NCBI GenBank assembly: GCA_039815185.1
Contig: JBCBZT010000020.1
Span: 32,001-96,000, forward strand
DNA: 64,000 nucleotides
Origin: Cyanobacteria bacterium P01_A01_bin.123
Lineage (GTDB): Bacteria; Cyanobacteriota; Cyanobacteriia; Phormidesmidales; Phormidesmidaceae
Reading direction: 5' to 3'
Part shown: positions 1 to 64,000 of the stretch, in pieces
Numbering within the stretch: position 1 is the first letter of the stretch
Layout of the letters: the number at the start of each line of letters is the position of its first letter
The notes under the pieces: model-generated
Seen by the model: the letters and a program-made list of their open reading frames with translations, nothing else
What the model was told of the DNA's origin: nothing
Database searches by the model: none
Made by a program: the position numbers and the translations under genes

Positions 1-355
1 AGGCAACATTAATAATCGAAACCGAATTGAAGGTGGCACTGGTGAAGTCGTCCAGTCCTTGGAGACTTTTAATTTGGTCTTCTATTTTGTCAGTCACCTG
101 ATTTTCAATCGTTTCTGCATCTGTGCCACCCCAGGTGGTGGTGATCATGGCACGGGCAATTCTAATATCAGGATCGCCTTCTTTCACCATGGACAGATAG
201 CCCATCAAGCCACCCATCAACAACAGGAAGCACAGCAGGATGGCAAAAATCTGGCGGGTAAAAAAGAACGTCATCCAAGCAGGCGTCTGACGGTCATCGA
301 CGTCAGTCGCGACCCCAGGCGATATTCCTGGGGTCGCGCGATCTTCAGTTTTCAC
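1..355 (-). CDS. RND efflux transporter permease subunit (AcrB/AcrD/AcrF family), 5' part only, runs off window start
   Basis: Manual translation from GTG at 355, overlapping the adaptor stop (GTGA): MKTEDRAT...FFTRQIFAILLCFLLLMGGLMGYLSMVKEGDPDIRIARAMITTTWGGTDAETIENQVTDKIEDQIKSLQGLDDFTS, the AcrB-type N-terminal TM1/porter pattern. Not in the ORF track. Confidence 0.9.
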   Translation of the reverse strand, partial: MKTEDRATPGISPGVATDVDDRQTPAWMTFFFTRQIFAILLCFLLLMGGLMGYLSMVKEGDPDIRIARAMITTTWGGTDAETIENQVTDKIEDQIKSLQGLDDFTSATFNSVSIINVA

Positions 356-1872
356 TGGTCAGCCTCCCGATTGCCCTGCTCTTGATTGACAATTTCAACG
401 GGTGTGCCATCAACAAGGCGATTTTGCCCCTCGACCACCACCAGTTCACCGGGTTCAACCCCTGACAAAATTTCCACTCCCGACAAACCTTCGATGCCTC
501 GGGTGACGCGGCGACGTTGCACTGTGCCATCGGCCTGGTTAACAACAAAGGCATAAAATTGCTGATCTCTGGCAACTAAAGCACCTAAAGGAAGCACAAC
601 CGTATCCGTTTGAACCGCAGTTTCAATCCAGACATAGGTTTGTCCGCCTACTTTCAGATTGCGCACCTGCTGAAAGTCTCGAATGGCGACTTCAATGCCT
701 CGTCCCCCCGGTGTTTGGGATGGACTAACGGCAAAGACAACGCCTTCACTCCCGCGTTGTTGCGCGATACTGAGTAAGTCTTGACGGTTAGCGCCGGTGG
801 CTTGGGCCGCGCTAACCTCTTCTTCCAAGACAACATAAGCCCGCTGTCCGGCGCGAATTTCCCCAGCGGCATCAGCCTGAATTTCTAACTCCACCTCAAA
901 TGATTGGGGATTCATAACCACAATGGGAGCGGTTTCAATCGCGCTCTGGGCGCTGCTTCTATCCAAATATTGGGGATCCCAATATTCGCCCTCGCGGATG
1001 TTGATGTAAGCCACAATGCCGTCAATGGGCGAGACCAGTTGCGTATCTTCCAAATCAACGGCCACTTCGTTCAACCGGGCCTGGGATGATGTAATCGTGG
1101 CTTCAGCGGAGCGGATGCCTTCTTCAGCGGAGCGGACATCCTGGCGAGCTGTTTTGACGGCAGCTTCAGCTTGAGCAACTTGGTTTTGATAAACATCGCG
1201 ATCGCTCTCTGCAACCGCCCCCTGTTCAAACAAGGCTTGGTAGCGTCGCAGCTCAGTTTGGGCCAGGGCCAAGTCAGATTCTGCCTTTTCTAAATTTGCC
1301 TGAGCCTGGAGCAACGTGGCGGCGGATTGATTCCGCTGATTTTCTGAAATCTGGATATCGGCGGCGGCGGTTTCAAGACTAGAGTTTTGCCGACGGGAAT
1401 CGATCGTAGCCAGGAGCTGCCCTTGGGCAACCACATCGCCTTCCCTCAGATCTACATCGCTCACTTTTGTGACATAGGTAACATCGCCGCTCGCCTGGAA
1501 GTTGAGTACCCGCCGCTGCACTGGCCAAGCCGTGCCCTCATCAAATACCCATCCCGCCACTGAACCTGTTGGGGCTTGAATCACGCTTACCGGGAGTCGG
1601 GCCTGAGCGCGCGTTGTTTCAGTCGTTTCGAGACCCGGTGATGCGATCAGCCGAGTGTAAATTCTCCAACCGACAAAGCTCGTGACCATTAGCATGGCCA
1701 GGACAGTCGCTGGCCATAGGGGTCTTTTGGGCTTGTGAAAACTCGGCAGGGCAGGACGGTTAGCGGCAACTGGCTCAACGGTTTGGTCTTCAGCAGCATC
1801 AGCTTCCGTTGGTGAAACCGCTGAGGGCTCTGACTCAAAGGGGTGATCAGAGCTGAGGTGCTCAGAAGTCAT
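352..1872 (-). CDS. RND efflux periplasmic adaptor (membrane fusion protein, HlyD/AcrA family)
   Basis: N-terminal TM, lipoyl-like halves (LREGDVVAQGQLLATID; SPIDGIV), long coiled coil, C-terminal 'VEILSGVEPGELVVVEGQNRLVDG'; coupled to the permease. Confidence 0.93.
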   Translation of the reverse strand: MTSEHLSSDHPFESEPSAVSPTEADAAEDQTVEPVAANRPALPSFHKPKRPLWPATVLAMLMVTSFVGWRIYTRLIASPGLETTETTRAQARLPVSVIQAPTGSVAGWVFDEGTAWPVQRRVLNFQASGDVTYVTKVSDVDLREGDVVAQGQLLATIDSRRQNSSLETAAADIQISENQRNQSAATLLQAQANLEKAESDLALAQTELRRYQALFEQGAVAESDRDVYQNQVAQAEAAVKTARQDVRSAEEGIRSAEATITSSQARLNEVAVDLEDTQLVSPIDGIVAYINIREGEYWDPQYLDRSSAQSAIETAPIVVMNPQSFEVELEIQADAAGEIRAGQRAYVVLEEEVSAAQATGANRQDLLSIAQQRGSEGVVFAVSPSQTPGGRGIEVAIRDFQQVRNLKVGGQTYVWIETAVQTDTVVLPLGALVARDQQFYAFVVNQADGTVQRRRVTRGIEGLSGVEILSGVEPGELVVVEGQNRLVDGTPVEIVNQEQGNREADQ

Positions 1873-1902
1873 AGTCGTCTAAAAGGCAAAGTGATATTTC
1901 CA

Positions 1903-1930
1903 AGATTACTAAACGGTTTAGTAATGTCAA
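1903..1930 (-). promoter_or_regulatory. Efflux operon promoter (TTGACA-16-TAATCT) overlapped by a palindromic TetR-type operator ATTACTAAAC-G-GTTTAGTAAT (1905-1925)
   Basis: Perfect 10-bp inverted repeat with 1-nt spacer, lying between minus-strand TTGACA (1930-1925) and TAATCT (1908-1903), in the gap between the adaptor and the divergent TetR gene. Confidence 0.75.
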
Positions 1931-2098
1931 CCGCATGGTTTAATAAAATGAGCAGGCTGTAAGGGGACTAAATACGGTTTTCAACTTGCTATCTGTATGA
2001 ATGCGCTCAATGCTAATGAGGCTTGGAGAGTGATAAGCTTTAGCTTGCCCGCAACCAGGGCAGCCTGCATTCGGCACTCGGATTGAGTACCAGACTTT

Positions 2099-2740
2099 AT
2101 GGAATCGACGCACGTGACGCTTTCAACTCAATCAAAGCCAGTTGATCCGCTTAATGACAAAGCGAAGGCGATCTTATCGGGTGCTTTGCAGGTGTTTACC
2201 ACCCAAGGGTACGCGGCTGCCAGTATGGATCGGATTGCATCGGCAGCTGGTGTGTCTAAACCAACGCTGTATCGTTATTTTCAAGACAAAGAGACGTTAT
2301 TTGTCACCTTGATTCAGCAGAGCATGCAAAAAAACCGCCAGTTGCTTTTCAATTTGCAGACTGCACCTGATTTACAACATGCGCCTGATAACGTTTTGCG
2401 TCAATTGGCCACTTCGGTGCTGGAAGAGTTTTCTCGTAATCAACCGCTTTCAACATTGATGCGATTGATCATTGGCGAGTCTGAGCGGTTTCCTGAATTA
2501 GCCCGGACTTTTGTGCGCGAAATCCAAAAGCCTTTACTTGAAGATCTCTCGGGTTATCTGGCTGCTCAAACTCAGCTGCAATTGCCTGATCCGATGGTTG
2601 CAGCCCGAATTTTTTCAGGGTCTATCGTGCATTACCTGATTGTGCAGGAGATCATGCACGGCAAGGATATTTTGCCTCTAGAGCGCGATCGCATGATCGA
2701 TGGCCTGATTCACCTAATAATGGCTGCGGGGAAAACATAG
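2099..2740 (+). CDS. TetR/AcrR family transcriptional regulator
   Basis: HTH 'ILSGALQVFTTQGYAAASMDRIASAAGVSKPTLYRYFQDKETLF'; C-terminal 'RLIIGESERFPELAR'; divergent from RND genes. Confidence 0.95.
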   Translation: MESTHVTLSTQSKPVDPLNDKAKAILSGALQVFTTQGYAAASMDRIASAAGVSKPTLYRYFQDKETLFVTLIQQSMQKNRQLLFNLQTAPDLQHAPDNVLRQLATSVLEEFSRNQPLSTLMRLIIGESERFPELARTFVREIQKPLLEDLSGYLAAQTQLQLPDPMVAARIFSGSIVHYLIVQEIMHGKDILPLERDRMIDGLIHLIMAAGKT

Positions 2741-2756
2741 AAGCTTTGGGCCTCCC

Positions 2757-4286
2757 TCACGATTCCGCAATTTTTGCCCGACTATTATCTGCCGGACTAT
2801 CCACCCAAGGAATATCAACCTTAAAAGTTGTGCCAATGCCGACCTGGCTATCGACCTCAATCGTGCCGCCATGAAGATCCAGACACTTCTTGACCACCGC
2901 TAATCCTAGCCCTGTCCCTGAGACTGTTTGCACATTTTGCCCCCGGTGAAAGGAGTCAAACAGATGTTGCTGATCTGCTGGGGGGATACCAATACCTTGA
3001 TCGCTGATCTGGAAGCGCGTGTGACCATGCTCCCCCCAAATCGACAACTGGATTTCACTTTCTTGGGGTGAATATTTAATCGCGTTCGTCAAGAGACCCA
3101 TCAACAGTGCACGTAAAATTTTTTCGTCTAAATGAGCGTATTCACACTCCCCTTGATGGCTTACAGGAATGGACTGTTGGGCTTGGGTATTAAACTTGAC
3201 TTCTTCAATCAGACGGTTGCAAAAGTCTTGCAGGTCGATCTTTTGAGGATTAAATTCCAACTTACCTGCCTCAGCCCGAGTTAACAGCAAGATGTCAGCT
3301 AATAGTTGGGTCATAGTCTTAGCCGATGATTGAATGCGTCTGAGATTACGCGATCGCTTTGCTTCTGACCATTCAGCCTTCGGATTATCCAGTAATTGGG
3401 CCGACACTAAAATTGCACTCAAAGGGGTTCTCAATTCATGGGAAGCTAGGGAAAAGAAATTTAGTTTTAAGTCGGTAATCTCTTTAGCTTCCTCAATTTC
3501 TTTAACCGTGGTTTCAATAGCTTGACGCTGACCTAATGCCTTATTCAAGGCTGCTTTTGCACTCTGTAGATCAACTGTTTTAGTCTGGAGATTTTGGATG
3601 ATAGCCTGATTTTTGCGCTGCAGCTCGATTACCACCTGTTCCTGCCGTCTCAGCGTTTGCAGTAACCAGCCATACAACACACTAAGGGTAATAATGCCGG
3701 TTCCAACTGCCACACCTGTGAACCAAAATGCGTTATTGATACTAACTGTGGTATCAGCAATATCCCATTGTTGTTCGATGCTACCTTCATCTAGAAGTGA
3801 CTGTAGTGCTTGTTGAATGATAAGTTTTGATTCGCTCATCTCTCGAATAATTTCTAGCTGAGCAGACGGATCAGACAATCCCGTTTCTTTCAGCTCGATC
3901 CCTAGTTCCAAAAGATCGATGTGCGCTTCAACCGCCATCTCTAGTCCTTCTAAAGCCTCCCGGTATGTGGCGTCTCCTTCAAGCGCTTCATATTCCTCAG
4001 AAAAGTCTGTGAGGTAAATATCAATAATTTCTAGCTGTTCGTAATAGCCCTCCAAAGCCTCTTCTTGACCGCGCTCAAGATAGTTTTTTTGGTTGACTTC
4101 AGCCTCTGCGATCGTGACGAGCAACTCATTCAAGTAAGTGTAACCATCGCGCTCGTCCTCACTCCACTCCATGGGAAAAAATCGATGCACAATTGCCTGA
4201 CGGGCTATCATGGCGGTGCCTAGCAACGTGATCAGCGCAACCCCAAAACCTACGGTGAGCCACTGTCGAGTGCGGGAAAAATTCAT
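2757..4286 (-). CDS. Membrane sensor histidine kinase with acidic periplasmic helical (CHASE3-like) domain
   Basis: Two TM segments, H-box 'ASHELRTPL', N-box 'LLTNAIKYS', G-boxes 'DQGIGIP' and 'GTGLGL'. Confidence 0.93.
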   Translation of the reverse strand: MNFSRTRQWLTVGFGVALITLLGTAMIARQAIVHRFFPMEWSEDERDGYTYLNELLVTIAEAEVNQKNYLERGQEEALEGYYEQLEIIDIYLTDFSEEYEALEGDATYREALEGLEMAVEAHIDLLELGIELKETGLSDPSAQLEIIREMSESKLIIQQALQSLLDEGSIEQQWDIADTTVSINNAFWFTGVAVGTGIITLSVLYGWLLQTLRRQEQVVIELQRKNQAIIQNLQTKTVDLQSAKAALNKALGQRQAIETTVKEIEEAKEITDLKLNFFSLASHELRTPLSAILVSAQLLDNPKAEWSEAKRSRNLRRIQSSAKTMTQLLADILLLTRAEAGKLEFNPQKIDLQDFCNRLIEEVKFNTQAQQSIPVSHQGECEYAHLDEKILRALLMGLLTNAIKYSPQESEIQLSIWGEHGHTRFQISDQGIGIPPADQQHLFDSFHRGQNVQTVSGTGLGLAVVKKCLDLHGGTIEVDSQVGIGTTFKVDIPWVDSPADNSRAKIAES

Positions 4287-4364
4287 TGGATAGACGTTTA
4301 CTGAAGTTTGCCCTAGGCATCCACCATAATCTAGTTCGCCAGCAGTATCTTCAAAAAATTACCT

Positions 4365-5042
4365 ATGCGCATTCTTTTAGTCGAAGATGACCCGCAGCTT
4401 GGTGAAGGGCTGGTAGAGGCATTGACCGATGAAGGCTACGTGGTGGACTGGGTCAAGGATGGCGAAATGGGCTGGATTCAGGCGATTGATCTCAGCTATG
4501 ACCTGATTGTACTGGATGTCATGTTGCCTAAAATCAACGGCATTCACCTCTGTCAGCGACTGCGGGATGCAGGCAAACGGGTGCCGATTCTGATGTTGAC
4601 GGCCCGTGATACCAATCTGGATAAAGTGGTGGGGCTGGATGCCGGCGCTGATGATTACATGGTCAAGCCTTTTGACTTGATGGAGTTGTTAGCCCGTTTA
4701 CGAGCCTTGCTCCGTCGTAGCACGCTTGGGGAAGGTGACACGCTGTTGCTCTGGGAGAGTGTCAAACTTGATCCGGCAACCCATGAGGTGTTTTATGATG
4801 GCGCACCCTTGCGATTGACCCCCAAGGAATTTAGCCTGCTAGAACTGTTTCTGCGCAGTGGTCGACGCATCTTAAGTCGGTCTGTGTTGATCGATCAGTG
4901 TTGGTCAATGGAGGCTCCACCTGATGATGAGACGGTCAAATCTCACCTCAAAAGCCTGCGCCAAAAGTTGCGAAAGGCAGGTGCTCCCTCAGATCTGATT
5001 GAAACGGTGCATGGGGTGGGTTATCGGCTTAAACAGATGTAA
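4365..5042 (+). CDS. OmpR/PhoB family response regulator
   Basis: 'MRILLVEDD', 'LDVMLP', 'GADDYMVKPF', winged-helix end 'IETVHGVGYRL'; divergent from the kinase. Confidence 0.96.
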   Translation: MRILLVEDDPQLGEGLVEALTDEGYVVDWVKDGEMGWIQAIDLSYDLIVLDVMLPKINGIHLCQRLRDAGKRVPILMLTARDTNLDKVVGLDAGADDYMVKPFDLMELLARLRALLRRSTLGEGDTLLLWESVKLDPATHEVFYDGAPLRLTPKEFSLLELFLRSGRRILSRSVLIDQCWSMEAPPDDETVKSHLKSLRQKLRKAGAPSDLIETVHGVGYRLKQM

Positions 5043-5045
5043 CCG

Positions 5046-5078
5046 ATTTCTGCCCGATTTCTACCCAAATTCTCTCCA
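5046..5078 (+). promoter_or_regulatory. Three 11-bp-period direct repeats (putative OmpR-family box), copy 1
   Basis: ATTTCTGCCCG-ATTTCTACCCA-AATTCTCTCCA; a matching array occurs at 5819-5851. Confidence 0.6.
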
Positions 5079-5134
5079 ATCCGATTCCTATAGTGGGTTG
5101 CAGTGTCAACCAATATAGGAATCGTTTGAAGACT

Positions 5135-5785
5135 ATGCAACTTAAACTGACAGCAGTTTTGCTAGGCGCGATCGCCCTCGTGGCCGTTCCGGTCATTACC
5201 CATGGGCAATCGACACCAGAGATGGAATGCCCAGATGAGTTTGATGGAATTATACTCAGCGATCGCCAAAAATCACAACTGCAACAGTTAGAAATACGTT
5301 TGGACAATAGCATTGACGAGATTATCCCCATATCCGCTGAGAGTGAAGCAAAAATTGAAGCATTAGAGGAAAACTTCGATCGCCAGATTGAAGCAATTCC
5401 CTCCGCTCAACAGCAACAACAAATCGAGGCACTCGATCGCTGGGCAGAAGAACAAATCGCAGCCATTGCTCCGGCATTGCTTGAAGATGACGAGGATGAC
5501 GTCATGCTCACGCCCCAGCAGGAGTCACAGTTAGAGGCATTAGAAGAAGACTATGAACAGCGCTTTGGGACTATCCTCACTGCTGAGCAACAGCAACGAA
5601 TTGAGGCCCTTGAAGTGCAACTGGATGAGGCAATAGAGGCAGAATTACCTCAACCCACTGAGGAACAAGAAACAAGAATTGAAGCTGTTGAGGAAGAGTT
5701 TGAACAGCGTGTTATGCAAATTCTGACGGCTGATCAACGCCAGCAGTTGCAACGTAATCTAGCTTGCGACGAATCCGAAATCTAA
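5135..5785 (+). CDS. Secreted acidic LTxxQ-repeat protein (Spy/CpxP-like)
   Basis: Signal peptide from ATG 5135 (MQLKLTAVLLGAIALVAVPVITHG); repeated LSDRQ/LTPQQ/LTAEQ/LTADQ motifs. ORF track start 5093 is probably too early. Confidence 0.75.
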   Translation: MQLKLTAVLLGAIALVAVPVITHGQSTPEMECPDEFDGIILSDRQKSQLQQLEIRLDNSIDEIIPISAESEAKIEALEENFDRQIEAIPSAQQQQQIEALDRWAEEQIAAIAPALLEDDEDDVMLTPQQESQLEALEEDYEQRFGTILTAEQQQRIEALEVQLDEAIEAELPQPTEEQETRIEAVEEEFEQRVMQILTADQRQQLQRNLACDESEI

Positions 5786-5818
5786 AAAACAAGGGACATG
5801 GGTTGGGTTGGCTCACCA

Positions 5819-5851
5819 ATTTCTGCCCGAATTCCTTCCGAGATTTCTCCA
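5819..5851 (+). promoter_or_regulatory. Three 11-bp-period direct repeats (putative OmpR-family box), copy 2
   Basis: ATTTCTGCCCG-AATTCCTTCCG-AGATTTCTCCA upstream of the DUF1800 gene; the first unit is identical to that of copy 1. Confidence 0.6.
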
Positions 5852-5893
5852 AACCACTACTTGACGTGAACCTGTCGGAGCAGAGATTACCGT

Positions 5894-7561
5894 ATGAGAC
5901 GTCGCCAACTACTGAATACAATGGCTGCGATCGCAGCCGTTAGCCTGTCTCAAACCACAAAAAACCGGGCTGCCCAGGCTCAAACGACCACACCCACCCA
6001 TGCCTTTGAACATCTTGCACTCAATCGCATGGGGTTTGGGCCACGACCGGGAGATATTGAGCGGGTCAAGGCGATGGGGTTTGAAGCCTACGTGGCGGAG
6101 CAGCTAAATCCCAGCGATCGCGGTGACGACGATTGCCAACAGCGCTTGAGCGCAGCCGAATTGCCCAGACGACTCTGGGATGATGACGTGTCAGGGGGTA
6201 CTGGTCAAAGACTCACTAGCCTTGACAAGCCCTTGTCAGAGCTTTGGCAATTGTTCATCGAAGCAGACGTTGAAGACGAGATTTGGATTCGTCCCATTGT
6301 GGAAGTGACTGCCGCCACCTGGATTCGAGCCATCTACAGCCGTTGGCAGCTGCAAGAAGTCCTGGTCGACTTTTGGCATAACCACTTCAACGTCAACGCC
6401 TACAGCGACAACCTACCCATTGCCGTCACTTGGCCCTTCTACGATCGCACCATGCGTCAAAACTGTCTGGGTAACTTTCGGGAGTTCCTTGAAGCCGTGG
6501 CCCAAAGCCAACCGATGCTGTACTACCTAGACAATGTCATCAGTCTTGCCAGCCCTGCGAATGAAAACTATGCCCGGGAGCTGTTTGAGCTACACACCCT
6601 AGGCGCCGACAGCTACCTAAACGATCAATACCAGAGCCCACGAGACGTACCCAAGCTGGCCTCCGGTGAACCCGCTGGGTTTATTGATGAAGACATCTAT
6701 GAAGCCGCGCGAGCGTTTACAGGATGGACTGTTGCCAATGGAGAAGAAGTCGGCGACGAAGAATTTCTACCCAACACCGGAGCCTTTCACTATCAGGAAA
6801 GCTGGCATGACCCCTATCGGAAAATCGTTCTGGGTCATGAATTTCCCCCCAATCAGCCCCCCCTGGCAGATGGGCGCAAAGTACTTGACCTGCTGGCCTA
6901 TCACCCTGGTACCGCCCGTCATCTCTGCACCAAGCTATGTCGTCGGTTAGTGGGGGATGATCCGCCCCAAACTGTAGTGGAGAAGGCGATCGCCACCTGG
7001 ACGGAAAACCAGCGCCACCCCAATCAAATTCAGCACACCGTGCATACCATTCTGCTGTCCCCTGAATTTCGCAACGCCTATCAGCAGAAGGTCAAGCGCC
7101 CCTTTGAGCTGCTCGTGTCTTATCTGAGAGCTACAGCGGCAGAGGTTTCCCCATCTCTGGATTTATTCTGGGCCACAGAATCGGCAGGGCAGATGTTGTT
7201 TGGCTGGCCCGCTCCCAATGGTCATCCTGACACTGCCCAGCACTGGCTTAGCACCAATACCCTGATGAGCAGTTGGCATGCGCTAACTGCCTTAACCGAA
7301 GATGAATTGCCCACAGTCACCTTCGATTGGATTGGGCAAATGCCCCAGTCTCTAAATACGCCCAGACAAGTTGTGGACTACTGGGCTAACCGCCTGATTG
7401 GCCAACCGTTGCCTGAGCCTAGCACCCGTGCCCTGATGGCATTCATTGCACCGGAACAGGCTACCGACCAGCCCTTTGAAGCCAATCGAGCGGAGCTGAC
7501 TGAGCGCTTGACTCAGTTGGTGACACTCATTGCAATGTCCCCCGAGTTCCAATGGCGATAG
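5894..7561 (+). CDS. DUF1800 family protein, Tat-exported
   Basis: Twin-arginine signal MRRRQLL; 'LNRMGFGPRPG', 'DFWHNHFNV', 'NENYARELFELHTLG', end 'SPEFQWR'. Confidence 0.92.
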   Translation: MRRRQLLNTMAAIAAVSLSQTTKNRAAQAQTTTPTHAFEHLALNRMGFGPRPGDIERVKAMGFEAYVAEQLNPSDRGDDDCQQRLSAAELPRRLWDDDVSGGTGQRLTSLDKPLSELWQLFIEADVEDEIWIRPIVEVTAATWIRAIYSRWQLQEVLVDFWHNHFNVNAYSDNLPIAVTWPFYDRTMRQNCLGNFREFLEAVAQSQPMLYYLDNVISLASPANENYARELFELHTLGADSYLNDQYQSPRDVPKLASGEPAGFIDEDIYEAARAFTGWTVANGEEVGDEEFLPNTGAFHYQESWHDPYRKIVLGHEFPPNQPPLADGRKVLDLLAYHPGTARHLCTKLCRRLVGDDPPQTVVEKAIATWTENQRHPNQIQHTVHTILLSPEFRNAYQQKVKRPFELLVSYLRATAAEVSPSLDLFWATESAGQMLFGWPAPNGHPDTAQHWLSTNTLMSSWHALTALTEDELPTVTFDWIGQMPQSLNTPRQVVDYWANRLIGQPLPEPSTRALMAFIAPEQATDQPFEANRAELTERLTQLVTLIAMSPEFQWR

Positions 7562-7572
7562 GAAAAAGAAAG

Positions 7573-8853
7573 ATGAAATTGACTCGACGCATGTGTTTAT
7601 TGGCAGGCGCTGGTGTCCTAGGAACCACGGCGATTCGCCCCATCAATCGCGCTATCTTGGGGGCCCCTTCTCCTGCCTCAAGTTCCAGCCGCTGGGTTAC
7701 GGGTGCTAACCCTGACCCAGAATTGTTGGTTATCGTGTTCCTGCGAGGCGGTTGTGATGGGCTCAATTTAGTAGCCCCTGTAGATGATCCGCATTATGTC
7801 GCGGCTAGACCTGCAAATCTGCGGGTACACGATCGGGGGGCAGAGGCTGGGCTGCCCCTCTCAAACCCTCCAGCCGATCTGGATTTCAGGCTGCACTCAG
7901 CAGCCCCAGAACTCAAAGAACTCTATGACAACCACTCTTTAGCAATCGTGCACGCCTGTGGATTAACCCACGGCACCCGCAGCCATTTTGAAGCCCAAGC
8001 CTTGATGGAGCTTGGCACAGCCACTGACAAGGGATTGACGACAGGTTGGTTATCTCGGGCGATCGCCCCTACCGATACCTCAGGCATAATCCCTGCTGTA
8101 GCCCTTTCTCCCAGCTTGCCGATGTCACTGTGGGGAACGACGACGGCGATCTCCATGACGAGCCTTGAAGACTTTGTGCTGCCTGGGGAAGCGGACTACG
8201 CCACTGTGCTCAATCAGCTCTATCAAGGCACCAGCCCAGCCCACGCAGCGGGCAACCGACTGTTAACAGCATTGCAAGCAGTGGACGTTTCAGATTCCCA
8301 ACGAGAGGCTATTCTGGCAGATTTAGAAGCCGTAGAGTCTTACTCAGACGAGTATGCATACGACTTTGGACGCGGGCTACGCACGATCGCTACCCTAGCA
8401 AGGTTAGATGTAGGCTTGCAGGTCGCCACAATTGACTATGACGGTTGGGATACCCATGCCGATCAGGCTTGGGAATTTTCAGAACTGGTGGCCGGGTTGT
8501 CCCAGTCGCTATCGGCTTTTTATCAAGACATCAGCCGCGATCGCAACCGTGTCACAGTCCTGGTAATGACAGAATTTGGCCGACGATTACGGGCTAATGA
8601 AAGCAGTGGCACCGACCATGGATTTGGTAGTGTGATGTTAGCGCTAGGAGAGCATGTAAACGGGGGGCGTATTTTTGGCCAATGGCCAGGTCTAGCCACA
8701 GAGCAGCTAGATCGCGGCGCTGATCTGGCGATTACAACGGACTTTCGTCATGTATTGGGAGAGTATCTGACGAAACGATTGCAGACCCCAAGCTTAAAAG
8801 CCATTTTCCCCGACTTATCAGCCTACGAACCGCCGGATATTTTCAAAGCCTGA
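7573..8853 (+). CDS. DUF1501 family protein, Tat-exported
   Basis: MKLTRR signal; 'VIVFLRGGCDGLN', 'RSHFEAQ', 'GWDTH', 'TEFGRR', 'GTDHG'; canonical partner of DUF1800. Confidence 0.92.
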   Translation: MKLTRRMCLLAGAGVLGTTAIRPINRAILGAPSPASSSSRWVTGANPDPELLVIVFLRGGCDGLNLVAPVDDPHYVAARPANLRVHDRGAEAGLPLSNPPADLDFRLHSAAPELKELYDNHSLAIVHACGLTHGTRSHFEAQALMELGTATDKGLTTGWLSRAIAPTDTSGIIPAVALSPSLPMSLWGTTTAISMTSLEDFVLPGEADYATVLNQLYQGTSPAHAAGNRLLTALQAVDVSDSQREAILADLEAVESYSDEYAYDFGRGLRTIATLARLDVGLQVATIDYDGWDTHADQAWEFSELVAGLSQSLSAFYQDISRDRNRVTVLVMTEFGRRLRANESSGTDHGFGSVMLALGEHVNGGRIFGQWPGLATEQLDRGADLAITTDFRHVLGEYLTKRLQTPSLKAIFPDLSAYEPPDIFKA

Positions 8854-9005
8854 AGTAAAACCGTCTAGCCTATATCAGGTTTGATAAAAAGGTTCCGACC
8901 AGAATTTTCCATCGGTATCAAAATCAAATAGAGGCAGTGTTAAAAAGCCAAAGGGACGGAGTATGATAGTCCAGATTTGCTCAATAGGCTGACTGGGTAG
9001 CACTT

Positions 9006-9662
9006 ATGGCTTTGCAACTGCGGGTTTATGTTCCACCACACCCTTTAATTAAACATTGGCTCGGTGTTTCACGGGATGTGGCCACCCCGTCTGTGCTGTT
9101 TCGCAGCGCCATGACCGAACTAGGGCGATGGTTGACCTACGAGGCTATTCGAGATTGGTTACCCACCTTAGACACCACGGTAGAAACACCCCTAGGGGAA
9201 AGTGCAGCCACGTTTGTCAACCCAGAAGTGCCCGTGGCGATTGTGCCAATTTTGCGGGCAGGGCTAGCCTTGATGGAAGGGGCACAGGCCTTGTTGCCGC
9301 TGGCGTCGGTTTACCACATTGGTTTTGCCCGCAATGAAGAAACCCTAGAGGCGACCTGTTATCTCAATAAACTCCCCGAGCAACTTGCCCCCGAAACCCA
9401 CGTGTTAATTAGTGAACCGATGCTCGCTACCGGAGGCACCATTATGGCTATGATGACGGAATTGACCCAGCGTGGCATTGATCCGGCCCGAGTGCGGATT
9501 ATCTCAGTCGTGACTTCACCCCAAGCATTGCAAAAACTGGCAGCAGCCTACCCCGCCTTGAATATATACGCAGCCACCATTGATGAAGGCTTAAACGAAC
9601 AGGGTTTCATTGTGCCAGGATTAGGGGACGCAGGCGATCGCACTTTTGGCACCGACGATTAA
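9006..9662 (+). CDS. upp: Uracil phosphoribosyltransferase
   Basis: 'HPLIKHWL', 'VPILRAG', 'PMLATGGT', 'IVPGLGDAGDRTFGT'. Confidence 0.97.
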   Translation: MALQLRVYVPPHPLIKHWLGVSRDVATPSVLFRSAMTELGRWLTYEAIRDWLPTLDTTVETPLGESAATFVNPEVPVAIVPILRAGLALMEGAQALLPLASVYHIGFARNEETLEATCYLNKLPEQLAPETHVLISEPMLATGGTIMAMMTELTQRGIDPARVRIISVVTSPQALQKLAAAYPALNIYAATIDEGLNEQGFIVPGLGDAGDRTFGTDD

Positions 9663-9746
9663 AGCTGCTTTACCTGACCCATCCCCCATACAGATGCGAT
9701 GAATCGCGTTTCTGCACATCCACACCACTACTCCCCAAGTACCACC

Positions 9747-9968
9747 ATGGATAATGAAATCCCTCCCGAAATTCAACGAGATCTCGAAGCCATTGGCATT
9801 AACCAATTGACGAATTTGGGCAACCGGGCAATTGAGTTGGGCTTAATCGCGGGCCATGGTTATCACAAAGGGCAGTACGAATTAATTCGCCAGGGCAAGA
9901 TCTTACTGATGACACCAGACGAAGCCGTTACCTATTTAGTCGATTTGATTCAGGCCGCAGAAGGTTAG
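9747..9968 (+). CDS. Small hypothetical protein
   Basis: ORF directly after upp (MDNEIPPEIQRDL...GLIAGHGYHKGQYEL); start could also be 9699. Confidence 0.6.
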   Translation: MDNEIPPEIQRDLEAIGINQLTNLGNRAIELGLIAGHGYHKGQYELIRQGKILLMTPDEAVTYLVDLIQAAEG

Positions 9969-10079
9969 GATAATGGCCTGACGTGAATGCTTGAAGGCTC
10001 AAAGATGAGTCACCTATTCTGAAATCAAGGCTCGGCTGTCGTAGTTATTAGAGAAATAAAATGCGGCCAAGGGAGGGCT

Positions 10080-10718
10080 TTGTTTGTGACGATTAGACCA
10101 AATGCGTTGGCCTTAAATACAGGACTGACGCTATTGATGCTGGGATGTATACCCATAAATGCGGTTGCAGAAACAACGCAGGTAGAGGGGGATGATGTTC
10201 GCGATCGCGTCTTTGGCTTTACCGTCAATGATGAAATTATCAATCCCCGCTGCCTCGATTTGCTTCAAACCAGCCTGGCTGAAACCACAACAATCATTAT
10301 GCGATCGCTGGTGTTAGACACCTGTCAAACGAGTGAACTGGCCTATGCTGGACTCGATTACGAGGTTCGCGGAGACGATACCATTTTCTACTACGCGAAT
10401 CCTGATGATGGGCGTTCCTATTTTGGTTATCGCGTTTTGGGACGCACCACAGACGATCGATTTGTGGTCTATCACTTGGGGAGCATTGCGCTCTATCAGA
10501 TTGAGACTGAAACCATCGACTTTGATTTCCTCAATCATCAGGCTGAAACGGTGCAGGTGCTAACCAAGCTTAGCGAGTCATTTACGCCGTGTTTCCAATC
10601 AGCAACCATTACCCCTGACGATACATTAACGATCCAAGCCGAACACTACGAGCCCAATGCTCCTCGGGCAGAACAGTGTACAGGCATTTTAGAAACAATA
10701 ACCCATGCCCTCAATTAA
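10080..10718 (+). CDS. Hypothetical exported protein
   Basis: Hydrophobic signal-like N-terminus, four Cys in the mature part; start uncertain; stop overlaps the convergent miaE stop. Confidence 0.7.
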   Translation: MFVTIRPNALALNTGLTLLMLGCIPINAVAETTQVEGDDVRDRVFGFTVNDEIINPRCLDLLQTSLAETTTIIMRSLVLDTCQTSELAYAGLDYEVRGDDTIFYYANPDDGRSYFGYRVLGRTTDDRFVVYHLGSIALYQIETETIDFDFLNHQAETVQVLTKLSESFTPCFQSATITPDDTLTIQAEHYEPNAPRAEQCTGILETITHALN

Positions 10719-11314
10719 CTGTGAATTCGCGGTTCTGGATGAAGCGTAGCTAGCAAATCGCTTTCCACCTCAGCCATTTCTTCCAGGCGTTGGGTAACCA
10801 CTATACGGTCAAAATAGGTTGTCGCCAACACCCAAAACGTACCGTAATGTCGGGCTTCTGAAGCCATTAAACTCCGGTAAAATTTAGCCAGTTCTGGCTC
10901 TGGACAGTGCTCTCCTAAAAGGCCTAAGCGCTCATGGCTGCGGGCTTCAATCAGTGCAGAAAAAAGCAGTGAATCGAGCATTCGATGCGGTTCTTGGCGA
11001 CGAATTAGCGCCTTTAACCCAGCGGCATAGGGTGGGGCCGATAGCGGTGCCATTGCAATACTACGTTGGGCTAGCCAGCGGTTAACTTGCTCAAAGTGGC
11101 TGAGTTCTTCTTGAGCGATCGCGGTCAGGGCATACACCAACTCCGTACTCGACGGATAGCGAAACATCAGATTCAACGCTGCCGCTGCTGCCTTGCGTTC
11201 GCAGTGAGAATGATCGAGCAAGATGACATCTAGATTGCTCATCGCTTGCTCAACCCACTTCATTGAGGTGGGTGTTTTCAAAAACTTAATCGTCGCTGGA
11301 GCCGTTATTACCAC
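10715..11314 (-). CDS. miaE: tRNA-(ms2io6A37) hydroxylase MiaE
   Basis: Di-iron ferritin-like motifs 'LLDHSHCERKAA', 'EELSHF', 'IEARSHER', 'SEARH', end 'PEPRIHS'. Confidence 0.93.
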   Translation of the reverse strand: MVITAPATIKFLKTPTSMKWVEQAMSNLDVILLDHSHCERKAAAAALNLMFRYPSSTELVYALTAIAQEELSHFEQVNRWLAQRSIAMAPLSAPPYAAGLKALIRRQEPHRMLDSLLFSALIEARSHERLGLLGEHCPEPELAKFYRSLMASEARHYGTFWVLATTYFDRIVVTQRLEEMAEVESDLLATLHPEPRIHS

Positions 11315-11510
11315 TTTTGGTCACCACATTTGTCAGCCAAGAAACCGTTATATAGCGCTGGCCAGATTGCCTAATGCACCGAGTATCGCTGGGATGTCCA
11401 ACACACAAGCAATCTGGCTCGCCGTAGCGCACAAACTTTTGTGGCTACGGCTATAAACCCTGACCACATCCAGATTAATAGCTTTTCAACCTTTCCTAAG
11501 CTAAAAATTT

Positions 11511-11534
11511 CTCCTTTGGAGACGCTGCGCGAAC
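11511..11534 (-). repeat. Very small dispersed repeat (SDR-like), GTTCGCGCAGCGTCTCCAAAGGAG
   Basis: Same TTCGCGnAGCGT + AAA-loop hairpin layout as the insert at 42167-42191; flanked on both sides by AAATTT. Confidence 0.55.
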
Positions 11535-11606
11535 AAATTTTCAAATGGGATGTGATTTAGCTTTCTATTTTACGTCGGCAACCCAACCCGCAGAATAACC
11601 CATCGG

Positions 11607-12050
11607 TTACCCCTGCGATCGCAGATGATGTACCAATGCTTGCAAACCCAAACGGTAACTTTCGACCCCAAATCCAGTAATTTGACCCACTGCTACCGGG
11701 GCAATGTAAGAGTGATGACGAAAGGCTTCTCGACGATGAATATTGCTGAGATGAACTTCTACCGTAGGTAAAGCCACCGCCGCGATCGCATCTCGAATCG
11801 CTACGCTGGTATGGGTGTAAGCCCCAGGGTTAATCAGCAAACCCTGATAAACGCCCATTCCTCGCTGAATGGTATCTACCAGGGTACCTTCGGAATTCGA
11901 TTGAAAGGCCTCGCATTGAACGCTCAGCCGCCTTGACTCGTCGGCTAACATATCATCAACATCTTTCAATGTTTGCCGACCATAAATTTCCGGCTCACGC
12001 TTCCCTAACATGTTGAGGTTAGGGCCGTGAACCACTAGAATTCTAAGCAA
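11607..12050 (-). CDS. aroQ: Type II 3-dehydroquinate dehydratase
   Basis: '[17 protein letters not shown]', '[17 protein letters not shown]', '[17 protein letters not shown]'. Confidence 0.97.
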
Positions 12051-12089
12051 AGCTTTCGTTTGTCTAAAAAAACAAGCTCGGCTTCAGCA

Positions 12090-12215
12090 CTAGTAATCGT
12101 CAACGGGTACCGGAATTGGCTCCTGCTCTTGCTGAGGCTGTGGGCCAAACAGCGCATCCATTAAGCGCTCTACCCACTCATTCAGCTTATCAAGGGCCTT
12201 TTCAATGTAGTCCAT
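12090..12215 (-). CDS. 41-aa small protein upstream of aroQ (below the ORF-track cutoff)
   Basis: MDYIEKALDKLNEWVERLMDALFGPQPQQEQEPIPVPVDDY*, preceded by an AAGGAG RBS; amphipathic helix plus PIPVPV tail of a type I recall in cyanobacterial small proteins. Confidence 0.75.
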   Translation of the reverse strand: MDYIEKALDKLNEWVERLMDALFGPQPQQEQEPIPVPVDDY

Positions 12216-12635
12216 CAGACGCAAAACTCCTTAGTTGACGCCGAAAACCCCTCATTCAGACCCAATAGTGATATTGGCGCTGAACAAAGAAAAGATTACA
12301 CCTCAAGCCTTTGAGGCATCTTTAAGATTGTATCCATCATAACGAATCTAGCGAAATGGTCAAGGGGGGGGCGGCAACCCGGAATCTACTAATCATTGAG
12401 ATTTTACCGCTCAACCCCTTGACATGGAGTGCTTAAAGAATTTGCCCTCCTCCCAAGTCTCAAACAGGGTAGAGCCTCACTTTGCCAGAATCATAATACG
12501 CCTTTAGGCGCCAAGCAGTTGATCTAGAGGCATTCCATACCCCTGCCAAGCCGTTCTCTTGCAAATGATGAGATGAAGGGTCTCGCGAACGAATACTCAA
12601 ACAAACAGCTGTTACTCAAATTTTGACTCGTTGAG

Positions 12636-12790
12636 AACCTCAGAAACCCATCTCAAATCTCGGTTAAGTGGCTTGATTTAAAGGCAAACAATACGGCCTA
12701 TAACAGAGTCTAACCTCAGAAACTCATCTCAAATCTTGGTTGAGTAGTTTGCTTTAAAGGTAAACGATACGGCCTATAACAGAGTCCAAC
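12636..12790. repeat. Imperfect 76-bp tandem duplication in the long leader of the DUF11 operon
   Basis: AACCTCAGAAAC(C/T)CATCTCAAATCT...ATACGGCCTATAACAGAGTC starts at 12636 and again at 12712. Confidence 0.9.
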
Positions 12791-13357
12791 GCAGGCTTTG
12801 TTACCCGTATTCTTAATGACTCGATGGTAGACCAAACTGATAAAAACTCGGAGATTTAAGTGTATTTACCCAGTCATGTTCGCTTAGACGGCGTCACTAT
12901 TTGTGTTCTTTAAAATACGCATAATGACCGAGCTATTTTACCTTTGTAATTGTCAATACTAACTATTGAAGGCAGGTCAGACTGTTACAAAATGAGGAAT
13001 AGGTCATTAACCATTCAATTAGCTAGTGCTCGATTCCTAGTTTAGGCTTCATCATCTTGAGCCAATAACCGGAAGTTTTTTCAAATTAATGACTAGTGAA
13101 ATGAGAAAACTTGAGACCTGTATCCAAAAGCTTGCAAGACGTTTAATGAATGTCCTGCTTTACCCCTACAGCCGCTTTCCAACGGATGTTCCCCATACAT
13201 CCCATTGAGTCCTCAACCGTCTAGCCCTTGACGATTGACATCAGGACAAGCTGGCTACGGAAGCTGTAACCCTAAACGCTGCAACGATGGCAAGTGCTGT
13301 TTTTCAGTACATGTTTATGCTGCCTCGAATTGTATCTATTTCTTCTTTTACAAGACA

Positions 13358-15940
13358 ATGAAAAGAGCTAATCAACCCAAAAAAATTCAGGGGAAAGTCT
13401 ACCGTACAATTATTGCGGCAGCACTTGCCCTGGGCGGAACACTCCACATGGTCACCGCCGTCCTTGCCGATGGCACGGCAGCAGGCACCCAAATTACCAA
13501 CGAAGCAACCGCGACTTACGAAGACCCCAACGACCCTAACAACACACCCATCACGACCACATCAAACGAAGTGGTGGTTCAGGTCGCTGAAGTAGCCGGT
13601 ATTACCGTCCAACCTGCCGGAATTGAGTTTAATCCAACTGGCGGTGACGCAGACAACGACGGCTTGGTTGAACCCGATGATCAGCTTTACTACATCTATG
13701 AAGTCACCAACGTGGGTAACGACCCCACTGAGTTCTTCATCCCAGATACCGCTGTGGTGACAACCAATAATGGTAGCCAGGACGGCCAGATTGAAATCAG
13801 CTACGATGGCACAACCTGGGGCGATCCTCGCGATACAGGTTTTAACCCAGACGGTGATGGCATTACGGATGCTATTCCTCCAAACGGTAAGGTGCTCGTA
13901 CGGGTACCGATTCAGGTGGCTAGCAATGCTAATCCTGGCGATCCCGTTGAAGTCCGCTTGGGTAACACGCCTGGTGATGGCCAAAACCAAGATTATGTGC
14001 CCAATGGTGTACTCGATGTCTACACCTCAGACGCACCTTTCCCCACCACTGTGGGTGGTGTGGATGAAGTGGATGGTGATCCGGCTAATGGCACCCGCGA
14101 AGCCAGTGCTCGTCAGTCTATCCCGGTTGATTCGACCCTCGATACCCAACCCCTAGTCACCATCGAAAAGATTCTCAGCAACTATGAGGCAAATAACGCA
14201 GCTAGCCTGACTGACGATGAATTGACTTACGAATTGCGGTTCGAGGTTGAGGGGACAGACACTACAGGCAACACCCCTGCCTTTACCCCTGGGCCTTTGT
14301 ATCCCGTCGATGGTATCTCAGTTGATGGCGGCACTGGGTCCCATATTTTGGTATCCGACGCTCTACCCGATCACACCGTGTTGAGTGGGACACCTACTGC
14401 CCCGGCAGGTTGGACCGTAGTTTACAGTGGCACCGCCACTACCACCAATGCCCATGATGCAGATTGGTTTACCAGTTCCACTGCTCCTGGGCTGGGGGGA
14501 ACCATTACCCGGGTTGGTTTCATCAGCGATTCCTCAATTATCTCCCTAGCGCCCACCAGCGTGGTTGAAACCTTCCGGTTTACAGTAGAAACGACTAATG
14601 TACCGACTGGTTTGACCGAAGCAACCTTTGCTAATATCGCGCAAGTCTTTGGTTCTGCGGATCCCGGTGGCGACCCCAACGAACTGGTCAATGATGAATC
14701 GGGTGACAGCACCCCCAGCAACTACAATCCCACTGGCGGTACTGGCGGTACTGGCGGCTTTGACCCACCGAGCGATGGCTACATCCCTGATGACGACGAT
14801 GACGGGGTACCTGACGACATCGATCTGAACGACCCGACCGCAGGTGACGGCACTGACCCCAGCAACACCAACAGCGGTACTGGGACTGGCGGTGAAGCCA
14901 ACATCAAGACCATTGGCTTGCCTTCTAGCTTGGATCTAATCAATGGCCCTGAGAATGAGCCCGAGGCAATTGGCCCCACAGGGACGAATGATGACTTCAC
15001 CAACAAATCTGTCCCGGTTGATCCTGCCGATATCACCTTCGATGCCACCGATAGCCGCGATGAACTCGATCCTGATCCGGTCGATTTTGCCAACACGGTG
15101 CTCAACAACGGCCAAACCACGGGTGACATTACCTTGGTACCCACCCCTCCTGCGGATACCAATGATTTACCCGATGGCACTATCGTCACCATTACCGATC
15201 CCGATGGTGAGACGGCGATTTACGAGTACAACGGCACGACCTTTACCCGCACGGGCGGTACGGCTGGTGGAGATATTGTCATCCCAGATGTGGATCCCAA
15301 TGATGAAGTCACCTACGGTGTCCGGGTAGACTTGCCAGATGGCACCCCCCTCTCCACGGATACCGATGGCACCGGTAATCCAATTGGCGGCTTCCCCGTT
15401 CCGATTACAGCTACGTTGGAAGATGCCGGGGGTAATACAGCCAGCAACATCACGATTGACCAAGTTTACACGGGTTATCTGCAGCTCGCTAAAGAGTCTC
15501 GCATCCTGCAAGGCAGTGGCCCAGCGGTGCAGTCTGGTCAAGGTGACTTCAGCGCCGATCCTAAGAATCCAGCACCGGGCAACATCATTGAATATCGGGT
15601 GACCTACACCAACATCAGTGAAACAGCTTCCGGTAGCAACAACGTGGTGCTCAATGCTGAAAATGTGGTCATCAACGAGGACGGCACCGATGGCGGCAAT
15701 AATTGGGCGCTGGATAACGACAACAACAGTGTGATTGACACCAGCAATGTTCCAGGGTCTGCAACTGACTCTAACGGCGGTACCATCACCTACTACAGCG
15801 GTGCCCCGGCCAATACCCCAACTGGCGATACCTCCGGTTCAGATGCAAATACCGATGTCACTCGCTATGTCGATCAGGTTCCTGGCTTAGTCGGCCCTGG
15901 TGAATCAGGCTCCCTGATTTTCCGCCGCGTGCTGAACTAA
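13358..15940 (+). CDS. Secreted acidic DUF11/isopeptide-type Ig-repeat protein, candidate major fibre subunit (860 aa)
   Basis: Signal peptide ending AVLA; mature N-terminus DGTAAGTQITNEATATY; complete internal DUF11 domain (TIEK...VSDALP...FANIAQV); C-terminal DUF11 domain (LQLAKES...PGNIIEYRVTYTN...LIFRRVLN*); DxDxDG motifs. Confidence 0.85.
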   Translation: MKRANQPKKIQGKVYRTIIAAALALGGTLHMVTAVLADGTAAGTQITNEATATYEDPNDPNNTPITTTSNEVVVQVAEVAGITVQPAGIEFNPTGGDADNDGLVEPDDQLYYIYEVTNVGNDPTEFFIPDTAVVTTNNGSQDGQIEISYDGTTWGDPRDTGFNPDGDGITDAIPPNGKVLVRVPIQVASNANPGDPVEVRLGNTPGDGQNQDYVPNGVLDVYTSDAPFPTTVGGVDEVDGDPANGTREASARQSIPVDSTLDTQPLVTIEKILSNYEANNAASLTDDELTYELRFEVEGTDTTGNTPAFTPGPLYPVDGISVDGGTGSHILVSDALPDHTVLSGTPTAPAGWTVVYSGTATTTNAHDADWFTSSTAPGLGGTITRVGFISDSSIISLAPTSVVETFRFTVETTNVPTGLTEATFANIAQVFGSADPGGDPNELVNDESGDSTPSNYNPTGGTGGTGGFDPPSDGYIPDDDDDGVPDDIDLNDPTAGDGTDPSNTNSGTGTGGEANIKTIGLPSSLDLINGPENEPEAIGPTGTNDDFTNKSVPVDPADITFDATDSRDELDPDPVDFANTVLNNGQTTGDITLVPTPPADTNDLPDGTIVTITDPDGETAIYEYNGTTFTRTGGTAGGDIVIPDVDPNDEVTYGVRVDLPDGTPLSTDTDGTGNPIGGFPVPITATLEDAGGNTASNITIDQVYTGYLQLAKESRILQGSGPAVQSGQGDFSADPKNPAPGNIIEYRVTYTNISETASGSNNVVLNAENVVINEDGTDGGNNWALDNDNNSVIDTSNVPGSATDSNGGTITYYSGAPANTPTGDTSGSDANTDVTRYVDQVPGLVGPGESGSLIFRRVLN

Positions 15941-15957
15941 CCACCCCACCCCTCAAC

Positions 15958-15986
15958 GGTAGGCAAGTGTCTACGGCTTGCCTACC
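15958..15986 (+). terminator. Intergenic stem-loop after the first operon gene (no U-tract; RNA stabiliser or partial terminator)
   Basis: GGTAGGCAAG-9 nt-CTTGCCTACC, perfect 10-bp stem. Confidence 0.6.
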
Positions 15987-16035
15987 CCCATTCATTCATT
16001 GCAATTACCCCAAGATTAAACGGAGAACAACTACT

Positions 16036-16593
16036 ATGAAACGTTGGTTTATCGGTCTGGGTGCCCTGGTTCTAGTCGGCTCTGCCCCCTTTATTGGCAC
16101 TCCTGTCTTTGCCCAAATTCAAAAAATCACTGAGTCGATTGTCGAAACGATCCGTCGGCCCGAGGTCAAACTCACCCTAACTGCAGAAAAGCAGATTGTT
16201 GAAGTCAACACTGCTGGAGAACAAGCCACCACTTGGGAAGCGTTGGCAGGTCAAGCCCAGGTATTTCCCGGTGATGTCTTACGTTACACCATTGATGGTG
16301 CCAACTCTGGCGATGTTGAAGCTGAGAACTTGGTTATCAGCCAGGCAATTCCGGCTGAAATGACCTATGTTTTGGCTTCTGCAACCCCTGTAGAAGGGGC
16401 AGAACTGGTCTACAGCATCGATGGCGGCGAAACCTTTGTGGCTGAGCCCATGGTTGAAGTCACCCTGCCCGATGGCACGGTTGAACTCCAACCTGCACCT
16501 GCTGAAGCTTATACCCATGTTCGTTGGAGCTTTGGCGAGTCTTTGGCCTCTGCTAGCTCACTCAAAGTAGCCTACGACGTGCAGGTGAAATAA
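16036..16593 (+). CDS. Small secreted single-DUF11-domain protein (185 aa)
   Basis: GGAGA RBS, signal peptide MKRWFIG...PVFA, 'PGDVLRYTIDGANSG...NLVISQAIPAEMTYV', ends 'VAYDVQVK*'. Confidence 0.88.
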   Translation: MKRWFIGLGALVLVGSAPFIGTPVFAQIQKITESIVETIRRPEVKLTLTAEKQIVEVNTAGEQATTWEALAGQAQVFPGDVLRYTIDGANSGDVEAENLVISQAIPAEMTYVLASATPVEGAELVYSIDGGETFVAEPMVEVTLPDGTVELQPAPAEAYTHVRWSFGESLASASSLKVAYDVQVK

Positions 16594-16602
16594 GTCGGAT
16601 TG

Positions 16603-16664
16603 AAGCGCGCGATCGCAGCTATTGCTGATTCTGTCTAGCTCTCCGATAGGGCGGTCGTGCGCTT
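16603..16664 (+). terminator. Long imperfect intergenic stem-loop after the second operon gene
   Basis: AAGCGCGCGATCGC ... GCGGTCGTGCGCTT, pairing with G-U wobbles. Confidence 0.5.
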
Positions 16665-16860
16665 TCCTAACGCTTGCAACCTGCTTAATCAGACTTTTTA
16701 CACAACCTATCGCTATTGACATGGGGTCTCGCTACGAGCTGCTGAAAAAGCTCAAGCCGAAACCTTAGGGGGACTTTGCACGAATTTTTCGCGTTGCCAA
16801 CCAGTGGAACTGGTTTACCCCCATCAGGATTGCCTCGCTCGCGGATCTCAGGGAAACATC

Positions 16861-18375
16861 ATGACCAACCGCTCTCAACATAAACCAAACTGGCTCAAAC
16901 ACCGATGGGTTAAGTACCTGGCGACTGCGCTGCTGGCCTTTGCAATCGTTCAAAATCCGATCGCAACCCTGGCTCAGGTGCAGATACCACTGGTGAACCA
17001 GGCCACTTATGAATATTCTGACCCTGCTAGTGGCAATAACTTTCAAGGCACGTCTCGTGCGATTACCACTCAAACGTCACCGCTGGTTGATCCGCTGGGA
17101 CAAATTCTGGCGTGTAACGGCACTCAGCTTGCTAACTATGCAGGGTTTTCAGTCGCAATTTACGAAGCAGATGCCAGTGGTTTAGAACCTGCCGGTTTGC
17201 TTCCCTTAACCCGTACGGAATTTCCTGATAATCCAGGCAACAACATTCCTGGTGGTAAAGCACCCAATATTGAAAATAGTAATCCCTTCTTCTTAACCAA
17301 TGCGGATCAGGGACGCTACAACTTCTTGTTTGACCCCAATCAAGGTCAGACGGATCCGGGTCAAGTTTACATCTTGGCTGTTGACCCACCCTCAGGTTCA
17401 GAGTTCATCGAGCGCCGCATTCGCATTGAGATTCTGCAGAGTACGGGCGGTTCTAACGGCAGTATTGTGCGCTATCGGGCGACAGCCCTAGATGGTCAGC
17501 CGATCAGTGTGGCTGGGGGCAACCAAATCAGTGACAACGTGGTTGAGGTTCTGGACGCAGAAACTGGGCTGCTGAATCTCTTCTCCCTAGCACTCGGGAC
17601 GGTCATTTGCGAAAACCGACAGATTCAAATCACAAAGTCTGGCGATCGCGCTGCGGCTCAACCGGGTGACACCGCCGTGTATCGACTCGCTATTCGCAAC
17701 CTGGTGGATGTCGATCTCAACACCATCGTTGCGACCGATATACTGCCCTTTGGTTTCCGCTTCTTAGCAGATTCGGTACGGGCTCACATTAACGGCAGCC
17801 CCGTTGCCATTACCCCAGAGGTAAGTCCAGACGGCTTAACGGTGACCTTCAACGCCGAAGCCAGTATTCCCTCAGGTCAAACCCTAAACATTATTTATGC
17901 CGCCAATATTACCCCGGATGCAGTCCGCGGGTCAGCGCGTAACTCGGCAGTGGTGAATGGGATACGGGCAGACAATGGTTTATCGGTCAAAGACGGCCCG
18001 GTAAGTCATCTGATGCGTCTTGACCCCGGTATTCTCAGCGACTGCGGCACATTGATTGGCCGAGTCTTTGTTGACAAAAACTTTGATGGCGAACAGCAGC
18101 CCGGTGAACCCGGTGTGCCCAATGCCGTTGTGTTTTTGGATGACGGCAACCGCATCGTCACCGATGCAGAAGGCCTCTATTCTGTCTCCAACATGCTGCC
18201 GGGATACCGCACCGGTGCCCTCGATTTAAGCAGCCTACCGGGTTATACCCTCGCCCCCAACCTCTATTTCAGAGAACGCAATAGTCAGTCACGGCTTGTG
18301 CATCTAGCACCGGGTGGCATGGTCCGCATGAACTTTGCGGTCACCCCCACCTTCCAGGAGGAAAATCAGTCATGA
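16861..18375 (+). CDS. Secreted DUF11 + SdrD-B-like protein (504 aa), translationally coupled to the barrel gene
   Basis: Signal peptide; mature N-terminus QVQIPLVNQATYEY; complete DUF11 (IQITKSGD...ATDILP...RNSAVV); C-terminal 'IGRVFVDKNFDGEQQPGEPGVP'; ATGA overlap with the next gene. Confidence 0.87.
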   Translation: MTNRSQHKPNWLKHRWVKYLATALLAFAIVQNPIATLAQVQIPLVNQATYEYSDPASGNNFQGTSRAITTQTSPLVDPLGQILACNGTQLANYAGFSVAIYEADASGLEPAGLLPLTRTEFPDNPGNNIPGGKAPNIENSNPFFLTNADQGRYNFLFDPNQGQTDPGQVYILAVDPPSGSEFIERRIRIEILQSTGGSNGSIVRYRATALDGQPISVAGGNQISDNVVEVLDAETGLLNLFSLALGTVICENRQIQITKSGDRAAAQPGDTAVYRLAIRNLVDVDLNTIVATDILPFGFRFLADSVRAHINGSPVAITPEVSPDGLTVTFNAEASIPSGQTLNIIYAANITPDAVRGSARNSAVVNGIRADNGLSVKDGPVSHLMRLDPGILSDCGTLIGRVFVDKNFDGEQQPGEPGVPNAVVFLDDGNRIVTDAEGLYSVSNMLPGYRTGALDLSSLPGYTLAPNLYFRERNSQSRLVHLAPGGMVRMNFAVTPTFQEENQS

Positions 18376-21300
18376 AATCGTCACAGAGAAACACTATCAT
18401 CAGGGCCAGCCTATTGGGGGCGATCGCAGGCACCGTTGGCATCACAGCAAATCCTGCAACTGCATTAGCAGCAACCCAATCTATCAGCCCTAAAGCCCAA
18501 GCAGCCAACATTGCAGAATTGTCGCAAGCCGAGGCAACCTCATCTGAACTTTCCTCACGCGATCGCGAGATTGAAGTTGCTCAAATAGAGACCACAGCCG
18601 CTAGTGCACCTTCCTCAGACTCAACCAGTAGTCTTGAGGTTATTCCAGAGACATTTGCTACACAAGCAGCAGATACGCCAATCGCAGCAGACTTATTACC
18701 GTCTCCAGGAGCAGAACTCACCACTGAGATCGGGACTGAGGTTGCTGATATTGCAGACAATGAGCCGACCGCGATCGCCGATGGTGCCAGCCAGCTAGAC
18801 GGTCTTCAAGAGGCTGAAATGGAGGCGGTAGAAGCACTCACCTCGGAAGAATCAGCAGAGGACACTACCACCGTATCTGATGCAGAAGAATTAGCGGAGA
18901 CTGAGATTCAACCCCTAGATCATCAGGCATTAGCCAATCAGGTTCGGATTCTAAATCCTGTCGGCAACGCCGTTCTAGATGTGCCAGCCACCACTGTGAT
19001 TCTGGAATATCCGACTGGCGCTGATGTTGAATTGCAGGTCAATGGCACACGGGTTGACGCATCTTTGCTCGGTCGGACAGAGGTTGACGAAACCCGTAGC
19101 GTCACCGTCGAAACTTGGTATGGGGTACCGCTACAGGCAGGCACGAACAACATTGATGCGGCCATTCGAGGGACTAACACTCCCCTAACGACGATAGAGA
19201 TTCAGGTGCGTGGGGTACCGACTCAGCTTACGGTTGAAACTCGGGAAGCCCAAGTCGCTGCCGATGGTCGCTCAACAGCCACCATTCAAGGTCAACTGCT
19301 AGATGAGAACGGTAACCTTTCCAACTGGAATACAACCGTTACGTTGACGGCCACCGACGGAGAATTTGTGGGGGCAGACCTGTACCCTGATCAAGCTGGG
19401 TTTCAAGTTGAAGCTCGTAATGGTCGCTATACCACCGAACTGCGATCGCCGTTGGAAGCCCAACGGGTGCAGCTTAGGGCAACCGCAAATGGGCTAGAAG
19501 CATTTAATCAAATTCAGTTTGAAACCCAACAGCGTCCTAGCTTGGTGACTGGCGTCATCGACCTCCACTTTGGGACACGGGGCACTGACTATTACAGCAG
19601 CTTCCGAGACTTCTTACCCCCCGATGGCAACAACGGCTACGAGTTCGATGTAGACGCCGCTGTTTTTGCCATCGGGAACTTAGGAGACTGGCTGTTCACG
19701 GGGGCTTACAACAGCGATCGCTCACTGAATGAAGACTGTACCGGCAGTATTGAACTGTTTCGTGACACGCAGCGATGCGAACACAACTATCCGGTCTACG
19801 GCGATGATTCTAGCCGTGACGTTTTAGCACCTTCCATTGACAGCCTTTACCTGAGATTTGAGCGCACTTCGCCAGTGGCAGGGGCTGGAATTGACTACTT
19901 TTCGTGGGGGGATTTCAACACCGAAGAGTTTGCCACCTCATCCCAACTATTTAGCGCCACAACCCGTCAACTCCATGGCTTTAAATTTAACTACAACATT
20001 GGTGATTTAGCCGTAACCGGCTTCTATGGCGACAACGTAGACGGGTTTCAACGAGACACGATTGCGCCGGATGGCACTAGCGGCTTCTATTTCCTCTCTC
20101 GCCGTTTGCTCGTGCCCGGGAGTGAAAATATCTTCCTAGAACTAGAAGAATTGGATCGCCCTGGTACGGTCGTCGAACGTCAGGCGCTCTATCGCGGCAC
20201 CGACTACGAAATTGACTATGACCGGGGTACAATTCTGTTCCGCGATGCGGTTTTACGCACGGCTGTAGACGAGACCGGGACTGTCCTAGTGCGCCGGATT
20301 GTGGCGACCTACCAGTTTGAAGGAGACGGCACTAACACCAATATTTATGCAGGCCGCCTGCAGTACAACCTAGATCGCACTTTGAACCACGAGAGCTGGC
20401 TGGGCGCGACCTATCTCAGAGAGAACCAAGGCAACCGGAGCTTTGAACTGTATGGCGCAGACGCTCAAATTTCCTTGGGTGAAGATGCTCAGCTGATTGC
20501 AGAATTTGCCCATTCAGATAGTGATTTTGATTTGTCTGGCCCAATCAGCGGTTCAGCCTATCGGCTTGAACTTGAGGGCACGGTAACCAACTGGTTGGCT
20601 GGGCGAGCTTATTTTCGCCATACTGACGCAGGCTTTACCAACACTGCCACAACTAGCTTTGTACCGGGGCAAACCCGCTATGGCATTGAGGCAGTTGCTG
20701 CTGTCTCTGAGACAACCAACATCCGCGCCCGGTATGACCACGAAGAGAATGTCGGTACCGCACCGCGCCCGCTCTTGACCCTAAGTGAGCTGCTTGAGAC
20801 TGGCGTTTCTGCCACCCCTGGTAGCCGAGTTGATAACTCGCTAGACACCTTTTCACTGGGTATTGTTCAGCAACTTGGTGATACCAATCTAGAGTTCGAC
20901 TGGATTCACCGAGAACGCACCGATCGGATTTCTCCCAATGCTTTATCGTCGAGTTCTGATCAGCTGCGATCGCGCTTAACCACTAACTTGAGCGAAGACA
21001 TTACCCTCTTTGCCCAAAATGAGCTGAATCTGTCTTCTAATGGAGACTCAATCTATCCCAACCGCACCATCTTTGGCCTAGATTGGCAACTGATGCCCGG
21101 TATTACGCTCGGGGTCAATCAGATTTTCCTCGAAAACAACGGCATCAATGATCGCGGCGCAGTTACCACCATCGATTTGGATGCTGCCTATGCCCTAGGT
21201 GAAGACACCACCATTCGGGGTCGCTTCTCAGTTATCGATGGCACTCAAGTGGGGGGAACGGTTGGGCTAGAACAGGGCTTTACGTTGGCCCCCGGCCTGC

Positions 21301-22247
21301 GGCTTGATTTGGCTTACGAGCATGTATTTAACAACATCTCCAGTATCACTGCTGCCGGAACGCAATTTGTGCAGCCCTTTGCGGTGGGATCGGGGGCATC
21401 TTCGCTGCTGCTCACCGATGGTGACAGTTTCAGCGTCGGACTTTCTTACACTGATAATCCTGATTTGCAAGCGAGTGCCCGCCTAGAGCACCGTTCTTCC
21501 TCCCAAGGGTCTAACACAGTTTTCACAGCATCTGCCCTGGGTCGATTGTCGCCAGCAGTCAGCGTCTTATTCAACTATGAACTGGCCAGTGCTGCCAATC
21601 AATCCCTAGATGGACTGGGAACCTCTAGCACGCTGAAGCTGGGCCTTGCCTACCGAGATCCCCATAGCGATCAGTTCAATGCCCTGCTGCGTTATGAATA
21701 CCGGGGTAATCCTTCTGCTACGCCCGAGACCTTACTCTTTGGGTCTGACATCGGCTCGGAAGAACACCTCTTTACTGCTGAGGCAATTTATGCACCGAAT
21801 TGGCGCTGGGAGTTTTATGGCAAGTATGCCTTCCGCACCAGCACAACCCGCATTGGTGGCATTGGCAGCAGTGAAACGGGTGGGTTTGATGACTTTGTAT
21901 CTAACAGTGCGGTTCATCTAGCCCAGTTTAGAACCACTTATCGATTGGGATACGACTGGGATGTCGTTGGTGAAGCCCGCTGGATTGGCAGCTCTGCCGG
22001 ATATACCGAAATGGGTGCGGCCCTCGAGTTGGGCTACTATCCGACACCTGACCTGCGGTTGTCGGCGGGTTACAGCTTTGGTAGCGCCTATGACCGGGAT
22101 TTCACTGGGAGCAATCGCTCCGCTGGGGGATTTTATTTCGGCATTACTGCCAAGCTCAACAGTTTATTTGGTGGCTTTGGTCTGCAAGAGGTGGCCCCCC
22201 CTCAGCAGCAAGAGTCTGTGCTAGAAACCACTGCGACAAACAATTAA
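18372..22247 (+). CDS. Large outer-membrane beta-barrel protein with N-terminal Ig-like domains (candidate export/assembly pore)
   Basis: Signal peptide, acidic low-complexity linker, invasin-like 'ADGRSTATIQGQLLDENG', then about 800 aa of alternating amphipathic, aromatic-rich beta-strands (e.g. 'WRWEFYGKYAFR', 'LRLSAGYSFG', 'GFYFGITAKL'). Confidence 0.8.
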   Translation: MKSSQRNTIIRASLLGAIAGTVGITANPATALAATQSISPKAQAANIAELSQAEATSSELSSRDREIEVAQIETTAASAPSSDSTSSLEVIPETFATQAADTPIAADLLPSPGAELTTEIGTEVADIADNEPTAIADGASQLDGLQEAEMEAVEALTSEESAEDTTTVSDAEELAETEIQPLDHQALANQVRILNPVGNAVLDVPATTVILEYPTGADVELQVNGTRVDASLLGRTEVDETRSVTVETWYGVPLQAGTNNIDAAIRGTNTPLTTIEIQVRGVPTQLTVETREAQVAADGRSTATIQGQLLDENGNLSNWNTTVTLTATDGEFVGADLYPDQAGFQVEARNGRYTTELRSPLEAQRVQLRATANGLEAFNQIQFETQQRPSLVTGVIDLHFGTRGTDYYSSFRDFLPPDGNNGYEFDVDAAVFAIGNLGDWLFTGAYNSDRSLNEDCTGSIELFRDTQRCEHNYPVYGDDSSRDVLAPSIDSLYLRFERTSPVAGAGIDYFSWGDFNTEEFATSSQLFSATTRQLHGFKFNYNIGDLAVTGFYGDNVDGFQRDTIAPDGTSGFYFLSRRLLVPGSENIFLELEELDRPGTVVERQALYRGTDYEIDYDRGTILFRDAVLRTAVDETGTVLVRRIVATYQFEGDGTNTNIYAGRLQYNLDRTLNHESWLGATYLRENQGNRSFELYGADAQISLGEDAQLIAEFAHSDSDFDLSGPISGSAYRLELEGTVTNWLAGRAYFRHTDAGFTNTATTSFVPGQTRYGIEAVAAVSETTNIRARYDHEENVGTAPRPLLTLSELLETGVSATPGSRVDNSLDTFSLGIVQQLGDTNLEFDWIHRERTDRISPNALSSSSDQLRSRLTTNLSEDITLFAQNELNLSSNGDSIYPNRTIFGLDWQLMPGITLGVNQIFLENNGINDRGAVTTIDLDAAYALGEDTTIRGRFSVIDGTQVGGTVGLEQGFTLAPGLRLDLAYEHVFNNISSITAAGTQFVQPFAVGSGASSLLLTDGDSFSVGLSYTDNPDLQASARLEHRSSSQGSNTVFTASALGRLSPAVSVLFNYELASAANQSLDGLGTSSTLKLGLAYRDPHSDQFNALLRYEYRGNPSATPETLLFGSDIGSEEHLFTAEAIYAPNWRWEFYGKYAFRTSTTRIGGIGSSETGGFDDFVSNSAVHLAQFRTTYRLGYDWDVVGEARWIGSSAGYTEMGAALELGYYPTPDLRLSAGYSFGSAYDRDFTGSNRSAGGFYFGITAKLNSLFGGFGLQEVAPPQQQESVLETTATNN

Positions 22248-22278
22248 GCGAATTCGCTGGAGATAAGGAGCAAGACTG

Positions 22279-24426
22279 ATGATGCATCCCCTAAGCACTC
22301 GACGCTATCAGCTATTGATGGCTTGCGGTCTAGCCGCAACAACACTCGTCTCTCAAGTCGCAGTCTGGGCGCAGGCCACCCCGGCTCACGTGACTACACC
22401 ACCACCTGATCTCCACATCGTCGTCAATAGTAGTCAAGACGGCCCGATCCAGGCTGACGAGATGTTGACCTTGCGAGAAGCCATTGAACTGACTAATGGC
22501 ACCTTGCCATTGGCTTCTCTAAGTGATGTTGAACACGCTCAAGTCACTGTAGTTGAACCTGCTGAATCAGCATCGCGCATTGAGTTTAATCTCCCGGCGA
22601 ATCAAACAAAGATTCAATTGGTAACGCCGCTACCCGCAATCGCAAGCCCTGATCTAACCCTAGATGGCACTACCCAACCCGGTTATGACCCAGCCCTATC
22701 GGCAACGGCTGAAATCGAAGTGCCAATCCCAGTTGTCGAAATTACGCCAGCTCCAGAGGCTGAAGTGTTTCGGGGGTTGAGTATTGTTGCCAGTGGCGTA
22801 ACAGTACGAGGCTTGAGCCTTTATGGTTTTACCGCAGAACACCGAGCTACGGCGATTACACCACCCGCAGATATCTTTATTGCCCATCGTTTGCCACCCC
22901 CAGATACCAGCCAACAATATCCACCCGCCCAAGGGTTTTCCTATTACGACGAAAACATTCCGCCTGAGGATGTACTGATTGAACACAATTGGTTGGGGAT
23001 GCCACCGACAGAAGCCATGCCTGAGACACCTTCAGCGTTTGGGGTTTCTGTATTCAACAGCCAAGGCACAACGGTTCGTCGGAATCGCATTGCTCACCAT
23101 GACGGCAGTGCGATCATTACCGGGGCTCGGGCTGAAAATCTGAAGGTTGAAGAAAACATCTTAGTCGCCAATGGCCTAGCGGGCATGCCCGATGGCATCC
23201 GCATTGAGGGCAGCGTTGATAACAGCGTCATCAGTGGCAATCTGGTCTGCGGTAACGACGGTGCAGGGATCTTTCTGTTTAAGCCCGAAGGGGCGATTGA
23301 AATTCGCGACAACACCATCAAGTTTAATGGTCAGCGCCTGCGTCGCGCTGCGATTTACCTAATGGGCAATGGCCATCGAGTTGTCGACAACGAAATTAAT
23401 AATCAAAAAGGGCCGGGGGTGGTTGTCACCGCGTTTGGCATTGGCAGCCGCAACCCCAGCCATCGCAACTTGATTCAAAACAATGTGTTTGCCAGCCTGG
23501 AAGGCTTGAGTATTGACCTCAATACCCGCCGTCACAATGGGGTGCAAGATTTCCAGCGGGGCGATGGCCCGAATCCAGTGCGCAATTCTGACAATCGGCG
23601 GTTGGATACTGGCAATTTAGCGATTAATGCACCTCAGTTCCTGAGTCCTGAGTTCTTTGTCATGAATGGCAAAGTGATGATCGAAGGCATGGCTGATCCA
23701 GGGTCTGAGGTTGAGCTTTACCTCAGCCATGCGGCTGATTCAGCCCATGGGCCTTTGAGTCAGCCTTTGGCGACTGTTGCGGTGGATCAAGCGGGGCACT
23801 TCACATACGAATCCGCTGAACTGCCATCAGGAACCATAGTCAGCGCGATCGCATCTGATCCTCGCTATGGCACTTCAGAGCCAGCGTTAAATACCGTGGT
23901 GCGATCGCTGTCTGCTACAGATGACAACTCAGCTGCATCTAGCAATCTGGATTTTGAAGTCCCCCAGTGTACAACCCGGCCTGAGCCCCCCGAACCTGTC
24001 GTCGTGGCCCCACCCCCGCCAGAACCAATTCAACTGCAAGTGCCTCGAAACGTTCACTTTGGCCTGGATCGCGACAACATCAGTGCTGAAAGCGCGGCTG
24101 TTTTAGATCAAATTGCAGCAGCAATGCAAATCCATCCCACCTTGGTGGTGGATCTGCACGGCCACACCGACTCTCGGGCCAGTGATGCCTACAACCAAGA
24201 ATTAGCCTTGCGTCGGGCGCGCAATGCTAGAGCGTATCTGATTCAGCAAGGCATTGATCCGGCCCGGACGACAATTCGCTCGTTGGGTGAAACTCAGCTT
24301 TTAACTTCAGAGCGCGATCGCGTCGAGTATGCCCGCAACCGCCGAGTCGAATTTGTGTTTCGCGATGTCCGAGGGCTTAACATCACCTTCGTTGATCAAG
24401 ACACCGACTTACAGATCGAACCTTGA
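22279..24426 (+). CDS. Secreted right-handed beta-helix protein with C-terminal OmpA-like peptidoglycan-binding domain
   Basis: CSLREA-like 'IVVNSSQD...LTLREAI', parallel beta-helix repeats, Pro-rich linker, OmpA motifs 'VHFGLDR', 'GHTDSRASDAYNQELALRRA', 'NRRVEF'. Confidence 0.9.
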   Translation: MMHPLSTRRYQLLMACGLAATTLVSQVAVWAQATPAHVTTPPPDLHIVVNSSQDGPIQADEMLTLREAIELTNGTLPLASLSDVEHAQVTVVEPAESASRIEFNLPANQTKIQLVTPLPAIASPDLTLDGTTQPGYDPALSATAEIEVPIPVVEITPAPEAEVFRGLSIVASGVTVRGLSLYGFTAEHRATAITPPADIFIAHRLPPPDTSQQYPPAQGFSYYDENIPPEDVLIEHNWLGMPPTEAMPETPSAFGVSVFNSQGTTVRRNRIAHHDGSAIITGARAENLKVEENILVANGLAGMPDGIRIEGSVDNSVISGNLVCGNDGAGIFLFKPEGAIEIRDNTIKFNGQRLRRAAIYLMGNGHRVVDNEINNQKGPGVVVTAFGIGSRNPSHRNLIQNNVFASLEGLSIDLNTRRHNGVQDFQRGDGPNPVRNSDNRRLDTGNLAINAPQFLSPEFFVMNGKVMIEGMADPGSEVELYLSHAADSAHGPLSQPLATVAVDQAGHFTYESAELPSGTIVSAIASDPRYGTSEPALNTVVRSLSATDDNSAASSNLDFEVPQCTTRPEPPEPVVVAPPPPEPIQLQVPRNVHFGLDRDNISAESAAVLDQIAAAMQIHPTLVVDLHGHTDSRASDAYNQELALRRARNARAYLIQQGIDPARTTIRSLGETQLLTSERDRVEYARNRRVEFVFRDVRGLNITFVDQDTDLQIEP

Positions 24427-24621
24427 TCATGCCTACGAAAAATTACTGACGTATTACCAGTGTTGCAATTAACCCAGCTTGAAGCTCCCAGAATTTACTG
24501 AGTCTTTGATCCCAACATAACGGGATTGCTAAAGAGGGAGCTTCCCGGTGCTGAGCCTTTATGCCTTACCTGCTCTGCTAATCCATTCTCCAAATCATTG
24601 CCTGCCAATAAGGGTCTTACT

Positions 24622-27600
24622 ATGAGTCTTCTACCCAGATATCTGTCACTGTTTGCGCGCGCTGCTAAAAATCGCCCCAGTGCGTTACTAGCCGCTGCAA
24701 CGATATTAACCACGACGCTGGGCTTTGTGACTCCCGCCAGGGCTGACTCCACGCTTAACGTCATCAAAACAGCGCTGGATCTGAATGGGGCAGATATTAC
24801 CGATGTTGAGTCAGGTCAGGATTTTCTGTTTGAAATTAAGTGGTCTTGTAGTTTAGACGATATCAACGTTGATATATGTGAAGACGTCCAAATCTCAGAC
24901 GTGATTCCCACCGAGCTGGAATATGTCGGTTTAGAAGAGGGAGAAGGGGCCAGAGCCAACTACAACAGCGGCACAAGAACATTCACCTACGATCTCGGCA
25001 CGATTCAGGGAGACTCGGCAGCGGGTTCAATTGCTATTAGAGTTCGCTTCCCAGAAGGAGTTACTGCCGACAACGTAACCGCCAACAACACGGCTGTTAT
25101 TGAATCCGCCACTGCAAATCCGCCAGGACAAAAGTCCAGCAGTGACGATATCACCAGTGATGTCAGCAACCCAGCAGGTAAGTGGAATGTCACTAAAAAC
25201 AAGTTGTTACCTTCCGGTGATCCCATCTTGGATGGAGATGTTACCTATGAAGTCAGCCTTGCGCCAACCCAACGTACGGGTAACCTGAATCTAGAAAACG
25301 TCGTCATGACGGACACCCCAGAGGTTGGGGCAGAAGTTGTCTCTGTGAGCAATGGCGGCGTCTTTAATGATGGCGACGGCGATGGCATCGTGGATCCGGG
25401 AGACACCATTACCTGGAACGTCGGCGATCGCACTGTAGGGCAAGAAACCTACCGAGCTCAGGTCGTATTAAGTTATCCAGCGGCCACCTTCAACTCGAGT
25501 GGTGCAGCCCCCGATACACTACCAGATGTGACAAACTCGGTCACCGGAGCCGGTACCTTTGAAGTGACTAGCGATGCCTTTAGCGACGATGGGGAAGTTA
25601 GCCACGGGTTCGTCGATCCAGATCCTGGCTTAGCCAACTTTCAAAAACGCAACCAAGGCTTTGTCTACGGCAGCCGTCCTGATATTGGCACCGAATTCTA
25701 CTACGACTATAGAATTCAAAACACGGGTAACGTTGCCTTCGATACCCTCACCGTCTTTGATGACAATTTGCCGCCAGAGGTAGATGCTCTACGCTTCCGC
25801 ACGGGTAGATACAGTAACGACGCCGGAGCGACGTTTACACTGCAATACAGTACCGACAACGTCAACTTCCAAAATGTGCCTGGGGTGGTTGATTTGGTTG
25901 TTGCCGACACTGAGCAGCAAAACTTTACCTTGCCAACAGGGACACGTGGCATTCGCATTATTTACGAAAATGCGCCTGTGGGCTTTAACGCCAATACTCG
26001 CCCCAGACTCTATGTCGAAGTGCGCACAACCATGGAAGATACAGGGGCGACGATTCAAGACGGAGAAGACATTGATAACACCGCCACCTTAACAGGTGTC
26101 TTTAATGGTAATGACTACACCGATGACGATGATGTGGAAACCTTTGTCGATCGCCCCCGTGCCGTAGGCATCATTAGCAAAGAGGATTTAACCAATAGCG
26201 GCCCTTACGCGCCGTCTGAGCTAGTTGAGTTTCGGTTGACTGCGGGCAACCGTCGCAATGCCCGCAGAACTCTGGAAAATCCGGTCGTGGTCGATATTCT
26301 GCCCGATGGCCTAGCCTATGTGGCAAATTCCTATGTGTTTGATGCTGGCGATAGTGGCCTGTCAGCACCGTCTAATTTCGAAGTCATTGAAAACTACAAC
26401 GGTAGTGGCCAAACCCTCTTACGCTGGACTTGGGAAGGTCAAGCTGCGGATTATGACGATGGGTCCGACGGTAACGCTTTTAATGACGACAAGACCTGGA
26501 CGATTACCTATAAAGCCGGGATTGAAGAAGGTGATATCCAGGGCAGCATCACCAATACGGTTTACCTCAGTACCTACGACACAAGTACCGACCCGGCAGA
26601 TTTTGTTTGCCATAGCAGGGGTGACAACGATATTGGTGATAGCGACGACATTGATGGCGACGGCAAGACCGGGGACGACAATGTTTACAACAGCAACTCA
26701 TCCACAACTAACGATAATCCCCTCTGCCGTGCCACCGCAGATGTAACCGTTACCACGCTGCCCTTCCTCGAAGCACGTAAACGGGTACAGGGTGGATTAA
26801 ACAACAGCTACGAGATCAGTGGTCAGAGCTATCCCGGTGGTGCAGTCGATTATCAAATCACCGTTACCAACACCGGTACTACGCCCATTGAAGACTTGGT
26901 CGTCGTCGATATCTTCCCCAATATTGACGACACCAGTGTGCTCAATACCAACGTGCCGAGGAATTCTGAGTGGCGACCTTATTTGGTTGGCCCCATCGAA
27001 GTCCAAGTCCCCACGGCTCAGGTTTACTATAGTGTGTCGTCAAATCCATGCCGTCTGAATCCATTAGACGGTACTGATCAGCTTTGGCCACCCGGTTGCG
27101 TTGATGACTGGACAACCACCTTCCCCAATGACCCTACTACGGTCACAGCGGTCAAGATTGACTACGGCAGCTTCAGGCTCAATCCATTGACCTCGCTGAC
27201 AAACGATTGGCCCATGCGGGTGCCGGTCGTTGCCCCTACCAATGAATCAGCCTTTAATTCCTTTGCCCTCACCGGACGACGCATCGATCGCACCTCTCCC
27301 CTACTACCCCAAGAACCGCCTCGGGTAGAGGTCGACTTACAAACCGACGATCCACCGGTTTTGGGTGATTTTGTCTGGAACGATGCTAATAACAACGGCG
27401 TTCAAGACGATGGTGAGAATGGTATCAATGGGGTAGTAGTCGAGCTTTACCGCCCCGGTGCTGATGGCATTCCGGGGACGCCAGACGACGAGTTCGTCGA
27501 CTTCACCATGACCGGGCCAAACCACTTTGGTTTCCCTGGCTTTTATGAGTTTGCCTATCTCGATCCAGGTGACTACTTTCTGAAATTCATTCCGCCCACG

Positions 27601-29508
27601 GGCTCAGGCTATTTCTTTACCAGTAGCAGTGGTACCGATCGCGACGATGGGACAGGTTCTGATGCTAATCAGACAACCGGCTTAACCGATGTGATTACTA
27701 TCGCCAGCGGCGACGACGAACGCGACATTGATGCGGGTCTTACCACCACCCCACCAACAGGCCAAGCCACCCTGGGTGACTATGTCTGGTTAGATGCCAA
27801 TGGTGATGGCATTCAAGATGCCAATGAAACGGGTGTTAACGGGGTCAGCGTCATGCTCTATCAGAGTGACGGCACCTTTGTGGGCACCACCCAAACCAGT
27901 AATGACACCAATGGTAATCCGGGGTATTACATCTTCCAAAACCTGCCACCCGGTGATTACTACGTCGAGTTCAATCCACCCGCAGGGTACAATGCTTCTC
28001 CGCAAAGTCAGGGGAGCGACACAGCTCAAGACTCCGATGCTGATCCCACCGATGTCGATGGGACAACGCCAGGAACCCAAGCCCGAACAAATCCATTTAC
28101 CCTCAGCGCAGGTCAAAACGAAACTGATATCGATTTCGGGATCGTGCCCCAACCGCGTATCGGTGACTATGTCTGGATTGACCTCAACCGTGACGGCATC
28201 CAGGATGGAACAGAGGTTGGGCTCAATGGCGTCACAGTCAATCTCTATGAAGACGGTAATCTCACCCCCGTAGACACGATCGTGACTGCCGACGATATTC
28301 AAGGCAATCCTGGTTATTATGCCTTTGCCACTGGAGGACTTAGCGGTGACTATTCGATTGAGTTTGTGCTGCCTAGCGGATATGAATTTTCGCCACAAAA
28401 CTCTGGCAGCGATGACACCCTCGACTCAGATGTCAATACCGCAACGGGGCGCATTGAGATTACTGGCGTCACCAACACAACCACTGATTTGAGTCTAGAT
28501 GCTGGGGTCAACCAACCGGCACCAGGGCCTGGCTTCGTAGGCGACTTTGTCTGGTTAGATCTCGATGAAGATGGCATTCAAGATCCAACCGAAACTGGCT
28601 TTAACGATGTCACGGTCAGACTGCGTAGGGCTAGCGATGACAGCCTTTATGCTGAGACAGTCACAGCAGATTCTCTGGGGCGACCTGGCTACTATCTGTT
28701 TAGCAACGTACCGGATGATGACTACTATGTTGAATTCGTACTGCCAGAAGACTACTTAGCCTCACCTGCAAATGCTGGCAGTGATGACTCGGAAGATTCC
28801 GATGTGGATAGTGCGGATGCAGATCCGAATGTGTCAGGGGTAGAGACTGATGCGGATCTGAGTACGAGTGCGATTGAGCTAAGAACGCCATCATTCAACG
28901 TGACTAGCACCTCCGACAATCGCACTATTGACATGGGGATTTACCGTGACCCTAATGCCCCTGAACCTCCAAGCGTGGTGCTACTCAAGCGAATCACAGC
29001 TATTAATAACGTTCCTATTGCCTTCGACGGGCCTCAAACCCCAGAAGAAGATGAGGTTGATGATCTATTTCCATCTAACTTTTTAGAAGGGACAGTGGAT
29101 GGCGGTGAAACGAGACCGGGCGATGAAATTGAGTACACGATCTACTTTATTTCTAACGGCGATCGCGCAGCTGAAAATGTGGCTTTCTGCGACCTAGTGC
29201 CAGAATACACAACGATCAGTTCAACTGCTTTCAATGCCAACCCAGCCACCCAAGATACGGGGGGAATCCCAGGGGCCGATCGCGGCATTGTGCTCGGTCT
29301 TGGTAGTGATGAACTCTCAATGACCAATGTGGCCGATGGCGATCGCGGGGTTTATGTACAACCGGGTGATCCGACTGGACTCGACTGTGGCGGCCCGAAT
29401 AGCAATGGTGCCGTAGTTGTGTTCATTGGCGATATTCCCAACGCTAACGGCAACCCAAACCCCAACACCTCCTACGGATTCGTCAGATTCCGAGCGCGGG
29501 TGCAGTAG
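24622..29508 (+). CDS. Large secreted adhesin-like protein: five DUF11 domains, four SdrD B-like repeats, C-terminal truncated DUF11 (1628 aa)
   Basis: Signal peptide ending PARA; repeated K...(T/V)D.(L)P...N(T/S) domains; four (L/I/V)GD(F/Y)VWxDxNx(D/N)G(I/V)QD repeats from 27361; ends 'YGFVRFRARVQ*'. Confidence 0.88.
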   Translation: MSLLPRYLSLFARAAKNRPSALLAAATILTTTLGFVTPARADSTLNVIKTALDLNGADITDVESGQDFLFEIKWSCSLDDINVDICEDVQISDVIPTELEYVGLEEGEGARANYNSGTRTFTYDLGTIQGDSAAGSIAIRVRFPEGVTADNVTANNTAVIESATANPPGQKSSSDDITSDVSNPAGKWNVTKNKLLPSGDPILDGDVTYEVSLAPTQRTGNLNLENVVMTDTPEVGAEVVSVSNGGVFNDGDGDGIVDPGDTITWNVGDRTVGQETYRAQVVLSYPAATFNSSGAAPDTLPDVTNSVTGAGTFEVTSDAFSDDGEVSHGFVDPDPGLANFQKRNQGFVYGSRPDIGTEFYYDYRIQNTGNVAFDTLTVFDDNLPPEVDALRFRTGRYSNDAGATFTLQYSTDNVNFQNVPGVVDLVVADTEQQNFTLPTGTRGIRIIYENAPVGFNANTRPRLYVEVRTTMEDTGATIQDGEDIDNTATLTGVFNGNDYTDDDDVETFVDRPRAVGIISKEDLTNSGPYAPSELVEFRLTAGNRRNARRTLENPVVVDILPDGLAYVANSYVFDAGDSGLSAPSNFEVIENYNGSGQTLLRWTWEGQAADYDDGSDGNAFNDDKTWTITYKAGIEEGDIQGSITNTVYLSTYDTSTDPADFVCHSRGDNDIGDSDDIDGDGKTGDDNVYNSNSSTTNDNPLCRATADVTVTTLPFLEARKRVQGGLNNSYEISGQSYPGGAVDYQITVTNTGTTPIEDLVVVDIFPNIDDTSVLNTNVPRNSEWRPYLVGPIEVQVPTAQVYYSVSSNPCRLNPLDGTDQLWPPGCVDDWTTTFPNDPTTVTAVKIDYGSFRLNPLTSLTNDWPMRVPVVAPTNESAFNSFALTGRRIDRTSPLLPQEPPRVEVDLQTDDPPVLGDFVWNDANNNGVQDDGENGINGVVVELYRPGADGIPGTPDDEFVDFTMTGPNHFGFPGFYEFAYLDPGDYFLKFIPPTGSGYFFTSSSGTDRDDGTGSDANQTTGLTDVITIASGDDERDIDAGLTTTPPTGQATLGDYVWLDANGDGIQDANETGVNGVSVMLYQSDGTFVGTTQTSNDTNGNPGYYIFQNLPPGDYYVEFNPPAGYNASPQSQGSDTAQDSDADPTDVDGTTPGTQARTNPFTLSAGQNETDIDFGIVPQPRIGDYVWIDLNRDGIQDGTEVGLNGVTVNLYEDGNLTPVDTIVTADDIQGNPGYYAFATGGLSGDYSIEFVLPSGYEFSPQNSGSDDTLDSDVNTATGRIEITGVTNTTTDLSLDAGVNQPAPGPGFVGDFVWLDLDEDGIQDPTETGFNDVTVRLRRASDDSLYAETVTADSLGRPGYYLFSNVPDDDYYVEFVLPEDYLASPANAGSDDSEDSDVDSADADPNVSGVETDADLSTSAIELRTPSFNVTSTSDNRTIDMGIYRDPNAPEPPSVVLLKRITAINNVPIAFDGPQTPEEDEVDDLFPSNFLEGTVDGGETRPGDEIEYTIYFISNGDRAAENVAFCDLVPEYTTISSTAFNANPATQDTGGIPGADRGIVLGLGSDELSMTNVADGDRGVYVQPGDPTGLDCGGPNSNGAVVVFIGDIPNANGNPNPNTSYGFVRFRARVQ

Positions 29509-30774
29509 TTAAGACAGGAGTCTGCGCCGTAGCCTATCCAGGGCTGACATGCGACTTAAATGTCGCACCCAGTCCCGGCCTCTAAACCCGCCAAACCGAT
29601 AGGCTACGCTATGAACCCTACCCTTGGGATCCGCCAGACCAATGTAGACCAATCCCACCGGCTTCTCCTCGGTACCGCCCCCTGGGCCAGCAATCCCTGT
29701 GATGCTGAGTGCCCAGTCAGTGCCAAGATGTTGCTTGACGCCAAGGGCCATTTGATTGGCGACTGATTCACTAACGGCACCGTGGGTTGCAAGGGCTTGG
29801 GCATCAACCCCAAGTAGTTTGACCTTAACCCCATTGTCATAGGAAATAATGCCGCCCCAAAAGTAATCGGAACTGCCGGGGACTTCTGTGAGAATTTGGC
29901 CTAAGCCGCCGCCGGTACAAGATTCAGCTACGGAGAGAGTTTGGTGATGCGATCGCAGCAGATTTCCCAAGACTGACGCTAAGGTGTCATCATCAGCACC
30001 GTAGCAGTCCATATCTGCGATCGCGCGAATTTTGTCTTCTACTGGAGCAATCAGGTTTTTGGCCTCAGCTTCGGTCTTTGCTTTGGCCGAAATCCGCAGC
30101 CGCACTTCTCCATTACCTGCATAGGGAGCAACGGTGGGGTTTTTGAGGTCGAAGACGGGGGCAACTTTTTCCGCTAGGCCCGATTCGCTCACACCCCAAA
30201 ACCGCAACACCCGACTGTGAATGACCGACTGTGCCCAACCGTGCTGTTCTAGATAGGGCACGGCAGTTTGCTGCCACATAGCGTGCATTTCTCGCGGTAC
30301 CCCCGGAAACGTCATAATTACTAGTTCAGATTCTGGACTCCAAAGAATGCCTGGTGCGCTACCCAAGGGGTTCGGCAGCACATCGGCGCCTTCCGGGAAA
30401 CAAGCCTGTTTGCGATTGTTGTCGGTCATTACCCGACCCCGCTTTTCAAACTTTTGGCGAATCTTTTCGAGTTCATCGGCCCGTTCAATCAGCGGGACAT
30501 CAAAAAAGCTGGCTAGGGTTTCAGTTGTCAAATCATCGGGGGTGGGGCCAAGGCCGCCCGTAAATATTAAAAGACGCGATCGCGCTTTGGCCGTCGCGAT
30601 CGCGTCTTTTAGCCGTTGAGGGTTGTCACCTACCACAGTTTGGTAGTAGTGGGGAATACCGAGTTGGGCCAACTGCTGAGCCAAAAACTGAGCATTGCTG
30701 TTGAGAATTTCCCCCAGCAACAGCTCCGTACCCACACAAATCACTTCTGCACACATTTCCATGGTATTCCCCAT
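29509..30774 (-). CDS. cinA: Competence/damage-inducible protein A (MocF-like + PncC domain)
   Basis: 'VGTELLLGEILNSN', 'TGGLGPTPDDLT', 'SVAESCTGG', 'SITGIAGPGGGT'; true start may be 30762 or 30756. Confidence 0.95.
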   Translation of the reverse strand: MGNTMEMCAEVICVGTELLLGEILNSNAQFLAQQLAQLGIPHYYQTVVGDNPQRLKDAIATAKARSRLLIFTGGLGPTPDDLTTETLASFFDVPLIERADELEKIRQKFEKRGRVMTDNNRKQACFPEGADVLPNPLGSAPGILWSPESELVIMTFPGVPREMHAMWQQTAVPYLEQHGWAQSVIHSRVLRFWGVSESGLAEKVAPVFDLKNPTVAPYAGNGEVRLRISAKAKTEAEAKNLIAPVEDKIRAIADMDCYGADDDTLASVLGNLLRSHHQTLSVAESCTGGGLGQILTEVPGSSDYFWGGIISYDNGVKVKLLGVDAQALATHGAVSESVANQMALGVKQHLGTDWALSITGIAGPGGGTEEKPVGLVYIGLADPKGRVHSVAYRFGGFRGRDWVRHLSRMSALDRLRRRLLS

Positions 30775-31037
30775 CCCAACAACGTCTACCAGACACCATC
30801 ATAGTCAGGAGGCAGAAGTCAGAAATCAGAATAAATGACTGCTGTTATGGGGAACCCCTAGAACTTGATCGACGACACAGAAGTAGGACAGTGTTTACAC
30901 TAGATAAGCAGCATCCGACTTGAAAGCTGGAGTTTTTAGCTTTCAAGAAGCATGAGTCTGGATGTAGATGAGACTTAAAGTGCGTATCTTCATTGAATAG
31001 TGCAACAGTGATTAATCCAAATTTTCCCTTCACCTTT

Positions 31038-31670
31038 ATGCGACGAGTCGGTTTTGCAGCGAGTGGCCTGAGTGCAACACTGGTAATGCTGGTAATCCCA
31101 CCTCAGGTTTTGGCGCAAGGTCCAGACCCTGATATGGTCATCGCAGTTGACACCAACGCTACTTCGTCTAATTCGCTCTATCATCCTCAACCCATAGGCA
31201 ATGGAGTCATTAGCACTGGGCCTAACCCCTTCCCTGCTAATCTGCCGTCTGTAGAGCCGATTTTCCCTGACGCACCAACAGAAGCAGTGCGATTAGTTTT
31301 GCGCCTTAGCGATCGCCGGGTTTATGTCTATCGAGGGAATGAGCTTGAAGCCAGCTTTCCAGTTGCGGTGGGTCGAGCCGGGTGGGAAACGCCTACCGGG
31401 GAATTTGAAGTGTTTTCCATGGTGGAAGAACCCGGTTGGACCAATCCGTTTACGAATGAAGTGATGCCGCCAGGGCCCGATAATCCACTGGGCGATCGCT
31501 GGATTGCTTTTTGGTCAGATGGCAACAACCTGATTGGGTTTCATGGCACACCCAACCCCGATTCTGTCGGTAGAGCTGCTTCCCATGGTTGCGTTCGTCT
31601 CTACAACGAAGATGTGCGTCAACTCTACGCGATGGTTGAAGTAGGTACCATTGTGGTGATCGAACCTTAG
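31038..31670 (+). CDS. L,D-transpeptidase (YkuD/ErfK family)
   Basis: Signal peptide; 'FPVAVGRAGWETPTG', 'NPLGDRWI', catalytic 'IGFHGT...ASHGCVRL'. Confidence 0.93.
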   Translation: MRRVGFAASGLSATLVMLVIPPQVLAQGPDPDMVIAVDTNATSSNSLYHPQPIGNGVISTGPNPFPANLPSVEPIFPDAPTEAVRLVLRLSDRRVYVYRGNELEASFPVAVGRAGWETPTGEFEVFSMVEEPGWTNPFTNEVMPPGPDNPLGDRWIAFWSDGNNLIGFHGTPNPDSVGRAASHGCVRLYNEDVRQLYAMVEVGTIVVIEP

Positions 31671-31819
31671 ACTATCGAAGATTGATAGTGCTCAACACAT
31701 GATGATATTGCTGTCTGAAAGCTATACTGCCTTATTCCCGTTTCATTACTTTTAGGGCACTACTCGAACATTAAAACCTGGAGCTTTCAGAACAACATCT
31801 ACGGGTTGCGAACTCTACG

Positions 31820-32722
31820 TTAGAACCTGCTCTCTGAAGAGTATCTATTTTCTGACGGATAAGGTTGGGAGAACTTTTGCTGTAGTAGTAACCACAAGAA
31901 GGGGATGTCTCTAAGCAAGTAACGTCGCCAAAGACGCTTAGGCTCTGACCGTAAACGATACAGCCATTCTAGGCCTAGGTCACTAATCCATTTGGGCGAT
32001 CGCGACTTATAACCAGCTTCAAAATCGATAGCTGCCCCTAACCCCATAAATATTTTGATATTGGGCAATTGATGGCGATGCTTAGCAATCCACTTTTCCT
32101 GCTTGGGAGCCCCCACGCCTACTACCAAGACCGTCGCCGAAGATTGGCGAATCATTTCCGAAATCTGCTCACACTCCACTTCGTTCTTCTCAAATCCAAA
32201 AGAAGGAGAATGCGCAGCCACTACAATCTCTCGCCCAATTCGAGCATTGATATTTTTCATAGCTTTCTGAGGTACTCCCTCAGCCCCACCCAGCAGGAAA
32301 ATCTTGATCTCATCATTAGCTCTGTGATGCTCACAAAAGACAGGCAGCAGATCTGAGCCAGAGATTTTCTCTTTGATAGGCGTACCCAAAAACCTTGATG
32401 CATACAGCAAAACTTGGCTATCACACACCCGATAATCAGCTTGTGCATAAGCAGTCCGAAACTCTGAATCATGACGTAAACTCATCAAATGGTCTACGTT
32501 TGGCGTAAAAACAGCGCCTTCATTTAAGCGAGTCAAAAACTCATCCCACGAGAGATTATCAATGGGGATATTGAGAATTTCAATATACTCCTGGAGAGCT
32601 TCTACCTGCATCACTGGAAGCTGTCTAAATTTAGAGACGGGAACTGTTGGATCAACCTCAACAAAACTCTTGCGGTAACTACCCAAACTCTCAAGTAGAG
32701 CCGTGATGACTGTAGGAGCCAT
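31820..32722 (-). CDS. WecB/TagA/CpsF family glycosyltransferase (GT26)
   Basis: 'VFTPNVDHL', 'KISGSDL', 'VGVGAPKQEKWI', 'GLEWLYRL.SEPKRLWRRYL'. Confidence 0.93.
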   Translation of the reverse strand: MAPTVITALLESLGSYRKSFVEVDPTVPVSKFRQLPVMQVEALQEYIEILNIPIDNLSWDEFLTRLNEGAVFTPNVDHLMSLRHDSEFRTAYAQADYRVCDSQVLLYASRFLGTPIKEKISGSDLLPVFCEHHRANDEIKIFLLGGAEGVPQKAMKNINARIGREIVVAAHSPSFGFEKNEVECEQISEMIRQSSATVLVVGVGAPKQEKWIAKHRHQLPNIKIFMGLGAAIDFEAGYKSRSPKWISDLGLEWLYRLRSEPKRLWRRYLLRDIPFLWLLLQQKFSQPYPSENRYSSESRF

Positions 32723-33555
32723 AACTGTAAAAGCCTATGCTAGATGTGAATCAAGATGAACTAAAACGAGCGAGTCTAAGATGCAACTTACAAGCTAATG
32801 CTCAAAAATCTACAATCTATTCCTCGGCGAAGATTGGGACAAAAGCCCCGCGTAAAATTCATACACCCCGTACATCGGTTCAGGCTGGACTCAGCATGTT
32901 ACGCAAAATACCTGGCAACTACCATCTGCCCCATAAGCTGGATATAGCCTATCTCTCCTGCCGTACAGAAGTAAATATACTTAAAGTAGGATTCATGCGA
33001 TCCCTAAGTTTATACCAAAATATGGGATCTTCACGGACATCTGTCAAGGGGGTTTCGCATCTCAGTAGCCCTTATGTCGCACTTGCTCAAATGAATCAAG
33101 TAAGAGTTTAAATCCCACCTTGGTCAGCAAGAACAACCTTTGTGCTTTTGCTTACAGTTTTGCACTGCTTCATAAACCAAGCTCAACCTGTAATAGATGG
33201 ATAGTCTTATCTTGAGAAGCACTACTCAAAGTACTCAAAGTTTCAACACCCAGAAGGAAAGACTAGCAAACAACTCAAAAAGTTTCAGAAAGGTTCAGTA
33301 AAATCACTTGCCTCAGTATATCCGTAATGTTGGAATTTCACTGTGATAAATTGTAAGATATTATACCGAAATTAAATGAAATCGAACTAAATGGGCTAGT
33401 GAATAAAGTTGGGCAAATGACACAACTCCAATTAGTAAGCTGAGGTGATGTCATGAAAACGGTGCAAACGTTCTGTCCGTCCAGTCAGAATATTTTGGAT
33501 CACAAACTTCTGCACATCAACACCGTCTACACTCTGGCTAATTTATGTCTATCGA

Positions 33556-34746
33556 TTAGTCAAATATGTTGTTTAGCAAATTGAACAAATTAAAGGGCGT
33601 AGTAATGGGTTGAAGTGTGCGGGCTATACCGTCTAGCACATTGAGATACCCTCGCTTTGGCACAACAATTAGGTCGCCGTCTCGAATGGGTGTCGCGTCT
33701 TCAAAATCACTCAGATTTAAGGTTTGATTTTCCATCTGGCCAGTGTCTCCCAATCTCAGCAGAGAAACCGTCCGGAGATTAGCATCATCATTATGCCCTC
33801 CTGCCAAAGCCATGGCTGTTAATACAGTGCCGTCTGGTGAAACTTCTACCTCACCAGGGCGGTTCACTTCACCAATCACACGAACCCGTACCAGTTCTGG
33901 AGCAAGGCTTGAACGCGACACGAGTTGTGGATCGACTTCAGAGCTATCAGGGGCTTCTTGAACAAAAACAATGTCTCCATCTTGAAGCAAAATATCTTCG
34001 CCTTGGGTGCCCTGGAAAATGGACTCCCAGAGGTTGACAGTGAGGGTTGTCTGACGACCATTGGGAAGTTGCCGCTGCACCCTAATGTTTCGTAGGTCTG
34101 CCGTGCGGCGTACCCCCCCCGCGTTGACCAGGGCCGTACTTAGGGTAGGTGTGGTGGAGCCTGAGCTAAGCTGTGAGTCATTGCCTACTCGGGTATTGAC
34201 ATTGGTTAAACTATTCAACTGCACAGGGCCGGGGCGATAGACTTCGCCAGCAATCGTGACCACCAATGGGCGCAGGACGGACAAGTTTAACTCTACGACT
34301 GGGTCTATAAGATAAAAACTCAACCGACTCGTAATTTCTGCTTGTAGGGCCTCTAAGGTTTTGCCAGAAGCAACTACCGAACCGATCAGGGGTAAGAGCA
34401 CAGTGCCGTCAGGGAGAATCACTCGGGTTTGAGAAAATTCAGGATAGTCAACAACCGCAAGACCAATCTGGTCACCAGGGCCTAGCAAATATCTTGAAGT
34501 ATTGGTGTTGGACTGAATCGTCTCGGGAGATGAATTTTGGCGGGTCAACGGTGTTACCTCAGGGGACTCAAGATCCTGTTCGGGTGAGGCTGAGGGTAAT
34601 TGTGGCAGTTCGTCAGATTGTGCAGAGAGGCTTTCAGGATCAGTAACCTGGGCGATCGCCATACCTGAATCTATGCACAAGACTAATGATGGCAAGGCTA
34701 AGCACAACCAGCCTCCAAATGCTGCTAAAGCTATTTGATAGTTCAT
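33556..34746 (-). CDS. wza: Polysaccharide biosynthesis/export protein (Wza/OPX family, SLBB domains)
   Basis: 'YLLGPGDQI', 'DGTVLLPLIGSV', 'IAGEVYRPG', 'VIGEVNRPG', 'DGDLIVVP'. Confidence 0.88.
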   Translation of the reverse strand: MNYQIALAAFGGWLCLALPSLVLCIDSGMAIAQVTDPESLSAQSDELPQLPSASPEQDLESPEVTPLTRQNSSPETIQSNTNTSRYLLGPGDQIGLAVVDYPEFSQTRVILPDGTVLLPLIGSVVASGKTLEALQAEITSRLSFYLIDPVVELNLSVLRPLVVTIAGEVYRPGPVQLNSLTNVNTRVGNDSQLSSGSTTPTLSTALVNAGGVRRTADLRNIRVQRQLPNGRQTTLTVNLWESIFQGTQGEDILLQDGDIVFVQEAPDSSEVDPQLVSRSSLAPELVRVRVIGEVNRPGEVEVSPDGTVLTAMALAGGHNDDANLRTVSLLRLGDTGQMENQTLNLSDFEDATPIRDGDLIVVPKRGYLNVLDGIARTLQPITTPFNLFNLLNNIFD

Positions 34747-35276
34747 CTTAGGCTTTATCCCCAGGCGTAATTCCGGTTAATTCTCTCGTTCGCTCTTGAG
34801 TCAATCTCACAGTAGAAATCACTCATGAATTCCTCAGTAGCACTACTCGAAGACCTTTTGGAAGCTTGGTACATGCACCCTTCCACATCGTGTAAGATCA
34901 TAGCTAAAACGCAGCGCATACATCAAAGTAGGCTGCTGTGACTGCCCGACGCCTCGCAGGGAGAAGTGTAACTCGGTTAAACACATTCTAAACATACTAC
35001 TGTTATCGTAGTGTTCCGGATCAATCAGTACATAAACAGGAGTCCATGCTGTCTACGCTGGCTCTAACAGAAAATTGGCCACACAGATTTCAATACTAAA
35101 ATAGATTTTGTACCCAGCTAAGGTATTCACTCTGAACAAAATCGTAATTTGGAGTAATCTTAGTTGTGTTTCCATTCACCTATTGATGCTGCACTCATCT
35201 ATCGCTAAATCACGAAGTCTCAAAGCTTTTACCAAGGCTTAGCTGCCTAAATCTCACTTTCTAAACATAGGGATAT

Positions 35277-36857
35277 TCACTTCATTTCAAAGTGATAAAT
35301 CCTGAAATAGTTGAAATAAAAATCTTCTTCGAAATCATACAGAATTTCCATTGCTTGCATAACTTCATCGTCTTGCGCGATAGAGTATTCTCGATTAGAC
35401 ACGAGCAGCACTTTTTCCGAATTATCAGTCAACTCACGTATTTTGTCTGCAAAATCGCCTGTTCTCAGGCTGTTTGTAATATATTTGCCATCAAGTGTTT
35501 CAGGATCTCCATAATATCCTAGAAGATATGTATCACCTGCCCCACCAATCAAAACTGACCTCGTTTCAGAATCGCGGTTCTGAATCACATACTGAGCAGC
35601 TGACCGAAAATCATCTTTATGGAAAGCTTCATTGAAGTAATAGTTATGCAAGGAAAATAAATTAATCCCAATCAAGAAAGTAAGTGAGATGTGCGACAGC
35701 CTATTTACTAGCTGCGAGTCTTTAAATGATTCTTGTGATGGTCTATTGTCCAAAAGTACAGGCAACAAAATAGCGAGTATTGGCCAAGTATAACAAGCAT
35801 GCCGAGGAACCCAGTTGTACTTAGTGATAAATGCTAAGAAGAGTCCAAAGAGTAAAGAAAGGAATAGTGAACTTATTAAAAAGAGTTCTACTGAGTAGTA
35901 TCGTTTATTGCTTTGCCATCTGGCCAACTTAACAGTCAATAAGATAATTGCAATTGTAATAAGTGTTATCAGCAACCATAAAAGCTGGGGCCAATAATTC
36001 ACTATCACGCTCAACTTATCATCTCCTCTTAGCTGTGACTGAAGTGGACCAAATGTTGTACCTGCGAACAAGCCATAAAGCACGTATGCAGCATTGTATA
36101 TAAGCGGGAAGTAAGTTCTAGAGACACCTATCTCCGTAGGAGAAGTTGAAGTTGGCGAGTTTAAGTAGAATAACAGGGGGAAAAAAGACAGTATTGCCGA
36201 TGGGGCCCACCAAGCGAACCACAACTTTAAGCGTCGCGTTGCTAAAAGATGTGAAATACTTAAAGCCCCTGAAAAGCAAAGCATCAAAATATTTAGAAAA
36301 ATACTCACTGCGCTTAGAATAGCAAAAGCTGCTCTAAATAATATTGGAAATTTGATCTGGTGATTTGAAAAAGCTCGACTGATTACAAATAGCTGACAAG
36401 ATACGAGTAAAATAGCTAAAGAGTAATCTCTAGCTTCTTGACTGTAGTAGACACAATAAGCACTTACCGATATCAGTAGAAATGACCATAAGGCATGTCG
36501 TTCCCCAAACCAGTATTGGGCTGTAAAAAAAATAAAGACGGCACCTACGATGCCGGAGATAGCTGAAAAGGAGCGGATAGCAAACTCACTTGCACCAAAA
36601 ACTTCCCTCCAGCCAAACATAATGAGATAGTAGAGAATGCGATATCGGTCGCTTAAAGGTGTTTCTAGAAGTCTTAAAAAAGCATCTTGAAAAGTTGGCC
36701 CCTCAGAAAAATATAAACTGTATCCTTCATCGATCCAAAAGCTTTGATTTGCGATCATAAAAAATCTCAATGAGACGCAAATCAAAGTTATTACTAATAG
36801 GCAAAGATAGTAGTTCGTGCGATTTAACTTTGATTTAAATTTAGTCAGACTAACCAT
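35277..36857 (-). CDS. Multi-pass membrane glycosyltransferase, GT-C type (ArnT/PMT, GT39-like)
   Basis: 'QSFWIDEGYS', 'YYSQEARDYSL', many TM helices, soluble C-terminal domain; start 36857 or 36887. Confidence 0.82.
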   Translation of the reverse strand: MVSLTKFKSKLNRTNYYLCLLVITLICVSLRFFMIANQSFWIDEGYSLYFSEGPTFQDAFLRLLETPLSDRYRILYYLIMFGWREVFGASEFAIRSFSAISGIVGAVFIFFTAQYWFGERHALWSFLLISVSAYCVYYSQEARDYSLAILLVSCQLFVISRAFSNHQIKFPILFRAAFAILSAVSIFLNILMLCFSGALSISHLLATRRLKLWFAWWAPSAILSFFPLLFYLNSPTSTSPTEIGVSRTYFPLIYNAAYVLYGLFAGTTFGPLQSQLRGDDKLSVIVNYWPQLLWLLITLITIAIILLTVKLARWQSNKRYYSVELFLISSLFLSLLFGLFLAFITKYNWVPRHACYTWPILAILLPVLLDNRPSQESFKDSQLVNRLSHISLTFLIGINLFSLHNYYFNEAFHKDDFRSAAQYVIQNRDSETRSVLIGGAGDTYLLGYYGDPETLDGKYITNSLRTGDFADKIRELTDNSEKVLLVSNREYSIAQDDEVMQAMEILYDFEEDFYFNYFRIYHFEMK

Positions 36858-37444
36858 AGATATATAGATGAGGAACCGCCCAATCAAATCGGGTGATTGT
36901 TTGCATTTGGAGACAAGACATCACAGGCTTAAAGGAAGAATTAGGATTTGCTTGTTTAGCTTGATGCGATCCTAAACCTAATCTATGCATATCAAAGTAT
37001 ACACAACTGTCTTCTCTTCTCAGTCAGCGAGCATTAAACGTATATGCCACATTTAACTAGTTCATAGACACTTTTTGTATGAGTGCTGTTTCACAGATTA
37101 AGCTCTCCTAAGTTCATGCTTCCTACTCATTTATCACCATACTATCAGTGCTCTTAGAGACTACCCCAAAACCTTATCTGAGCCGAAGTGATACAGGTAC
37201 TAAGAAGTTGAAGAAACACCAGATAGTCTAGCCTTTTTTCTACCAATTCATCAGTAGCTATCGAAAGCGTTTCATCTAGAGAAGTGTATGTTTGACAACC
37301 ATTATCACGTATGGTGATTCGGAATCCCTCAAGCCATCAAATTGCGTTTGCGACAAGGCGGAATATGCCTCCTATGCCCTCCATGCAAAACCTGATATAT
37401 TTATCCTATCGTAGCTATTGCCTAAGTGGTTTAGGTGAAAATAA

Positions 37445-38494
37445 TTAATTCTTTAGGAGGTTCTTAAGGAATGAAGTGACGGAGGCTCTCGCTCTTTTGT
37501 CTTGTACTACTCTCTGAAACTGGTAAGTACCAAAGGTTGCTGAGGTCAACATAAGATCAAAAATATCTGACAATCTAGGCGTTAAGTGGGTGAGATTATA
37601 ACCTGCCGCCTGCATATAGGAACCAGAGATTTTCTCACAGATCCATACCTCAGTGTTGGTCAGTTCTCGACAAGCGCTATTCTTAAATGAGGAATTCCCC
37701 TTATCCAGAGCAACCTTAGCAGAGCTCCTAGTATCCAAGAAGTTTGCAAGACGCTCTGAGACTATCTCTGGTTCTTTAACGAGATGCTCAAACTTTACGA
37801 TTTCGACGGGTGCACGGTCTCGCTTAATAAATTCATTAACATTCTCGTAGGCTCTTTTCCAATATAAGGAATAGATCACTGGGTGATACTGTCGAGATTC
37901 ACCATCTTGATTTCCACTAGTTTTAACTCGGGGTAAGTTCTTGAAGGATCTCATAACCTTGCGGGGATCTCGAAGGATATAGATAAACTTGACGCCTGGG
38001 AAAAGATCGGTCAACTCATCCATGTGCATGAAATCTTGAGGTGTTTTATAACCCCAGCGATGTTTACCGCAGTGAACTGTTAGTCTCATTAACCACTCTT
38101 CAAGGACTTGAGGCCAAGTCAAAGGACTAATATCAAGTGCTTTCATAAGTTCATTCTCCATCTCAAATGTATCTTCCCATTCAAGGTTAGGAATGTAAAA
38201 GTTTTCTTCAAACCTAATTTTTGCACGTAATTGCCATGCTAGCTTGTTGATGAATCTCTTAAGTTTTTCCCGATCGAGACTCAAATCAAATGAGCTAGAA
38301 ATCCCTAAAGAAGCAGCTTTTTGATAAGGATATAGATCATCAAAAACGAACCAATCCTCTAAGCAAGAAATAGCATGAGACAAATATGACGAGCCACTTC
38401 TCGGCAGACCAACAACAATGACTGGTGGAGTTGATTTTCTGACAACTAGAGAAGGACTCTTGACGACTAATTCTGATTTTAGAGAGTCATCCAT
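37445..38494 (-). CDS. Sulfotransferase family protein
   Basis: 5'-PSB loop 'VVGLPRSGSS', 'WGYKTP', 3'-PB 'ILRDPR.V.RS', 'VKFEHLVKEPE'. Confidence 0.9.
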   Translation of the reverse strand: MDDSLKSELVVKSPSLVVRKSTPPVIVVGLPRSGSSYLSHAISCLEDWFVFDDLYPYQKAASLGISSSFDLSLDREKLKRFINKLAWQLRAKIRFEENFYIPNLEWEDTFEMENELMKALDISPLTWPQVLEEWLMRLTVHCGKHRWGYKTPQDFMHMDELTDLFPGVKFIYILRDPRKVMRSFKNLPRVKTSGNQDGESRQYHPVIYSLYWKRAYENVNEFIKRDRAPVEIVKFEHLVKEPEIVSERLANFLDTRSSAKVALDKGNSSFKNSACRELTNTEVWICEKISGSYMQAAGYNLTHLTPRLSDIFDLMLTSATFGTYQFQRVVQDKRARASVTSFLKNLLKN

Positions 38495-38880
38495 TTAGAA
38501 TCTCCAACATTAACTTCACTTTGAAGCATAATCATACTAAATTCTGCTCGATAATTTCTTGCATCTGAAAATTTAAACATTTTTTCTGAGGTCGGATGTT
38601 TTGCTTAAAATCTACTGAACAAAAGAGCAATCATTCCTTTAGAGAGCAATAAATAAGTGCCCACAAGTAAACGCAAATCTGGATTGCTAAGATACTTATC
38701 TAGGCATTCTAAGGGCATTGATTAGTTTTGGCCCCCTAGTTAATTTCCGGCGATCTACATAAATATGGTATATAAAATAGATAGAGTTATTTTTATAACG
38801 AAACACACTTTGGCTAACAGATTATACTCATGTAACTTGATTGACTTTATTGACGATGGCGGCACAACTTAGATATAAAT

Positions 38881-39113
38881 TTATTGAAAAATAATGTCTT
38901 GATATTGCCCAGCTTGAGCAATACGGTTCTTCAATATAAATATGATCGTAATACTAAATAATAGTTAAGTGGTGTGCAATAATAAGCGTTTTAGATCCTG
39001 CTAGCACTTTAATATTTTCCAGGACAGAGGTCATTAAGGAGGAAGAAAAGAAGTAAGGTTAACTCCTTAGGATGCCCTGATAAAGTGTATGAAGACTTTT
39101 TTAGAGAACCCAT
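38881..39113 (-). pseudogene. Internally deleted relic copy of the ABC transporter gene at 45491-47284
   Basis: 5' part reads MGSLKKSSYTLSGHPKEL (intact: MGYLKKFLYVFSGHRKQL); 3' part reads IKVLAGSKTLIIAHHLT (intact: IKALAGSKTLIIIAHRLT) and ends in the same TTATTGAAAA stop context; homology continues upstream to about 39222. Confidence 0.85.
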
Positions 39114-39339
39114 TTTACATCCTTCTTCAGGCAAAATTAATTCTCCTCAGCTACTTGGGCAATATCCGTCTAACCCATTACTACTTTATAGACAGATTTA
39201 AACACGCATGGGTTCCCTATCTGGTAATGACCGCTTAAGTGGGGATGTGGTGAAACCCTCTTGAGAGCAACATTTCTCTAAGAGATAAGCTCTGTCACTC
39301 CTTATATGAAATGTCAAAGCTCTGTCTTTAACTCACATG

Positions 39340-39758
39340 ATTTCTTTTTAATAATCAGCGCCCTTGGATTGAACAGGGTATTGACTCAGTTAGAGTTAAT
39401 GGGTGCTACTGATGATCCGACTTTTGAGGCATTCATTGCTCGTAGGCTAGTGTCAAAACTGTGGCCAAGTTCTTGTACCTTGTTGGACAGCCACTCAATT
39501 CATAAAAAGACGAGATTGAAGCTTGGATTACCCAGACCAATGCCCAGCTAATTTATTTGCCAACCTATTCCTGCAATTTCTCATGCATTGGAAACTCCTG
39601 GGCAAAAAGCAAATCAATATTGTGTTCTATTAGGGTAAGAACATATTTTAACTTAGTAGAAGCAATTGAAGAAGTATTTAATTCAATCTCCCTAAAAGAC
39701 ATTCAAGAATAGCTGAATCATTGTTACTACTCATCTCATCAGACTAAGAAAAGCTATA
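39340..39758 (+). mobile_element. Degenerate IS630-family transposase remnant (C-terminal DDE part)
   Basis: Frames read 'TFEAFIARRLVSKLWP...LLDSHSIHK' and 'LIYLPTYSCNFSCIGNSWAKSKSIL', matching the IS630 DN..IH / YLPPYSPDFSPIE.W.K.K pattern; frameshifts and stops present. Confidence 0.8.
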
Positions 39759-39773
39759 TCTGCAAAAACATAT

Positions 39774-40601
39774 TTATCGTGAAGTCTTGCAGATCAAAGA
39801 TTTTAGTTTATTTGAAAATCTTCTATAAAGTCCCAGTTTTGGATGAAACGGGTTTACATATAAACCTTCAGATTGTTTATAATTTTCTTTGTAGTAAGGG
39901 GTCTCACTATTTCGCCATACCTCATCGCTGCCTATATGAAATGTCAATCTTTCATCTTTAATCCACACAAAGTTTCTTGAGTTTATTTCTATCTGAGTCT
40001 TAAGTACTTGACCTACCGGTGGATAGCCAATATAAACATTTCCCAAACTAAGGGATGGAACAATTTCTCTTTTAAATACAAAGCAATCAATTCCGGGATG
40101 CATAATTCCATCTATATTATAAGCTAGTTCGACTGTGCTCTCATCAAGCAACACCCCCCCATACTCCTTCGGTAAATCTCTTCGGTTAATGCAAAATGCA
40201 TCATACCCTTTCTCAATAAACTCTCTCACTTTGAGGTAAAAATTCGGGCGTAGCCCTATATCAAGATTTGTGTATATAAAGTATTCAGCATTGGACGAGT
40301 TGTAGAGACTTAAGATTATGTCCTTTAAAAGAGGTAATGGCTTGTGAAAGGTCAAGCCCTTTAAAGCCTCAATATTCTCCCAAGCATATTTATCTAGATC
40401 AGCAGCCCACCTAAATTCAGCAGGAATGCTAACTCGTTCAGCCTTGTGCTTTAGAGCAACTAATTCAATATCAACGACGTTTTTTGCTACTTTTTTTGCG
40501 GTAACCATAGACTTCATCGTAAGCGGCTGAGCAATATGCAAGTAACTAGATTTCTTTGAATCATTTATTTCTGTAACATTTAAGACATGTGCAATTTTCA
40601 T
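39774..40601 (-). CDS. Hypothetical polysaccharide-cluster protein (possible GT-A-like fold)
   Basis: Intact ORF in cluster orientation; 'YFIYTNLDI' DxD-like motif, 'HPGIDCFVF'. Confidence 0.7.
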   Translation of the reverse strand: MKIAHVLNVTEINDSKKSSYLHIAQPLTMKSMVTAKKVAKNVVDIELVALKHKAERVSIPAEFRWAADLDKYAWENIEALKGLTFHKPLPLLKDIILSLYNSSNAEYFIYTNLDIGLRPNFYLKVREFIEKGYDAFCINRRDLPKEYGGVLLDESTVELAYNIDGIMHPGIDCFVFKREIVPSLSLGNVYIGYPPVGQVLKTQIEINSRNFVWIKDERLTFHIGSDEVWRNSETPYYKENYKQSEGLYVNPFHPKLGLYRRFSNKLKSLICKTSR

Positions 40602-40849
40602 GACTTTTACTAAATCAATAAGTTGCAAAAGTGTTTCTTCCCTTAGAACTATTTTTCCTTACTCTGCTCAGAATTCTGTTTGACGATTAAACTAATCAGT
40701 GCCTAGCTTCTGCAATAAACTCCTTACTTAGCTTTTGATTAGTATAAATTGCCTTAGCCAAGTTCTTACTAATGATTATGTTAGAATAAATTGCCACTTT
40801 CTGGCCAATGCTTTAACTTCACTGTGGTAAAGCCTTATTTACAGACACT

Positions 40850-41557
40850 CTACGATGCTCCATCATCAAAACGATAGTCAAATAGTTCTATATCTTTCGC
40901 ATAAATTTTTTCTATACACTCTCTCATTTCTGAGTCATAAAAATATGAATAATTCTTTGATCCTGAAGAAGCGCGTTGAATGTTTAACCCTCCTAATTGA
41001 GGAAGATTCAGCCGAGTAGCAATTGGCTTAAGGTCATATTCTCTATTCTCATATTTTGCAATGTAGTCGACCATGACTTCGCCATTTTTCCCCGAAATGA
41101 ATTCAGATGCTCCATAACGATGATAGGGATGTTGAAAAAGAGTGTTTGAGAAATCATTATTCGAAACAGCTTTCTCTAAAGAAAGGACATAATCACGAAA
41201 GCTCAGTTCTTGTGGGATTCTTCTTACTTTTCTTCTATATTCATAGAGTGAGTGAATACGATCCCATGGATTTCGCACAATTGTGAACGTAAATATCTTC
41301 CTCCATACTGATTCACCAAGGATGGCATGAATTTTCTCAGCAGGCATGTGATCTGGGAATATTTGTCTGCTGGCATACTGCTTATCTGTTAAATTTATTT
41401 TCCCGTAAGGAAAGCCAAAATGCGTTCCTAATTCTGCACGAATACTACTAGATGATGTCCTTGGTATATCAATAAACCAAAATCCATGTCTTAATATGTG
41501 GAAACAAGCATATTTTTCTTCAACTCTTTTGAATATACTTTTTATAGAAATTTTCAT
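40850..41557 (-). CDS. Sulfotransferase family 2 protein
   Basis: 'FIDIPRTSSSSIR', 'FTIVRNPWDRIHSLY', 'DYIAKYEN', 'YAKDIELFDY'. Confidence 0.88.
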   Translation of the reverse strand: MKISIKSIFKRVEEKYACFHILRHGFWFIDIPRTSSSSIRAELGTHFGFPYGKINLTDKQYASRQIFPDHMPAEKIHAILGESVWRKIFTFTIVRNPWDRIHSLYEYRRKVRRIPQELSFRDYVLSLEKAVSNNDFSNTLFQHPYHRYGASEFISGKNGEVMVDYIAKYENREYDLKPIATRLNLPQLGGLNIQRASSGSKNYSYFYDSEMRECIEKIYAKDIELFDYRFDDGAS

Positions 41558-42009
41558 GTGAAATTATCCTATGCTTCTAGCGATTGAACTGTGCGGCTCC
41601 AAGCAACTCTAACCCCTCATTAGCAATTACTGATCAACGCTGTGTTAGATATTGATCAGCTTCAGTTGATTCAATCCCAAGCTTGCCACCAAGATTCACT
41701 GAAGAATTTCGCCGTCTCCCCTTATTTTACTTACTGAATATTGATCAAAGATCCGGATTTTTTAGAATCTAGCGAGTATCTAGCGATTGGGTTAACCTGT
41801 ACATCTAGTAAGTTTACTTGTAATCTTTAGCTGTAAATTCGCCTCTAGATGCTTCGGCTCCGATTTCAGTTAGAAAATTACTCACCAGAAACTCATTGTG
41901 GTTTTCACCCCTCCTCTAAACCTCAAAATTTGGCTGCCCCTTACTGGACGGATAACTTCTATAATGAGTTCCTTTATGAGCAATACTCAAGGGGTAATGA
42001 TGAATTGTG

Positions 42010-42402
42010 ATAATGGATGAAATTCCATAACAAGCCAAGGCAGTAGCATGCCATTAACCATGCCACTGGCAAGGTTCTGACTTATGTTTTAGCTCCTCAT
42101 ACCGATGCCGCACTTGAGTCATTGATGCAGTTGTTAACACCATTTGAGATTGAGCGATTCTACACCATTCGCGAAGCGTGCCAAAGGCTTAGGTTGGGGT
42201 AGCTATGCCAGACTCCTGGAGGAAGACCAACATGAAGTTGGCAAGCAGCATACCCAGAAGATTGATCGCAAATATCTGACCTTGCGAACTCGGATCAAGC
42301 TGCTTAGCAAGAAGGACAATTTATTTCTCTAAATCCGAGTGGATGCATGACATTGCTATTGGGCTATTTGTTAACTGCTACGAGTTTGTGCTTAACATCT
42401 AG
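42010..42402 (+). mobile_element. Degenerate IS1-family (InsB) transposase remnant
   Basis: 'HAINHATGKVLTYVL...FYT[insert]GWGSY...GKQHTQKIDRKYLTLRTRIK...FSKSEWMHDIAIGLFVN.YEF'; stops and frameshifts. Confidence 0.85.
42167..42191 (+). repeat. Very small dispersed repeat (SDR-like) inserted into the IS1 remnant
   Basis: ATTCGCGAAGCGTGCCAAAGGCTTA sits where the Asp codon of the conserved FYTDGW motif should be. Confidence 0.65.
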
Positions 42403-42504
42403 CTCTTTCCACGAATAAACGCCTCAAACCTGGTTGAAACAACAATTATCTCTCACGTATCCTTGCTGCTTAAGTATGCGTTTGCCCTGGCTTAATACTA
42501 AGGC

Positions 42505-43335
42505 TTAAAATGAATATTCCTTCAGGAATCTCTGAAGTTTTTTGTCGATGTATGCCTTCTCAACACTACTAAAAATCTTATGATACTTAGCATGCCCTTT
42601 ATTGACTATAGAGGCACCTACATCTTTCCAATCTTCGGAAACCAAAATCAGTTTTGAAGATCTTTCTGAAAAAGCATTCAGCATTTCATAACAATAATCT
42701 ATTTCTACAAAATGACATATTTTCTCAACAACTTGTTCGGGGGAAGCAACTAGATCTTCATATCGGATCAGATAATGGTTTGGCTTTGACGAGCATCTAA
42801 GAGATCTTTTAATGTCTTTTTTCCACCTTACAATACATTCATCAATGCTTCTAGCACAGCCACCCCACTTATCAGGATAATTATGAGTAGCTTCATACAT
42901 TGAAGCTACAACATCTTTACCGTTTCTCAGAATGTGGATAACTTTCACATTAGATATAAAGCGATCTACTTGATTTAGATACTGTAAATGCCTTGGGGTT
43001 TTCTCTATCCAAACAGATTTTTTTGAGTTTAAAGCTACTTCATCCAACAAAGAGACAAAAAAATCAACATAATTTTTAGTTGAATAATTTTGGAAGGTGA
43101 TATCTGAAACCTCCTTAGTAGAGCCAATTTCCTCTAAAAATTCTTTGAGCCTCTTTGCCCCCAAAGTCGATGGCTTATTAAAGAATTTTGAAATCTTATT
43201 AGGCAACAAGCATGAAAAAAAGTGTGATTCTGGAAAAGATAGGATTGAAGGATGAGATGCGAGAATGGATTGAAGTAAGGTTGTCCCAGATCTAGGACAG
43301 CCAACCAAGAATACTCTTGTTGGTATCATCATCAT
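42505..43335 (-). CDS. Sulfotransferase family protein
   Basis: 'VFLVGCPRSGTTLLQ', 'WIEKTP', 'ILRNGKDVVAS', 'IRYEDLV'. Confidence 0.92.
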   Translation of the reverse strand: MMMIPTRVFLVGCPRSGTTLLQSILASHPSILSFPESHFFSCLLPNKISKFFNKPSTLGAKRLKEFLEEIGSTKEVSDITFQNYSTKNYVDFFVSLLDEVALNSKKSVWIEKTPRHLQYLNQVDRFISNVKVIHILRNGKDVVASMYEATHNYPDKWGGCARSIDECIVRWKKDIKRSLRCSSKPNHYLIRYEDLVASPEQVVEKICHFVEIDYCYEMLNAFSERSSKLILVSEDWKDVGASIVNKGHAKYHKIFSSVEKAYIDKKLQRFLKEYSF

Positions 43336-43445
43336 TCCTCCAAAGGATACTAGCAGTACAAAATATATGATTAGTTAAGCTTTGCAAAATAAAAAATTAG
43401 GTACAAGAAATGATTTTTTCTTTCTTTGATCCTACAGAGAATGTA

Positions 43446-44558
43446 TCAAATATTCTCAGAATAAACTCTAAAATGCTGTTTCCCTATGTCAACCCAGTCA
43501 TATTTTCGAGTTGAACTTATTGCTTGAGCAGACATATTTTCCCAAGATGATTGAGTGATATTCAGAGCTCTTAGCATTGCGTTCCCTAAGTATTTTTTGT
43601 CTTCGTATAGGAATCCATTCTTAGAATTCAGAACTATTTCAGGTAATACACCTTTTGAAGGAACGACTACAGGTTTTCCCATTGAAAGAGCTAAAAGTAC
43701 AGAGGCAGAATTTAAAATCTTCTTAAAAGGGAAAACTCCCCAATCAGATGCATTCATAAAAATTTGAATGTCTTCATTACGGATAAATTTTAAGTGGGGC
43801 ATAATACGTTTGTCATGCTCAGCAGACTCTTCAATTAAATTTTTGAGCTTTGTATCCGAGCAATTACCTGCAAGTAGTAGAACTATGTCTGAACGTCGAA
43901 TTTCTTTAAAGGCATGCAGCAAGTCATCAATACCTTTATAAGGTCTCATTAAACCGAAGTTGAGTAAAACCTTGCAATCCAAGGGGATGTCTAATTTTTT
44001 TCGGGCTTCATCGCGGCTAATTGAGTTGGGGATAGCTCCTATAAAATTCCCCAGAGGGATCACATGAATACGTTTCCTACGGCCATAGGTTGTTTGAACC
44101 TCTTGCCGACTGTAATTACTCATAACAATTATGTCGTCACATAAACGACTGAGCCCCCAGCGAAAAATATATTCACTGATAGGAATCTTTGCCTCATGAG
44201 ACAAACTATTATGCACAGTCCAAACAATCTTACAACCTAAAGACTTTAGCTTTCGAATTTGTATCAAATTCTCAATGCTTATCTGTATTGATTTAACTCT
44301 TCTAACAAAAAAGTTTTTTGTCTTATTTCCTGAATAACAATAGTGGTGTGCCCAATGCAGATGAACCACATCAATTTTCAAACTCTGGTTTTCAATAGCT
44401 TCCGAAATTTCGCTTAGGTGAAATTCTTTTGAAGTGAATTTAAAGAATGATACTTCAGCATCATACTCTGAAATAGAATCTGCCAGCATTGAGGTGTAGT
44501 CTTGCTCAAGAGTTGCCAGCAAAATTTTTAGCTTATGGTCTGTCTGTAAATGTTCCAT
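43446..44558 (-). CDS. Glycosyltransferase family 4
   Basis: 'VHLHW', 'IVWTVHN', 'FGLMRPYKGIDDL', 'LALSMGKPVV'. Confidence 0.92.
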   Translation of the reverse strand: MEHLQTDHKLKILLATLEQDYTSMLADSISEYDAEVSFFKFTSKEFHLSEISEAIENQSLKIDVVHLHWAHHYCYSGNKTKNFFVRRVKSIQISIENLIQIRKLKSLGCKIVWTVHNSLSHEAKIPISEYIFRWGLSRLCDDIIVMSNYSRQEVQTTYGRRKRIHVIPLGNFIGAIPNSISRDEARKKLDIPLDCKVLLNFGLMRPYKGIDDLLHAFKEIRRSDIVLLLAGNCSDTKLKNLIEESAEHDKRIMPHLKFIRNEDIQIFMNASDWGVFPFKKILNSASVLLALSMGKPVVVPSKGVLPEIVLNSKNGFLYEDKKYLGNAMLRALNITQSSWENMSAQAISSTRKYDWVDIGKQHFRVYSENI

Positions 44559-44633
44559 GATTCAAAGCTAGAAAGTTGGGCTATCAAACTATGAATGACA
44601 GTATTTCTGTGAGAAATCCTATAATAGATGTAA

Positions 44634-45368
44634 CTAATTGATAAAACCTTTAAACGCATTTCTCACTGTCCGAATTGGCCCCAAAGGCAGAGTTAGTAAT
44701 AATGATTTATCTAATTTGCTAGGATTGAGATTGCTAGAACTGTAAAGTTGCCAACCCAAAGTAGGTGTTGCAATCAACGTCCTCACATCAGGATTTCTTC
44801 GGCGAAATTCATTCATATAGCCATCAAAATACATCGGACCACAATCTGGATGATTTCTTGGTCTGTCGAAAGTACTTTCCATAAAATTCACCAGCCTTTG
44901 AGTTACTCTCTGGTGACAAGCCCAAAAGTGAGTTTGCCGAATATTTTGAGTAGGATCCACTAAGGAAAAAAGATGTTCAAATTCCTTGAGAGGTGATATC
45001 TTCTGATTGTCTAAATAAAGCTGATAACCAAAATAGACAAAGTCCCAGTCAAGGCTGTTAAGCTGCTCTAATACTTTTGTCTCTGAGCAAATAAGCCTTC
45101 GGCTAAAGACACAGTCTTCCTGCAACATCAATAAATGCTTAACTTTATTTTTAGCAGCTTGAGAAAGAATCTCATAATTACTCATGGCACACCCCCGGAC
45201 GCTTGCCTTAGGAAATTCTCCAGGCTCTTTGAACTTCAAACCTGGAAACCATTGTGCTTTATCCCCTAAGTCCAGCCTTTTAATTTGCTTTCTAATGCTG
45301 CTTAGCCGATCTTTCCTTTCTGGCAAGTAAACGATGGAGATTTGATCAAAGAAGTCACTGAATCTCAT
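44634..45368 (-). CDS. Glycosyltransferase family 25-like protein
   Basis: 'IVYLPERKDRL', 'GCAMSNY', 'LMLQEDCVF', 'WDFVYFGY'. Confidence 0.75.
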   Translation of the reverse strand: MRFSDFFDQISIVYLPERKDRLSSIRKQIKRLDLGDKAQWFPGLKFKEPGEFPKASVRGCAMSNYEILSQAAKNKVKHLLMLQEDCVFSRRLICSETKVLEQLNSLDWDFVYFGYQLYLDNQKISPLKEFEHLFSLVDPTQNIRQTHFWACHQRVTQRLVNFMESTFDRPRNHPDCGPMYFDGYMNEFRRRNPDVRTLIATPTLGWQLYSSSNLNPSKLDKSLLLTLPLGPIRTVRNAFKGFIN

Positions 45369-45490
45369 ATGACTGTATTCCTTCGATTTGCAGTAATAGG
45401 TTTACTTTCTATGGGCAATACTTTTTTGTTGGTGAGATATGCTCATATAAATTGCTTGCTGACAATAGCTGAACAGCTTGAATATAGTTT

Positions 45491-47284
45491 TTATTGAAAA
45501 ACAACATCCTGATATTTGCCAGACCGGGCAATCTGTCCCTTATCCAAGACATAAATCCGATCGCAATGCTCAATTGTGGTTAAACGGTGAGCAATAATAA
45601 TAAGCGTTTTGGATCCAGCCAGAGCTTTAATAGACTCACTGATCAACTGCTCTGTCTCATTATCCAGGGCTGAGGTAGCTTCATCTAGAACTAAAATTTC
45701 TCGCTGATGATATAAAGCACGAGCAATGCCAATGCGCTGTCGCTGCCCGCCAGATAGACGTACCCCTCGTTCACCAACTGAAGTTTTTATTCCATCGGGC
45801 AACTCCTGAATTAGTTCCTCTAATTGTGCTGCCTTAATGGCATACCAAAGCTGATCTAAATCAATATTCTTGTCTGGCATACCAAAGGCAATATTGCGCT
45901 CTATCGTGTCATCTAGCAAGAAAATTGACTGAGGGATGTATCCTACTAGATTTTTCCACCCGTCTAAATTCTCATAGATCGATAGATCATCAACAAGAAT
46001 ATCGCCACCTTCCGGCTTGAGCAAAGCTAGAAGCACATCTACCAATGTAGTTTTCCCAGCACCAGACTTACCAATGAGCCCGATAGATTCTCCCTGTCGA
46101 ATAGTTAGTGAGATTCTATCTAAGGAAACTGTTTGTGCAGTTGGGTAACGATAAATAATATCCTTTAGCTCTAGTTGACGATGAAAAGTTAATGCTGGAA
46201 CATTTGGATACAACTGCCCAGCGGACTTTGATATGATAGATTTTGCTAAAGAATGGACTCTCAATCTTTGACTCTCAATTTCTTTGAGATCGAGGTAAAG
46301 GATATCGAGGGTATATGCAGAATTTCGAAGCTTGTTAAGAGATTGAGTGATCTGACTTGTTGCTGGAACAAGACGAAAAGAAGCAACAGCAAATATTCCT
46401 ATTGTTGAGACAGCAGATTGGAAATCCTGTCCCAGAATGAATTTTGAGAGACAAATAAATCCAATAATAACGATTACTAGTAGAGTTTCTATCAATATGC
46501 GTGGGATAGCCTGTGAGGTTCGAAACAATGTCTCTAGACGAGCTTCCTGATTAACGTTTTTGCTAAGCTCTATTTGAAAATAGTCTTCGCATCCGATAAT
46601 GCGAGTTTCTTTAAGCCCTCCCAAACCCTGACCGACAGTTTTTACAGTTTGTGCCCTAAGCAAGCTGGCTAGCTGACCCCATCTTTTTATATATTTACTT
46701 AGTAAATGAAAGACCAAGAAGACAGGGGCCAGTATTCCAAGTGTAAACAAAAATAGGATTCTGTCAGCATTGGCCATCAGTCCAACTAGAACAATAACAA
46801 CAATAGATTTAGAGCAGAGCTCTACTATCGGCAAAGAAATTAGATTGGCAAACCGGAAACACTCAGCTGTTATTTTATTTATGAAATCAGCCGTATTCCG
46901 ACTCAAATGGAATTCATATGGAGCTAGTAGATAAGCTTGAAAGAGTCTTTTTTGAACTGCTGCCCGCTGAGTGAAAATCACTTTAATTGTATATGCCTTG
47001 CCAGCAAGAGAGCCAATTGACTTAACAATGAAAATAATTACAATAGACACGCCTGTAAAGATGACGAAATCGTCGGCGTTTTGAAAATTTAAATATTTGT
47101 ATAGAGCAGCAAAAAATGAGCTGTTATTAAGTGAATTCGGATCATTCGCCAACTCCATAAACGATCCAATCATGCCAATGCCAAAAGCTTCCAAGACGGA
47201 AACAGTCAGAAAAACGCCAAGGAGGATTAAGAGTTGCTTTCGGTGTCCTGAGAAAACGTATAGAAACTTTTTTAGATAACCCAT
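45491..47284 (-). CDS. ABC transporter permease/ATP-binding protein (PglK/HetA-like glycan flippase)
   Basis: TM domain plus Walker A 'GKSGAGKTT', signature 'LSGGQRQR', Walker B 'LVLDEATSALD'. Confidence 0.93.
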   Translation of the reverse strand: MGYLKKFLYVFSGHRKQLLILLGVFLTVSVLEAFGIGMIGSFMELANDPNSLNNSSFFAALYKYLNFQNADDFVIFTGVSIVIIFIVKSIGSLAGKAYTIKVIFTQRAAVQKRLFQAYLLAPYEFHLSRNTADFINKITAECFRFANLISLPIVELCSKSIVVIVLVGLMANADRILFLFTLGILAPVFLVFHLLSKYIKRWGQLASLLRAQTVKTVGQGLGGLKETRIIGCEDYFQIELSKNVNQEARLETLFRTSQAIPRILIETLLVIVIIGFICLSKFILGQDFQSAVSTIGIFAVASFRLVPATSQITQSLNKLRNSAYTLDILYLDLKEIESQRLRVHSLAKSIISKSAGQLYPNVPALTFHRQLELKDIIYRYPTAQTVSLDRISLTIRQGESIGLIGKSGAGKTTLVDVLLALLKPEGGDILVDDLSIYENLDGWKNLVGYIPQSIFLLDDTIERNIAFGMPDKNIDLDQLWYAIKAAQLEELIQELPDGIKTSVGERGVRLSGGQRQRIGIARALYHQREILVLDEATSALDNETEQLISESIKALAGSKTLIIIAHRLTTIEHCDRIYVLDKGQIARSGKYQDVVFQ

Positions 47285-47361
47285 CCTACATCCTTTTTTA
47301 GGTAAACTTAATTCTCCTTAGGCACTCGGATAATATCCGTCTAACTTGTTTGTAGACAGAT

Positions 47362-48606
47362 TTAAACAAGCATGGGTTCCCTGTCTTGTGTAGAGTCATC
47401 ACCTATTTTTTGAGTTGTGGTTAACCAGGTCAGCAACTCGTGAAGCGAGTTAGTGATGTTGAAATCTCTCTCAACTTTCTTGCGGCCTGCTACACCTAGT
47501 AAGTTACGATGCTCGGCATCTAACATAAGCGTTGAAATTGCTGTTGCTAATGCACCACTATCTCCTGGAGACACTAAGTATCCATTCTTGCTAGATTCTA
47601 CGAGCTCAGAAATTCCGGCAATTTGTGTGGCAATAACAGGGACACCTGTTGCCATCGCCTCCATTAAAACAACGGGAATGCCTTCTGCAAAACTTGGAAG
47701 CACAAAAATATCGGTGCCCCTTAAATACTTTCGTACCGCAATTTGGGACTGATATCCGACAAAGTCGACATGGTTTTTTAGCCCCATCTTAACGGCTAAT
47801 TCCTCTAGGAAAGAGCGATCAGCCCCATCTCCAACTACGGTCAGGATTAGCTCTGGATGCTGAGGCAAGAGCTGGCGCAAACTCTCCAGCAAAATAGGTA
47901 ATCCTTTTTCAACTGCCAGTCGTCCCACATAGAGGAGTCGATTTCCATGACCCTGATGAGTGACAGGTTCAAATAAGTCTAATTCTATGCCACATCGCAC
48001 GATTGGCATTTTCTCCCAGTGCTCTGGTGAAGAGAATATCATGCCCTGACTACGACAAAAATAGCTAATGCATGCAACGAAATTAGCCCGTTTAATTTTC
48101 TCATCTAGTCGCCAACGTTTGGGCTCAAAAAAAATATGAGGGCCATGCATGGTAAAGCTAAATGTCACCTTTCCTAGGACAGCGGCTAGCATTACTACAG
48201 TGCAGCTTGAACTAGCAATATGATTATGAATGTGGGAAATCCCTTCCTCTTCGAGTAATTGGGCTAGCAGGCCAGCTTCTAAAAAGTAGAAAATTTGGTA
48301 GATAAAACCCTTAATTCCAGGCTGGGACGTGCGGAGGGCCAATTGAAAAGCTTGAATATAGTTTACTGGAAATTTAATCAGTAATTGAAGATGACTCGAC
48401 AGCAGCTTCAATAGATTAGGCGGCAGTAGATAGGTTGTTTTCTCATGTTCTGCCCGTTGTTCTGTCCCTACCAGATGTGCAACATCTGGCTTTCGAGCCG
48501 AAAAGGTCTTTACCTCAAGTTCCAGGTTACGGAGACCCATTACTTCTCTTTGAATAAACGTGTCTGTAGCCCTAGGATATTCTCCAGTAAAGTAGGCAAT
48601 TTTCAT
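47362..48606 (-). CDS. Glycosyltransferase family 4 (WcaL-like)
   Basis: 'MKIAYFTGEYPRATDTFIQRE', 'YVGRLAVEKG', 'PSFAEGIPVVLMEAMA'. Confidence 0.92.
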   Translation of the reverse strand: MKIAYFTGEYPRATDTFIQREVMGLRNLELEVKTFSARKPDVAHLVGTEQRAEHEKTTYLLPPNLLKLLSSHLQLLIKFPVNYIQAFQLALRTSQPGIKGFIYQIFYFLEAGLLAQLLEEEGISHIHNHIASSSCTVVMLAAVLGKVTFSFTMHGPHIFFEPKRWRLDEKIKRANFVACISYFCRSQGMIFSSPEHWEKMPIVRCGIELDLFEPVTHQGHGNRLLYVGRLAVEKGLPILLESLRQLLPQHPELILTVVGDGADRSFLEELAVKMGLKNHVDFVGYQSQIAVRKYLRGTDIFVLPSFAEGIPVVLMEAMATGVPVIATQIAGISELVESSKNGYLVSPGDSGALATAISTLMLDAEHRNLLGVAGRKKVERDFNITNSLHELLTWLTTTQKIGDDSTQDREPMLV

Positions 48607-48640
48607 GGTTTGACAGCCTCTACTCAATCAGCAATAGCCT

Positions 48641-49666
48641 CTAATTTTTCGCCTCTGAGACGACTAACAACTTTTGGGAACTGTAGCTCCTCTGCAAAGC
48701 CTCCTCCAGAGAATATTGAGGAGCCCAACCTAATATTTTCTTAGCCTGTTGGTTGGAAAATCGCAGGGGTTTAAAGCGAGCATAAAGTTGAGCGGGTACC
48801 AGAATGCCCGGCAACTTTGCTTCTCCATGCAACAGCCTTTGACGCACAAACCAACCCAGCGTGGCCATCAACTGCATGAGCGTCCAGCTCATTGGAATCA
48901 GCTTGGGGGGTGTTTTCTCATGCTTTAGCAGGGCCTGCACATATTGGTTTTGACGCGGTGGGTTGTCATCCACAATATTAATAGTCTGACCAGTTGCTTC
49001 AGGACGACTTGCTGCCAGCACAATGGCCTCAGCACAGTTCTCAACATAGGTCATCGGCATCGGTGCACGGCGGCCAATGCGTAGCCAGCGGTTCTCTCCC
49101 AACTCAGCGCCTAGTAGGGCATGCCATAGACACTCGCGACCATAGATCATTCCTGGTCTGATGATCGTAACGGAAATGCCAGACTCTCTTTCAAAAGCTC
49201 TAATCATTTCCTCTTGAATGAGCTTAGTCTGGGCATAGCCATCTCGATTTTCCGGTGCTTCTTCAATCGGGGCACTTTCATCAAGAAGACTATAAGGAGA
49301 CATTTTTAGATAGTCATAGACTGAAAAAGTGCTGATGGCAACTAATCGTTTGACGTTACGATTGACTACGGCATTAAGCAGATTCTCAGTTCCAATGACT
49401 GTACCCGCAAATCGATCGTAGAAATCTCCCCCCTTAGTCGCTGCCAGATGGAGCACGGTATCAACTCCCTCCAGCGCTTCTGAGATACCCCGTGATTGTC
49501 TCAAATCAAGGCGAGCGAATTTAACTCGGGGATGTTGATGCCAAGCTAATCGAGTTTCATCAGTTGTAGGGCGGATGACAGCCTGCACCTCGTGCCCTGC
49601 TTTAAGGGCTGCGGCAACAACATATTGCCCCAGGAAACCGGATGCACCGGTAATAAACAGGTTCAT
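48641..49666 (-). CDS. NAD-dependent epimerase/dehydratase (extended SDR)
   Basis: 'ITGASGFLG', 'YAQTK', 'IRPGMIYG'. Confidence 0.92.
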   Translation of the reverse strand: MNLFITGASGFLGQYVVAAALKAGHEVQAVIRPTTDETRLAWHQHPRVKFARLDLRQSRGISEALEGVDTVLHLAATKGGDFYDRFAGTVIGTENLLNAVVNRNVKRLVAISTFSVYDYLKMSPYSLLDESAPIEEAPENRDGYAQTKLIQEEMIRAFERESGISVTIIRPGMIYGRECLWHALLGAELGENRWLRIGRRAPMPMTYVENCAEAIVLAASRPEATGQTINIVDDNPPRQNQYVQALLKHEKTPPKLIPMSWTLMQLMATLGWFVRQRLLHGEAKLPGILVPAQLYARFKPLRFSNQQAKKILGWAPQYSLEEALQRSYSSQKLLVVSEAKN

Positions 49667-50736
49667 AGACGATTCTCCTCAGCTAACAGAGCATCAATTA
49701 AGCGCAGAGAACGTTCCATTTGCTCGAACCCAATTGGAGGGTCTTCGTTCTTTAGAAGCGCTACGTAGGTTTTATCCAACAAACAATGAAGCCCTTCATA
49801 AGGGGTTTTCTGCATAATTTTTCGGTAAAAATTGCGAATACTTGCTACTGTCAGTGTCTTTCCATTCAGGAAATGGTTCACTAAGGGAGACAGTTGTTTA
49901 CCTCCGGTCCGAGGAATAACCGTTCGTAAGTAGGGTTGGAATAAATCAGTCTCAGCATAGCCGCGATCGCCTCTAACGAAAATGAAAAAGCATTCGGGTT
50001 GAGTGTAGGCACTGAAACGCAGGCGTATGTGGGTTTGCCCACCAATTACAAGCGCATCTAAGTCATCATACTTAAATAGATCGCCCCCGCCATGGTTACT
50101 CCAAGCTGCACTAACACGATCAACGCTGGGTAAATAAGGCAAGGCTAGGTAGACAAGATGGGTCAAGACGTCATGGATAACCCCAGCTGGCAATCGATGT
50201 ACAGGGCTGGGAAGGTTTTCATCAGCAAAGCGTCCACCCTCTCTGACATTGAGGGCCATACGAATTTCTACGTCTTGAATATTGCCTAAAACCCCTTGAT
50301 TTACAAGGTCTTGAATGGCTAGTACAGGTTCATTAAATAGATAGTTGTGATCTTCAATCAAATGCCGATTGCAGCTCTGCGCCACCTCCCAAAGATCTTT
50401 GAATTCTGTCAGGGTAGGTGTGATGGGCTTTTCACAAAAAACGTGTGCACCTGCCTTCAGACAATCGGTAGCAATCATCTTATGGGTATGGGGAGGCGTC
50501 AAGATATGAACAATATCTGGCTTCGTCTCTGATAAAAGTTCTTGGTAGTTAGTGTACGCCTTAGCCGCACCAAACTGTCTAGCCGCATAGGTCGCGGCAG
50601 CGTTGGATAAATCGCACACACCAACTAAATTTACTAAGGGACTTTTTGCTAGGAAAGATAAGTGCTCCTTAGAAATAGCACCAGTGCCAATTACAGCAGC
50701 CTTCAGCATAGAGATCATTGAGATACTAGACTCCAA
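49663..50736 (-). CDS. Gfo/Idh/MocA family oxidoreductase
   Basis: 'AVIGTGAISKEH', 'HVFCEKP'; overlaps the epimerase start; true start may be an internal Met. Confidence 0.92.
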   Translation of the reverse strand: MESSISMISMLKAAVIGTGAISKEHLSFLAKSPLVNLVGVCDLSNAAATYAARQFGAAKAYTNYQELLSETKPDIVHILTPPHTHKMIATDCLKAGAHVFCEKPITPTLTEFKDLWEVAQSCNRHLIEDHNYLFNEPVLAIQDLVNQGVLGNIQDVEIRMALNVREGGRFADENLPSPVHRLPAGVIHDVLTHLVYLALPYLPSVDRVSAAWSNHGGGDLFKYDDLDALVIGGQTHIRLRFSAYTQPECFFIFVRGDRGYAETDLFQPYLRTVIPRTGGKQLSPLVNHFLNGKTLTVASIRNFYRKIMQKTPYEGLHCLLDKTYVALLKNEDPPIGFEQMERSLRLIDALLAEENRL

Positions 50737-50771
50737 AGCTTCTTAAGGATTTTAATGAACACCAATATTAG

Positions 50772-51794
50772 TTAAGTAGAAGGGGACTCAGAGGGAGCTC
50801 CTTTATATTCAATCAGTATGGCCTGCTTACCTCTAAGACGATTGAGCCAATACCTAACTTGTCCCACCATTTGAGGAATTTTAGAGACTGCACAGTAAAA
50901 AGCATATAGAAAGGCATCGTAACGAGTATTCTCATAGAATTGACGGCGATAACGATAAATTTTCCATCCGAGAATTCCGTAACTTCCCAGCAATATTAGG
51001 CTAAGACCGTGAGTAAGTGGAATAAGTGCCAAAGGTAGAATTGGTATTAGCAGCCCCCAAAGCCATCCACTTTTATATTCTTTGACCATGTAGCTTTGGG
51101 GAGGGGTTCCATAGAGAACATAGCCCTCTGCTATTGCCCAGCCACCTCGCACAGATCGCTTCCACCATTGACCAAATCGGGACATAGCAGCGTCGTGGAG
51201 CGTCATATCGGCATCAATACGCCAGATGCGCCATCCTTTCTCTCTTAAGCGGATACACATTTCTGGTTCTTCACCAGCGATCAAAGTGGGATTGTATCCA
51301 CTAACCTGTTTTAGGGCTGCTACCCGCATGAGTGCATCTCCTCCGCAGGCTTTTGCTTCTCCAACTGGGGTGTTCCATTCCATATCTGCTAGACGGTTGT
51401 AGGGAGAGGCTTCAGGAAACTTTTCTCGTCGCCGTCCACAAACCACTGCTAGAGTCTTGTCCTGGATAATGCATGCTAGTGCCTTATCCAACCAGCCTGC
51501 TAGTAACTCACAGTCACCATCGATAAACTGCACATAATCTAAATCTGGGTAATGGGTCATCAGGTACTCGAACCCAGCATTGCGGCCTCGAGCCATAGTA
51601 AAGGGAACAGACATATCCAGATTGACAACTTTGACCCCTAGATTCTCAGCAGTCTCAATGCTGCCATCAGTCGACCCAGAATCTACGTACACGATGGGCA
51701 TGGATGGGGGTAACTGAGCTTGCAATGATTTCAGGCATCGGATGAGGCGTTCTCCTTCATTACGTCCAATGGCTACTACTCCGATGTCATACAT
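50772..51794 (-). CDS. Glycosyltransferase family 2
   Basis: 'VAIGRNEGERL', 'YVDSGSTDGS', 'FIDGDCEL', 'IAGEEPEMC'. Confidence 0.93.
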   Translation of the reverse strand: MYDIGVVAIGRNEGERLIRCLKSLQAQLPPSMPIVYVDSGSTDGSIETAENLGVKVVNLDMSVPFTMARGRNAGFEYLMTHYPDLDYVQFIDGDCELLAGWLDKALACIIQDKTLAVVCGRRREKFPEASPYNRLADMEWNTPVGEAKACGGDALMRVAALKQVSGYNPTLIAGEEPEMCIRLREKGWRIWRIDADMTLHDAAMSRFGQWWKRSVRGGWAIAEGYVLYGTPPQSYMVKEYKSGWLWGLLIPILPLALIPLTHGLSLILLGSYGILGWKIYRYRRQFYENTRYDAFLYAFYCAVSKIPQMVGQVRYWLNRLRGKQAILIEYKGAPSESPST

Positions 51795-51832
51795 CTTTAT
51801 GCCTGCTCCCTAGATAAGAATATTTCATGAAT

Positions 51833-52933
51833 CTATGTTCTCTTTAAAGCGGAACTCCAGCTAGTTGCAGGACGTTCTATAAGCCACCAAAATGAGAATG
51901 CTACTAAAGTACATGAGACTACGCCTAGGGCTAATGACAAAGTGCTGCCAAAAGGGGATTCCCCAAATATTTTATAACCAAAGAAGAAGGCAGCCGTCAG
52001 TACAGGGGAATGCGTCAGATAGAGACTATAAGATATCTTTCCAGAGAACAAGTTTATAGGGTAATTCAACCAATTTCCTAGATTATTTGTGATGGCAGCC
52101 ACATAGATAAAGAACGCCGACAGAGCAAGCATTAGGCTAAACATATCACTAGCGGCAATAGCGAATCCCATTGCTATCATCAGATAGGCCATGAGAACAT
52201 ACTTATTGATTTTCTTTGCCCAACACCAGTAAACTAAAATCCCGGCAAAAAATGCAGATAAGTAGGGCAGAAAAGTTATAGGCCTTTCTCCACCGTTGAA
52301 ACGATCAATCGAAAAGATAAAAGCAATAATAGAAACTAATAGAATAGTTATGTTCAGGAATTTTTTTTGATTTAAGGAACTAATTCTATTTTCAGAAAAC
52401 CACAAGAAGAGATAGATAAAGACATAAAACTGCATTTCAACGCACAAAGTCCAGTAAACTTCACTGATATGCTCAAAACCAAGGATTTTTTGCACATATA
52501 AGAGATGCCCAAATACATTAAGCGCTGACGGAATGAATAAAGGATCTCCCTTAACAAGGGTTCCAAAGAAAGCGATCAGAACCACAAAAGCTATAGAGGC
52601 ATAGTAAGGTGGATTTAATCTTACGATTCTTCGTAAGATGAAATTTCTAAAGCCCAAAAATCCAAACTCTGCTTTCCGTAAGGAGTAAGCAATAACAAAT
52701 CCACTCAGTACAAAAAATATAGGTACACCAAGGTTTCCTTTTGAGAATATAGGGATAAATAACCATGCTGGGAGAACTTCTTTTAAGGGATCGATCGATG
52801 GTTTGGTATGATACAAAACCACCCAAAAGGCAGCTAGTCCTCGTAAGGAATCAAGAAAATGAAAGTGCTGTTTCGACACAGCCTTTGGGAAAGTCTCCTC
52901 AATCGATAATTGTTCATTGACTTCGCTGCTCAT
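51833..52933 (-). CDS. Acyltransferase family 3 (OafA-like O-acyltransferase)
   Basis: 'LDSLRGLAA', 'FFVLSGFVI', 'YWTLCVEMQFY', 'SYSLYLTH', 'LIERP'. Confidence 0.93.
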   Translation of the reverse strand: MSSEVNEQLSIEETFPKAVSKQHFHFLDSLRGLAAFWVVLYHTKPSIDPLKEVLPAWLFIPIFSKGNLGVPIFFVLSGFVIAYSLRKAEFGFLGFRNFILRRIVRLNPPYYASIAFVVLIAFFGTLVKGDPLFIPSALNVFGHLLYVQKILGFEHISEVYWTLCVEMQFYVFIYLFLWFSENRISSLNQKKFLNITILLVSIIAFIFSIDRFNGGERPITFLPYLSAFFAGILVYWCWAKKINKYVLMAYLMIAMGFAIAASDMFSLMLALSAFFIYVAAITNNLGNWLNYPINLFSGKISYSLYLTHSPVLTAAFFFGYKIFGESPFGSTLSLALGVVSCTLVAFSFWWLIERPATSWSSALKRT

Positions 52934-53278
52934 AAGCTTTATCCAATTCGAAGATTCTTACCAAAGGGCTTCCAAGTCTTCCGTTTCCAAAGAGTCATTC
53001 TCTCAGAGATACGCAACTAAAAATGCTATCGGCATTTTTAGTATCAATAGATCTCAGACGTACAGCACCATCTACTTAAAAGTCTTACTACGATACTTAA
53101 CAAAAATCCGGATATTTTGAAGCAGAGTTGGAGTGATAGTTCCTAATCTCATCGAGTGCATAGCATCTTCTAGTCTACTGAGACACAGCTAACCTTATGC
53201 TAGAGCTTTGCTCCTGAAGATAGACTGCACGTGATCGAGAACGCTATGAATAAAACATACAACGGCGTGTTATGACAC

Positions 53279-54175
53279 TTACTTACTATTGGGTGTTATG
53301 GCACTCCATCCAGTAAATCCCACTGAACTAGTATCAACGACTTCCTTAAAAGCTTTGCAAGTCAACTCTAGTCCTAACCATTGACCCAAGATAGATAGAT
53401 CTTTATCAAACAATTGCTCCAAATATTGCTGACTCTCAGTCGTTAGTTGAGGACGCTGGCTCATTTGCCAAAATCCCCTGACCCAAGTACGAACCTTTTT
53501 AGGAACAAGTGTTCGGCGCAAAAAACAAAGTACAGGCTGTTCTACAAGCGCATCACGCCATGCGCTCTCTCGCAACCGCTCAGCAGAAGCATGTTGATGG
53601 CCTGTAAATTCTTGCCACTGTGGTTTTGCTTCATAGCCAATGAACCGACAAACCCGTTCAAGTTCTCGTTGCGGGTGATGTCGCAAGTTTTCTGAAAATA
53701 TTGGTAAAACCTTGTTAGAACCGAATGCTTCCAGGTAAGGGCGGATTTGCATACTGTATTGACTATATTGAGTCAGAGATTGAAATGTCTTGATGGCCGC
53801 ATTAATATCTCTTGAAACTGTCCGTTGTGACCATTCATGAATATATTGAGATACTAGTCGTTCAATTGGATGACGCATAACATAAACGAACTTAGCGTCT
53901 GGCGCATGCTGTTTGATTCGGTCTAGCGTATTAGGGTAGGTCGGAATCTTCGTGTAGTGAGTACTGGATTCGCCACACAAATCTCCTTGCACAGCAGCTT
54001 TGAACAGTGAGCGGTACCACTCTAGACCTTTGTTGTATTGCTCATCATCGCTGAAGAAATTAGGTTCCTTGGGCTCGCTCATGAAAATGCCAGGTTGCTG
54101 GGCCAACTGATCGTGCAGTGTAGTTGTTGCGCACTTCATTGCACCAATAATCATAAAATCCGGTTTGTTCGTCAT
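53279..54175 (-). CDS. Sulfotransferase family protein
   Basis: 'PDFMIIGAMKCATTTL', 'KEPNFF', 'GESSTHY', 'MRHPIERLVSQY'. Confidence 0.92.
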   Translation of the reverse strand: MTNKPDFMIIGAMKCATTTLHDQLAQQPGIFMSEPKEPNFFSDDEQYNKGLEWYRSLFKAAVQGDLCGESSTHYTKIPTYPNTLDRIKQHAPDAKFVYVMRHPIERLVSQYIHEWSQRTVSRDINAAIKTFQSLTQYSQYSMQIRPYLEAFGSNKVLPIFSENLRHHPQRELERVCRFIGYEAKPQWQEFTGHQHASAERLRESAWRDALVEQPVLCFLRRTLVPKKVRTWVRGFWQMSQRPQLTTESQQYLEQLFDKDLSILGQWLGLELTCKAFKEVVDTSSVGFTGWSAITPNSK

Positions 54176-54302
54176 TCTTGATTGAATTCGAATAATTGAT
54201 AGTGATCAGACAATAATACTTGAGGGAATCAATTCAAGATAGTTGTCCGCTTAAACATTGGAAAGGATTGCCCCCATTCAAGACTTAGCACTAGCATATT
54301 CA

Positions 54303-55535
54303 CTAGTCATATAAACCAGAGGATAAGCAATGCTGAACCAACCATTCCTGGCTTTCCATAGATCCTTTGATCCAATGTGCAATTAAATCTCCCCATAAAA
54401 CAGGGATCTGCAAGTTCTGCCAAGTTGTCAGTGTATTTCGAGAAATTTCTGCATATAGTTTTGGATCAAAAACGAGCGTTTTGATGCAATCTGCTAGTAT
54501 TTTAGGCTGCTTCTCAGGAAAGATAAGTGCGTTATGACCATGCTTTAAATTTCTGATGAACATGGGATGATTTGAGACAATGATTGGAGTACGTACGCAC
54601 AGGGCCTCATAAATTACGAGTGGAAATCCTTCACCATATTCATGGTGACTCGGAACAACAACTGCATCGGCTGCCTGCATACATGGAATAACTTCTTTGT
54701 TGGGGATAACGCCCATGTATTCAACTAAGTCATTTAACCCCAAGGAATTCACTAGGTTGAGGGTAGACTCCACTTCGCCGCGACCAATCAATCGTAATCT
54801 AACTGAGATATTCGTTGTCTTAAGGAGCTTAATTGAATGGATTAGATCGTACACTCCCTTTTTTCTTGAAATAGTGCCGACATACAGGAGAACGACGGGA
54901 CTGGAAGTTGAAGATAACTTTCGAGCAGGGAAATCATGAGGCTTTCTAACGTGAGGCCAATCCCAAGGAATAAGCTTGTGTGGCTTGACGCCAATATTTC
55001 TTAGAGAGAGACATGCGTTGACACCATGGTTGCCAACCCACTCAACCATGGTGTTATTTAAGAGGCGTGCTAAGCGAAGATAATCAATACGTGCTCGAAT
55101 TCCTCTTAAATTGAATGAGTCTGCTAATGCTGTAATTGTCTTGACTCTATGCTTAATGGCCCACTGTAATATTGGTTGGTGGGGCATGCGCAACACAATA
55201 TGAGTTGGGCGATAGTCTTCAATAACTTTGAGGAGCTCTTTAATGTCTTTGTATGGGTCAACAGCAGCACCAATTACTCTTAAACCCGAACCAATTAATT
55301 CGTCATATCTCTCTTTCGAGCGGCAACATAAAAAAGCGGCTTCCTCAATCTCATGATTGAGTTCAGCAATTGTATCGAGGGCATATTTTTGGCCATGGTA
55401 GGCTTCTCCTTGGCCTGATTTAATACGTTGATAGGCATCTCGATAATCACCCGCATAAAGAATGATTAGAACACGCTTACTTAAAGAGTCAACTTGCTCT
55501 TGAGAGTATGGATTTGGATGGATTTGGATTACCAT
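54303..55535 (-). CDS. Glycosyltransferase family 4
   Basis: 'YVGTISRKKGVYDL', 'VVPSHHEYGEGFPLVIYEAL'. Confidence 0.9.
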   Translation of the reverse strand: MVIQIHPNPYSQEQVDSLSKRVLIILYAGDYRDAYQRIKSGQGEAYHGQKYALDTIAELNHEIEEAAFLCCRSKERYDELIGSGLRVIGAAVDPYKDIKELLKVIEDYRPTHIVLRMPHQPILQWAIKHRVKTITALADSFNLRGIRARIDYLRLARLLNNTMVEWVGNHGVNACLSLRNIGVKPHKLIPWDWPHVRKPHDFPARKLSSTSSPVVLLYVGTISRKKGVYDLIHSIKLLKTTNISVRLRLIGRGEVESTLNLVNSLGLNDLVEYMGVIPNKEVIPCMQAADAVVVPSHHEYGEGFPLVIYEALCVRTPIIVSNHPMFIRNLKHGHNALIFPEKQPKILADCIKTLVFDPKLYAEISRNTLTTWQNLQIPVLWGDLIAHWIKGSMESQEWLVQHCLSSGLYD

Positions 55536-55659
55536 AAAAAGCTAACAATAACTTCTTAGTTACAAAGAAAAGGAATTTCAATTGGAGCAAAGAAATTAGC
55601 TTAATAAAAGGTATTATATGTATGGAGACTCATTTTATAACACGAAGTTCCTCAGAAAA

Positions 55660-56862
55660 TTATTTGTCTCGCTCTGTCCGAACCCAAGATTGTTCAGGTT
55701 TTACCAAAAATTTTAAGTAGATGGGTATTTTCCATAGTATGTATAGTGGTATTGCTAAAAGCTGCGCTAAAGGCAGCTCTGCTCTGCCCCATTTCATCCA
55801 AGCACTTAGGATAGCTAACACTAATAAAACATCAGCAACTCCCTGAATAGCAAAGGGCCAGGCAATATTTCCAAGTAAAGCTAATCCTCCGGTCAGTAGG
55901 GTCAACGCAAAGCCAGTCAGAACCCATAAGGCTAAAGGGGGGATCGCTAAATCCAAGGCCATCACAAGTAAACCTAATCGACGTTGTTTAAGAGCTGCCT
56001 TCATTAGTTGTGGGACGTATGTTGTTAACACTTGCAAATGACCATGTTCCCATCGAGTTCTTTGGCTGGTTGCAGCTGATTCACTGCTGGGAAGATGACT
56101 GGTCACTTGTGCTTCTGGAGCAAGAGTAGGACTATATCCCGCGATCGCCAAGTCAATTCCTAGCTTCATATCTTCCACGATGTGGCTGCTAGCCAAATTC
56201 ACTGCTTGTAAAGCCTCCCATGGAAAGGCCATCCCTGTACCTCCCAAAAGGATCGGCAATCCTAGACTAGAGAGCCCCCCAGCTCTAACCTGGTTCTTGA
56301 CAATGAGAGCAAAGGCCGACACTCGATCTCGCGGAGATGGGTCCGGTGGTAGCACCATGCGGTATGTTGCTTGCACTGGGCGATTTAGAGCTATGGACTG
56401 ACTCACAATGGCGGCTAATGTTCCTGGGCTAACTAGACAATCTGCATCCACAATTACGACTGCCCTATAAAGTTTTGGTGTAAGATGTCGAAGACCAAAG
56501 TCTAAAGCATGGCCCTTACCCTTTTTTGCTACATCTGTTCTTTCAAATACCTGCACGCCCAGATTTCGAGATATGGCAGCTGTCTCATCGGTGCAATTAT
56601 CCGCAACCATGTAAATCTGTTCAGCACTTTCCACTTCTAACAAAAGGTTTTGCAGAGTTTGCTCAATTCCATCCGCCTCATTGTAGGCAGGTATGAGCAC
56701 TGCAAAAGCTGGAGTTGGCCCTTCGTGAGTAAGAGATCTATTCTCCTTATGTTGGGCAATAGCTGCTAAAACCTCAACTCCCAGGAGTACGTTCAGCACA
56801 ATATAGGTAATTGTTCCAACGCCTAAAATCAGCTCTATGATTTCCAATAGCAATAACATCAT
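55660..56862 (-). CDS. Glycosyltransferase family 2 (processive-type motifs)
   Basis: 'VLIPAYNE', 'ADNCTD', 'GKGHAL', 'VDAD', 'IVEDMKL', 'QRTRW'. Confidence 0.93.
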   Translation of the reverse strand: MMLLLLEIIELILGVGTITYIVLNVLLGVEVLAAIAQHKENRSLTHEGPTPAFAVLIPAYNEADGIEQTLQNLLLEVESAEQIYMVADNCTDETAAISRNLGVQVFERTDVAKKGKGHALDFGLRHLTPKLYRAVVIVDADCLVSPGTLAAIVSQSIALNRPVQATYRMVLPPDPSPRDRVSAFALIVKNQVRAGGLSSLGLPILLGGTGMAFPWEALQAVNLASSHIVEDMKLGIDLAIAGYSPTLAPEAQVTSHLPSSESAATSQRTRWEHGHLQVLTTYVPQLMKAALKQRRLGLLVMALDLAIPPLALWVLTGFALTLLTGGLALLGNIAWPFAIQGVADVLLVLAILSAWMKWGRAELPLAQLLAIPLYILWKIPIYLKFLVKPEQSWVRTERDK

Positions 56863-56891
56863 TATTTGTAAGGATATTTATTTCAAAAGTC

Positions 56892-57069
56892 GGGAGTGCG
56901 TTCTCATTCAATGAGAGAAAAGTAACCACCTCATGACCTTAGATTCTGCGTTACCTTTGTTTGAACAGATCAAAAATTTGCAAAGCCTAGCTTTGAGCCG
57001 GATTGTAGGACTGTCTAAGTATAGGAAGATCAGGAAGATTTTTCTCTTGCGAAATTATGATGCGCTCCC
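56892..57069. mobile_element. MITE-like element, copy 1 (degenerate terminal inverted repeats)
   Basis: Ends GGGAGTGCGTTCTCAT ... ATGATGCGCTCCC; interior aligns with 61511-61679. Confidence 0.65.
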
Positions 57070-57225
57070 CAGCAAGCTATCCCATTTTCTAGAAGTAATG
57101 TAAGGTATATAGCGTTGCTCGAACACATAAGATATGGTTTCAGGAGCAAAGCTCTTTCGGCATAAGATTAGCTGTACCTCAGTAGGCTAGGAAGCGCCAT
57201 AAAAGACTTTTACCTGCAAATCAAT

Positions 57226-58043
57226 TCACATTATCTTGTTTTTTAGGAAATTATAAGGCAGTGCAGAGTTCTGAAGATAGTTGACAACTAAAGCATCGAC
57301 TTCATGGCTACGATTAAGATAGCCTTCTACTAAATTCCTCCAGTACCTCCCAAAACTATATGGGCTTCTGATAGGAGTAGTCGGCCACTTCTCATACAAA
57401 GCCGAACTGTTAAGATAAGGGCGAAGGGAAGTGTAAGATTTATAGGGGTTTCTGTAAAGAAACACAAATTTAGCATTCGGGAAAAGCCACTTCAGATATA
57501 TCGATCATCTATGCCTAGACGAACTTCTTTTAACCCCCACCGAGAATAGTTATTGCCGATGGCAGGTCTTGCCAGTAACCCCAAAAAGAAGTCTTGATGT
57601 GCTTTCTTCAAGTACTCCATCTCAGGGGACATATTGGCTATAAATATATCTGTCAAATTCTCATAACCTTGTGCTTTCATAGCATTAAAGAACCAACGAT
57701 ATTTGGGATACAAGCTGTTTATAGAACTTAAGAAATCAGCATGCATTTGTATCAGATTTCAGCGATTAAAAAGCTCTCCCCAAATTACAACGCTTTTATC
57801 CGACATCACGAGGCGTTGTAATAAGGTTGAACCAGAACGCCAACCTGCTGAAAAAACAAAAATAGGACTATCCGCTACACTATTATCGTATTTTAAATCT
57901 AGGTATCGCACTTCGATTGTCTTAATCGCTTCTTGAACAGAAACAATTTGCTTCATGTCCCTTTGTTTTATCTTCCATGCTCGATATTTAAGCTTCAGGG
58001 TGTAGGGTACGAAAGTTCGGATAATCTTCTTGAAAGGGTTCAT
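57226..58043 (-). pseudogene. Disrupted sulfotransferase gene
   Basis: 'FVFSAGWRSGSTLLQR', then in-frame TGA at 57761-57759, then 'RWGLKEVR', then a frameshift near 57500 restoring 'YLKWLFPNAKFVFLYRNPY'. Confidence 0.85.
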
Positions 58044-58436
58044 TTGTTGTCATTCTGCTTAATTTTTCAGTAAAGCGTTTTATCTAAGCGGAAACAACAC
58101 TAGGATTTGGATTATCAACAATTTGTTGATAAAAGCTGCTGTATGTATAGCGGTTTTCATTCGAGTGAGGTATGGCATGACAACTACAATACTTGTACAG
58201 CAAGGGGACGACATACTTTACGCGTCCAGAAACCGCTATATCTTTGTTTATCATTTGTGTTTTTATTTATCATTTGCGGATGAGAGTATTTTGGGTGACG
58301 TTACTAGCTTCACAGGTTTGGCAAACAGTTTGTGGCTTTGTATTCAATTGGCTTACATTCTACCCAATCACTATAGAGCAAGGATTCTGCTATAGCACTA
58401 TGTGCAATTCGCTACCCATCATTGTTATTAAGAACT

Positions 58437-59090
58437 CTACACTTTTCGACCATACTTTCGAGTCAAGCGAATCCGCAGCTTTGCACGTTGGAATTTATAC
58501 ACAAAGTAGTTCATGAGCTTACGATGAAATTGCTTCTTTCTTTTCAAATGCACTTCGACTTGCTTATGAGTATTACCACAAGGAAAATCAACATCAGGGA
58601 TTTCTATACCAAGAAAAGGGCAAAGCTTCTCCCATCCGTCTCCTTTAGTAATATCCATCACGAGTAGATCTTGAGGCCGATTTGAGAAGTGATCCAATAC
58701 ATCTTGATGATATTCTCTAAAGCCAGCTAACATCTTTCCCGGATCAAACTTTACAGTTCCATACAGGACATAATTTGTCAAAAGAGCATCAGAACGTGCT
58801 GTCCCTAGCTCCATTTTCATGTCTAACTGCCATCTTTTAACGTGGTTCTCAAATGATTTCAACCACTTTTGTTCTTCACGAGTGGTCAAGATGAATTTGG
58901 ATTCTGGGTGCCTCGAATCAATTACCTTGTAAAGAATCGGCACCGGACTGTCAGATATTGCATCGTATTTGTGAAAATCTTCAACATGAATGTAGTGTCC
59001 CGAGGTATATCCAAGAATAGTGAGTGCTTCTGATAGGGAAGATGTCCCAGTCTTGCTAAGTCCAATACCAACAATTTTGGAATTCTGCAC
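58437..59090 (-). CDS. Sulfotransferase family protein (Sulfotransfer_4-like)
   Basis: 'IVGIGLSKTGTSSLSEAL', 'KFILTTRE', 'GDGWEKLCPFLG'. Confidence 0.88.
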   Translation of the reverse strand: MQNSKIVGIGLSKTGTSSLSEALTILGYTSGHYIHVEDFHKYDAISDSPVPILYKVIDSRHPESKFILTTREEQKWLKSFENHVKRWQLDMKMELGTARSDALLTNYVLYGTVKFDPGKMLAGFREYHQDVLDHFSNRPQDLLVMDITKGDGWEKLCPFLGIEIPDVDFPCGNTHKQVEVHLKRKKQFHRKLMNYFVYKFQRAKLRIRLTRKYGRKV

Positions 59091-59232
59091 AGCTTCAAAA
59101 ACTCCTTAAAGTTAAACACAAAACCCAAATAAATTACACATCACACCCTAGGCTGATGAAATCCAACGATTGTGCTCTCGAAAGAAACTGGAGTTCTCTA
59201 TGTGTATCTATGTAGTTTGAGAAACGATATGT

Positions 59233-60162
59233 TTAAGATAGATTCCCTTGATGCATTATAGACAAGATAAAGTACTTCAATTTCTTCCTTGATTTATGAT
59301 ACATATCTCTAAATATAAAAAGCCTTAGAGAGATTAAAATAGCACTTGGCCACTTCATCAAATAAAGCATATGCTCTATTATTGAAAACTGTTTTAGATC
59401 CAATGCAAACTCATCACAGTTTTCACGAGAAATAGGTGAGCCTATCAAGGCAGATATACCTTTATTTACAGAATCATTTTCTCCATGATTAACTACCCAA
59501 ATTGCTCCAGGGAATGGTAGAGGAAGTAAAGGCTTTCCCATTCTTTCAAAGAGAGGTTGAATGTCAGCATGGCCTTTGATAATATCGAATACTCGACGAC
59601 TCTCGGGATTGCTTAATATTTGTTCTTGGCTAGGAGCCTGAGGGAAATCCTCTGGGATTTTCAAAAGCTTTGAACTTATTATATTGCAAGTTCCACAAGC
59701 AAGGTGAAAGTTCTTTTTACGCATGAGATACATAATCCCATCCGCATAAACATAACCGTCTCTGAAGAACCAACCATTCTCCCCAGGATGGGAATTAACA
59801 TATTCGGCAACTCTATTGCTAACTAAATCATCACCATCGAAGAACATAACGTACTCAGGGTTATATTTTCTCTTCGCATGCAATAAACCTGAAAAGTATT
59901 TCGTTCCCTTATCTTTGTGAACATTTTCTGCACTAGGCTTCACACCCCTTTCTCGTTTAAGTGGTGAAAAATCTACCTTTAAGAAATCTACCTTATCAAA
60001 CTGTGTCGCAAACTTAGGGATCTGATTACAAACAACAACGACTCTGAAACTTGTATCAGTTTGCCTACAAACTGATACAAGTGTTCGCTGAAGTAGATTT
60101 TCAACCTTTGAATAATCTTTGGAATTGTGCGGATGTCTTATTGGGCAAATGAACACTATCAT
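59233..60162 (-). CDS. Putative GT-A fold glycosyltransferase
   Basis: 'RTLVSVCRQT', 'VMFFDGDDLVS'; located in the polysaccharide cluster. Confidence 0.72.
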   Translation of the reverse strand: MIVFICPIRHPHNSKDYSKVENLLQRTLVSVCRQTDTSFRVVVVCNQIPKFATQFDKVDFLKVDFSPLKRERGVKPSAENVHKDKGTKYFSGLLHAKRKYNPEYVMFFDGDDLVSNRVAEYVNSHPGENGWFFRDGYVYADGIMYLMRKKNFHLACGTCNIISSKLLKIPEDFPQAPSQEQILSNPESRRVFDIIKGHADIQPLFERMGKPLLPLPFPGAIWVVNHGENDSVNKGISALIGSPISRENCDEFALDLKQFSIIEHMLYLMKWPSAILISLRLFIFRDMYHKSRKKLKYFILSIMHQGNLS

Positions 60163-60524
60163 GATTCGTGAACAAAAAAACTTGAATGATGTGCGATAAC
60201 TTTTGCCCCTGATTTTAATCTTACACTTGTAGATGACGTAGTGTCAAATAATGGTATTCATCCCCTTTGAAAATCCAATATAGTTAATCTTACTCTTAGT
60301 GCCTTTTCTAAGATTTAAAAACTTAGCTGAATTGCTTTTTAAAAAGACGAAAGCACATAGAAATGTGGAAAAGTTATCAACCTATTTATTAGCTTTTTAT
60401 GCCCCCTAATTTAACTTTATTGTCTCGTTCTTTAAGGCTTAGCTAGTCAGTGTTAAGAGCGATCACAATATACAATGGCCAAAACATATTGTACAAGTAA
60501 AATGGTACAAAGTTCCTCAGGAAT

Positions 60525-61331
60525 TTATTTGTCTCGCTCTGTACGAATCCAAAATTGTTCAGGCTTTACCAAAAATTTCAAGTAGATGGGTATTTTCCAT
60601 AGTATGTATAGTGGTATTGCTAAAAGCTGAGCCAAAGGCAGCTCTGCTCTGCCCCATTTTATCCAAGCACTTAGGATGGCTAACACTAATAAAACATCAG
60701 CAACTCCCTGAATAGCAAAGGGCCAGACAATATTTCCAAGTAAAGCTATTCCTCCGGTCAGTAGAGTCAACGCAAAGCCAGTCAGAACCCATAAGGCTAG
60801 AGGGGGGATCGCTAAATCCAAAGCCATCATGAGTAAACCTAATCGACGTTGCTTAAGAGCTGCCTTGATTAGTTGTGGGATGTATGTTGTTAACACCTGC
60901 AAATGACCATGTTCCCATCGAGTTCTTTGGCTAGTTGCAGCTGATTCACTGCTAGGAAGTTGACTAGTAACTTGTGCTTCTGGAGCAAGAATAGGACTAT
61001 ATCCCGCGATCGCCAAGTCAATTCCTAGCTTCATATCTTCCACAATATGGCTGCTGGCCAGATTCACTGTTTGTAAGGCCTCCCATGGCAAAGCCATCCC
61101 TGTACCACTCAAAAGAATCGGAAATCCTAGACGAGAGATTCCCTTTGCTCGAACACAGTTTTTAAAGATCAAAGCAAAAGCTGACACACGATCTCGAGCA
61201 GTAGGATTTGGAGGTAGCTCCATACGGTACTCTGCTTGCACTGGACGACTTAAAACGGTTGCCTCTTGTGCAATTTTGGATAAAGATCTATATCTCAAGA
61301 CAATCATATCCTTATAACGCGAATAACCCAT
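60525..61331 (-). pseudogene. N-terminally truncated duplicate of the GT2 at 55660-56862
   Basis: Near-identical from 'RPVQA' to 'RTERDK*' but lacks the IPAYNE/DN..D/DAD nucleotide-binding half. Confidence 0.8.
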
Positions 61332-61510
61332 TTCTAAGGACGAGCATATTCTTTACTGAGTTCCTATACTCCTGTTGGGCTATAAAGTTGATAGAGTGTA
61401 TTGGTAATATGCAATACTTCTCGCAAATAGGTAACAAGCCTATAGTCGGCTTTGCCCTAGAAAGGCTATCGACTGGTATGAGCGAAAACAGTTCAAAAAT
61501 AGTTATATTA

Positions 61511-61679
61511 GGGAGTGCGTCATCATTCAATGAGAGCAAAACAACTGCCTCATAACCTTAGATTCTGCCTTGCCCTTGTTAGAACAGGTTAAAAGCCTTT
61601 CAAAGCCCAGCTCTGAGCCGGATTGTAAGGCTATTTAAGGAGAGAGAGATTTTCTCCCGCGAAATTATGACGCACTCCC
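61511..61679. mobile_element. MITE-like element, copy 2
   Basis: Perfect 13-bp TIR GGGAGTGCGTCAT / ATGACGCACTCCC (16 of 17 if extended); 169 bp; no transposase. Confidence 0.7.
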
Positions 61680-61775
61680 GTTGCATTAAGCAATTCGACA
61701 AAAACCCATATACGCTAATCAGTAACAACACAGTTGTTTATGCTGTGTTGTGCGGGGTATTGGGAGAAGACCAAT

Positions 61776-62714
61776 TCATTTATATCCAAGCTGACTTAAA
61801 TCAAAGTCAACATATTGCTGAAGCCTTTGATTACTTGTGGAATAGTAGCTGCCGACTCTATCAGAGATTGCTTTCTTGATGTAAGATGTCGCTTCTCTGT
61901 CTAAAAATGATGGCAAAATCATATCTATGTAGCGACAAAATCTATTTTTTGCTCGCCACAAAATTGGAGTTGAATCATATTTCTCCCACAACGGAGGCAG
62001 ATTTCCTGGGAGAGAATTTAGTAAGCGCCGTAACTCAACAGTTGCTGCACCCATGCTCACATTTGCCGCTGTTGAAAAAGTTTTCACTTCAGTATTATTC
62101 CCAATGAAATCATAAAACTTTTGCAAAAACAGAAATTGATTAGAACTTAAAATTTCTCGAGGAAGTACAAGAACTGAATCAACACCAAAGTAGCTTATAT
62201 ATTTTTCAACCAACAAATTGTATTCAAGATGATCTAGACGGAAAATGGGTGAAAAACCCGGTCTTTCAATATCATCCCCTACAAAATGCTTAATACTATA
62301 TTCGCCGCCTTGTACAACATACTGATTATAAAATGATCTGATCATTGATTGTTGTTCGCGAACAACAATCAAAATCTTCGAATGTGGAAAAACCTGCTTG
62401 ATTCTTTCCACCACCTCAAATTCATAGTATTTGCCCTTTACAGGATGTCCTGATAGATCCTCGTGAGAAATAGTTGGTATAAGTTTATGGTTGCCACCTT
62501 GGTGAATCGACTCAAAAAATTTTTTTCGGATTTTTCCGGCATCAAACCTACACGGATGTGTTAGTACGAAGTGCTCAATTGCTTCGCCAGAGTCTACTGT
62601 CCATGGACAGCAAAATCCTTGATCCAAACAGAAAAATATATTTTTCTGCAAGAATGTTGTTCCTGTCTTATGGAAACCTATATGAATTAGAACTGTAGAG
62701 TCACTTCCAATCAT
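61776..62714 (-). CDS. Sulfotransferase-like (PAPS-binding loop) protein
   Basis: 'LIHIGFHKTGTTFLQ', 'ISHEDLSG', 'KILIVVREQ.SMIRSFY'. Confidence 0.82.
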   Translation of the reverse strand: MIGSDSTVLIHIGFHKTGTTFLQKNIFFCLDQGFCCPWTVDSGEAIEHFVLTHPCRFDAGKIRKKFFESIHQGGNHKLIPTISHEDLSGHPVKGKYYEFEVVERIKQVFPHSKILIVVREQQSMIRSFYNQYVVQGGEYSIKHFVGDDIERPGFSPIFRLDHLEYNLLVEKYISYFGVDSVLVLPREILSSNQFLFLQKFYDFIGNNTEVKTFSTAANVSMGAATVELRRLLNSLPGNLPPLWEKYDSTPILWRAKNRFCRYIDMILPSFLDREATSYIKKAISDRVGSYYSTSNQRLQQYVDFDLSQLGYK

Positions 62715-62725
62715 TAAGCGTACCT

Positions 62726-64000
62726 CTAATGAGTCGAAAATTCCGTCTTCATTGTCAGTGATCTTCTTGCTAAGGTTGATTGCCCAACATTAAGGGCAAT
62801 AGCGATGTAAATTGGCCAAAACATATTGACCAAGTACAATGTATAACTCTCAGTAATGTTATTTACTGAAAACAAAATCATAAACCCCAAAGGAAATAGA
62901 TTCTCGGGCTCGTTAACACCATAGCCTTGCTTAAGAGAGCGGAACCAGATGAATAAGAAGCTGATAAAAAACAGGCTTAATCCGACTAGCCCAACATCTA
63001 AGGCTAACTCGATAAACCCGTTGTGAGAATGGGGAGGGACATACCCACCACCATAAGCACCAGTAGCTCCAAAAGCTCTGGCTATTTCTTGCAAATAAGG
63101 ACTTCCGGGAGCCCAAAACCCACCTCGACCAAAGCCTAGTAAGGGGCTATGATTCAAAAGCGCTTGAATAGATATTTCCCAAAAAGTGGTGCGGCCAGTC
63201 AAGGTTGGATCTTTATCCATGCTAGTGAGAATAGTATGCCAGTTGCCTAAAACAATAATTGCCATCGAACCCAGTATCAAAATGGCCAGATCTAGCAATA
63301 ACACTGTTATCTTGCCTCTCCACCTAAAGCGAGAGTATAGGAGAAGATTGAATGTAATTAGAATGGATAGTACAAGTCCTGTACCAGATGTGGTTAAGAA
63401 AATAAATATAAAAGCAGATATCCCTAAGTAACGAAACCAATTATGGCGATAGACACCCATCCACCTCTGAGATGATTTTTGAAAAGATGCGAGGAGTAGA
63501 GTTAGGGCTGTCAGAATCATGTAAGCGCTACTGGTGTTTTTGTGGCCATACACGCCTGTCCATGCGCCTGAAAAACTCCCTTGAGCTTGACCAATTGAAG
63601 GGATCGCGATTGCTGTAACCCAGCTCAGCAACAGACCAACTATGACAGCATTGCTTAACTTTTTAATTAGAGTCTTAATATCAAAGGAAGCGCCAAGATA
63701 TAAACCAAATGAAGTCATCGGTAGCAGTTCTGATCTGACTTTAATGAAGGTATCACTTGAAAAGTCAGACCAAATAAACGAACTGAATGCTAGGACGATA
63801 ACAGCAATCAAAAAAGGATCTCGACTGCATTTCCAAGTTAAAAAGTTGAATCTAGTGGCTATCAGAAACAGGGATCCAAAAGCGATGAACCATCTGCACA
63901 ATGATATGAGACTGGCTGGGAAAATCCCTAATTCACCTAAAGCCCCCGAGAAAAATAAGAACCCTAAGACAATAAACCAATCTTCAGCATAGTCTAGATG
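62726..64000 (-). CDS. O-antigen ligase/Wzy polymerase family protein (ExoQ-like), 5' end beyond window
   Basis: 'WTGVYGHKN', 'KDPTLTGRT.FW', 'HSHNGFIELALDVGLVG'; the frame stays open from 63901 to the window end. Confidence 0.9.
   Translation of the reverse strand, partial: HLDYAEDWFIVLGFLFFSGALGELGIFPASLISLCRWFIAFGSLFLIATRFNFLTWKCSRDPFLIAVIVLAFSSFIWSDFSSDTFIKVRSELLPMTSFGLYLGASFDIKTLIKKLSNAVIVGLLLSWVTAIAIPSIGQAQGSFSGAWTGVYGHKNTSSAYMILTALTLLLASFQKSSQRWMGVYRHNWFRYLGISAFIFIFLTTSGTGLVLSILITFNLLLYSRFRWRGKITVLLLDLAILILGSMAIIVLGNWHTILTSMDKDPTLTGRTTFWEISIQALLNHSPLLGFGRGGFWAPGSPYLQEIARAFGATGAYGGGYVPPHSHNGFIELALDVGLVGLSLFFISFLFIWFRSLKQGYGVNEPENLFPLGFMILFSVNNITESYTLYLVNMFWPIYIAIALNVGQSTLARRSLTMKTEFSTH

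What the first reader, a model, noticed from the sequence alone, without database searches (positions are those of the whole stretch)
13358..29508. Candidate undescribed pilus/fibre system built from split DUF11 isopeptide domains (a natural Tag/Catcher polymer)
SEEN: six co-directional genes, all with signal peptides. Every internal DUF11-type domain (one in the 860-aa protein, one in the 504-aa protein, five in the 1628-aa protein) has a first-strand Lys, a D-x-x-P-type acid and a late N-(T/S/I) strand. The C-terminal domains of three proteins (860, 185, 1628 aa) stop right after the F/Y-x-x-x-V strand and lack the Asn strand. The mature N-termini of two proteins (860 aa: GTQITNEATATY...SNEVVVQV; 504 aa: PLVNQATYEY...SRAITTQ) consist of exactly that missing Asn strand pair. 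KNOWN: Ig-like pilin domains of the RrgB/RrgA type form autocatalytic Lys-Asn bonds catalysed by Asp/Glu; splitting them gives covalent Tag/Catcher pairs; chaperone-usher pili polymerise by donor strands. INFERENCE: acceptor-only adhesin (tip), then donor+acceptor subunit repeated n times (shaft), then donor-only protein (base) on an outer-membrane barrel with an OmpA anchor, giving a sortase-independent, covalently linked fibre in a diderm. I know of no characterised system with this layout.
Basis: partly seen in the sequence, partly recalled or inferred. Interest (0 to 1): 0.93.

Follow-up and report, generated by a model that had tools for sequence, protein, structure and literature searches.

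The report
Snap-together covalent pilus of cyanobacteria
Six neighbouring cyanobacterial genes encode surface-fibre parts in which a self-crosslinking adhesin domain is cut in two and shared between proteins, so the parts probably plug together head to tail and lock covalently on a giant outer-membrane barrel, with one small, chemically disabled part that may act as their chaperone.

Summary
A (860 aa), B (185) and F (1628) end in a DUF11/CLIPPER domain lacking its last hairpin; A and C (504) start with that hairpin. In 120 divergent A homologues the donor Asn (119), acceptor Lys (120) and acid (120) are kept. Ten natural proteins, probably of one origin, carry A's acceptor fused directly to A's donor. 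A model puts C's hairpin, and nothing else of C, into A's acceptor (0.79, best control 0.00; likeness to a solved whole domain may help). Two corrections. B is chemically disabled: Lys plus acid occur together in 1 of 183 and 2 of 56 homologues. It tracks A in 35 of 35 genomes, so it is probably a chaperone or cap, not a fibre subunit. The OmpA protein E is optional. A shorter locus type (donor, barrel, adhesins; no A or B) also exists. D models as a roughly 38-strand barrel with an inserted domain; its best fold match is the usher FimD. Covalent bond, fibre length and order are inferred; no fibre has been seen. I found no description in the library searched, but this scan noted the system at least eight times on other DNA.

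The parts
13358..15940 (+). A, 860 aa, putative shaft subunit: signal peptide, donor hairpin, Ig domain, complete DUF7925 isopeptide domain, Ig domain, acceptor half-domain
13469..13591 (+). A donor hairpin (residues 38-78) with Asn48
   Evidence: N48 kept in 69 of 69 loci and 119 of 120 divergent homologues; fused directly behind the acceptor in 10 natural proteins
14153..14920 (+). A internal complete CnaA-type domain (DUF7925; K271, D334, N426)
   Evidence: Pfam E 8e-54; model matches BcpA (Z 10.4, rmsd 2.8, 128 aligned) and CLIPPER 9IFR (Z 10.0, rmsd 2.7, 121 of 123 aligned)
15467..15940 (+). A C-terminal acceptor half-domain (704-860): K712, E774, W783
   Evidence: K 120 of 120, E or D 120 of 120, W or F 120 of 120; binds C's hairpin in the model
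16036..16593 (+). B, 185 aa: signal peptide plus a single acceptor half-domain with K52 but Gln103 in place of the acid; no donor; putative non-covalent chaperone or cap
   Evidence: same 35 genomes as A in a 301-genome sample
16861..18375 (+). C, 504 aa, donor-only root: donor hairpin, beta domain, complete DUF11 domain (K259, D293, N361), SdrD_B-like domain; overlaps the start of D by 4 nt
   Evidence: fused to a D homologue in L111 and L130
16984..17088 (+). C donor hairpin (residues 42-76) with Asn46
   Evidence: N46 in 52 of 52; the only part of C 39-253 in the modelled interface
18372..22247 (+). D, 1291 aa: low-complexity N-terminus, two Ig domains (about 185-384), outer-membrane barrel of about 38 strands (about 391-1263) with an inserted beta domain (about 558-649); putative assembly and secretion platform
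   Evidence: model pLDDT 80, pTM 0.69; strands counted from the secondary-structure listing; best fold match FimD usher, Z 16.1, rmsd 7.2, 308 aligned
22279..24426 (+). E, 715 aa: beta-helix plus C-terminal OmpA-like peptidoglycan-binding domain; accessory, absent from most related long loci
   Evidence: present in 6 of 79 loci and in 2 of 49 with D and F visible, and in 11 of 17 short loci
24622..29508 (+). F, 1628 aa, putative tip adhesin: five complete DUF11-type domains, four SdrD_B domains, C-terminal acceptor half-domain
   Evidence: 40 of 43 homologues match only in the terminal acceptor; their N-terminal parts carry vWA, GEVED, lamin-tail, SdrD_B or DUF11 domains
28966..29508 (+). F acceptor half-domain (1449-1628): K1456, D1524
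   Evidence: Lys 43 of 43 (40 in the alignment, 3 more by eye); Asp 43 of 43

Best explanation
The operon builds a surface fibre from split CLIPPER (DUF11-type) domains. All parts cross the inner membrane by Sec (inferred from signal peptides). An acceptor half-domain (Lys and acid) at a protein's C-terminus takes up the two-strand Asn hairpin at another protein's mature N-terminus and restores a whole Ig domain (well supported). The restored Lys/acid/Asn triad forms an intermolecular isopeptide bond without an enzyme (inferred from conservation and from the solved CLIPPER domain). Polarity fixes the order: acceptor-only adhesin F at the tip, A repeated n times, donor-only C as the terminator held by the barrel D, through which the string is threaded (inferred; the logic is that of FimH, FimA, FimI/PapH and the usher). 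B is a catcher that cannot react. It most likely covers A's donor hairpin in the periplasm so that A does not polymerise or cyclise irreversibly before it reaches D: a chaperone of opposite sign to PapD (inferred). E, or OmpA/SLH domains fused to D, tie the platform to peptidoglycan where present. Short loci (n = 0) display adhesins directly on C and D and need no B. My odds by step: hairpin complementation in trans 0.9; covalent lock 0.75; A polymer with n well above 1, 0.6; B as periplasmic chaperone of A, 0.5.
For: Conservation: A N48 119 of 120, K712 120 of 120, acid 120 of 120 among representatives under 50% identical to each other; C N46 52 of 52; F K and D 43 of 43; short-locus adhesins K and D 18 of 18. 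Ten natural proteins have A's acceptor followed at once by A's donor, with no linker. The donor Asn is kept in 10, the full triad in 6, and in 2 the loss of Lys comes with Glu to Gln. Complex of A 704-860 with C 39-253: score 0.79, best of 3 controls 0.00 (mark reached by 116 of 157 solved and 2 of 215 mismatched pairs; runs agree in at least 81% of contacts; partner pLDDT at least 73). The interface on C is residues 42-76 only; K712, E774 and N46 are in it, and W783 touches N46, like the aromatic cap described in PMC12617251. Gene order A-B-C-D-F is kept across cyanobacteria, and a B-A-C-D form occurs in another class of the phylum (L111-L113). C and D are fused in L111 and L130. B is inactivated by different routes (Lys kept with Gln, Gly or Ala at the acid position; Asp or Asn kept with Lys replaced by Val, Ile, Glu or Arg): both residues in 1 of 183 and 2 of 56. 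In 301 genomes, split A and full-length B fall in the same 35; 8 genomes with only a short or fused C have neither; the 2 with A's acceptor inside a giant protein have neither B nor C. D's best fold match is FimD. No sortase, usher or PapD family match in the genome.
Against: No fibre, ladder or cross-link has been observed. The complex tool gave no Lys-Asn distance, and halves of a split domain can pass by likeness to the solved whole domain (9IFR); a close cousin of the true partner can pass too, so the pass does not show that C pairs with A rather than F. The ten fusions form one clade (SH-aLRT 99, with one split form inside; quick tree), so they count as one event, and 4 of 10 have lost the Lys, so the junction can persist without the bond. 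Donors do not resemble the internal Asn hairpins by profile. The link between A and B is partly just operon linkage among related genomes, and the short loci may be a single lineage. A's acceptor has its own conserved Asn (N781, 115 of 120), which I cannot exclude as a partner in cis. The FimD match is weak in geometry (rmsd 7.2), and other large barrels score Z 12-14. The monomer model of A is of low global confidence (pTM 0.44) and cannot exclude ring closure.
Confidence: 0.6

Rival explanations
1. Covalent adhesin display with little or no polymer. C on the barrel captures the adhesin F directly or through one or a few copies of A as an extender. There is no long pilus.
For: 17 short loci and a second locus in this genome (contig C92, L080) have donor C', barrel D' and one to three acceptor adhesins but no A or B. 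A is large (five domains) for a major pilin. RNA data could not rank the genes.
Against: A's donor and A's acceptor are compatible, as the natural fusions show, so nothing in the sequence stops chain growth. A dedicated inert catcher that goes with A suggests that polymerisation has to be controlled. Some loci carry two A genes (L006, L116).
Confidence: 0.2
2. Donor-hairpin fibre that is held non-covalently. The Lys, acid and Asn are kept for packing or react too slowly to matter.
For: 4 of 10 cis fusions have lost the Lys. A uses Glu, whereas the CnaA-like examples seen in Table 1 of PMC12617251 list Asp. In BsaA the N35A mutant still forms oligomers that survive SDS without heating (PMC11580942). 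No distance was obtained from the model.
Against: All three residues and the aromatic cap are close to invariant in split A, F and C over wide divergence, while B has lost the Lys or the acid repeatedly. That contrast is what selection for and against reactivity would give.
Confidence: 0.12
3. B is a structural, removable cap on the finished structure (on the free donor of A or C when no adhesin has been added), not a periplasmic chaperone.
For: B is an acceptor-only protein with a signal peptide like F. No complex with B was modelled here.
Against: Short loci have a free C' donor but no B, so C donors do not need a cap. B tracks the only subunit that can polymerise with itself.
Confidence: 0.25
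4. A completes itself in cis: its N-terminal hairpin closes onto its own C-terminal acceptor to give a stabilised ring, and the operon exports separate proteins.
For: The monomer model places the hairpin as ordered strands (pLDDT 74-82) and has long low-confidence linkers that could allow closure.
Against: This does not explain acceptor-only F and B or donor-only C. Homologues of 567-613 aa with only two domains between donor and acceptor keep both ends. In the fusions the chain runs on from the donor into the next domain as a string.
Confidence: 0.05

Closest known systems
CLIPPER / DUF11 (PF01345) and DUF7925 (PF25546) intramolecular isopeptide domains; PDB 9IFR (PMC12617251: abstract, passages, sections 2.4 and 3 read)
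   Same: Same fold and Lys/Asp/Asn chemistry. The internal domains of A, C and F are complete examples. The paper's DUF7925 example Q8YS00 has K264/D326/N415, a spacing like A's K271/D334/N426.
   Different: The paper treats only bonds within one chain; the words 'donor', 'operon' and 'cyanobact' do not occur in its main text. Here the domain is split between proteins.
BsaA fibres of Clostridium perfringens, TasA family, 'donor-strand exchange and lock' (PMC11580942, preprint; abstract and passages read)
   Same: N-terminal donor Asn, with Lys and Glu in the receiving subunit; autocatalytic intermolecular isopeptide; no sortase needed.
   Different: TasA/camelysin family, SipW peptidase, Gram-positive host, no outer-membrane platform, homopolymer. 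Here: CLIPPER fold, two-strand hairpin, distinct tip, shaft, root and inert catcher, and a giant barrel in a diderm.
Chaperone-usher pili (FimH/FimA/FimI/FimC/FimD; Pap) (own knowledge; passages in PMC9715654 and PMC11821415)
   Same: Acceptor-only tip, donor-plus-acceptor shaft, terminator, small periplasmic accessory protein, outer-membrane barrel with an inserted domain. FimD is D's best structural match.
   Different: No Usher or PapD_N match in the genome. The barrel has about 38 strands, against 24 for ushers (recalled). The donor is a hairpin carrying a reactive Asn. The proposed chaperone accepts the donor instead of lending a strand. The joint is probably covalent.
Archaeal thread filament Saci_0406 (PMC9715654; passages read)
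   Same: Donor-strand complementation plus an intermolecular isopeptide; a putative cap protein is encoded next to it.
   Different: The bond joins Asn57 to the N-terminal amine of subunit n+2, not a Lys/acid/Asn triad; archaeal; no outer membrane.
Sortase-assembled pili (RrgA/RrgB, BcpA, SpaA) and engineered split pairs such as Jo-In (PMC5333627, search listing and start of abstract only) and SpyTag/SpyCatcher (recalled)
   Same: CnaA-type isopeptide domains (BcpA, PitA and SpaD are top fold matches of A's internal domain); the split-domain covalent principle.
   Different: Those pili are linked by sortase through LPxTG; there is no sortase here. The split pairs are man-made, whereas this split is natural and gene-encoded.
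Cyanobacterial tubular (CT) pilus of Microcystis (PMC12397347; passages read)
   Same: Cyanobacterial pilus gene cluster with an outer-membrane protein and an adhesin.
   Different: In the passages read, the CT pilin has its own fold and the authors contrast it with donor-strand Ig pilins; no split DUF11 domains are described.

Membership tests
CLIPPER/DUF11-type isopeptide domains (internal domains of A, C, F) | CnaA-like Ig fold matching PF01345/PF25546 or 9IFR | tested here: met
   Pfam DUF7925 in A, DUF11 in B, C and F; 9IFR Z 10.0 with 121 of 123 aligned; C profile hits 9IFR at E 0.004
CLIPPER/DUF11-type isopeptide domains (internal domains of A, C, F) | Lys, Asp and Asn in one chain | tested here: met
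   seven internal triads
CLIPPER/DUF11-type isopeptide domains (terminal domains of A, B, F) | all three residues and all strands in one chain | tested here: not met
   the chains stop after the F/Y-x-x-x-V strand; B also lacks the acid
CLIPPER/DUF11-type isopeptide domains | the bond actually forms | not testable with these tools
   needs mass spectrometry or a structure
Chaperone-usher pili | usher of family PF00577 | tested here: not met
   no match in D or in the genome; the control rings in E. coli
Chaperone-usher pili | PapD-like chaperone (PF00345) | tested here: not met
   no match in the genome; controls ring; B is a DUF11 half-domain
Chaperone-usher pili | outer-membrane barrel with an inserted plug, usher-like in fold | tested here: inconclusive
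   FimD ranks first (Z 16.1, rmsd 7.2, 308 aligned), but other barrels score Z 12-14 and D is much larger
Chaperone-usher pili | polymerisation by an N-terminal donor completing the neighbour's Ig fold | tested here: met
   in silico only: natural fusions and complex model; the donor is a two-strand hairpin
Sortase-assembled pili | a sortase | tested here: not met
   PF04203: no match in a genome 99.99% complete; controls ring in three Gram-positives
Sortase-assembled pili | C-terminal LPxTG and membrane anchor on the subunits | tested here: not met
   the C-termini of A, B, C and F end in beta strands without a hydrophobic tail (by eye)
BsaA/TasA exchange-and-lock fibres | TasA/camelysin family subunit with a SipW peptidase gene | tested here: not met
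   no TasA, peptidase M73 or signal-peptidase hit for any of the six proteins in Pfam or NCBIfam at E up to 0.1
BsaA/TasA exchange-and-lock fibres | donor Asn, with Lys and acid in the receiving subunit | tested here: met
   conserved and brought into one modelled interface; no distance measured
Type V pili | lipoprotein precursor matured by a protease (recalled) | tested here: not met
   no Cys at the predicted cleavage sites of A, B, C or F (by eye); no type V pilin family hit

The most novel reading that the evidence does not exclude
A class of pilus of its own in diderm bacteria. Natural Tag/Catcher halves of a CLIPPER domain are joined tip first at a barrel of about 38 strands that works as an usher, every joint seals itself by an isopeptide bond, and a chemically dead catcher (B) serves as an inverted chaperone that hides the donor hairpin of the shaft subunit until exchange at the barrel. 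The same platform without A and B displays interchangeable adhesins.
Probability: 0.4. Interest if true: 0.93.

Novelty: categorically new. Interest (0 to 1): 0.82.

Why it matters
It would add a class of pilus to those known in diderm bacteria: covalent, enzyme-free and with its own secretion barrel. The principles have precedents (donor strands, BsaA's lock); the machinery does not match any family tested. It is widespread in cyanobacteria with large genomes (long form in 35 of 301 sampled genomes, 22 of 36 in one family), including laboratory strains such as Nostoc punctiforme (B homologue P0187), so it can be tested now. It could bear on mat, biofilm and symbiotic adhesion (inference). It gives a function to a large family of outer-membrane barrels that is annotated as hypothetical or 'TonB-dependent receptor'. 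It also offers many natural Tag/Catcher pairs, and a natural non-reactive catcher, for protein engineering.

Tried and rejected
Profile comparison of the donors with the Asn hairpins of complete domains: no signal above shuffles. Foldseek with the whole A model gave only generic strings of Ig domains; the model of A (pTM 0.44) cannot say whether the hairpin docks in cis, and neither acceptor nor donor came up as a separate match. No solved relative of B by sequence, and none of D's barrel (only the Ig domains hit). Promoter and terminator scans gave fewer sites than shuffles. Expression: contigs from RNA runs of hot-spring and mat metatranscriptomes (4 runs, 3 studies) cover parts of the Fischerella operon L014, but contigs cannot rank genes and DNA carry-over is not excluded, so this was not used. 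Linking the operon to locus tags of Nostoc PCC 7120 failed: a paper mentions All3289 as a 1289-aa protein with a C-terminal outer-membrane anchor (PMC9705863, one passage) and another lists all3292 in a table (PMC10406281, one passage), but I could not tie either to these genes by sequence. Rejected as the same system after reading passages: the Litorilinea grappling hook (one protein with 49 DUF11 domains, 10.1101/2025.08.19.671072), haloarchaeal tat-fimbriae (its 'DUF11' hits are DUF1102, PMC11821415), the CT pilus (PMC12397347) and a signal-peptide screen (PMC13297417). The search was badly set (one of two terms sufficed) and says nothing. The careful tree did not finish; the quick tree is quoted. 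The B search listed mostly Nostocales and added little breadth.
Full report
1. Observation. The six genes lie on the + strand at the stated coordinates; I call them A (860 aa), B (185), C (504), D (1291), E (715) and F (1628). All N-termini read as Sec signal peptides by eye; no predictor was available. Pfam finds DUF7925 in A; DUF11 in B, C and F; SdrD_B in C and F; Ig domains in D; and a beta-helix with OmpA in E. Seven internal domains carry a Lys, an Asp and a late Asn: A K271/D334/N426, C K259/D293/N361 and five in F. The last domains of A, B and F stop after the F/Y-x-x-x-V strand. B aligns to positions 11-99 of a 139-position profile of C's complete domain and ends there (probability 98.1). 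A's and F's acceptors align over their first strands only (87.5 and 95.3). A and C begin with an Asn hairpin. A profile of 28 donors scored the three genomic donors, which were in its training set, at 22-38 bits and no other of 9485 ORFs above 7.6. Against the reading: that profile does not recognise the Asn hairpins of the complete internal domains better than shuffles.

2. Conservation. A scan of the genome collection gave 152 confirmed relatives of A, of which 79 loci were kept, mostly Nostocales. By tblastn, B is present in 76, C in 76 and D in 74 of 79; the misses are at contig ends, except one locus that shows only a B-like tail beside an unresolved stretch. After leaving out the locus identical to the window and all partial ORFs, the counts were: A N48 69 of 69, K712 69 of 69, acid at 774 69 of 69 (67 E, 2 D); C N46 52 of 52; F D1524 43 of 43 and K1456 43 of 43 (three resolved by eye). 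A profile search of 1.84 billion representatives found 1048 proteins at E up to 0.001 and listed 150. I aligned 120 of them, leaving out fragments, fusions, some partly matching forms and the window's own protein: N48 119 of 120, K712 120 of 120, E or D at 774 120 of 120, W or F at 783 120 of 120. F homologues share only the terminal acceptor in 40 of 43 cases. In the 11 F-type proteins scanned, the rest carries vWA, GEVED, lamin-tail, SdrD_B or DUF11 domains, or nothing known. That is the pattern of an interchangeable adhesin with a fixed coupling.

3. Natural fusions. Among 163 stored proteins, 126 have the donor at the N-terminus and the acceptor at the C-terminus, 10 have A's acceptor followed immediately by A's donor inside large adhesin-like proteins, and 27 are fragments, partial matches or other genes. 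Several of the 10 come from long contigs of named isolates (Geminocystis sp. NIES-3709, Kovacikia minuta, Synechocystis sp. LKSZ1, Runella defluvii) and carry RTX, Calx-beta, cadherin or type IX sorting domains. The junction has no linker, which is the geometry of the n to n+1 joint in a head-to-tail polymer. The donor Asn is kept in 10 of 10 and the full triad in 6; 2 of the 4 that lost the Lys also changed Glu to Gln. In a quick tree of 55 rows (the 10 fusions and the first 45 of 79 other full acceptors) the fusions form one clade with one split form inside (SH-aLRT 99), so they count as one event.

4. Complex model. I folded A 704-860 with C 39-253, so that C's hairpin could have stayed on its own neighbouring domain. 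Score 0.79, best of three controls 0.00; the mark was reached by 116 of 157 solved complexes and 2 of 215 mismatched pairs (only roughly applicable, as my own alignments were used). The runs agree in at least 81% of contacts; partner pLDDT is at least 73. The confident interface on C is residues 42, 44-56, 61 and 63-76, the hairpin alone. On A it includes K712, E774 and W783, and W783 with N46 is among the least-error pairs. Aromatic caps are typical of CnaA-like bonds (PMC12617251, discussion read). The pass may come from likeness to the solved whole domain 9IFR, a cousin of the true partner can pass, and no Lys-Asn distance was reported.

5. B is a dead catcher. B keeps K52 but has Gln at the acid position (68 of 70 loci). 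Among 183 distinct B sequences, 1 has both Lys and acid. Among 56 more distant B-like proteins (three overlap with the first set; gene context not checked for the rest), 2 have both. The others keep Lys with Gly, Gln or Ala, keep Asp or Asn with Lys replaced by Val, Ile, Glu, Arg or Cys, or have lost both. Different routes to the same loss suggest selection for binding without bonding. In a sample of 301 genomes of the phylum, full-length B (E below 1e-20) occurs in 35 and split A in the same 35. Five further genomes have only weak partial matches to the B profile. Eight genomes have only a short or fused C, and neither A nor full B. Two have A's acceptor inside a frame of over 2400 codons (G219 in permuted order; G023 not cut out) and no B or C. 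Related genomes are not independent and A and B are neighbours, so this is a pattern, not a statistical test. A is the only part with both halves, hence the only one that could polymerise or cyclise irreversibly on its own. A non-reactive catcher that hides its donor until assembly is the simplest role for B. A cap on the finished structure is the alternative.

6. A short form exists. This genome has a second locus on contig C92 (L080): a 307-aa C' that starts with a donor hairpin, D', E' and two beta-helix adhesins ending in acceptors, without A or B. I fetched 17 of the 18 other short-C matches (the one left out was a 149-aa fragment). None had A's acceptor or a full B; 15 held one to three acceptor adhesins (18 proteins, Lys and Asp in all 18); 15 C' had an N-terminal donor, one was fused to D and one had a broken 5' end. 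So donor root, barrel and adhesin are the core, and A with B is a module that lengthens it.

7. Barrel and anchor. Residues 185-1275 of D model at pLDDT 80 and pTM 0.69 as two Ig domains and a barrel. From the secondary-structure listing I count 7 strands, an inserted beta domain of about 90 residues, and 31 more strands; no coordinates were available. Foldseek ranks the Deinococcus S-layer barrel first, with poor geometry. On realignment FimD leads (Z 16.1, rmsd 7.2, 308 aligned; other barrels Z 12-14). An inserted plug is an usher trait (recalled), but no Usher, PapD_N or Sortase family rings in the genome, while the controls do. C and D are one ORF in L111 and L130, which ties the donor-only protein to the barrel. 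E is accessory: present in 2 of 49 loci with D and F visible and in 11 of 17 short loci. L114 and L121 have an OmpA-like domain on D, and L111 has SLH domains in the fusion.

8. Mechanism. Shown in silico: split domains, complementary termini, conserved chemistry, compatibility of donor and acceptor, inert B, modular loci. Inferred: Sec export; binding of B to A's hairpin; tip-first assembly at D with F first, A added n times and C last; spontaneous Lys-Asn bonds. F has no donor and C no acceptor, so they can only be the two ends. Which end faces outward follows from C's tie to D and from F's variability. Overall confidence 0.6. Rivals: display with little or no polymer (0.2), non-covalent joints (0.12), ring closure (0.05), and, for B alone, a structural cap (0.25).

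9. Known systems. CLIPPER is described as an intramolecular domain; 'donor', 'operon' and 'cyanobact' do not occur in that paper's main text (abstract, passages and two sections read; supplements not read, and they may list such proteins). BsaA is the chemical precedent, with mutagenesis support, but it belongs to the TasA family of Gram-positives (passages). Archaeal threads use another bond (passages). Chaperone-usher pili are the architectural analogue, but their defining usher and chaperone families are absent. Nine literature searches (uninformative) turned up no description of this operon in their listings or in the passages read. The library holds only open-licence PMC papers and bioRxiv, so a description elsewhere is possible. 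This scan recorded the same kind of system at least eight times in other genomes, including Deinococcus, Roseobacter-group and Latescibacterota ones by those notes' own words. These are unchecked notes and I count them as no support. A word search for a chaperone lacking the acid returned nothing.

10. Verdict. A real, conserved system and most likely an undescribed class of covalent pilus or adhesin-display apparatus. The additions here are the natural fusions, the inert catcher B tied to A, the short form and the optional E. Interest 0.82; I rate it categorically new as a pilus class, though it is built from known principles and has no experimental support yet.

Noticed in passing
L080 (G000:C92:200000-216000): A second, short locus in the same genome: donor C' (307 aa), barrel D', OmpA beta-helix E' and two beta-helix adhesins (886 and 880 aa) ending in acceptor half-domains; no A or B.
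   Followed up: yes
P0007, P0014, P0015, P0049, P0074, P0159-P0163: Circularly permuted captures of the A module (acceptor then donor) inside giant adhesin-like proteins with RTX or type IX sorting domains, including a Bacteroidota protein, which suggests transfer between phyla.
   Followed up: partly
window 12636-12787: Two tandem copies of a 76-nt repeat (88% identical) in the 1.3-kb non-coding stretch upstream of A; function not examined.
   Followed up: no
window 31820-63901, - strand: A long, lower-GC polysaccharide gene cluster (WecG/TagA, Wza-like export, sulfotransferase, glycosyltransferases, ABC transporter, O-antigen ligase-like) starts about 2 kb downstream of F; a link to the fibre was not tested.
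   Followed up: no
L111:12371-19903; L130:4657-8562; L114:9787-15213; L121:6249-11237: Fusions of C with D (L111, with SLH domains; L130) and of D with an OmpA-like domain (L114, L121).
   Followed up: partly
L006, L116, L010: Loci with two A genes (A-B-A-C-D) or a second B upstream of A, which suggests mixed shafts.
   Followed up: no
G000:C92:246998-250009: A separate protein with at least seven tandem DUF11 domains runs off the contig end, about 33 kb from the short locus.
   Followed up: no
G249:C1:1265609-1268650; G279:C86:3482-4156: Extra genes that match only the donor and first Ig domain of A (profile positions about 6-248), near a long locus in G249; possible further donor-bearing subunits.
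   Followed up: no
L137:16296-17033: A short-type C' whose 5' part, with the donor, is interrupted by a stop codon; possibly a decaying locus.
   Followed up: partly
window F acceptor, residues 1523-1524 and 1589: All cyanobacterial F acceptors seen have Cys directly before the catalytic Asp and most have a second Cys later; a disulfide beside the reactive site is possible.
   Followed up: no

What the first reader, a model, noticed from the sequence alone, without database searches (positions are those of the whole stretch)
13469..15940. 860-aa protein has complementary ends: donor Asn strand at the N-terminus, acceptor Lys domain at the C-terminus
SEEN: Asn codon at 13499 in 'ITNEAT', just after the signal peptide; Lys codon at 15491 in 'LQLAKES'; Glu (15677, NVVINE) at the position held by the catalytic-type Asp in complete domains; the chain ends LIFRRVLN* with no Asn strand. 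Several Ig-like domains separate the two ends. INFERENCE: head-to-tail self-polymerisation, making this the major shaft subunit. It is the first gene of the operon and is rich in Asp/Gly/Thr with DxDxDG loops (DADNDG, DDDDDG) that may bind Ca2+.
Basis: partly seen in the sequence, partly recalled or inferred. Interest (0 to 1): 0.85.

Follow-up and report, generated by a model that had tools for sequence, protein, structure and literature searches.

The report
Shaft subunit of self-locking pilus
This cyanobacterial surface protein carries at its front end the two strands that its own last domain lacks, so copies probably plug into each other head to tail and lock with a self-made chemical bond, forming the shaft of a kind of surface fibre I could not find described in print.

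Summary
Observation confirmed. The 860-aa secreted protein (13358-15940) starts with a two-strand hairpin carrying Asn48. It ends in a CLIPPER/DUF11-type domain with Lys712 and Glu774 that lacks its last two strands. Asn, Lys and Glu/Asp occur together in 132 of 135 distant relatives with both ends. Five natural proteins fuse the two ends directly, so they form one domain. The conserved operon adds a donor-only base, an outer-membrane barrel, an acceptor-only variable adhesin, and a small acceptor lacking both reactive residues. That small protein tracks the shaft across genomes and is predicted to bind its hairpin (0.84 against controls of 0.00), so it is a likely chaperone. Shaftless operons keep only donor-only and acceptor-only genes, which must pair between chains. 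Best reading: shaft of an isopeptide-locked donor-hairpin pilus, with the same gene set in Thermus and Deinococcus. Not shown: the bond, polymer length, 'major' subunit status, Ca2+ binding. Self-closure is not excluded. Ten literature searches found no description. This scan has noted the same system before on other DNA.

The parts
13358..15940 (+). Gene 1: putative shaft subunit, 860 aa (signal peptide, donor hairpin, D1, DUF7925, D3, acceptor)
13358..13468 (+). Sec-type signal peptide, residues 1-37
   Evidence: read by eye; Ala37 in 116 of 120 homologs
13469..13591 (+). N-terminal donor hairpin (last two strands of a CnaA/CLIPPER fold); Asn48 at 13499, Asn70 at 13565
   Evidence: makes the interface in the predicted complex; follows the acceptor in natural fusions
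13592..14131 (+). D1, Ig-like domain that is complete without the hairpin
   Evidence: VIA Z 8.9, rmsd 3.0, 122 aligned to TTHA1873 7wrk
14141..14917 (+). D2 = DUF7925 with intact triad K271 (14168), D334 (14357), N426 (14633); optional module
   Evidence: Pfam E 8e-54; PMC12617251 Table 1; K-D-N in 106 of 135, domain absent in 10; VIA Z 8.2, rmsd 2.6, 119 aligned to CLIPPER 9ifr
14924..15469 (+). D3, Ig-like domain
15470..15937 (+). C-terminal acceptor domain lacking the last two strands; Lys712 (15491), Glu774 (15677)
16036..16593 (+). Gene 2: 185-aa secreted acceptor-only domain with Ala50 and Gln103 at the Lys and acid positions; candidate chaperone of the hairpin
16804..18375 (+). Gene 3: base/adapter; donor hairpin (Asn65), complete CLIPPER (K278/D312/N380), SdrD_B-like C-terminus, no acceptor end; start codon uncertain
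18372..22247 (+). Gene 4: 1291-aa protein with Ig-like N-part and probable large outer-membrane beta-barrel; candidate anchor or export platform
   Evidence: Pfam Invasin_D3, weak DUF2490; atlas look-alikes include outer-membrane clusters; not folded
22279..24426 (+). Gene 5: beta-helix plus OmpA-like peptidoglycan-binding domain; accessory
   Evidence: matched in 12 of 77 shaft loci within 10 kb
24526..29508 (+). Gene 6: 1660-aa putative tip adhesin with DUF11 and SdrD_B repeats and a C-terminal acceptor (Lys at 28987, Asp at 29191); start codon uncertain

Best explanation
Gene 1 encodes the repeating subunit of an uncharacterised surface fibre of two-membrane bacteria. A CnaA-type (CLIPPER/DUF11) isopeptide domain is split. 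Its first strands, with Lys712 and Glu774, sit at the C-terminus; its last two strands, with Asn48, sit at the N-terminus (shown at sequence level). After Sec export, the small gene-2 protein holds the hairpin reversibly: it has the groove but neither the Lys nor the acid, and so prevents self-closure or early polymerisation (binding predicted, role inferred). The hairpin of one subunit then completes the acceptor of the previous one, and Glu774 catalyses an Asn48-Lys712 bond between chains (inferred from CnaA chemistry). The order would be tip adhesin (gene 6, acceptor only), shaft copies (gene 1), base (gene 3, donor only), held by or passed through the gene-4 barrel (inferred). DUF7925 adds an intramolecular bond within each subunit.
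For: Triad conservation: 132 of 135; 145, 146 and 146 of 146. Five of 148 representatives have the acceptor followed directly by the hairpin in one chain, with different cut points; Asn and Glu are kept in 5 of 5 and Lys in 3 of 5. Profile alignments place E774 on gene-2 Q103, Q103 on the catalytic-position Asp312 of the complete gene-3 CLIPPER, and K712 on gene-2 A50; the gene-1 and gene-3 hairpins match at 95% probability. Among 77 loci, gene 2 matched in 77, gene 3 in 76 and gene 4 in 74 (misses at contig ends); gene 6 is conserved mainly in its acceptor, with Lys 40/40, Asp 39/40 and the chain ending there in 37 of 37 complete ORFs. Shaftless operons: 56 of 56 loci with at least 6 kb upstream lack both shaft and gene 2, yet the base keeps the donor Asn in 79 of 79; this genome has such a cluster too. 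In 301 genomes of the phylum, all 35 with gene 2 are among the 37 with a gene-1 match; the other two matches lie in giant ORFs and have no gene-2 or gene-3 match. Predicted complex of hairpin+D1 with gene 2: 0.84 in 3 runs, best of 3 controls 0.00, contacts agree at least 99%, partner pLDDT at least 91; the mark was reached by 116 of 157 solved and 2 of 215 mismatched pairs; the interface is the hairpin. The ends are kept while the middle varies from one to three or more domains, with N/K/D in 32 of 32 hairpin+D1+acceptor proteins. The two-domain relative P0300 models as a rod that superposes on tandem AgI/II domains (rmsd 5.1-6.4 over 223-265 residues), which puts the hairpin away from its own groove (indirect). 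The same five-gene set is in Thermus thermophilus HB8 and Deinococcus sp. QL22; the Thermus shaft's terminal DUF11 match covers only positions 2-89 of 114.
Against: No experiment shows a fibre, a bond or abundance. In both monomer models the hairpin is confident (pLDDT 89-96; 88-94), and the gene-1 model is bent rather than straight (rmsd about 20-30 against multi-domain rods). Covariation between hairpin and acceptor was not enriched (4 of the top 200 pairs). The hairpin profile did not match the tail of the complete gene-3 CLIPPER. The complex tested gene 2, not the gene-1 acceptor, and a split domain can pass by likeness to solved folds. Gene 2 keeps a Lys two residues downstream (K52, 77 of 78), so its register is not fully settled. 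Two in-chain fusions have lost the Lys. Gene 4 was not folded and its export role is inferred. The loci are related and not independent.
Confidence: 0.62

Rival explanations
1. Intramolecular closure: the hairpin folds back into the same chain's acceptor and gives a covalently closed, very stable monomer. Only genes 3 and 6 pair between chains.
For: The hairpin is confident in both monomer models. The gene-1 model is bent, with a low-confidence D1-D2 hinge at mature residues 223-226. Circular permutants are also expected when termini are close (general knowledge).
Against: The ends are kept with one, two, three or more domains between them. The two-domain form models as a rod. A dedicated non-reactive binder of the hairpin tracks the shaft, which a self-closing protein would not need. 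A closed ring would have no link to the base and barrel, which matched in 31 of 31 same-class genomes with shaft and gene 2 (base query).
Confidence: 0.12
2. Gene 1 is a spacer used in one or a few copies between base and adhesin, not the major shaft of a long pilus.
For: Shaftless operons are common, so the shaft is an optional extension. Some genomes hold several hairpin+D1 paralogs. I have no expression data.
Against: A protein with both ends has no built-in stop to self-addition. It is first or second in the operon in cyanobacteria, Thermus and Deinococcus.
Confidence: 0.14
3. Head-to-tail donor-hairpin polymer that is non-covalent: the triad is structural, or Glu in this CnaA-type site is not catalytic.
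For: CnaA-like domains typically use Asp, not Glu (PMC12617251). Lys is replaced by Thr in 2 of 5 in-chain fusions. No bond was measured.
Against: Lys is in 146 of 146, Asn in 145 of 146 and an acid in 146 of 146, with Glu and Asp interchanging. The tip acceptors and the Thermus and Deinococcus shafts have Asp. The one acceptor expected to let go, gene 2, lacks both Lys and acid.
Confidence: 0.1

Closest known systems
BsaA of Clostridium perfringens (TasA family; bioRxiv 10.1101/2024.11.04.621531; abstract and one results section read)
   Same: An N-terminal donor segment with Asn enters the neighbour's sheet and is locked to a Lys by a Glu-assisted intermolecular isopeptide bond.
   Different: TasA family, one donor strand, Gram-positive host, SipW processing. 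Here: split CnaA/CLIPPER fold, two-strand hairpin, multi-domain subunit, two-membrane hosts, own barrel, base, tip and inert acceptor.
CLIPPER/DUF11 (PF01345) and DUF7925 (PF25546) intramolecular isopeptide domains (PMC12617251; passages and Table 1 read; PDB 9IFR)
   Same: CnaA-like fold with Lys on the first strand, an acid, and Asn on the penultimate strand. DUF7925 of this family is listed there (Q8YS00, K264/D326/N415).
   Different: The passages describe bonds within one chain, in monomeric fibrillar adhesins. Here the terminal domain is split between the two ends and has Glu. I saw no mention of split or polymerising forms; supplements not read.
Chaperone-usher pili (Fim/Pap; as summarised in PMC9715654, passages)
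   Same: Tip, shaft and base logic; N-terminal donor completing an incomplete Ig fold; periplasmic chaperone and outer-membrane barrel in one operon.
   Different: No usher or PapD family match among the Pfam and NCBIfam hits. The candidate chaperone binds the donor rather than donating a strand. The junction is predicted to be covalent.
Archaeal thread (Saci_0406; PMC9715654, passages) and CPR Pam pili (PMC13278184; abstract and first part of Results)
   Same: Head-to-tail donor-strand filaments; the thread has a proposed intersubunit isopeptide.
   Different: The thread links an N-terminal amine to Asn of subunit n+2. Pam pili are reported only in CPR bacteria, and no isopeptide is described in the part I read. 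No significant PDB sequence match for the shaft profile.

Membership tests
DUF7925 (PF25546) isopeptide-domain proteins | Pfam match above cut-off and Lys/Asp/Asn triad | tested here: met
   182.7 bits against cut-off 26.5; K271 118/120, D334 and N426 120/120
CLIPPER/DUF11 complete intramolecular domain (C-terminal domain of gene 1) | Lys, acid and Asn in one contiguous domain | tested here: not met
   The chain ends before the Asn strand; apart from the 5 fusions, tails are under 25 residues in 128 of 133 aligned relatives
CLIPPER/DUF11 complete intramolecular domain (C-terminal domain of gene 1) | Homology of the acceptor to DUF11-type domains | tested here: inconclusive
   No direct Pfam DUF11 hit in gene 1; profile matches at 61-75% probability to gene 2, the gene-3 CLIPPER and the gene-6 acceptor; the Thermus counterpart hits DUF11 positions 2-89 of 114
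Autocatalytic isopeptide proteins | A covalent Lys-Asn bond is formed | not testable with these tools
   Needs mass spectrometry or a structure
Chaperone-usher pili | PapC-family usher and PapD-family chaperone in the operon | tested here: not met
   No such Pfam or NCBIfam hit for genes 1-6 at E 0.1; no significant PDB sequence match for gene 4 or the gene-2 profile; gene 4 not folded, so remote structural kinship stays open
Chaperone-usher pili | N-terminal donor completes an incomplete Ig fold of another chain | tested here: inconclusive
   Predicted in trans with gene 2 and implied by shaftless operons; not shown for gene 1 with gene 1
TasA/BsaA fibres | TasA-family sequence and SipW peptidase in the operon | tested here: not met
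   No TasA or signal-peptidase hit among the 14 proteins scanned
Sortase-assembled pili | Sortase gene and C-terminal sorting signal with transmembrane tail | tested here: not met
   No sortase hit among the 14 proteins scanned; gene 1 ends at its last strand
Ca2+-binding Dx[DN]xDG proteins | Conserved motif position and Ca2+ binding | tested here: inconclusive
   Motif enriched (59 against 15 of 123) but the two named sites are weakly conserved; binding not testable here

The most novel reading that the evidence does not exclude
A widespread, undescribed class of pilus in two-membrane bacteria (Cyanobacteria and Deinococcota here, with look-alikes in Pseudomonadota). Subunits are joined by a split CnaA domain that cross-links itself without any enzyme, like a natural chain of SpyTag/SpyCatcher-type junctions. 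Timing is set by an 'inverse' chaperone, a catalytically dead acceptor that masks the donor, and the fibre leaves the cell through a barrel outside the usher family, which would be a new outer-membrane export route.
Probability: 0.5. Interest if true: 0.9.

Novelty: categorically new. Interest (0 to 1): 0.8.

Why it matters
If true, it adds a covalent, enzyme-free pilus class to Gram-negative-type envelopes, with parts that belong to no known pilus family even though each principle has a precedent. It gives a testable function to a large set of 'DUF11/hypothetical' operons (1060 related clusters at 50% identity). It offers a candidate outer-membrane route in cyanobacteria, where that step is called uncharacterised (PMC13297417, passages). 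It also provides natural peptide/protein covalent pairs and a matching non-reactive binder for protein engineering. A tractable thermophile (Thermus thermophilus HB8, TTH_RS10905-10925) carries the full set.

Tried and rejected
PDB sequence searches with gene 1, its profile, the gene-2 profile and gene 4 gave nothing significant. Foldseek on both models returned generic Ig repeats and no solved fibre of this type. The acceptor domain was barely tested alone in VIA. Covariation on 147 rows was inconclusive for hairpin-acceptor pairs. hhalign did not align either hairpin to the tail of the gene-3 CLIPPER. My first reading that gene-2 K52 is the reactive Lys was dropped: the alignment puts A50 there. 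The 901-aa TTG start was rejected in favour of ATG 13358. The promoter and terminator scan was at chance level. No RNA holder was listed for the operon. The search for shorter relatives of residues 38-260 mostly returned fragments, but it gave P0300. The Nostoc PCC 7120 locus was not among the loci returned, so All3289 (1289 aa, one passage of PMC9705863) as the gene-4 ortholog rests on length and description only. Literature: ten searches found no description of this system. The locus tags used as search terms were recalled or guessed, and the library lacks most subscription journals. PMC13319060 (passages) concerns a monomeric 49-DUF11 hook protein. PMC5382914 only lists DR_B0037. PMC13721041 was seen only in listings. 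No supplements were read; those of PMC12617251 may bear on split domains.

Full report
Observation. The ORF runs 13358-15940 (860 aa). Residue 38 at 13469 follows a Sec-type signal peptide. The closest relatives are cyanobacterial (1247 hits among 8000 scored candidates; 1060 clusters at 50% identity). In 120 close homologs Asn48 is present in all 118 that cover it, Lys712 in 120, and position 774 is Glu in 114 and Asp in 6. Of the 148 new representatives, 135 have both ends aligned and 132 of these have Asn, Lys and Glu/Asp. The pattern is not chance.

Anatomy. The AlphaFold model of the mature chain (88 rows, pLDDT 89, pTM 0.70) shows an N-terminal two-strand hairpin, three Ig-like domains and a C-terminal domain. 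D1 resembles TTHA1873 (Z 8.9, rmsd 3.0, 122 aligned). D2 resembles CnaA domains of BcpA and SpaD and CLIPPER 9IFR (Z 8.2-8.7); these are middling scores. D2 is DUF7925, for which PMC12617251 predicts an intramolecular Lys/Asp/Asn bond; the triad K271/D334/N426 is intact here. D2 is optional: 10 of 135 relatives lack it and keep both ends. CnaA-like domains link a Lys on the first strand to an Asn on the penultimate strand. The C-terminal domain has the Lys and an acid but stops before those last strands, and the hairpin supplies them. So the donor is two strands, not one.

The ends form one domain. Five of the 148 representatives (P0126, P0131, P0136, P0171, P0190) carry the acceptor followed, with no spacer beyond the usual start of the hairpin, by the hairpin in the same chain. 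Four lie in large proteins, some with RTX, Calx-beta or cadherin domains, and P0131 is a clean circular permutant. They begin and end at different domain boundaries, and in P0190 the hairpin is followed by cadherin domains instead of D1. Asn and Glu are kept in 5 of 5 and Lys in 3 of 5. This shows that hairpin and acceptor belong together. It does not say whether gene 1 pairs with itself or with a neighbour.

The operon. Gene 2 (185 aa) is an acceptor that ends at the same strand (77 of 77 complete ORFs). It has Ala or Val at the Lys position (78 of 78) and Gln at the acid position (77 of 78). Gene 3 has a donor hairpin (Asn 75 of 75), a complete CLIPPER (K/D/N 75 of 75) and no acceptor end. 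Gene 4 is a 1291-aa probable outer-membrane barrel protein (not folded). Gene 5 has a beta-helix and an OmpA domain. Gene 6 is a large protein that ends in an acceptor. In 77 loci (one near-identical to the window) gene 2 matched in 77, gene 3 in 76 and gene 4 in 74, with the misses at contig ends. Gene 6 matched in 42, nearly always through its acceptor alone, with variable N-terminal parts. Thermus thermophilus HB8 and Deinococcus sp. QL22 plasmids have the same five roles. Their small protein also lacks the Lys and the acid, and their shafts have Lys and Asp (read; annotation).

Between chains or within? A second operon type has base, barrel, gene 5 and acceptor-only adhesins but no shaft. 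It is present on another contig of this genome. Of 80 loci fetched with its base protein, 56 had at least 6 kb upstream; none of the 56 had a shaft or gene 2, yet the donor Asn is in 79 of 79 short base proteins. There, donor and acceptor can only meet between chains. In an even sample of 301 genomes of the phylum (this one included), gene 2 matched in 35 and the gene-1 profile in 37. All 35 are among the 37; the other two matches lie in 2711- and 2451-aa frames, one visibly permuted, with no gene-2 or gene-3 match. The base matched in 41, including 8 same-class genomes without shaft or gene 2. Kin are not independent, so these counts are patterns, not statistics. A predicted complex of the gene-1 hairpin+D1 with gene 2 scored 0.84 in three runs against 0.00 for the best of three controls (contacts agree at least 99%, partner pLDDT at least 91; 116 of 157 solved and 2 of 215 mismatched pairs reached the mark). 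Almost all contacts come from the hairpin. This supports binding but does not show it, and may reflect likeness to solved intact domains. A wider family has hairpin + D1 + zero to two variable domains + a gene-6-type acceptor, with N/K/D in 32 of 32 such proteins that I aligned. The two-domain member P0300 models with a confident hairpin, but its D1 and acceptor superpose on tandem AgI/II domains at rmsd 5.1-6.4 over 223-265 residues. Since those domains stack end to end (recalled), the hairpin probably projects away from its own groove. Against this, the gene-1 model is bent and could be closed, and covariation gave no clear hairpin-acceptor signal.

Mechanism, with status. Shown in sequence: split domain, conserved triad, parts list, co-occurrence. 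Predicted: the hairpin binds gene 2. Inferred: gene 2 is a chaperone that masks the donor; the hairpin is handed to the acceptor of the preceding subunit; Glu774 catalyses the Asn48-Lys712 bond; the fibre runs tip (gene 6), shaft (gene 1, n copies), base (gene 3), barrel (gene 4). I put this at 0.62, a short spacer at 0.14, self-closure at 0.12 and a non-covalent chain at 0.10. Ca2+ binding is plausible because Dx[DN]xDG motifs are enriched (59 of 123 against 15 of 123 shuffled), but the two named loops are weakly conserved.

Comparison and novelty. It works like BsaA (donor plus intermolecular Asn-Lys lock) and is organised like a chaperone-usher pilus, but it fails the family tests for both and for sortase pili. 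The CLIPPER paper describes intramolecular bonds in the passages I read. Ten searches of a partial library found no description of this system. I rate it categorically new as a system, while each principle has a precedent. After my reading was formed, a look-up showed eight earlier notes of this scan on the same kind of operon in other genomes; look-ups by sequence and by place gave nothing. Those notes are not independent support.

Noticed in passing
L162 (G000:C92:198000-217999), minus strand, locus 3474-15882: Second, shaftless cluster in the same genome: short base (donor hairpin + CLIPPER + SdrD_B-like end), barrel, beta-helix/OmpA gene and two paralogous beta-helix adhesins that end in acceptor domains.
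   Followed up: yes
window 16804-18375 compared with L163-L242: Base proteins of shaft operons are about 500-550 aa and have an extra domain between hairpin and CLIPPER; those of shaftless operons are about 310-370 aa. The extra domain is unexplained.
   Followed up: partly
P0126, P0131, P0136, P0171, P0190; G023 and G230: Large proteins, some with RTX, Calx-beta or cadherin domains, have captured a permuted piece of the shaft gene as an internal stalk.
   Followed up: partly
window 15704-15748 (residues 783-797): A third acidic loop, WALDNDNNSVID, inside the acceptor; D786, D788 and D794 are invariant in 120 close homologs.
   Followed up: partly
window 28960-29508: Gene-6-type acceptors carry a conserved Cys next to the catalytic-position Asp and usually a second Cys further on, a possible disulfide.
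   Followed up: no
window 12090-12224 (-): A 44-aa ORF ending in a Pro-rich tail upstream of aroQ looks like a real small cyanobacterial protein (impression, not tested).
   Followed up: no
L080 7704-21211: An Acinetobacter haemolyticus plasmid carries a related DUF11/barrel/OmpA cluster whose upstream part is annotated as several short ORFs, possibly a fragmented shaft gene.
   Followed up: no
L081, L082, L083: Several Proteobacterial plasmids pair a gene-4-like barrel with one giant DUF11/SdrD_B/OmpA protein of 2000-3400 aa, possibly a one-protein version of the system.
   Followed up: no

Follow-up and report, generated by a model that had tools for sequence, protein, structure and literature searches.

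In known donor-strand pili, a chaperone occupies the groove of the subunit and so prevents polymerisation in the periplasm; the PapD/FimC chaperones donate a strand to that groove. Strand donation to pilus subunits is also described for TapA (PMC10151520) and ElrE (10.64898/2026.10.17.759780). In BsaA fibres of Clostridium perfringens (PMC11580942) and in an archaeal thread (PMC9715654), donor-strand exchange is reported to be locked by an intermolecular Lys-Asn bond. The DUF11 domain, renamed CLIPPER, has a crystal structure with a Lys715-Asn806 bond beside Asp748 (PMC12617251); the accessible text of that paper presents an intramolecular Lys-Asp-Asn domain in adhesin stalks and mentions DUF11 domains without bonds, and split or stand-alone acceptors are absent from it. 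The accessible portions of other DUF11 papers deal with a signal peptide and with a repeat filament. In SpyCatcher, substitution of the catalytic Glu by Gln, Asn, Ala or Gly is reported to abolish the reaction, while the Ala form binds the tag reversibly (PMC6465384).

The window analysed here, a stretch of 64,000 nucleotides from a cyanobacterial genome, encodes a small protein, g2, which is a real, widespread and doubly disarmed CLIPPER half-domain. It resembles CLIPPER/DUF11 (PF01345, TIGR01451, 9IFR) in family scores and in its CnaA-like sandwich, but it stands alone, is without the last two strands, and has two added hairpins; the Lys, the catalytic Asp/Glu and the same-chain Asn strand of isopeptide-forming CLIPPER domains are all missing. 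Proposed here to control the moment at which subunits join, g2 would be, as PapD/FimC, TapA and ElrE are, a dedicated partner of a donor-strand pilin outside the set of subunits. Its gene stands with the pilin gene and, as for PapD, with one for an outer-membrane platform, which is here a predicted barrel; a periplasmic location is predicted from the putative signal peptide. However, PapD, TapA and ElrE donate a strand, whereas g2 is the groove itself, a homologue of the subunit, and would cover the donor.

The joint chemistry that we infer for the neighbouring genes g1, g3 and g6 is that of BsaA and the archaeal thread, whose accessible descriptions involve folds of the TasA family or of archaea and include neither an outer-membrane barrel nor a dead acceptor. 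SpyDock, a non-reactive SpyCatcher described as binding its tag reversibly (PMC6465384), is like g2 a split isopeptide domain without the catalytic acid. As described there, SpyDock is engineered, has the CnaB fold, takes a one-strand tag and keeps its Lys, whereas g2 is natural and CnaA-like, would take a two-strand hairpin and has also lost the Lys. A literature search by title and abstract, with most subscription papers outside its range, returned no paper on this operon. The family is known, and g2 would add to it a plausible new chaperone principle, with donor binding as its prediction.

The operon and the anatomy of g2

The gene for g2 is the second in a run of six on the + strand, which extends from g1 (13358-15940) through g2, g3, g4 and g5 to the end of g6 at 29508. 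The gene order and the stem-loop downstream of g2 agree with the sequence-only reading of this DNA, a preliminary interpretation in which g2 was taken to be a possible dedicated chaperone or cap. The features are listed below in window coordinates.

13358..15940, + strand: g1, major subunit of 860 aa with an N-terminal donor hairpin and a C-terminal covalent-type acceptor (DUF7925)
13469..13588, + strand: donor hairpin of g1, residues 38-77, reactive Asn codon 13499; presumed ligand of g2
16036..16593, + strand: g2, small acceptor-only DUF11/CLIPPER protein of 185 aa (ORF translation, family profiles)
16036..16113, + strand: predicted Sec signal peptide of g2, residues 1-26 (inspection of the sequence)
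16177..16179, + strand: Leu48 of g2, at the isopeptide Lys position (structural alignment, couplings, orthologue columns)
16189..16191, + strand: Lys52 of g2, K+4 residue and predicted partner of Asp80, not the reactive Lys (couplings)
16297..16299, + strand: Gly88 of g2, where covalent acceptors carry a donor-facing Tyr/Phe (alignment columns)
16342..16344, + strand: Gln103 of g2, at the catalytic Asp position, codon CAG (alignment columns, couplings)
16447..16494, + strand: inserted, family-specific beta-hairpin of g2, residues 138-153 (DSSP strands 139-143 and 149-153)
16603..16664, + strand: RNA stem-loop after g2, probable mRNA stabiliser or attenuator (folding against shuffles)
16861..18375, + strand: g3, adaptor with donor Asn46 and one complete CLIPPER domain (K259/D293/N361)
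18372..22247, + strand: g4, protein with Ig-like domains at its N-terminus and a predicted outer-membrane barrel (Invasin_D3, DUF2490)
22279..24426, + strand: g5, beta-helix and OmpA peptidoglycan-binding domain (Pfam-type domain matches)
24622..29508, + strand: g6, tip-type protein, DUF11 and SdrD_B repeats, covalent-type acceptor at the C-terminus (K1456, D1524)

The donor Asn48 of g1 is invariant (61/61 g1 sequences). The adaptor g3 has an SdrD_B-like end and no open acceptor, and the barrel of g4 is predicted from its sequence pattern. An AF2 model of the g1 acceptor, computed without an alignment, reached a pLDDT of 37 and was discarded. In 79/80 loci g1 lies directly upstream of g2, the sole exception being a contig end, and g3 lies downstream in 74/80, the other loci being located at the end of a contig or close to one. 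The order is reversed in Sericytochromatia, Deinococcus and Thermus, where the major gene comes after the small one; on a Novosphingobium plasmid the small gene is placed between two pilin genes. The system spans cyanobacteria, Sericytochromatia, Deinococcus-Thermus and sphingomonads, and the closest named matches of g2 are from Leptolyngbyaceae.

Several individual loci differ from this arrangement or add to it. On plasmid P2 of Deinococcus gobiensis (L092:8935-11003), the small gene forms a pair with a major-type gene, and none of the annotated features up to 7 kb downstream is a gene the size of a barrel, as if the two-gene module had moved alone. On a Thermus brockianus plasmid (L094:7779-9354), the operon directly follows, on one strand with it, a carotenoid/photolyase cluster, a hint of shared light regulation. 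Donor-bearing genes downstream of tip/OmpA genes (L053:18291-20489, L078:18875-20560 and L171:1626-6259) may encode minor subunits; the one seen whole is a frameshifted gene with a tip-type acceptor at its end. At 12629-12790 of the window, within the long region that precedes g1, two similar stretches of about 70 bases can be seen by eye.

The protein has one domain of about 145 residues. Ala26, the last residue of the predicted signal peptide, is kept in 120/120 relatives (the best 120 of 285 matches), and inspection revealed neither a lipobox nor a donor motif after it. Cyanobacterial g2 proteins have an extra, apparently amphipathic stretch of 15 residues at this point (window 16114-16158, low pLDDT), which is missing in Thermus and Sericytochromatia. 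The protein scores 30.4 bits against TIGR01451, above the curated threshold of 24, and passes PF01345 marginally (24.9 bits against a cut-off of 24.6, residues 73-121 only).

The AF2 model of g2 has a mean pLDDT of 81.5 and aligns with CLIPPER 9IFR over 91 residues (Z 8.4, rmsd 2.4); unrelated sandwiches tie with 9IFR (best Z 9.0), so the CnaA-like fold alone is not specific. Sequence searches of the PDB found no relative, and Foldseek returned nothing at E <= 0.001, its top weak match being TTHA1873. A match to the PapD family, whose members have two domains as against one in g2, was not listed by Pfam, NCBIfam, the PDB sequence search or the fold search. The hairpin at residues 138-153 falls in a gap of the repeat profile, i.e. 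it is absent from plain DUF11 repeats; together with the PAPA motif that follows, it is strongly conserved and specific to the g2 family, and the coupling analysis was too noisy to place it.

The chain of g2 ends early. Its profile aligns to the repeat consensus as far as column 92 of 126, short of the Asn strand, and the matches of the model to SpaA and RrgB stop at 311 and 307, 10-11 residues before the reactive Asn321 and Asn318 reported for these proteins (PMC11231552). The profile and structural alignments thus bear out the absence of the Asn strand that had been read from the sequence. The two missing strands are those carried at the N-termini of g1 and g3. g2 is therefore a single CLIPPER acceptor half-domain, whose chain ends before the two strands with the reactive Asn. 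Compared with the covalent tips of the g6 class, it has no cargo, no Lys and no Asp.

Reactive positions of g2 and its orthologues

Translation of 16036-16593 gives the motif ISQAIP with the Gln codon at 16342, which the sequence-only reading had singled out. The acidic motifs that it set against this one are likewise present: VSDALP in g1 (codon 14357), ATDILP in the adaptor (17737), and VVDILP (26293) and FCDLVP (29191) in g6. The C-terminal acceptor of g1, missing from that list, reads VINEDG and carries Glu774. As a control set we used ordinary repeats from the long repeat proteins that dominate a profile search of 1.8 billion representatives. Aligned to the g2 family profile, 1311/1356 of these repeats (from 118 long proteins) have D/E in column 103, and in a coupling analysis of 2106 ordinary repeats the Lys, the column-103 Asp and the Asn are among the most strongly coupled pairs. 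Column 103 of g2 is, on these alignments, the catalytic column of CLIPPER domains.

Three lines of evidence place the isopeptide Lys at residue 48. At the start of the structural alignments, model residue 43 coincides with RrgB 188 and SpaA 194, so that RrgB Lys193 and SpaA Lys199, as numbered in PMC11231552, fall on g2 residue 48 if the first strand is ungapped. Strand A-B couplings lie 84/86/88 from the Lys in the 2106 repeats and at 132/134/136 in g2, which gives a Lys position of 48 on weaker data (effective depth 156-238). In the repeats, moreover, a Pro at K-6 is coupled to Ala96, and another Lys, at K+4, to Asp80; the g2 couplings P42-A96, V44-A96 and K52-D80 match this pattern, with K52-P78 in addition, and Lys52 is therefore the K+4 residue rather than the isopeptide Lys. 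The residue numbers that we take to apply to BcpA and SpaD also put the isopeptide Lys on residue 48, as would 9IFR if its numbering counts the tag. In contrast, an hhalign profile-profile alignment put Lys52, not Leu48, on Lys712 of g1.

Taken together, the alignments and couplings indicate that the isopeptide Lys of g2 is replaced by Leu48, a change that the sequence-only reading missed. Its proposal that g2 does not lock donors covalently gains from this, with Lys and acid both gone, and g2 cannot form a Lys-Asn bond. A rule in which Lys52 is the reactive Lys and never co-occurs with the acid was considered and dropped, being broken by the orthologues at L105 and L111.

The orthologues consist of 442 distinct g2 sequences. 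Column 48 is Leu in 232, Val in 145, Met in 55, Ile in 5, Gln in 2, Ala in 1 and a gap in 2, and Lys in none; the sphingomonad strand can alternatively be aligned with Gly in this column, and Lys appears in neither alignment. Column 103 is Gln in 253, Asn in 149, Gly in 16, Ala in 10, Asp in 5, Leu in 5, Ile in 2, Glu in 1 and Arg in 1, and all six Asp/Glu carriers keep Leu48. Column 52 is Lys in 374/442. The live acceptors retain both residues: g1 has Lys712 in 88/88 and Glu/Asp774 in 88/88, and tip-type acceptors have the catalytic Asp in 20/20, with a Lys motif recognised in 17/20. Since the 442 sequences are kin, these counts show conservation and not 442 independent events; a single loss of the Lys in their ancestor would account for every one of them.

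The residue in column 103 follows the clade: Gln in cyanobacteria, Asn in the sphingomonad type, Leu/Ile in Deinococcus-Thermus, and Gly/Ala in Sericytochromatia and another group. Among the best 120 of 285 matches, Gln103 is kept in 120/120, and Asn in 120/120 sphingomonad-type matches. A quick tree of 73 rows, thinned by residue, has ten changes at this column and groups the five Asp carriers together. The expectation of a conserved non-acidic residue therefore holds for the lack of acid (Asp/Glu in 6/442) and fails for the single conserved residue. Gln, taken by the sequence-only reading as the key change, is by the same columns a cyanobacterial detail, and the Lys is the residue gone in 442/442. 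Because the Lys is also lost, the Gln-to-Asp exchange proposed there should not by itself restore capture and would give a false negative.

Column 88 also sets g2 apart. It is Tyr in 86/88 g1 acceptors and Phe/Tyr in 20/20 tip-type acceptors, whereas 88% of cyanobacterial g2 proteins have Gly/Ser; the Asn group has Tyr, and of the 33 rows that belong neither to the cyanobacterial type nor to the Asn group, most have Ala/Val. This difference from live acceptors points to a remodelled groove that may refuse a donor: the change could loosen donor binding, or could mean that no donor binds. The groove-lining columns 46, 84, 86 and 101 remain hydrophobic in cyanobacterial g2.

Some orthologues merit separate mention. 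Asp in one cyanobacterial clade and Glu in one genome, each with Leu kept, are natural controls for Gln-to-Asp; the acid-bearing loci are L088:8564-9133, L097:8944-9507, L111, L134, L135 and L105, and NIES970_28260 is one of the Asp-bearing orthologues. Second g2 copies lie just upstream of g1 or a few kb off (L126:3673-4344, L130:3642-4208 and L049:6497-7168), and at least one of them has Arg in column 103. At L098:4319-6898 in genome G237, a predicted secreted protein of 860 aa has repeats and a g2-type dead acceptor at its C-terminus. Its N-terminus reads as hydrolase-like, with nothing over the Pfam cut-off, and it sits outside the operon, which G237 has as well.

Coupling to g1 and position in the transcript

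In one draw of 401 cyanobacterial genomes, g2 occurs in 122, DUF7925, the marker of g1, in 121, and both together in 118; the barrel occurs in 163 and tip-type acceptors in 161. By inspection, the four g2 genomes without a DUF7925 match have a shorter or broken g1 beside g2, so that a major subunit with both donor and acceptor is present in all 122, recognised by family search in 118 and by inspection in 4. Of the three genomes with DUF7925 alone, one contains a frameshifted g1 at the end of a contig, one a truncated g1 that runs into a tip gene, and one an unrelated protein of 2345 aa. That last protein is the only DUF7925 match among the 43 genomes with a barrel and no g2.

Short loci, drawn from barrel loci of g2-negative genomes and from second barrel copies of g2-positive genomes, provide a natural control. 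In 21/21 short loci with enough upstream sequence, the adaptor stands directly before the barrel, and g1 and g2 are both absent; these loci were selected for lacking g2, and the result is that they lack g1 too. Tip-type acceptors follow the barrel wherever its far side is visible. Left out of the count were L155 and L168, whose contigs end at the adaptor, L151, which was replaced by L174, and L148/L171/L175 (G204), a decayed locus with its barrel cut by a transposase-like gene. The decayed locus retains a frameshifted donor-plus-acceptor gene without g2; it was not taken as a counter-example, and the gene indicates that minor subunits are among the tip-type matches. By the short loci, g2 is dispensable for the barrel, the adaptor donor and the tip acceptor, which speaks against a role in folding open acceptors. 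Its tie is to g1, the donor-plus-acceptor subunit and the one that could cyclise or self-polymerise.

The stem-loop at 16603-16664 is modestly more stable than shuffled sequence (z -2.55; 3/200 shuffles equally stable) and is not a consensus terminator; a promoter and terminator scan gave nothing above shuffles, and no RNA holder was listed. In a survey of every second locus, a hairpin with z < -2 follows g2 in 32/39 loci, g1 in 26/38 and g3 in 2/35. The conserved hairpin after g1 lies at 15941-16035 of the window, and the transcript may step down twice, after g1 and after g2. In loci that begin with g2, a hairpin comes after the major gene in 7/10 and after the small gene in 1/10; all gene orders seen place g2 and the major subunit on one side of the hairpin. 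By these positions, g2 shares the presumably more stable segment of the transcript.

The codon bias odds ratio against the barrel gene is 1.58 for g1 (above 1 in 63/69 loci), 1.14 for g2 (43/70) and 1.05 for g3. The value for g2 is near that of the adaptor and not that of g1, which does not support equal abundance with the major subunit. Genome-wide CAI gave the 78th percentile for g1 and the 81st for g2, from a reference set that never converged on recognisably highly expressed genes, so that these percentiles carry little weight. High expression of g2 alongside the major subunit, an earlier suggestion, is thus weakly supported: the hairpin position that spoke for it is conserved, but the codon bias lends it no support.

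A proposed holder of the g1 donor and its alternatives

Our preferred reading, to which we give an even chance, is that g2 is a reversible holder of the g1 donor hairpin, the mirror image of PapD. It builds on the loss of both reactive residues, the half-domain anatomy and the coupling to g1, and predicts export and donor binding; an engineered precedent is SpyCatcher, unreactive once its catalytic Glu is replaced and, in the Ala form, reported to bind reversibly (PMC6465384). In particular, g2 would be exported to the periplasm after its Sec signal, and its groove would take the N-terminal donor hairpin of g1 without a covalent bond, so that g1 would be kept from cyclising or polymerising there. 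The hairpin would be passed to a live acceptor at the predicted outer-membrane barrel, where the irreversible bond would drive release from the dead g2 in a ratchet-like manner, and neighbours would polymerise by donor-hairpin complementation and Lys-Asn bonds. This full sequence of events, in which a disarmed copy of the socket escorts the donor hairpin, is displaced by irreversible isopeptide capture and forms with g1 a two-gene polymerisation module, we rate slightly below even.

In a short operon, the adaptor donor and the tip acceptor would join once, with no runaway risk; the g1 and g2 module would turn this one-step adhesin display (adaptor, barrel, tip) into a covalent pilus. With g1 added, chains become possible, and with covalent joints errors become permanent, which a dead acceptor over the donor would prevent. 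A fibre that locks covalently cannot undo mistakes and so needs a firmer brake than known donor-strand pili. If g2 works as proposed, that brake is a disarmed copy of the subunit's own socket, the opposite of a groove-filling chaperone. The strict coupling to g1 and the absence from short operons fit the brake on premature polymerisation that the sequence-only reading had suggested.

An unlikely competitor is that g2 binds the donor non-covalently and remains on the fibre, where it would cap g1 chains at their free donor end, nucleate them or regulate their length. The half-domain anatomy and the tracking of g1 by g2 fit this equally well, an acceptor-only protein is topologically a tip, the L098 fusion carries its g2-type domain at the C-terminus of an 860-aa cargo, as tips are built, and the modest codon bias suits a low copy number. 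However, covalent tip-type acceptors are already encoded in 117/122 g2 genomes (at least two in 57 of them), although some of these matches are donor-bearing minor subunits, and a separate permanent cap looks redundant beside them. Cargo is almost never joined to g2 (a single long ORF among the matches listed), the g2 gene lies before the hairpin together with the major gene and not with the tips, and a permanent cap offers no reason for the exclusion of Lys in 442/442.

It is rather doubtful that g2 holds no donors at all, its groove being closed or remodelled, and that it lends the hairpin 138-153 to the g1 acceptor in the manner of PapD or docks g1 on the periplasmic domains of the barrel. 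The family-specific conservation of this hairpin and of the PAPA motif speaks for such a role, as do the unusual column 88, the need of a domain missing two strands to gain stability somehow, and the strand donation described for the pilus chaperones TapA (PMC10151520) and ElrE (10.64898/2026.10.17.759780). Yet short operons, which have no g2, contain tip acceptors that lack these two strands as well, and open acceptors can thus in general do without g2; the predicted strands of the hairpin have 5 residues each against about 9 per donor strand; and groove columns 46, 84, 86 and 101 stay hydrophobic. Far less probable is covalent bonding by g2 in some lineages, through a chemically active amide or a truly reactive Lys52. 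The uniform amides within clades (Gln and Asn, 120/120 each), Lys in 374/442 at column 52 and the hhalign register would suit it, and under that register L105 and L111 would carry Lys plus acid; the three lines that put the reactive position at 48, the Gly, Ala, Leu, Ile or Arg at column 103 in 34 orthologues, and the reported loss of SpyCatcher reaction upon amide substitution (PMC6465384) all stand against it.

The predictions of the reversible-holder reading could be tested cheaply, with a domain of 147 residues and a peptide of 40 residues. A natural pair of reversible and irreversible catchers on the CnaA fold would complement SpyCatcher/SpyDock for engineering. Short and long operons in one genome furthermore offer a ready-made genetic comparison. 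The source genome has a second, short operon on the - strand (G000:C92:201474-213882; L170:5474-17882), with an adaptor (344-aa frame), a barrel, an OmpA protein and two tip-type genes, and with neither g1 nor g2. This type of operon may be a one-step system for covalent adhesin display, and similar loci are found in many cyanobacteria. Several short operons adjoin a gene that, judged from its N-terminus, resembles trpA.
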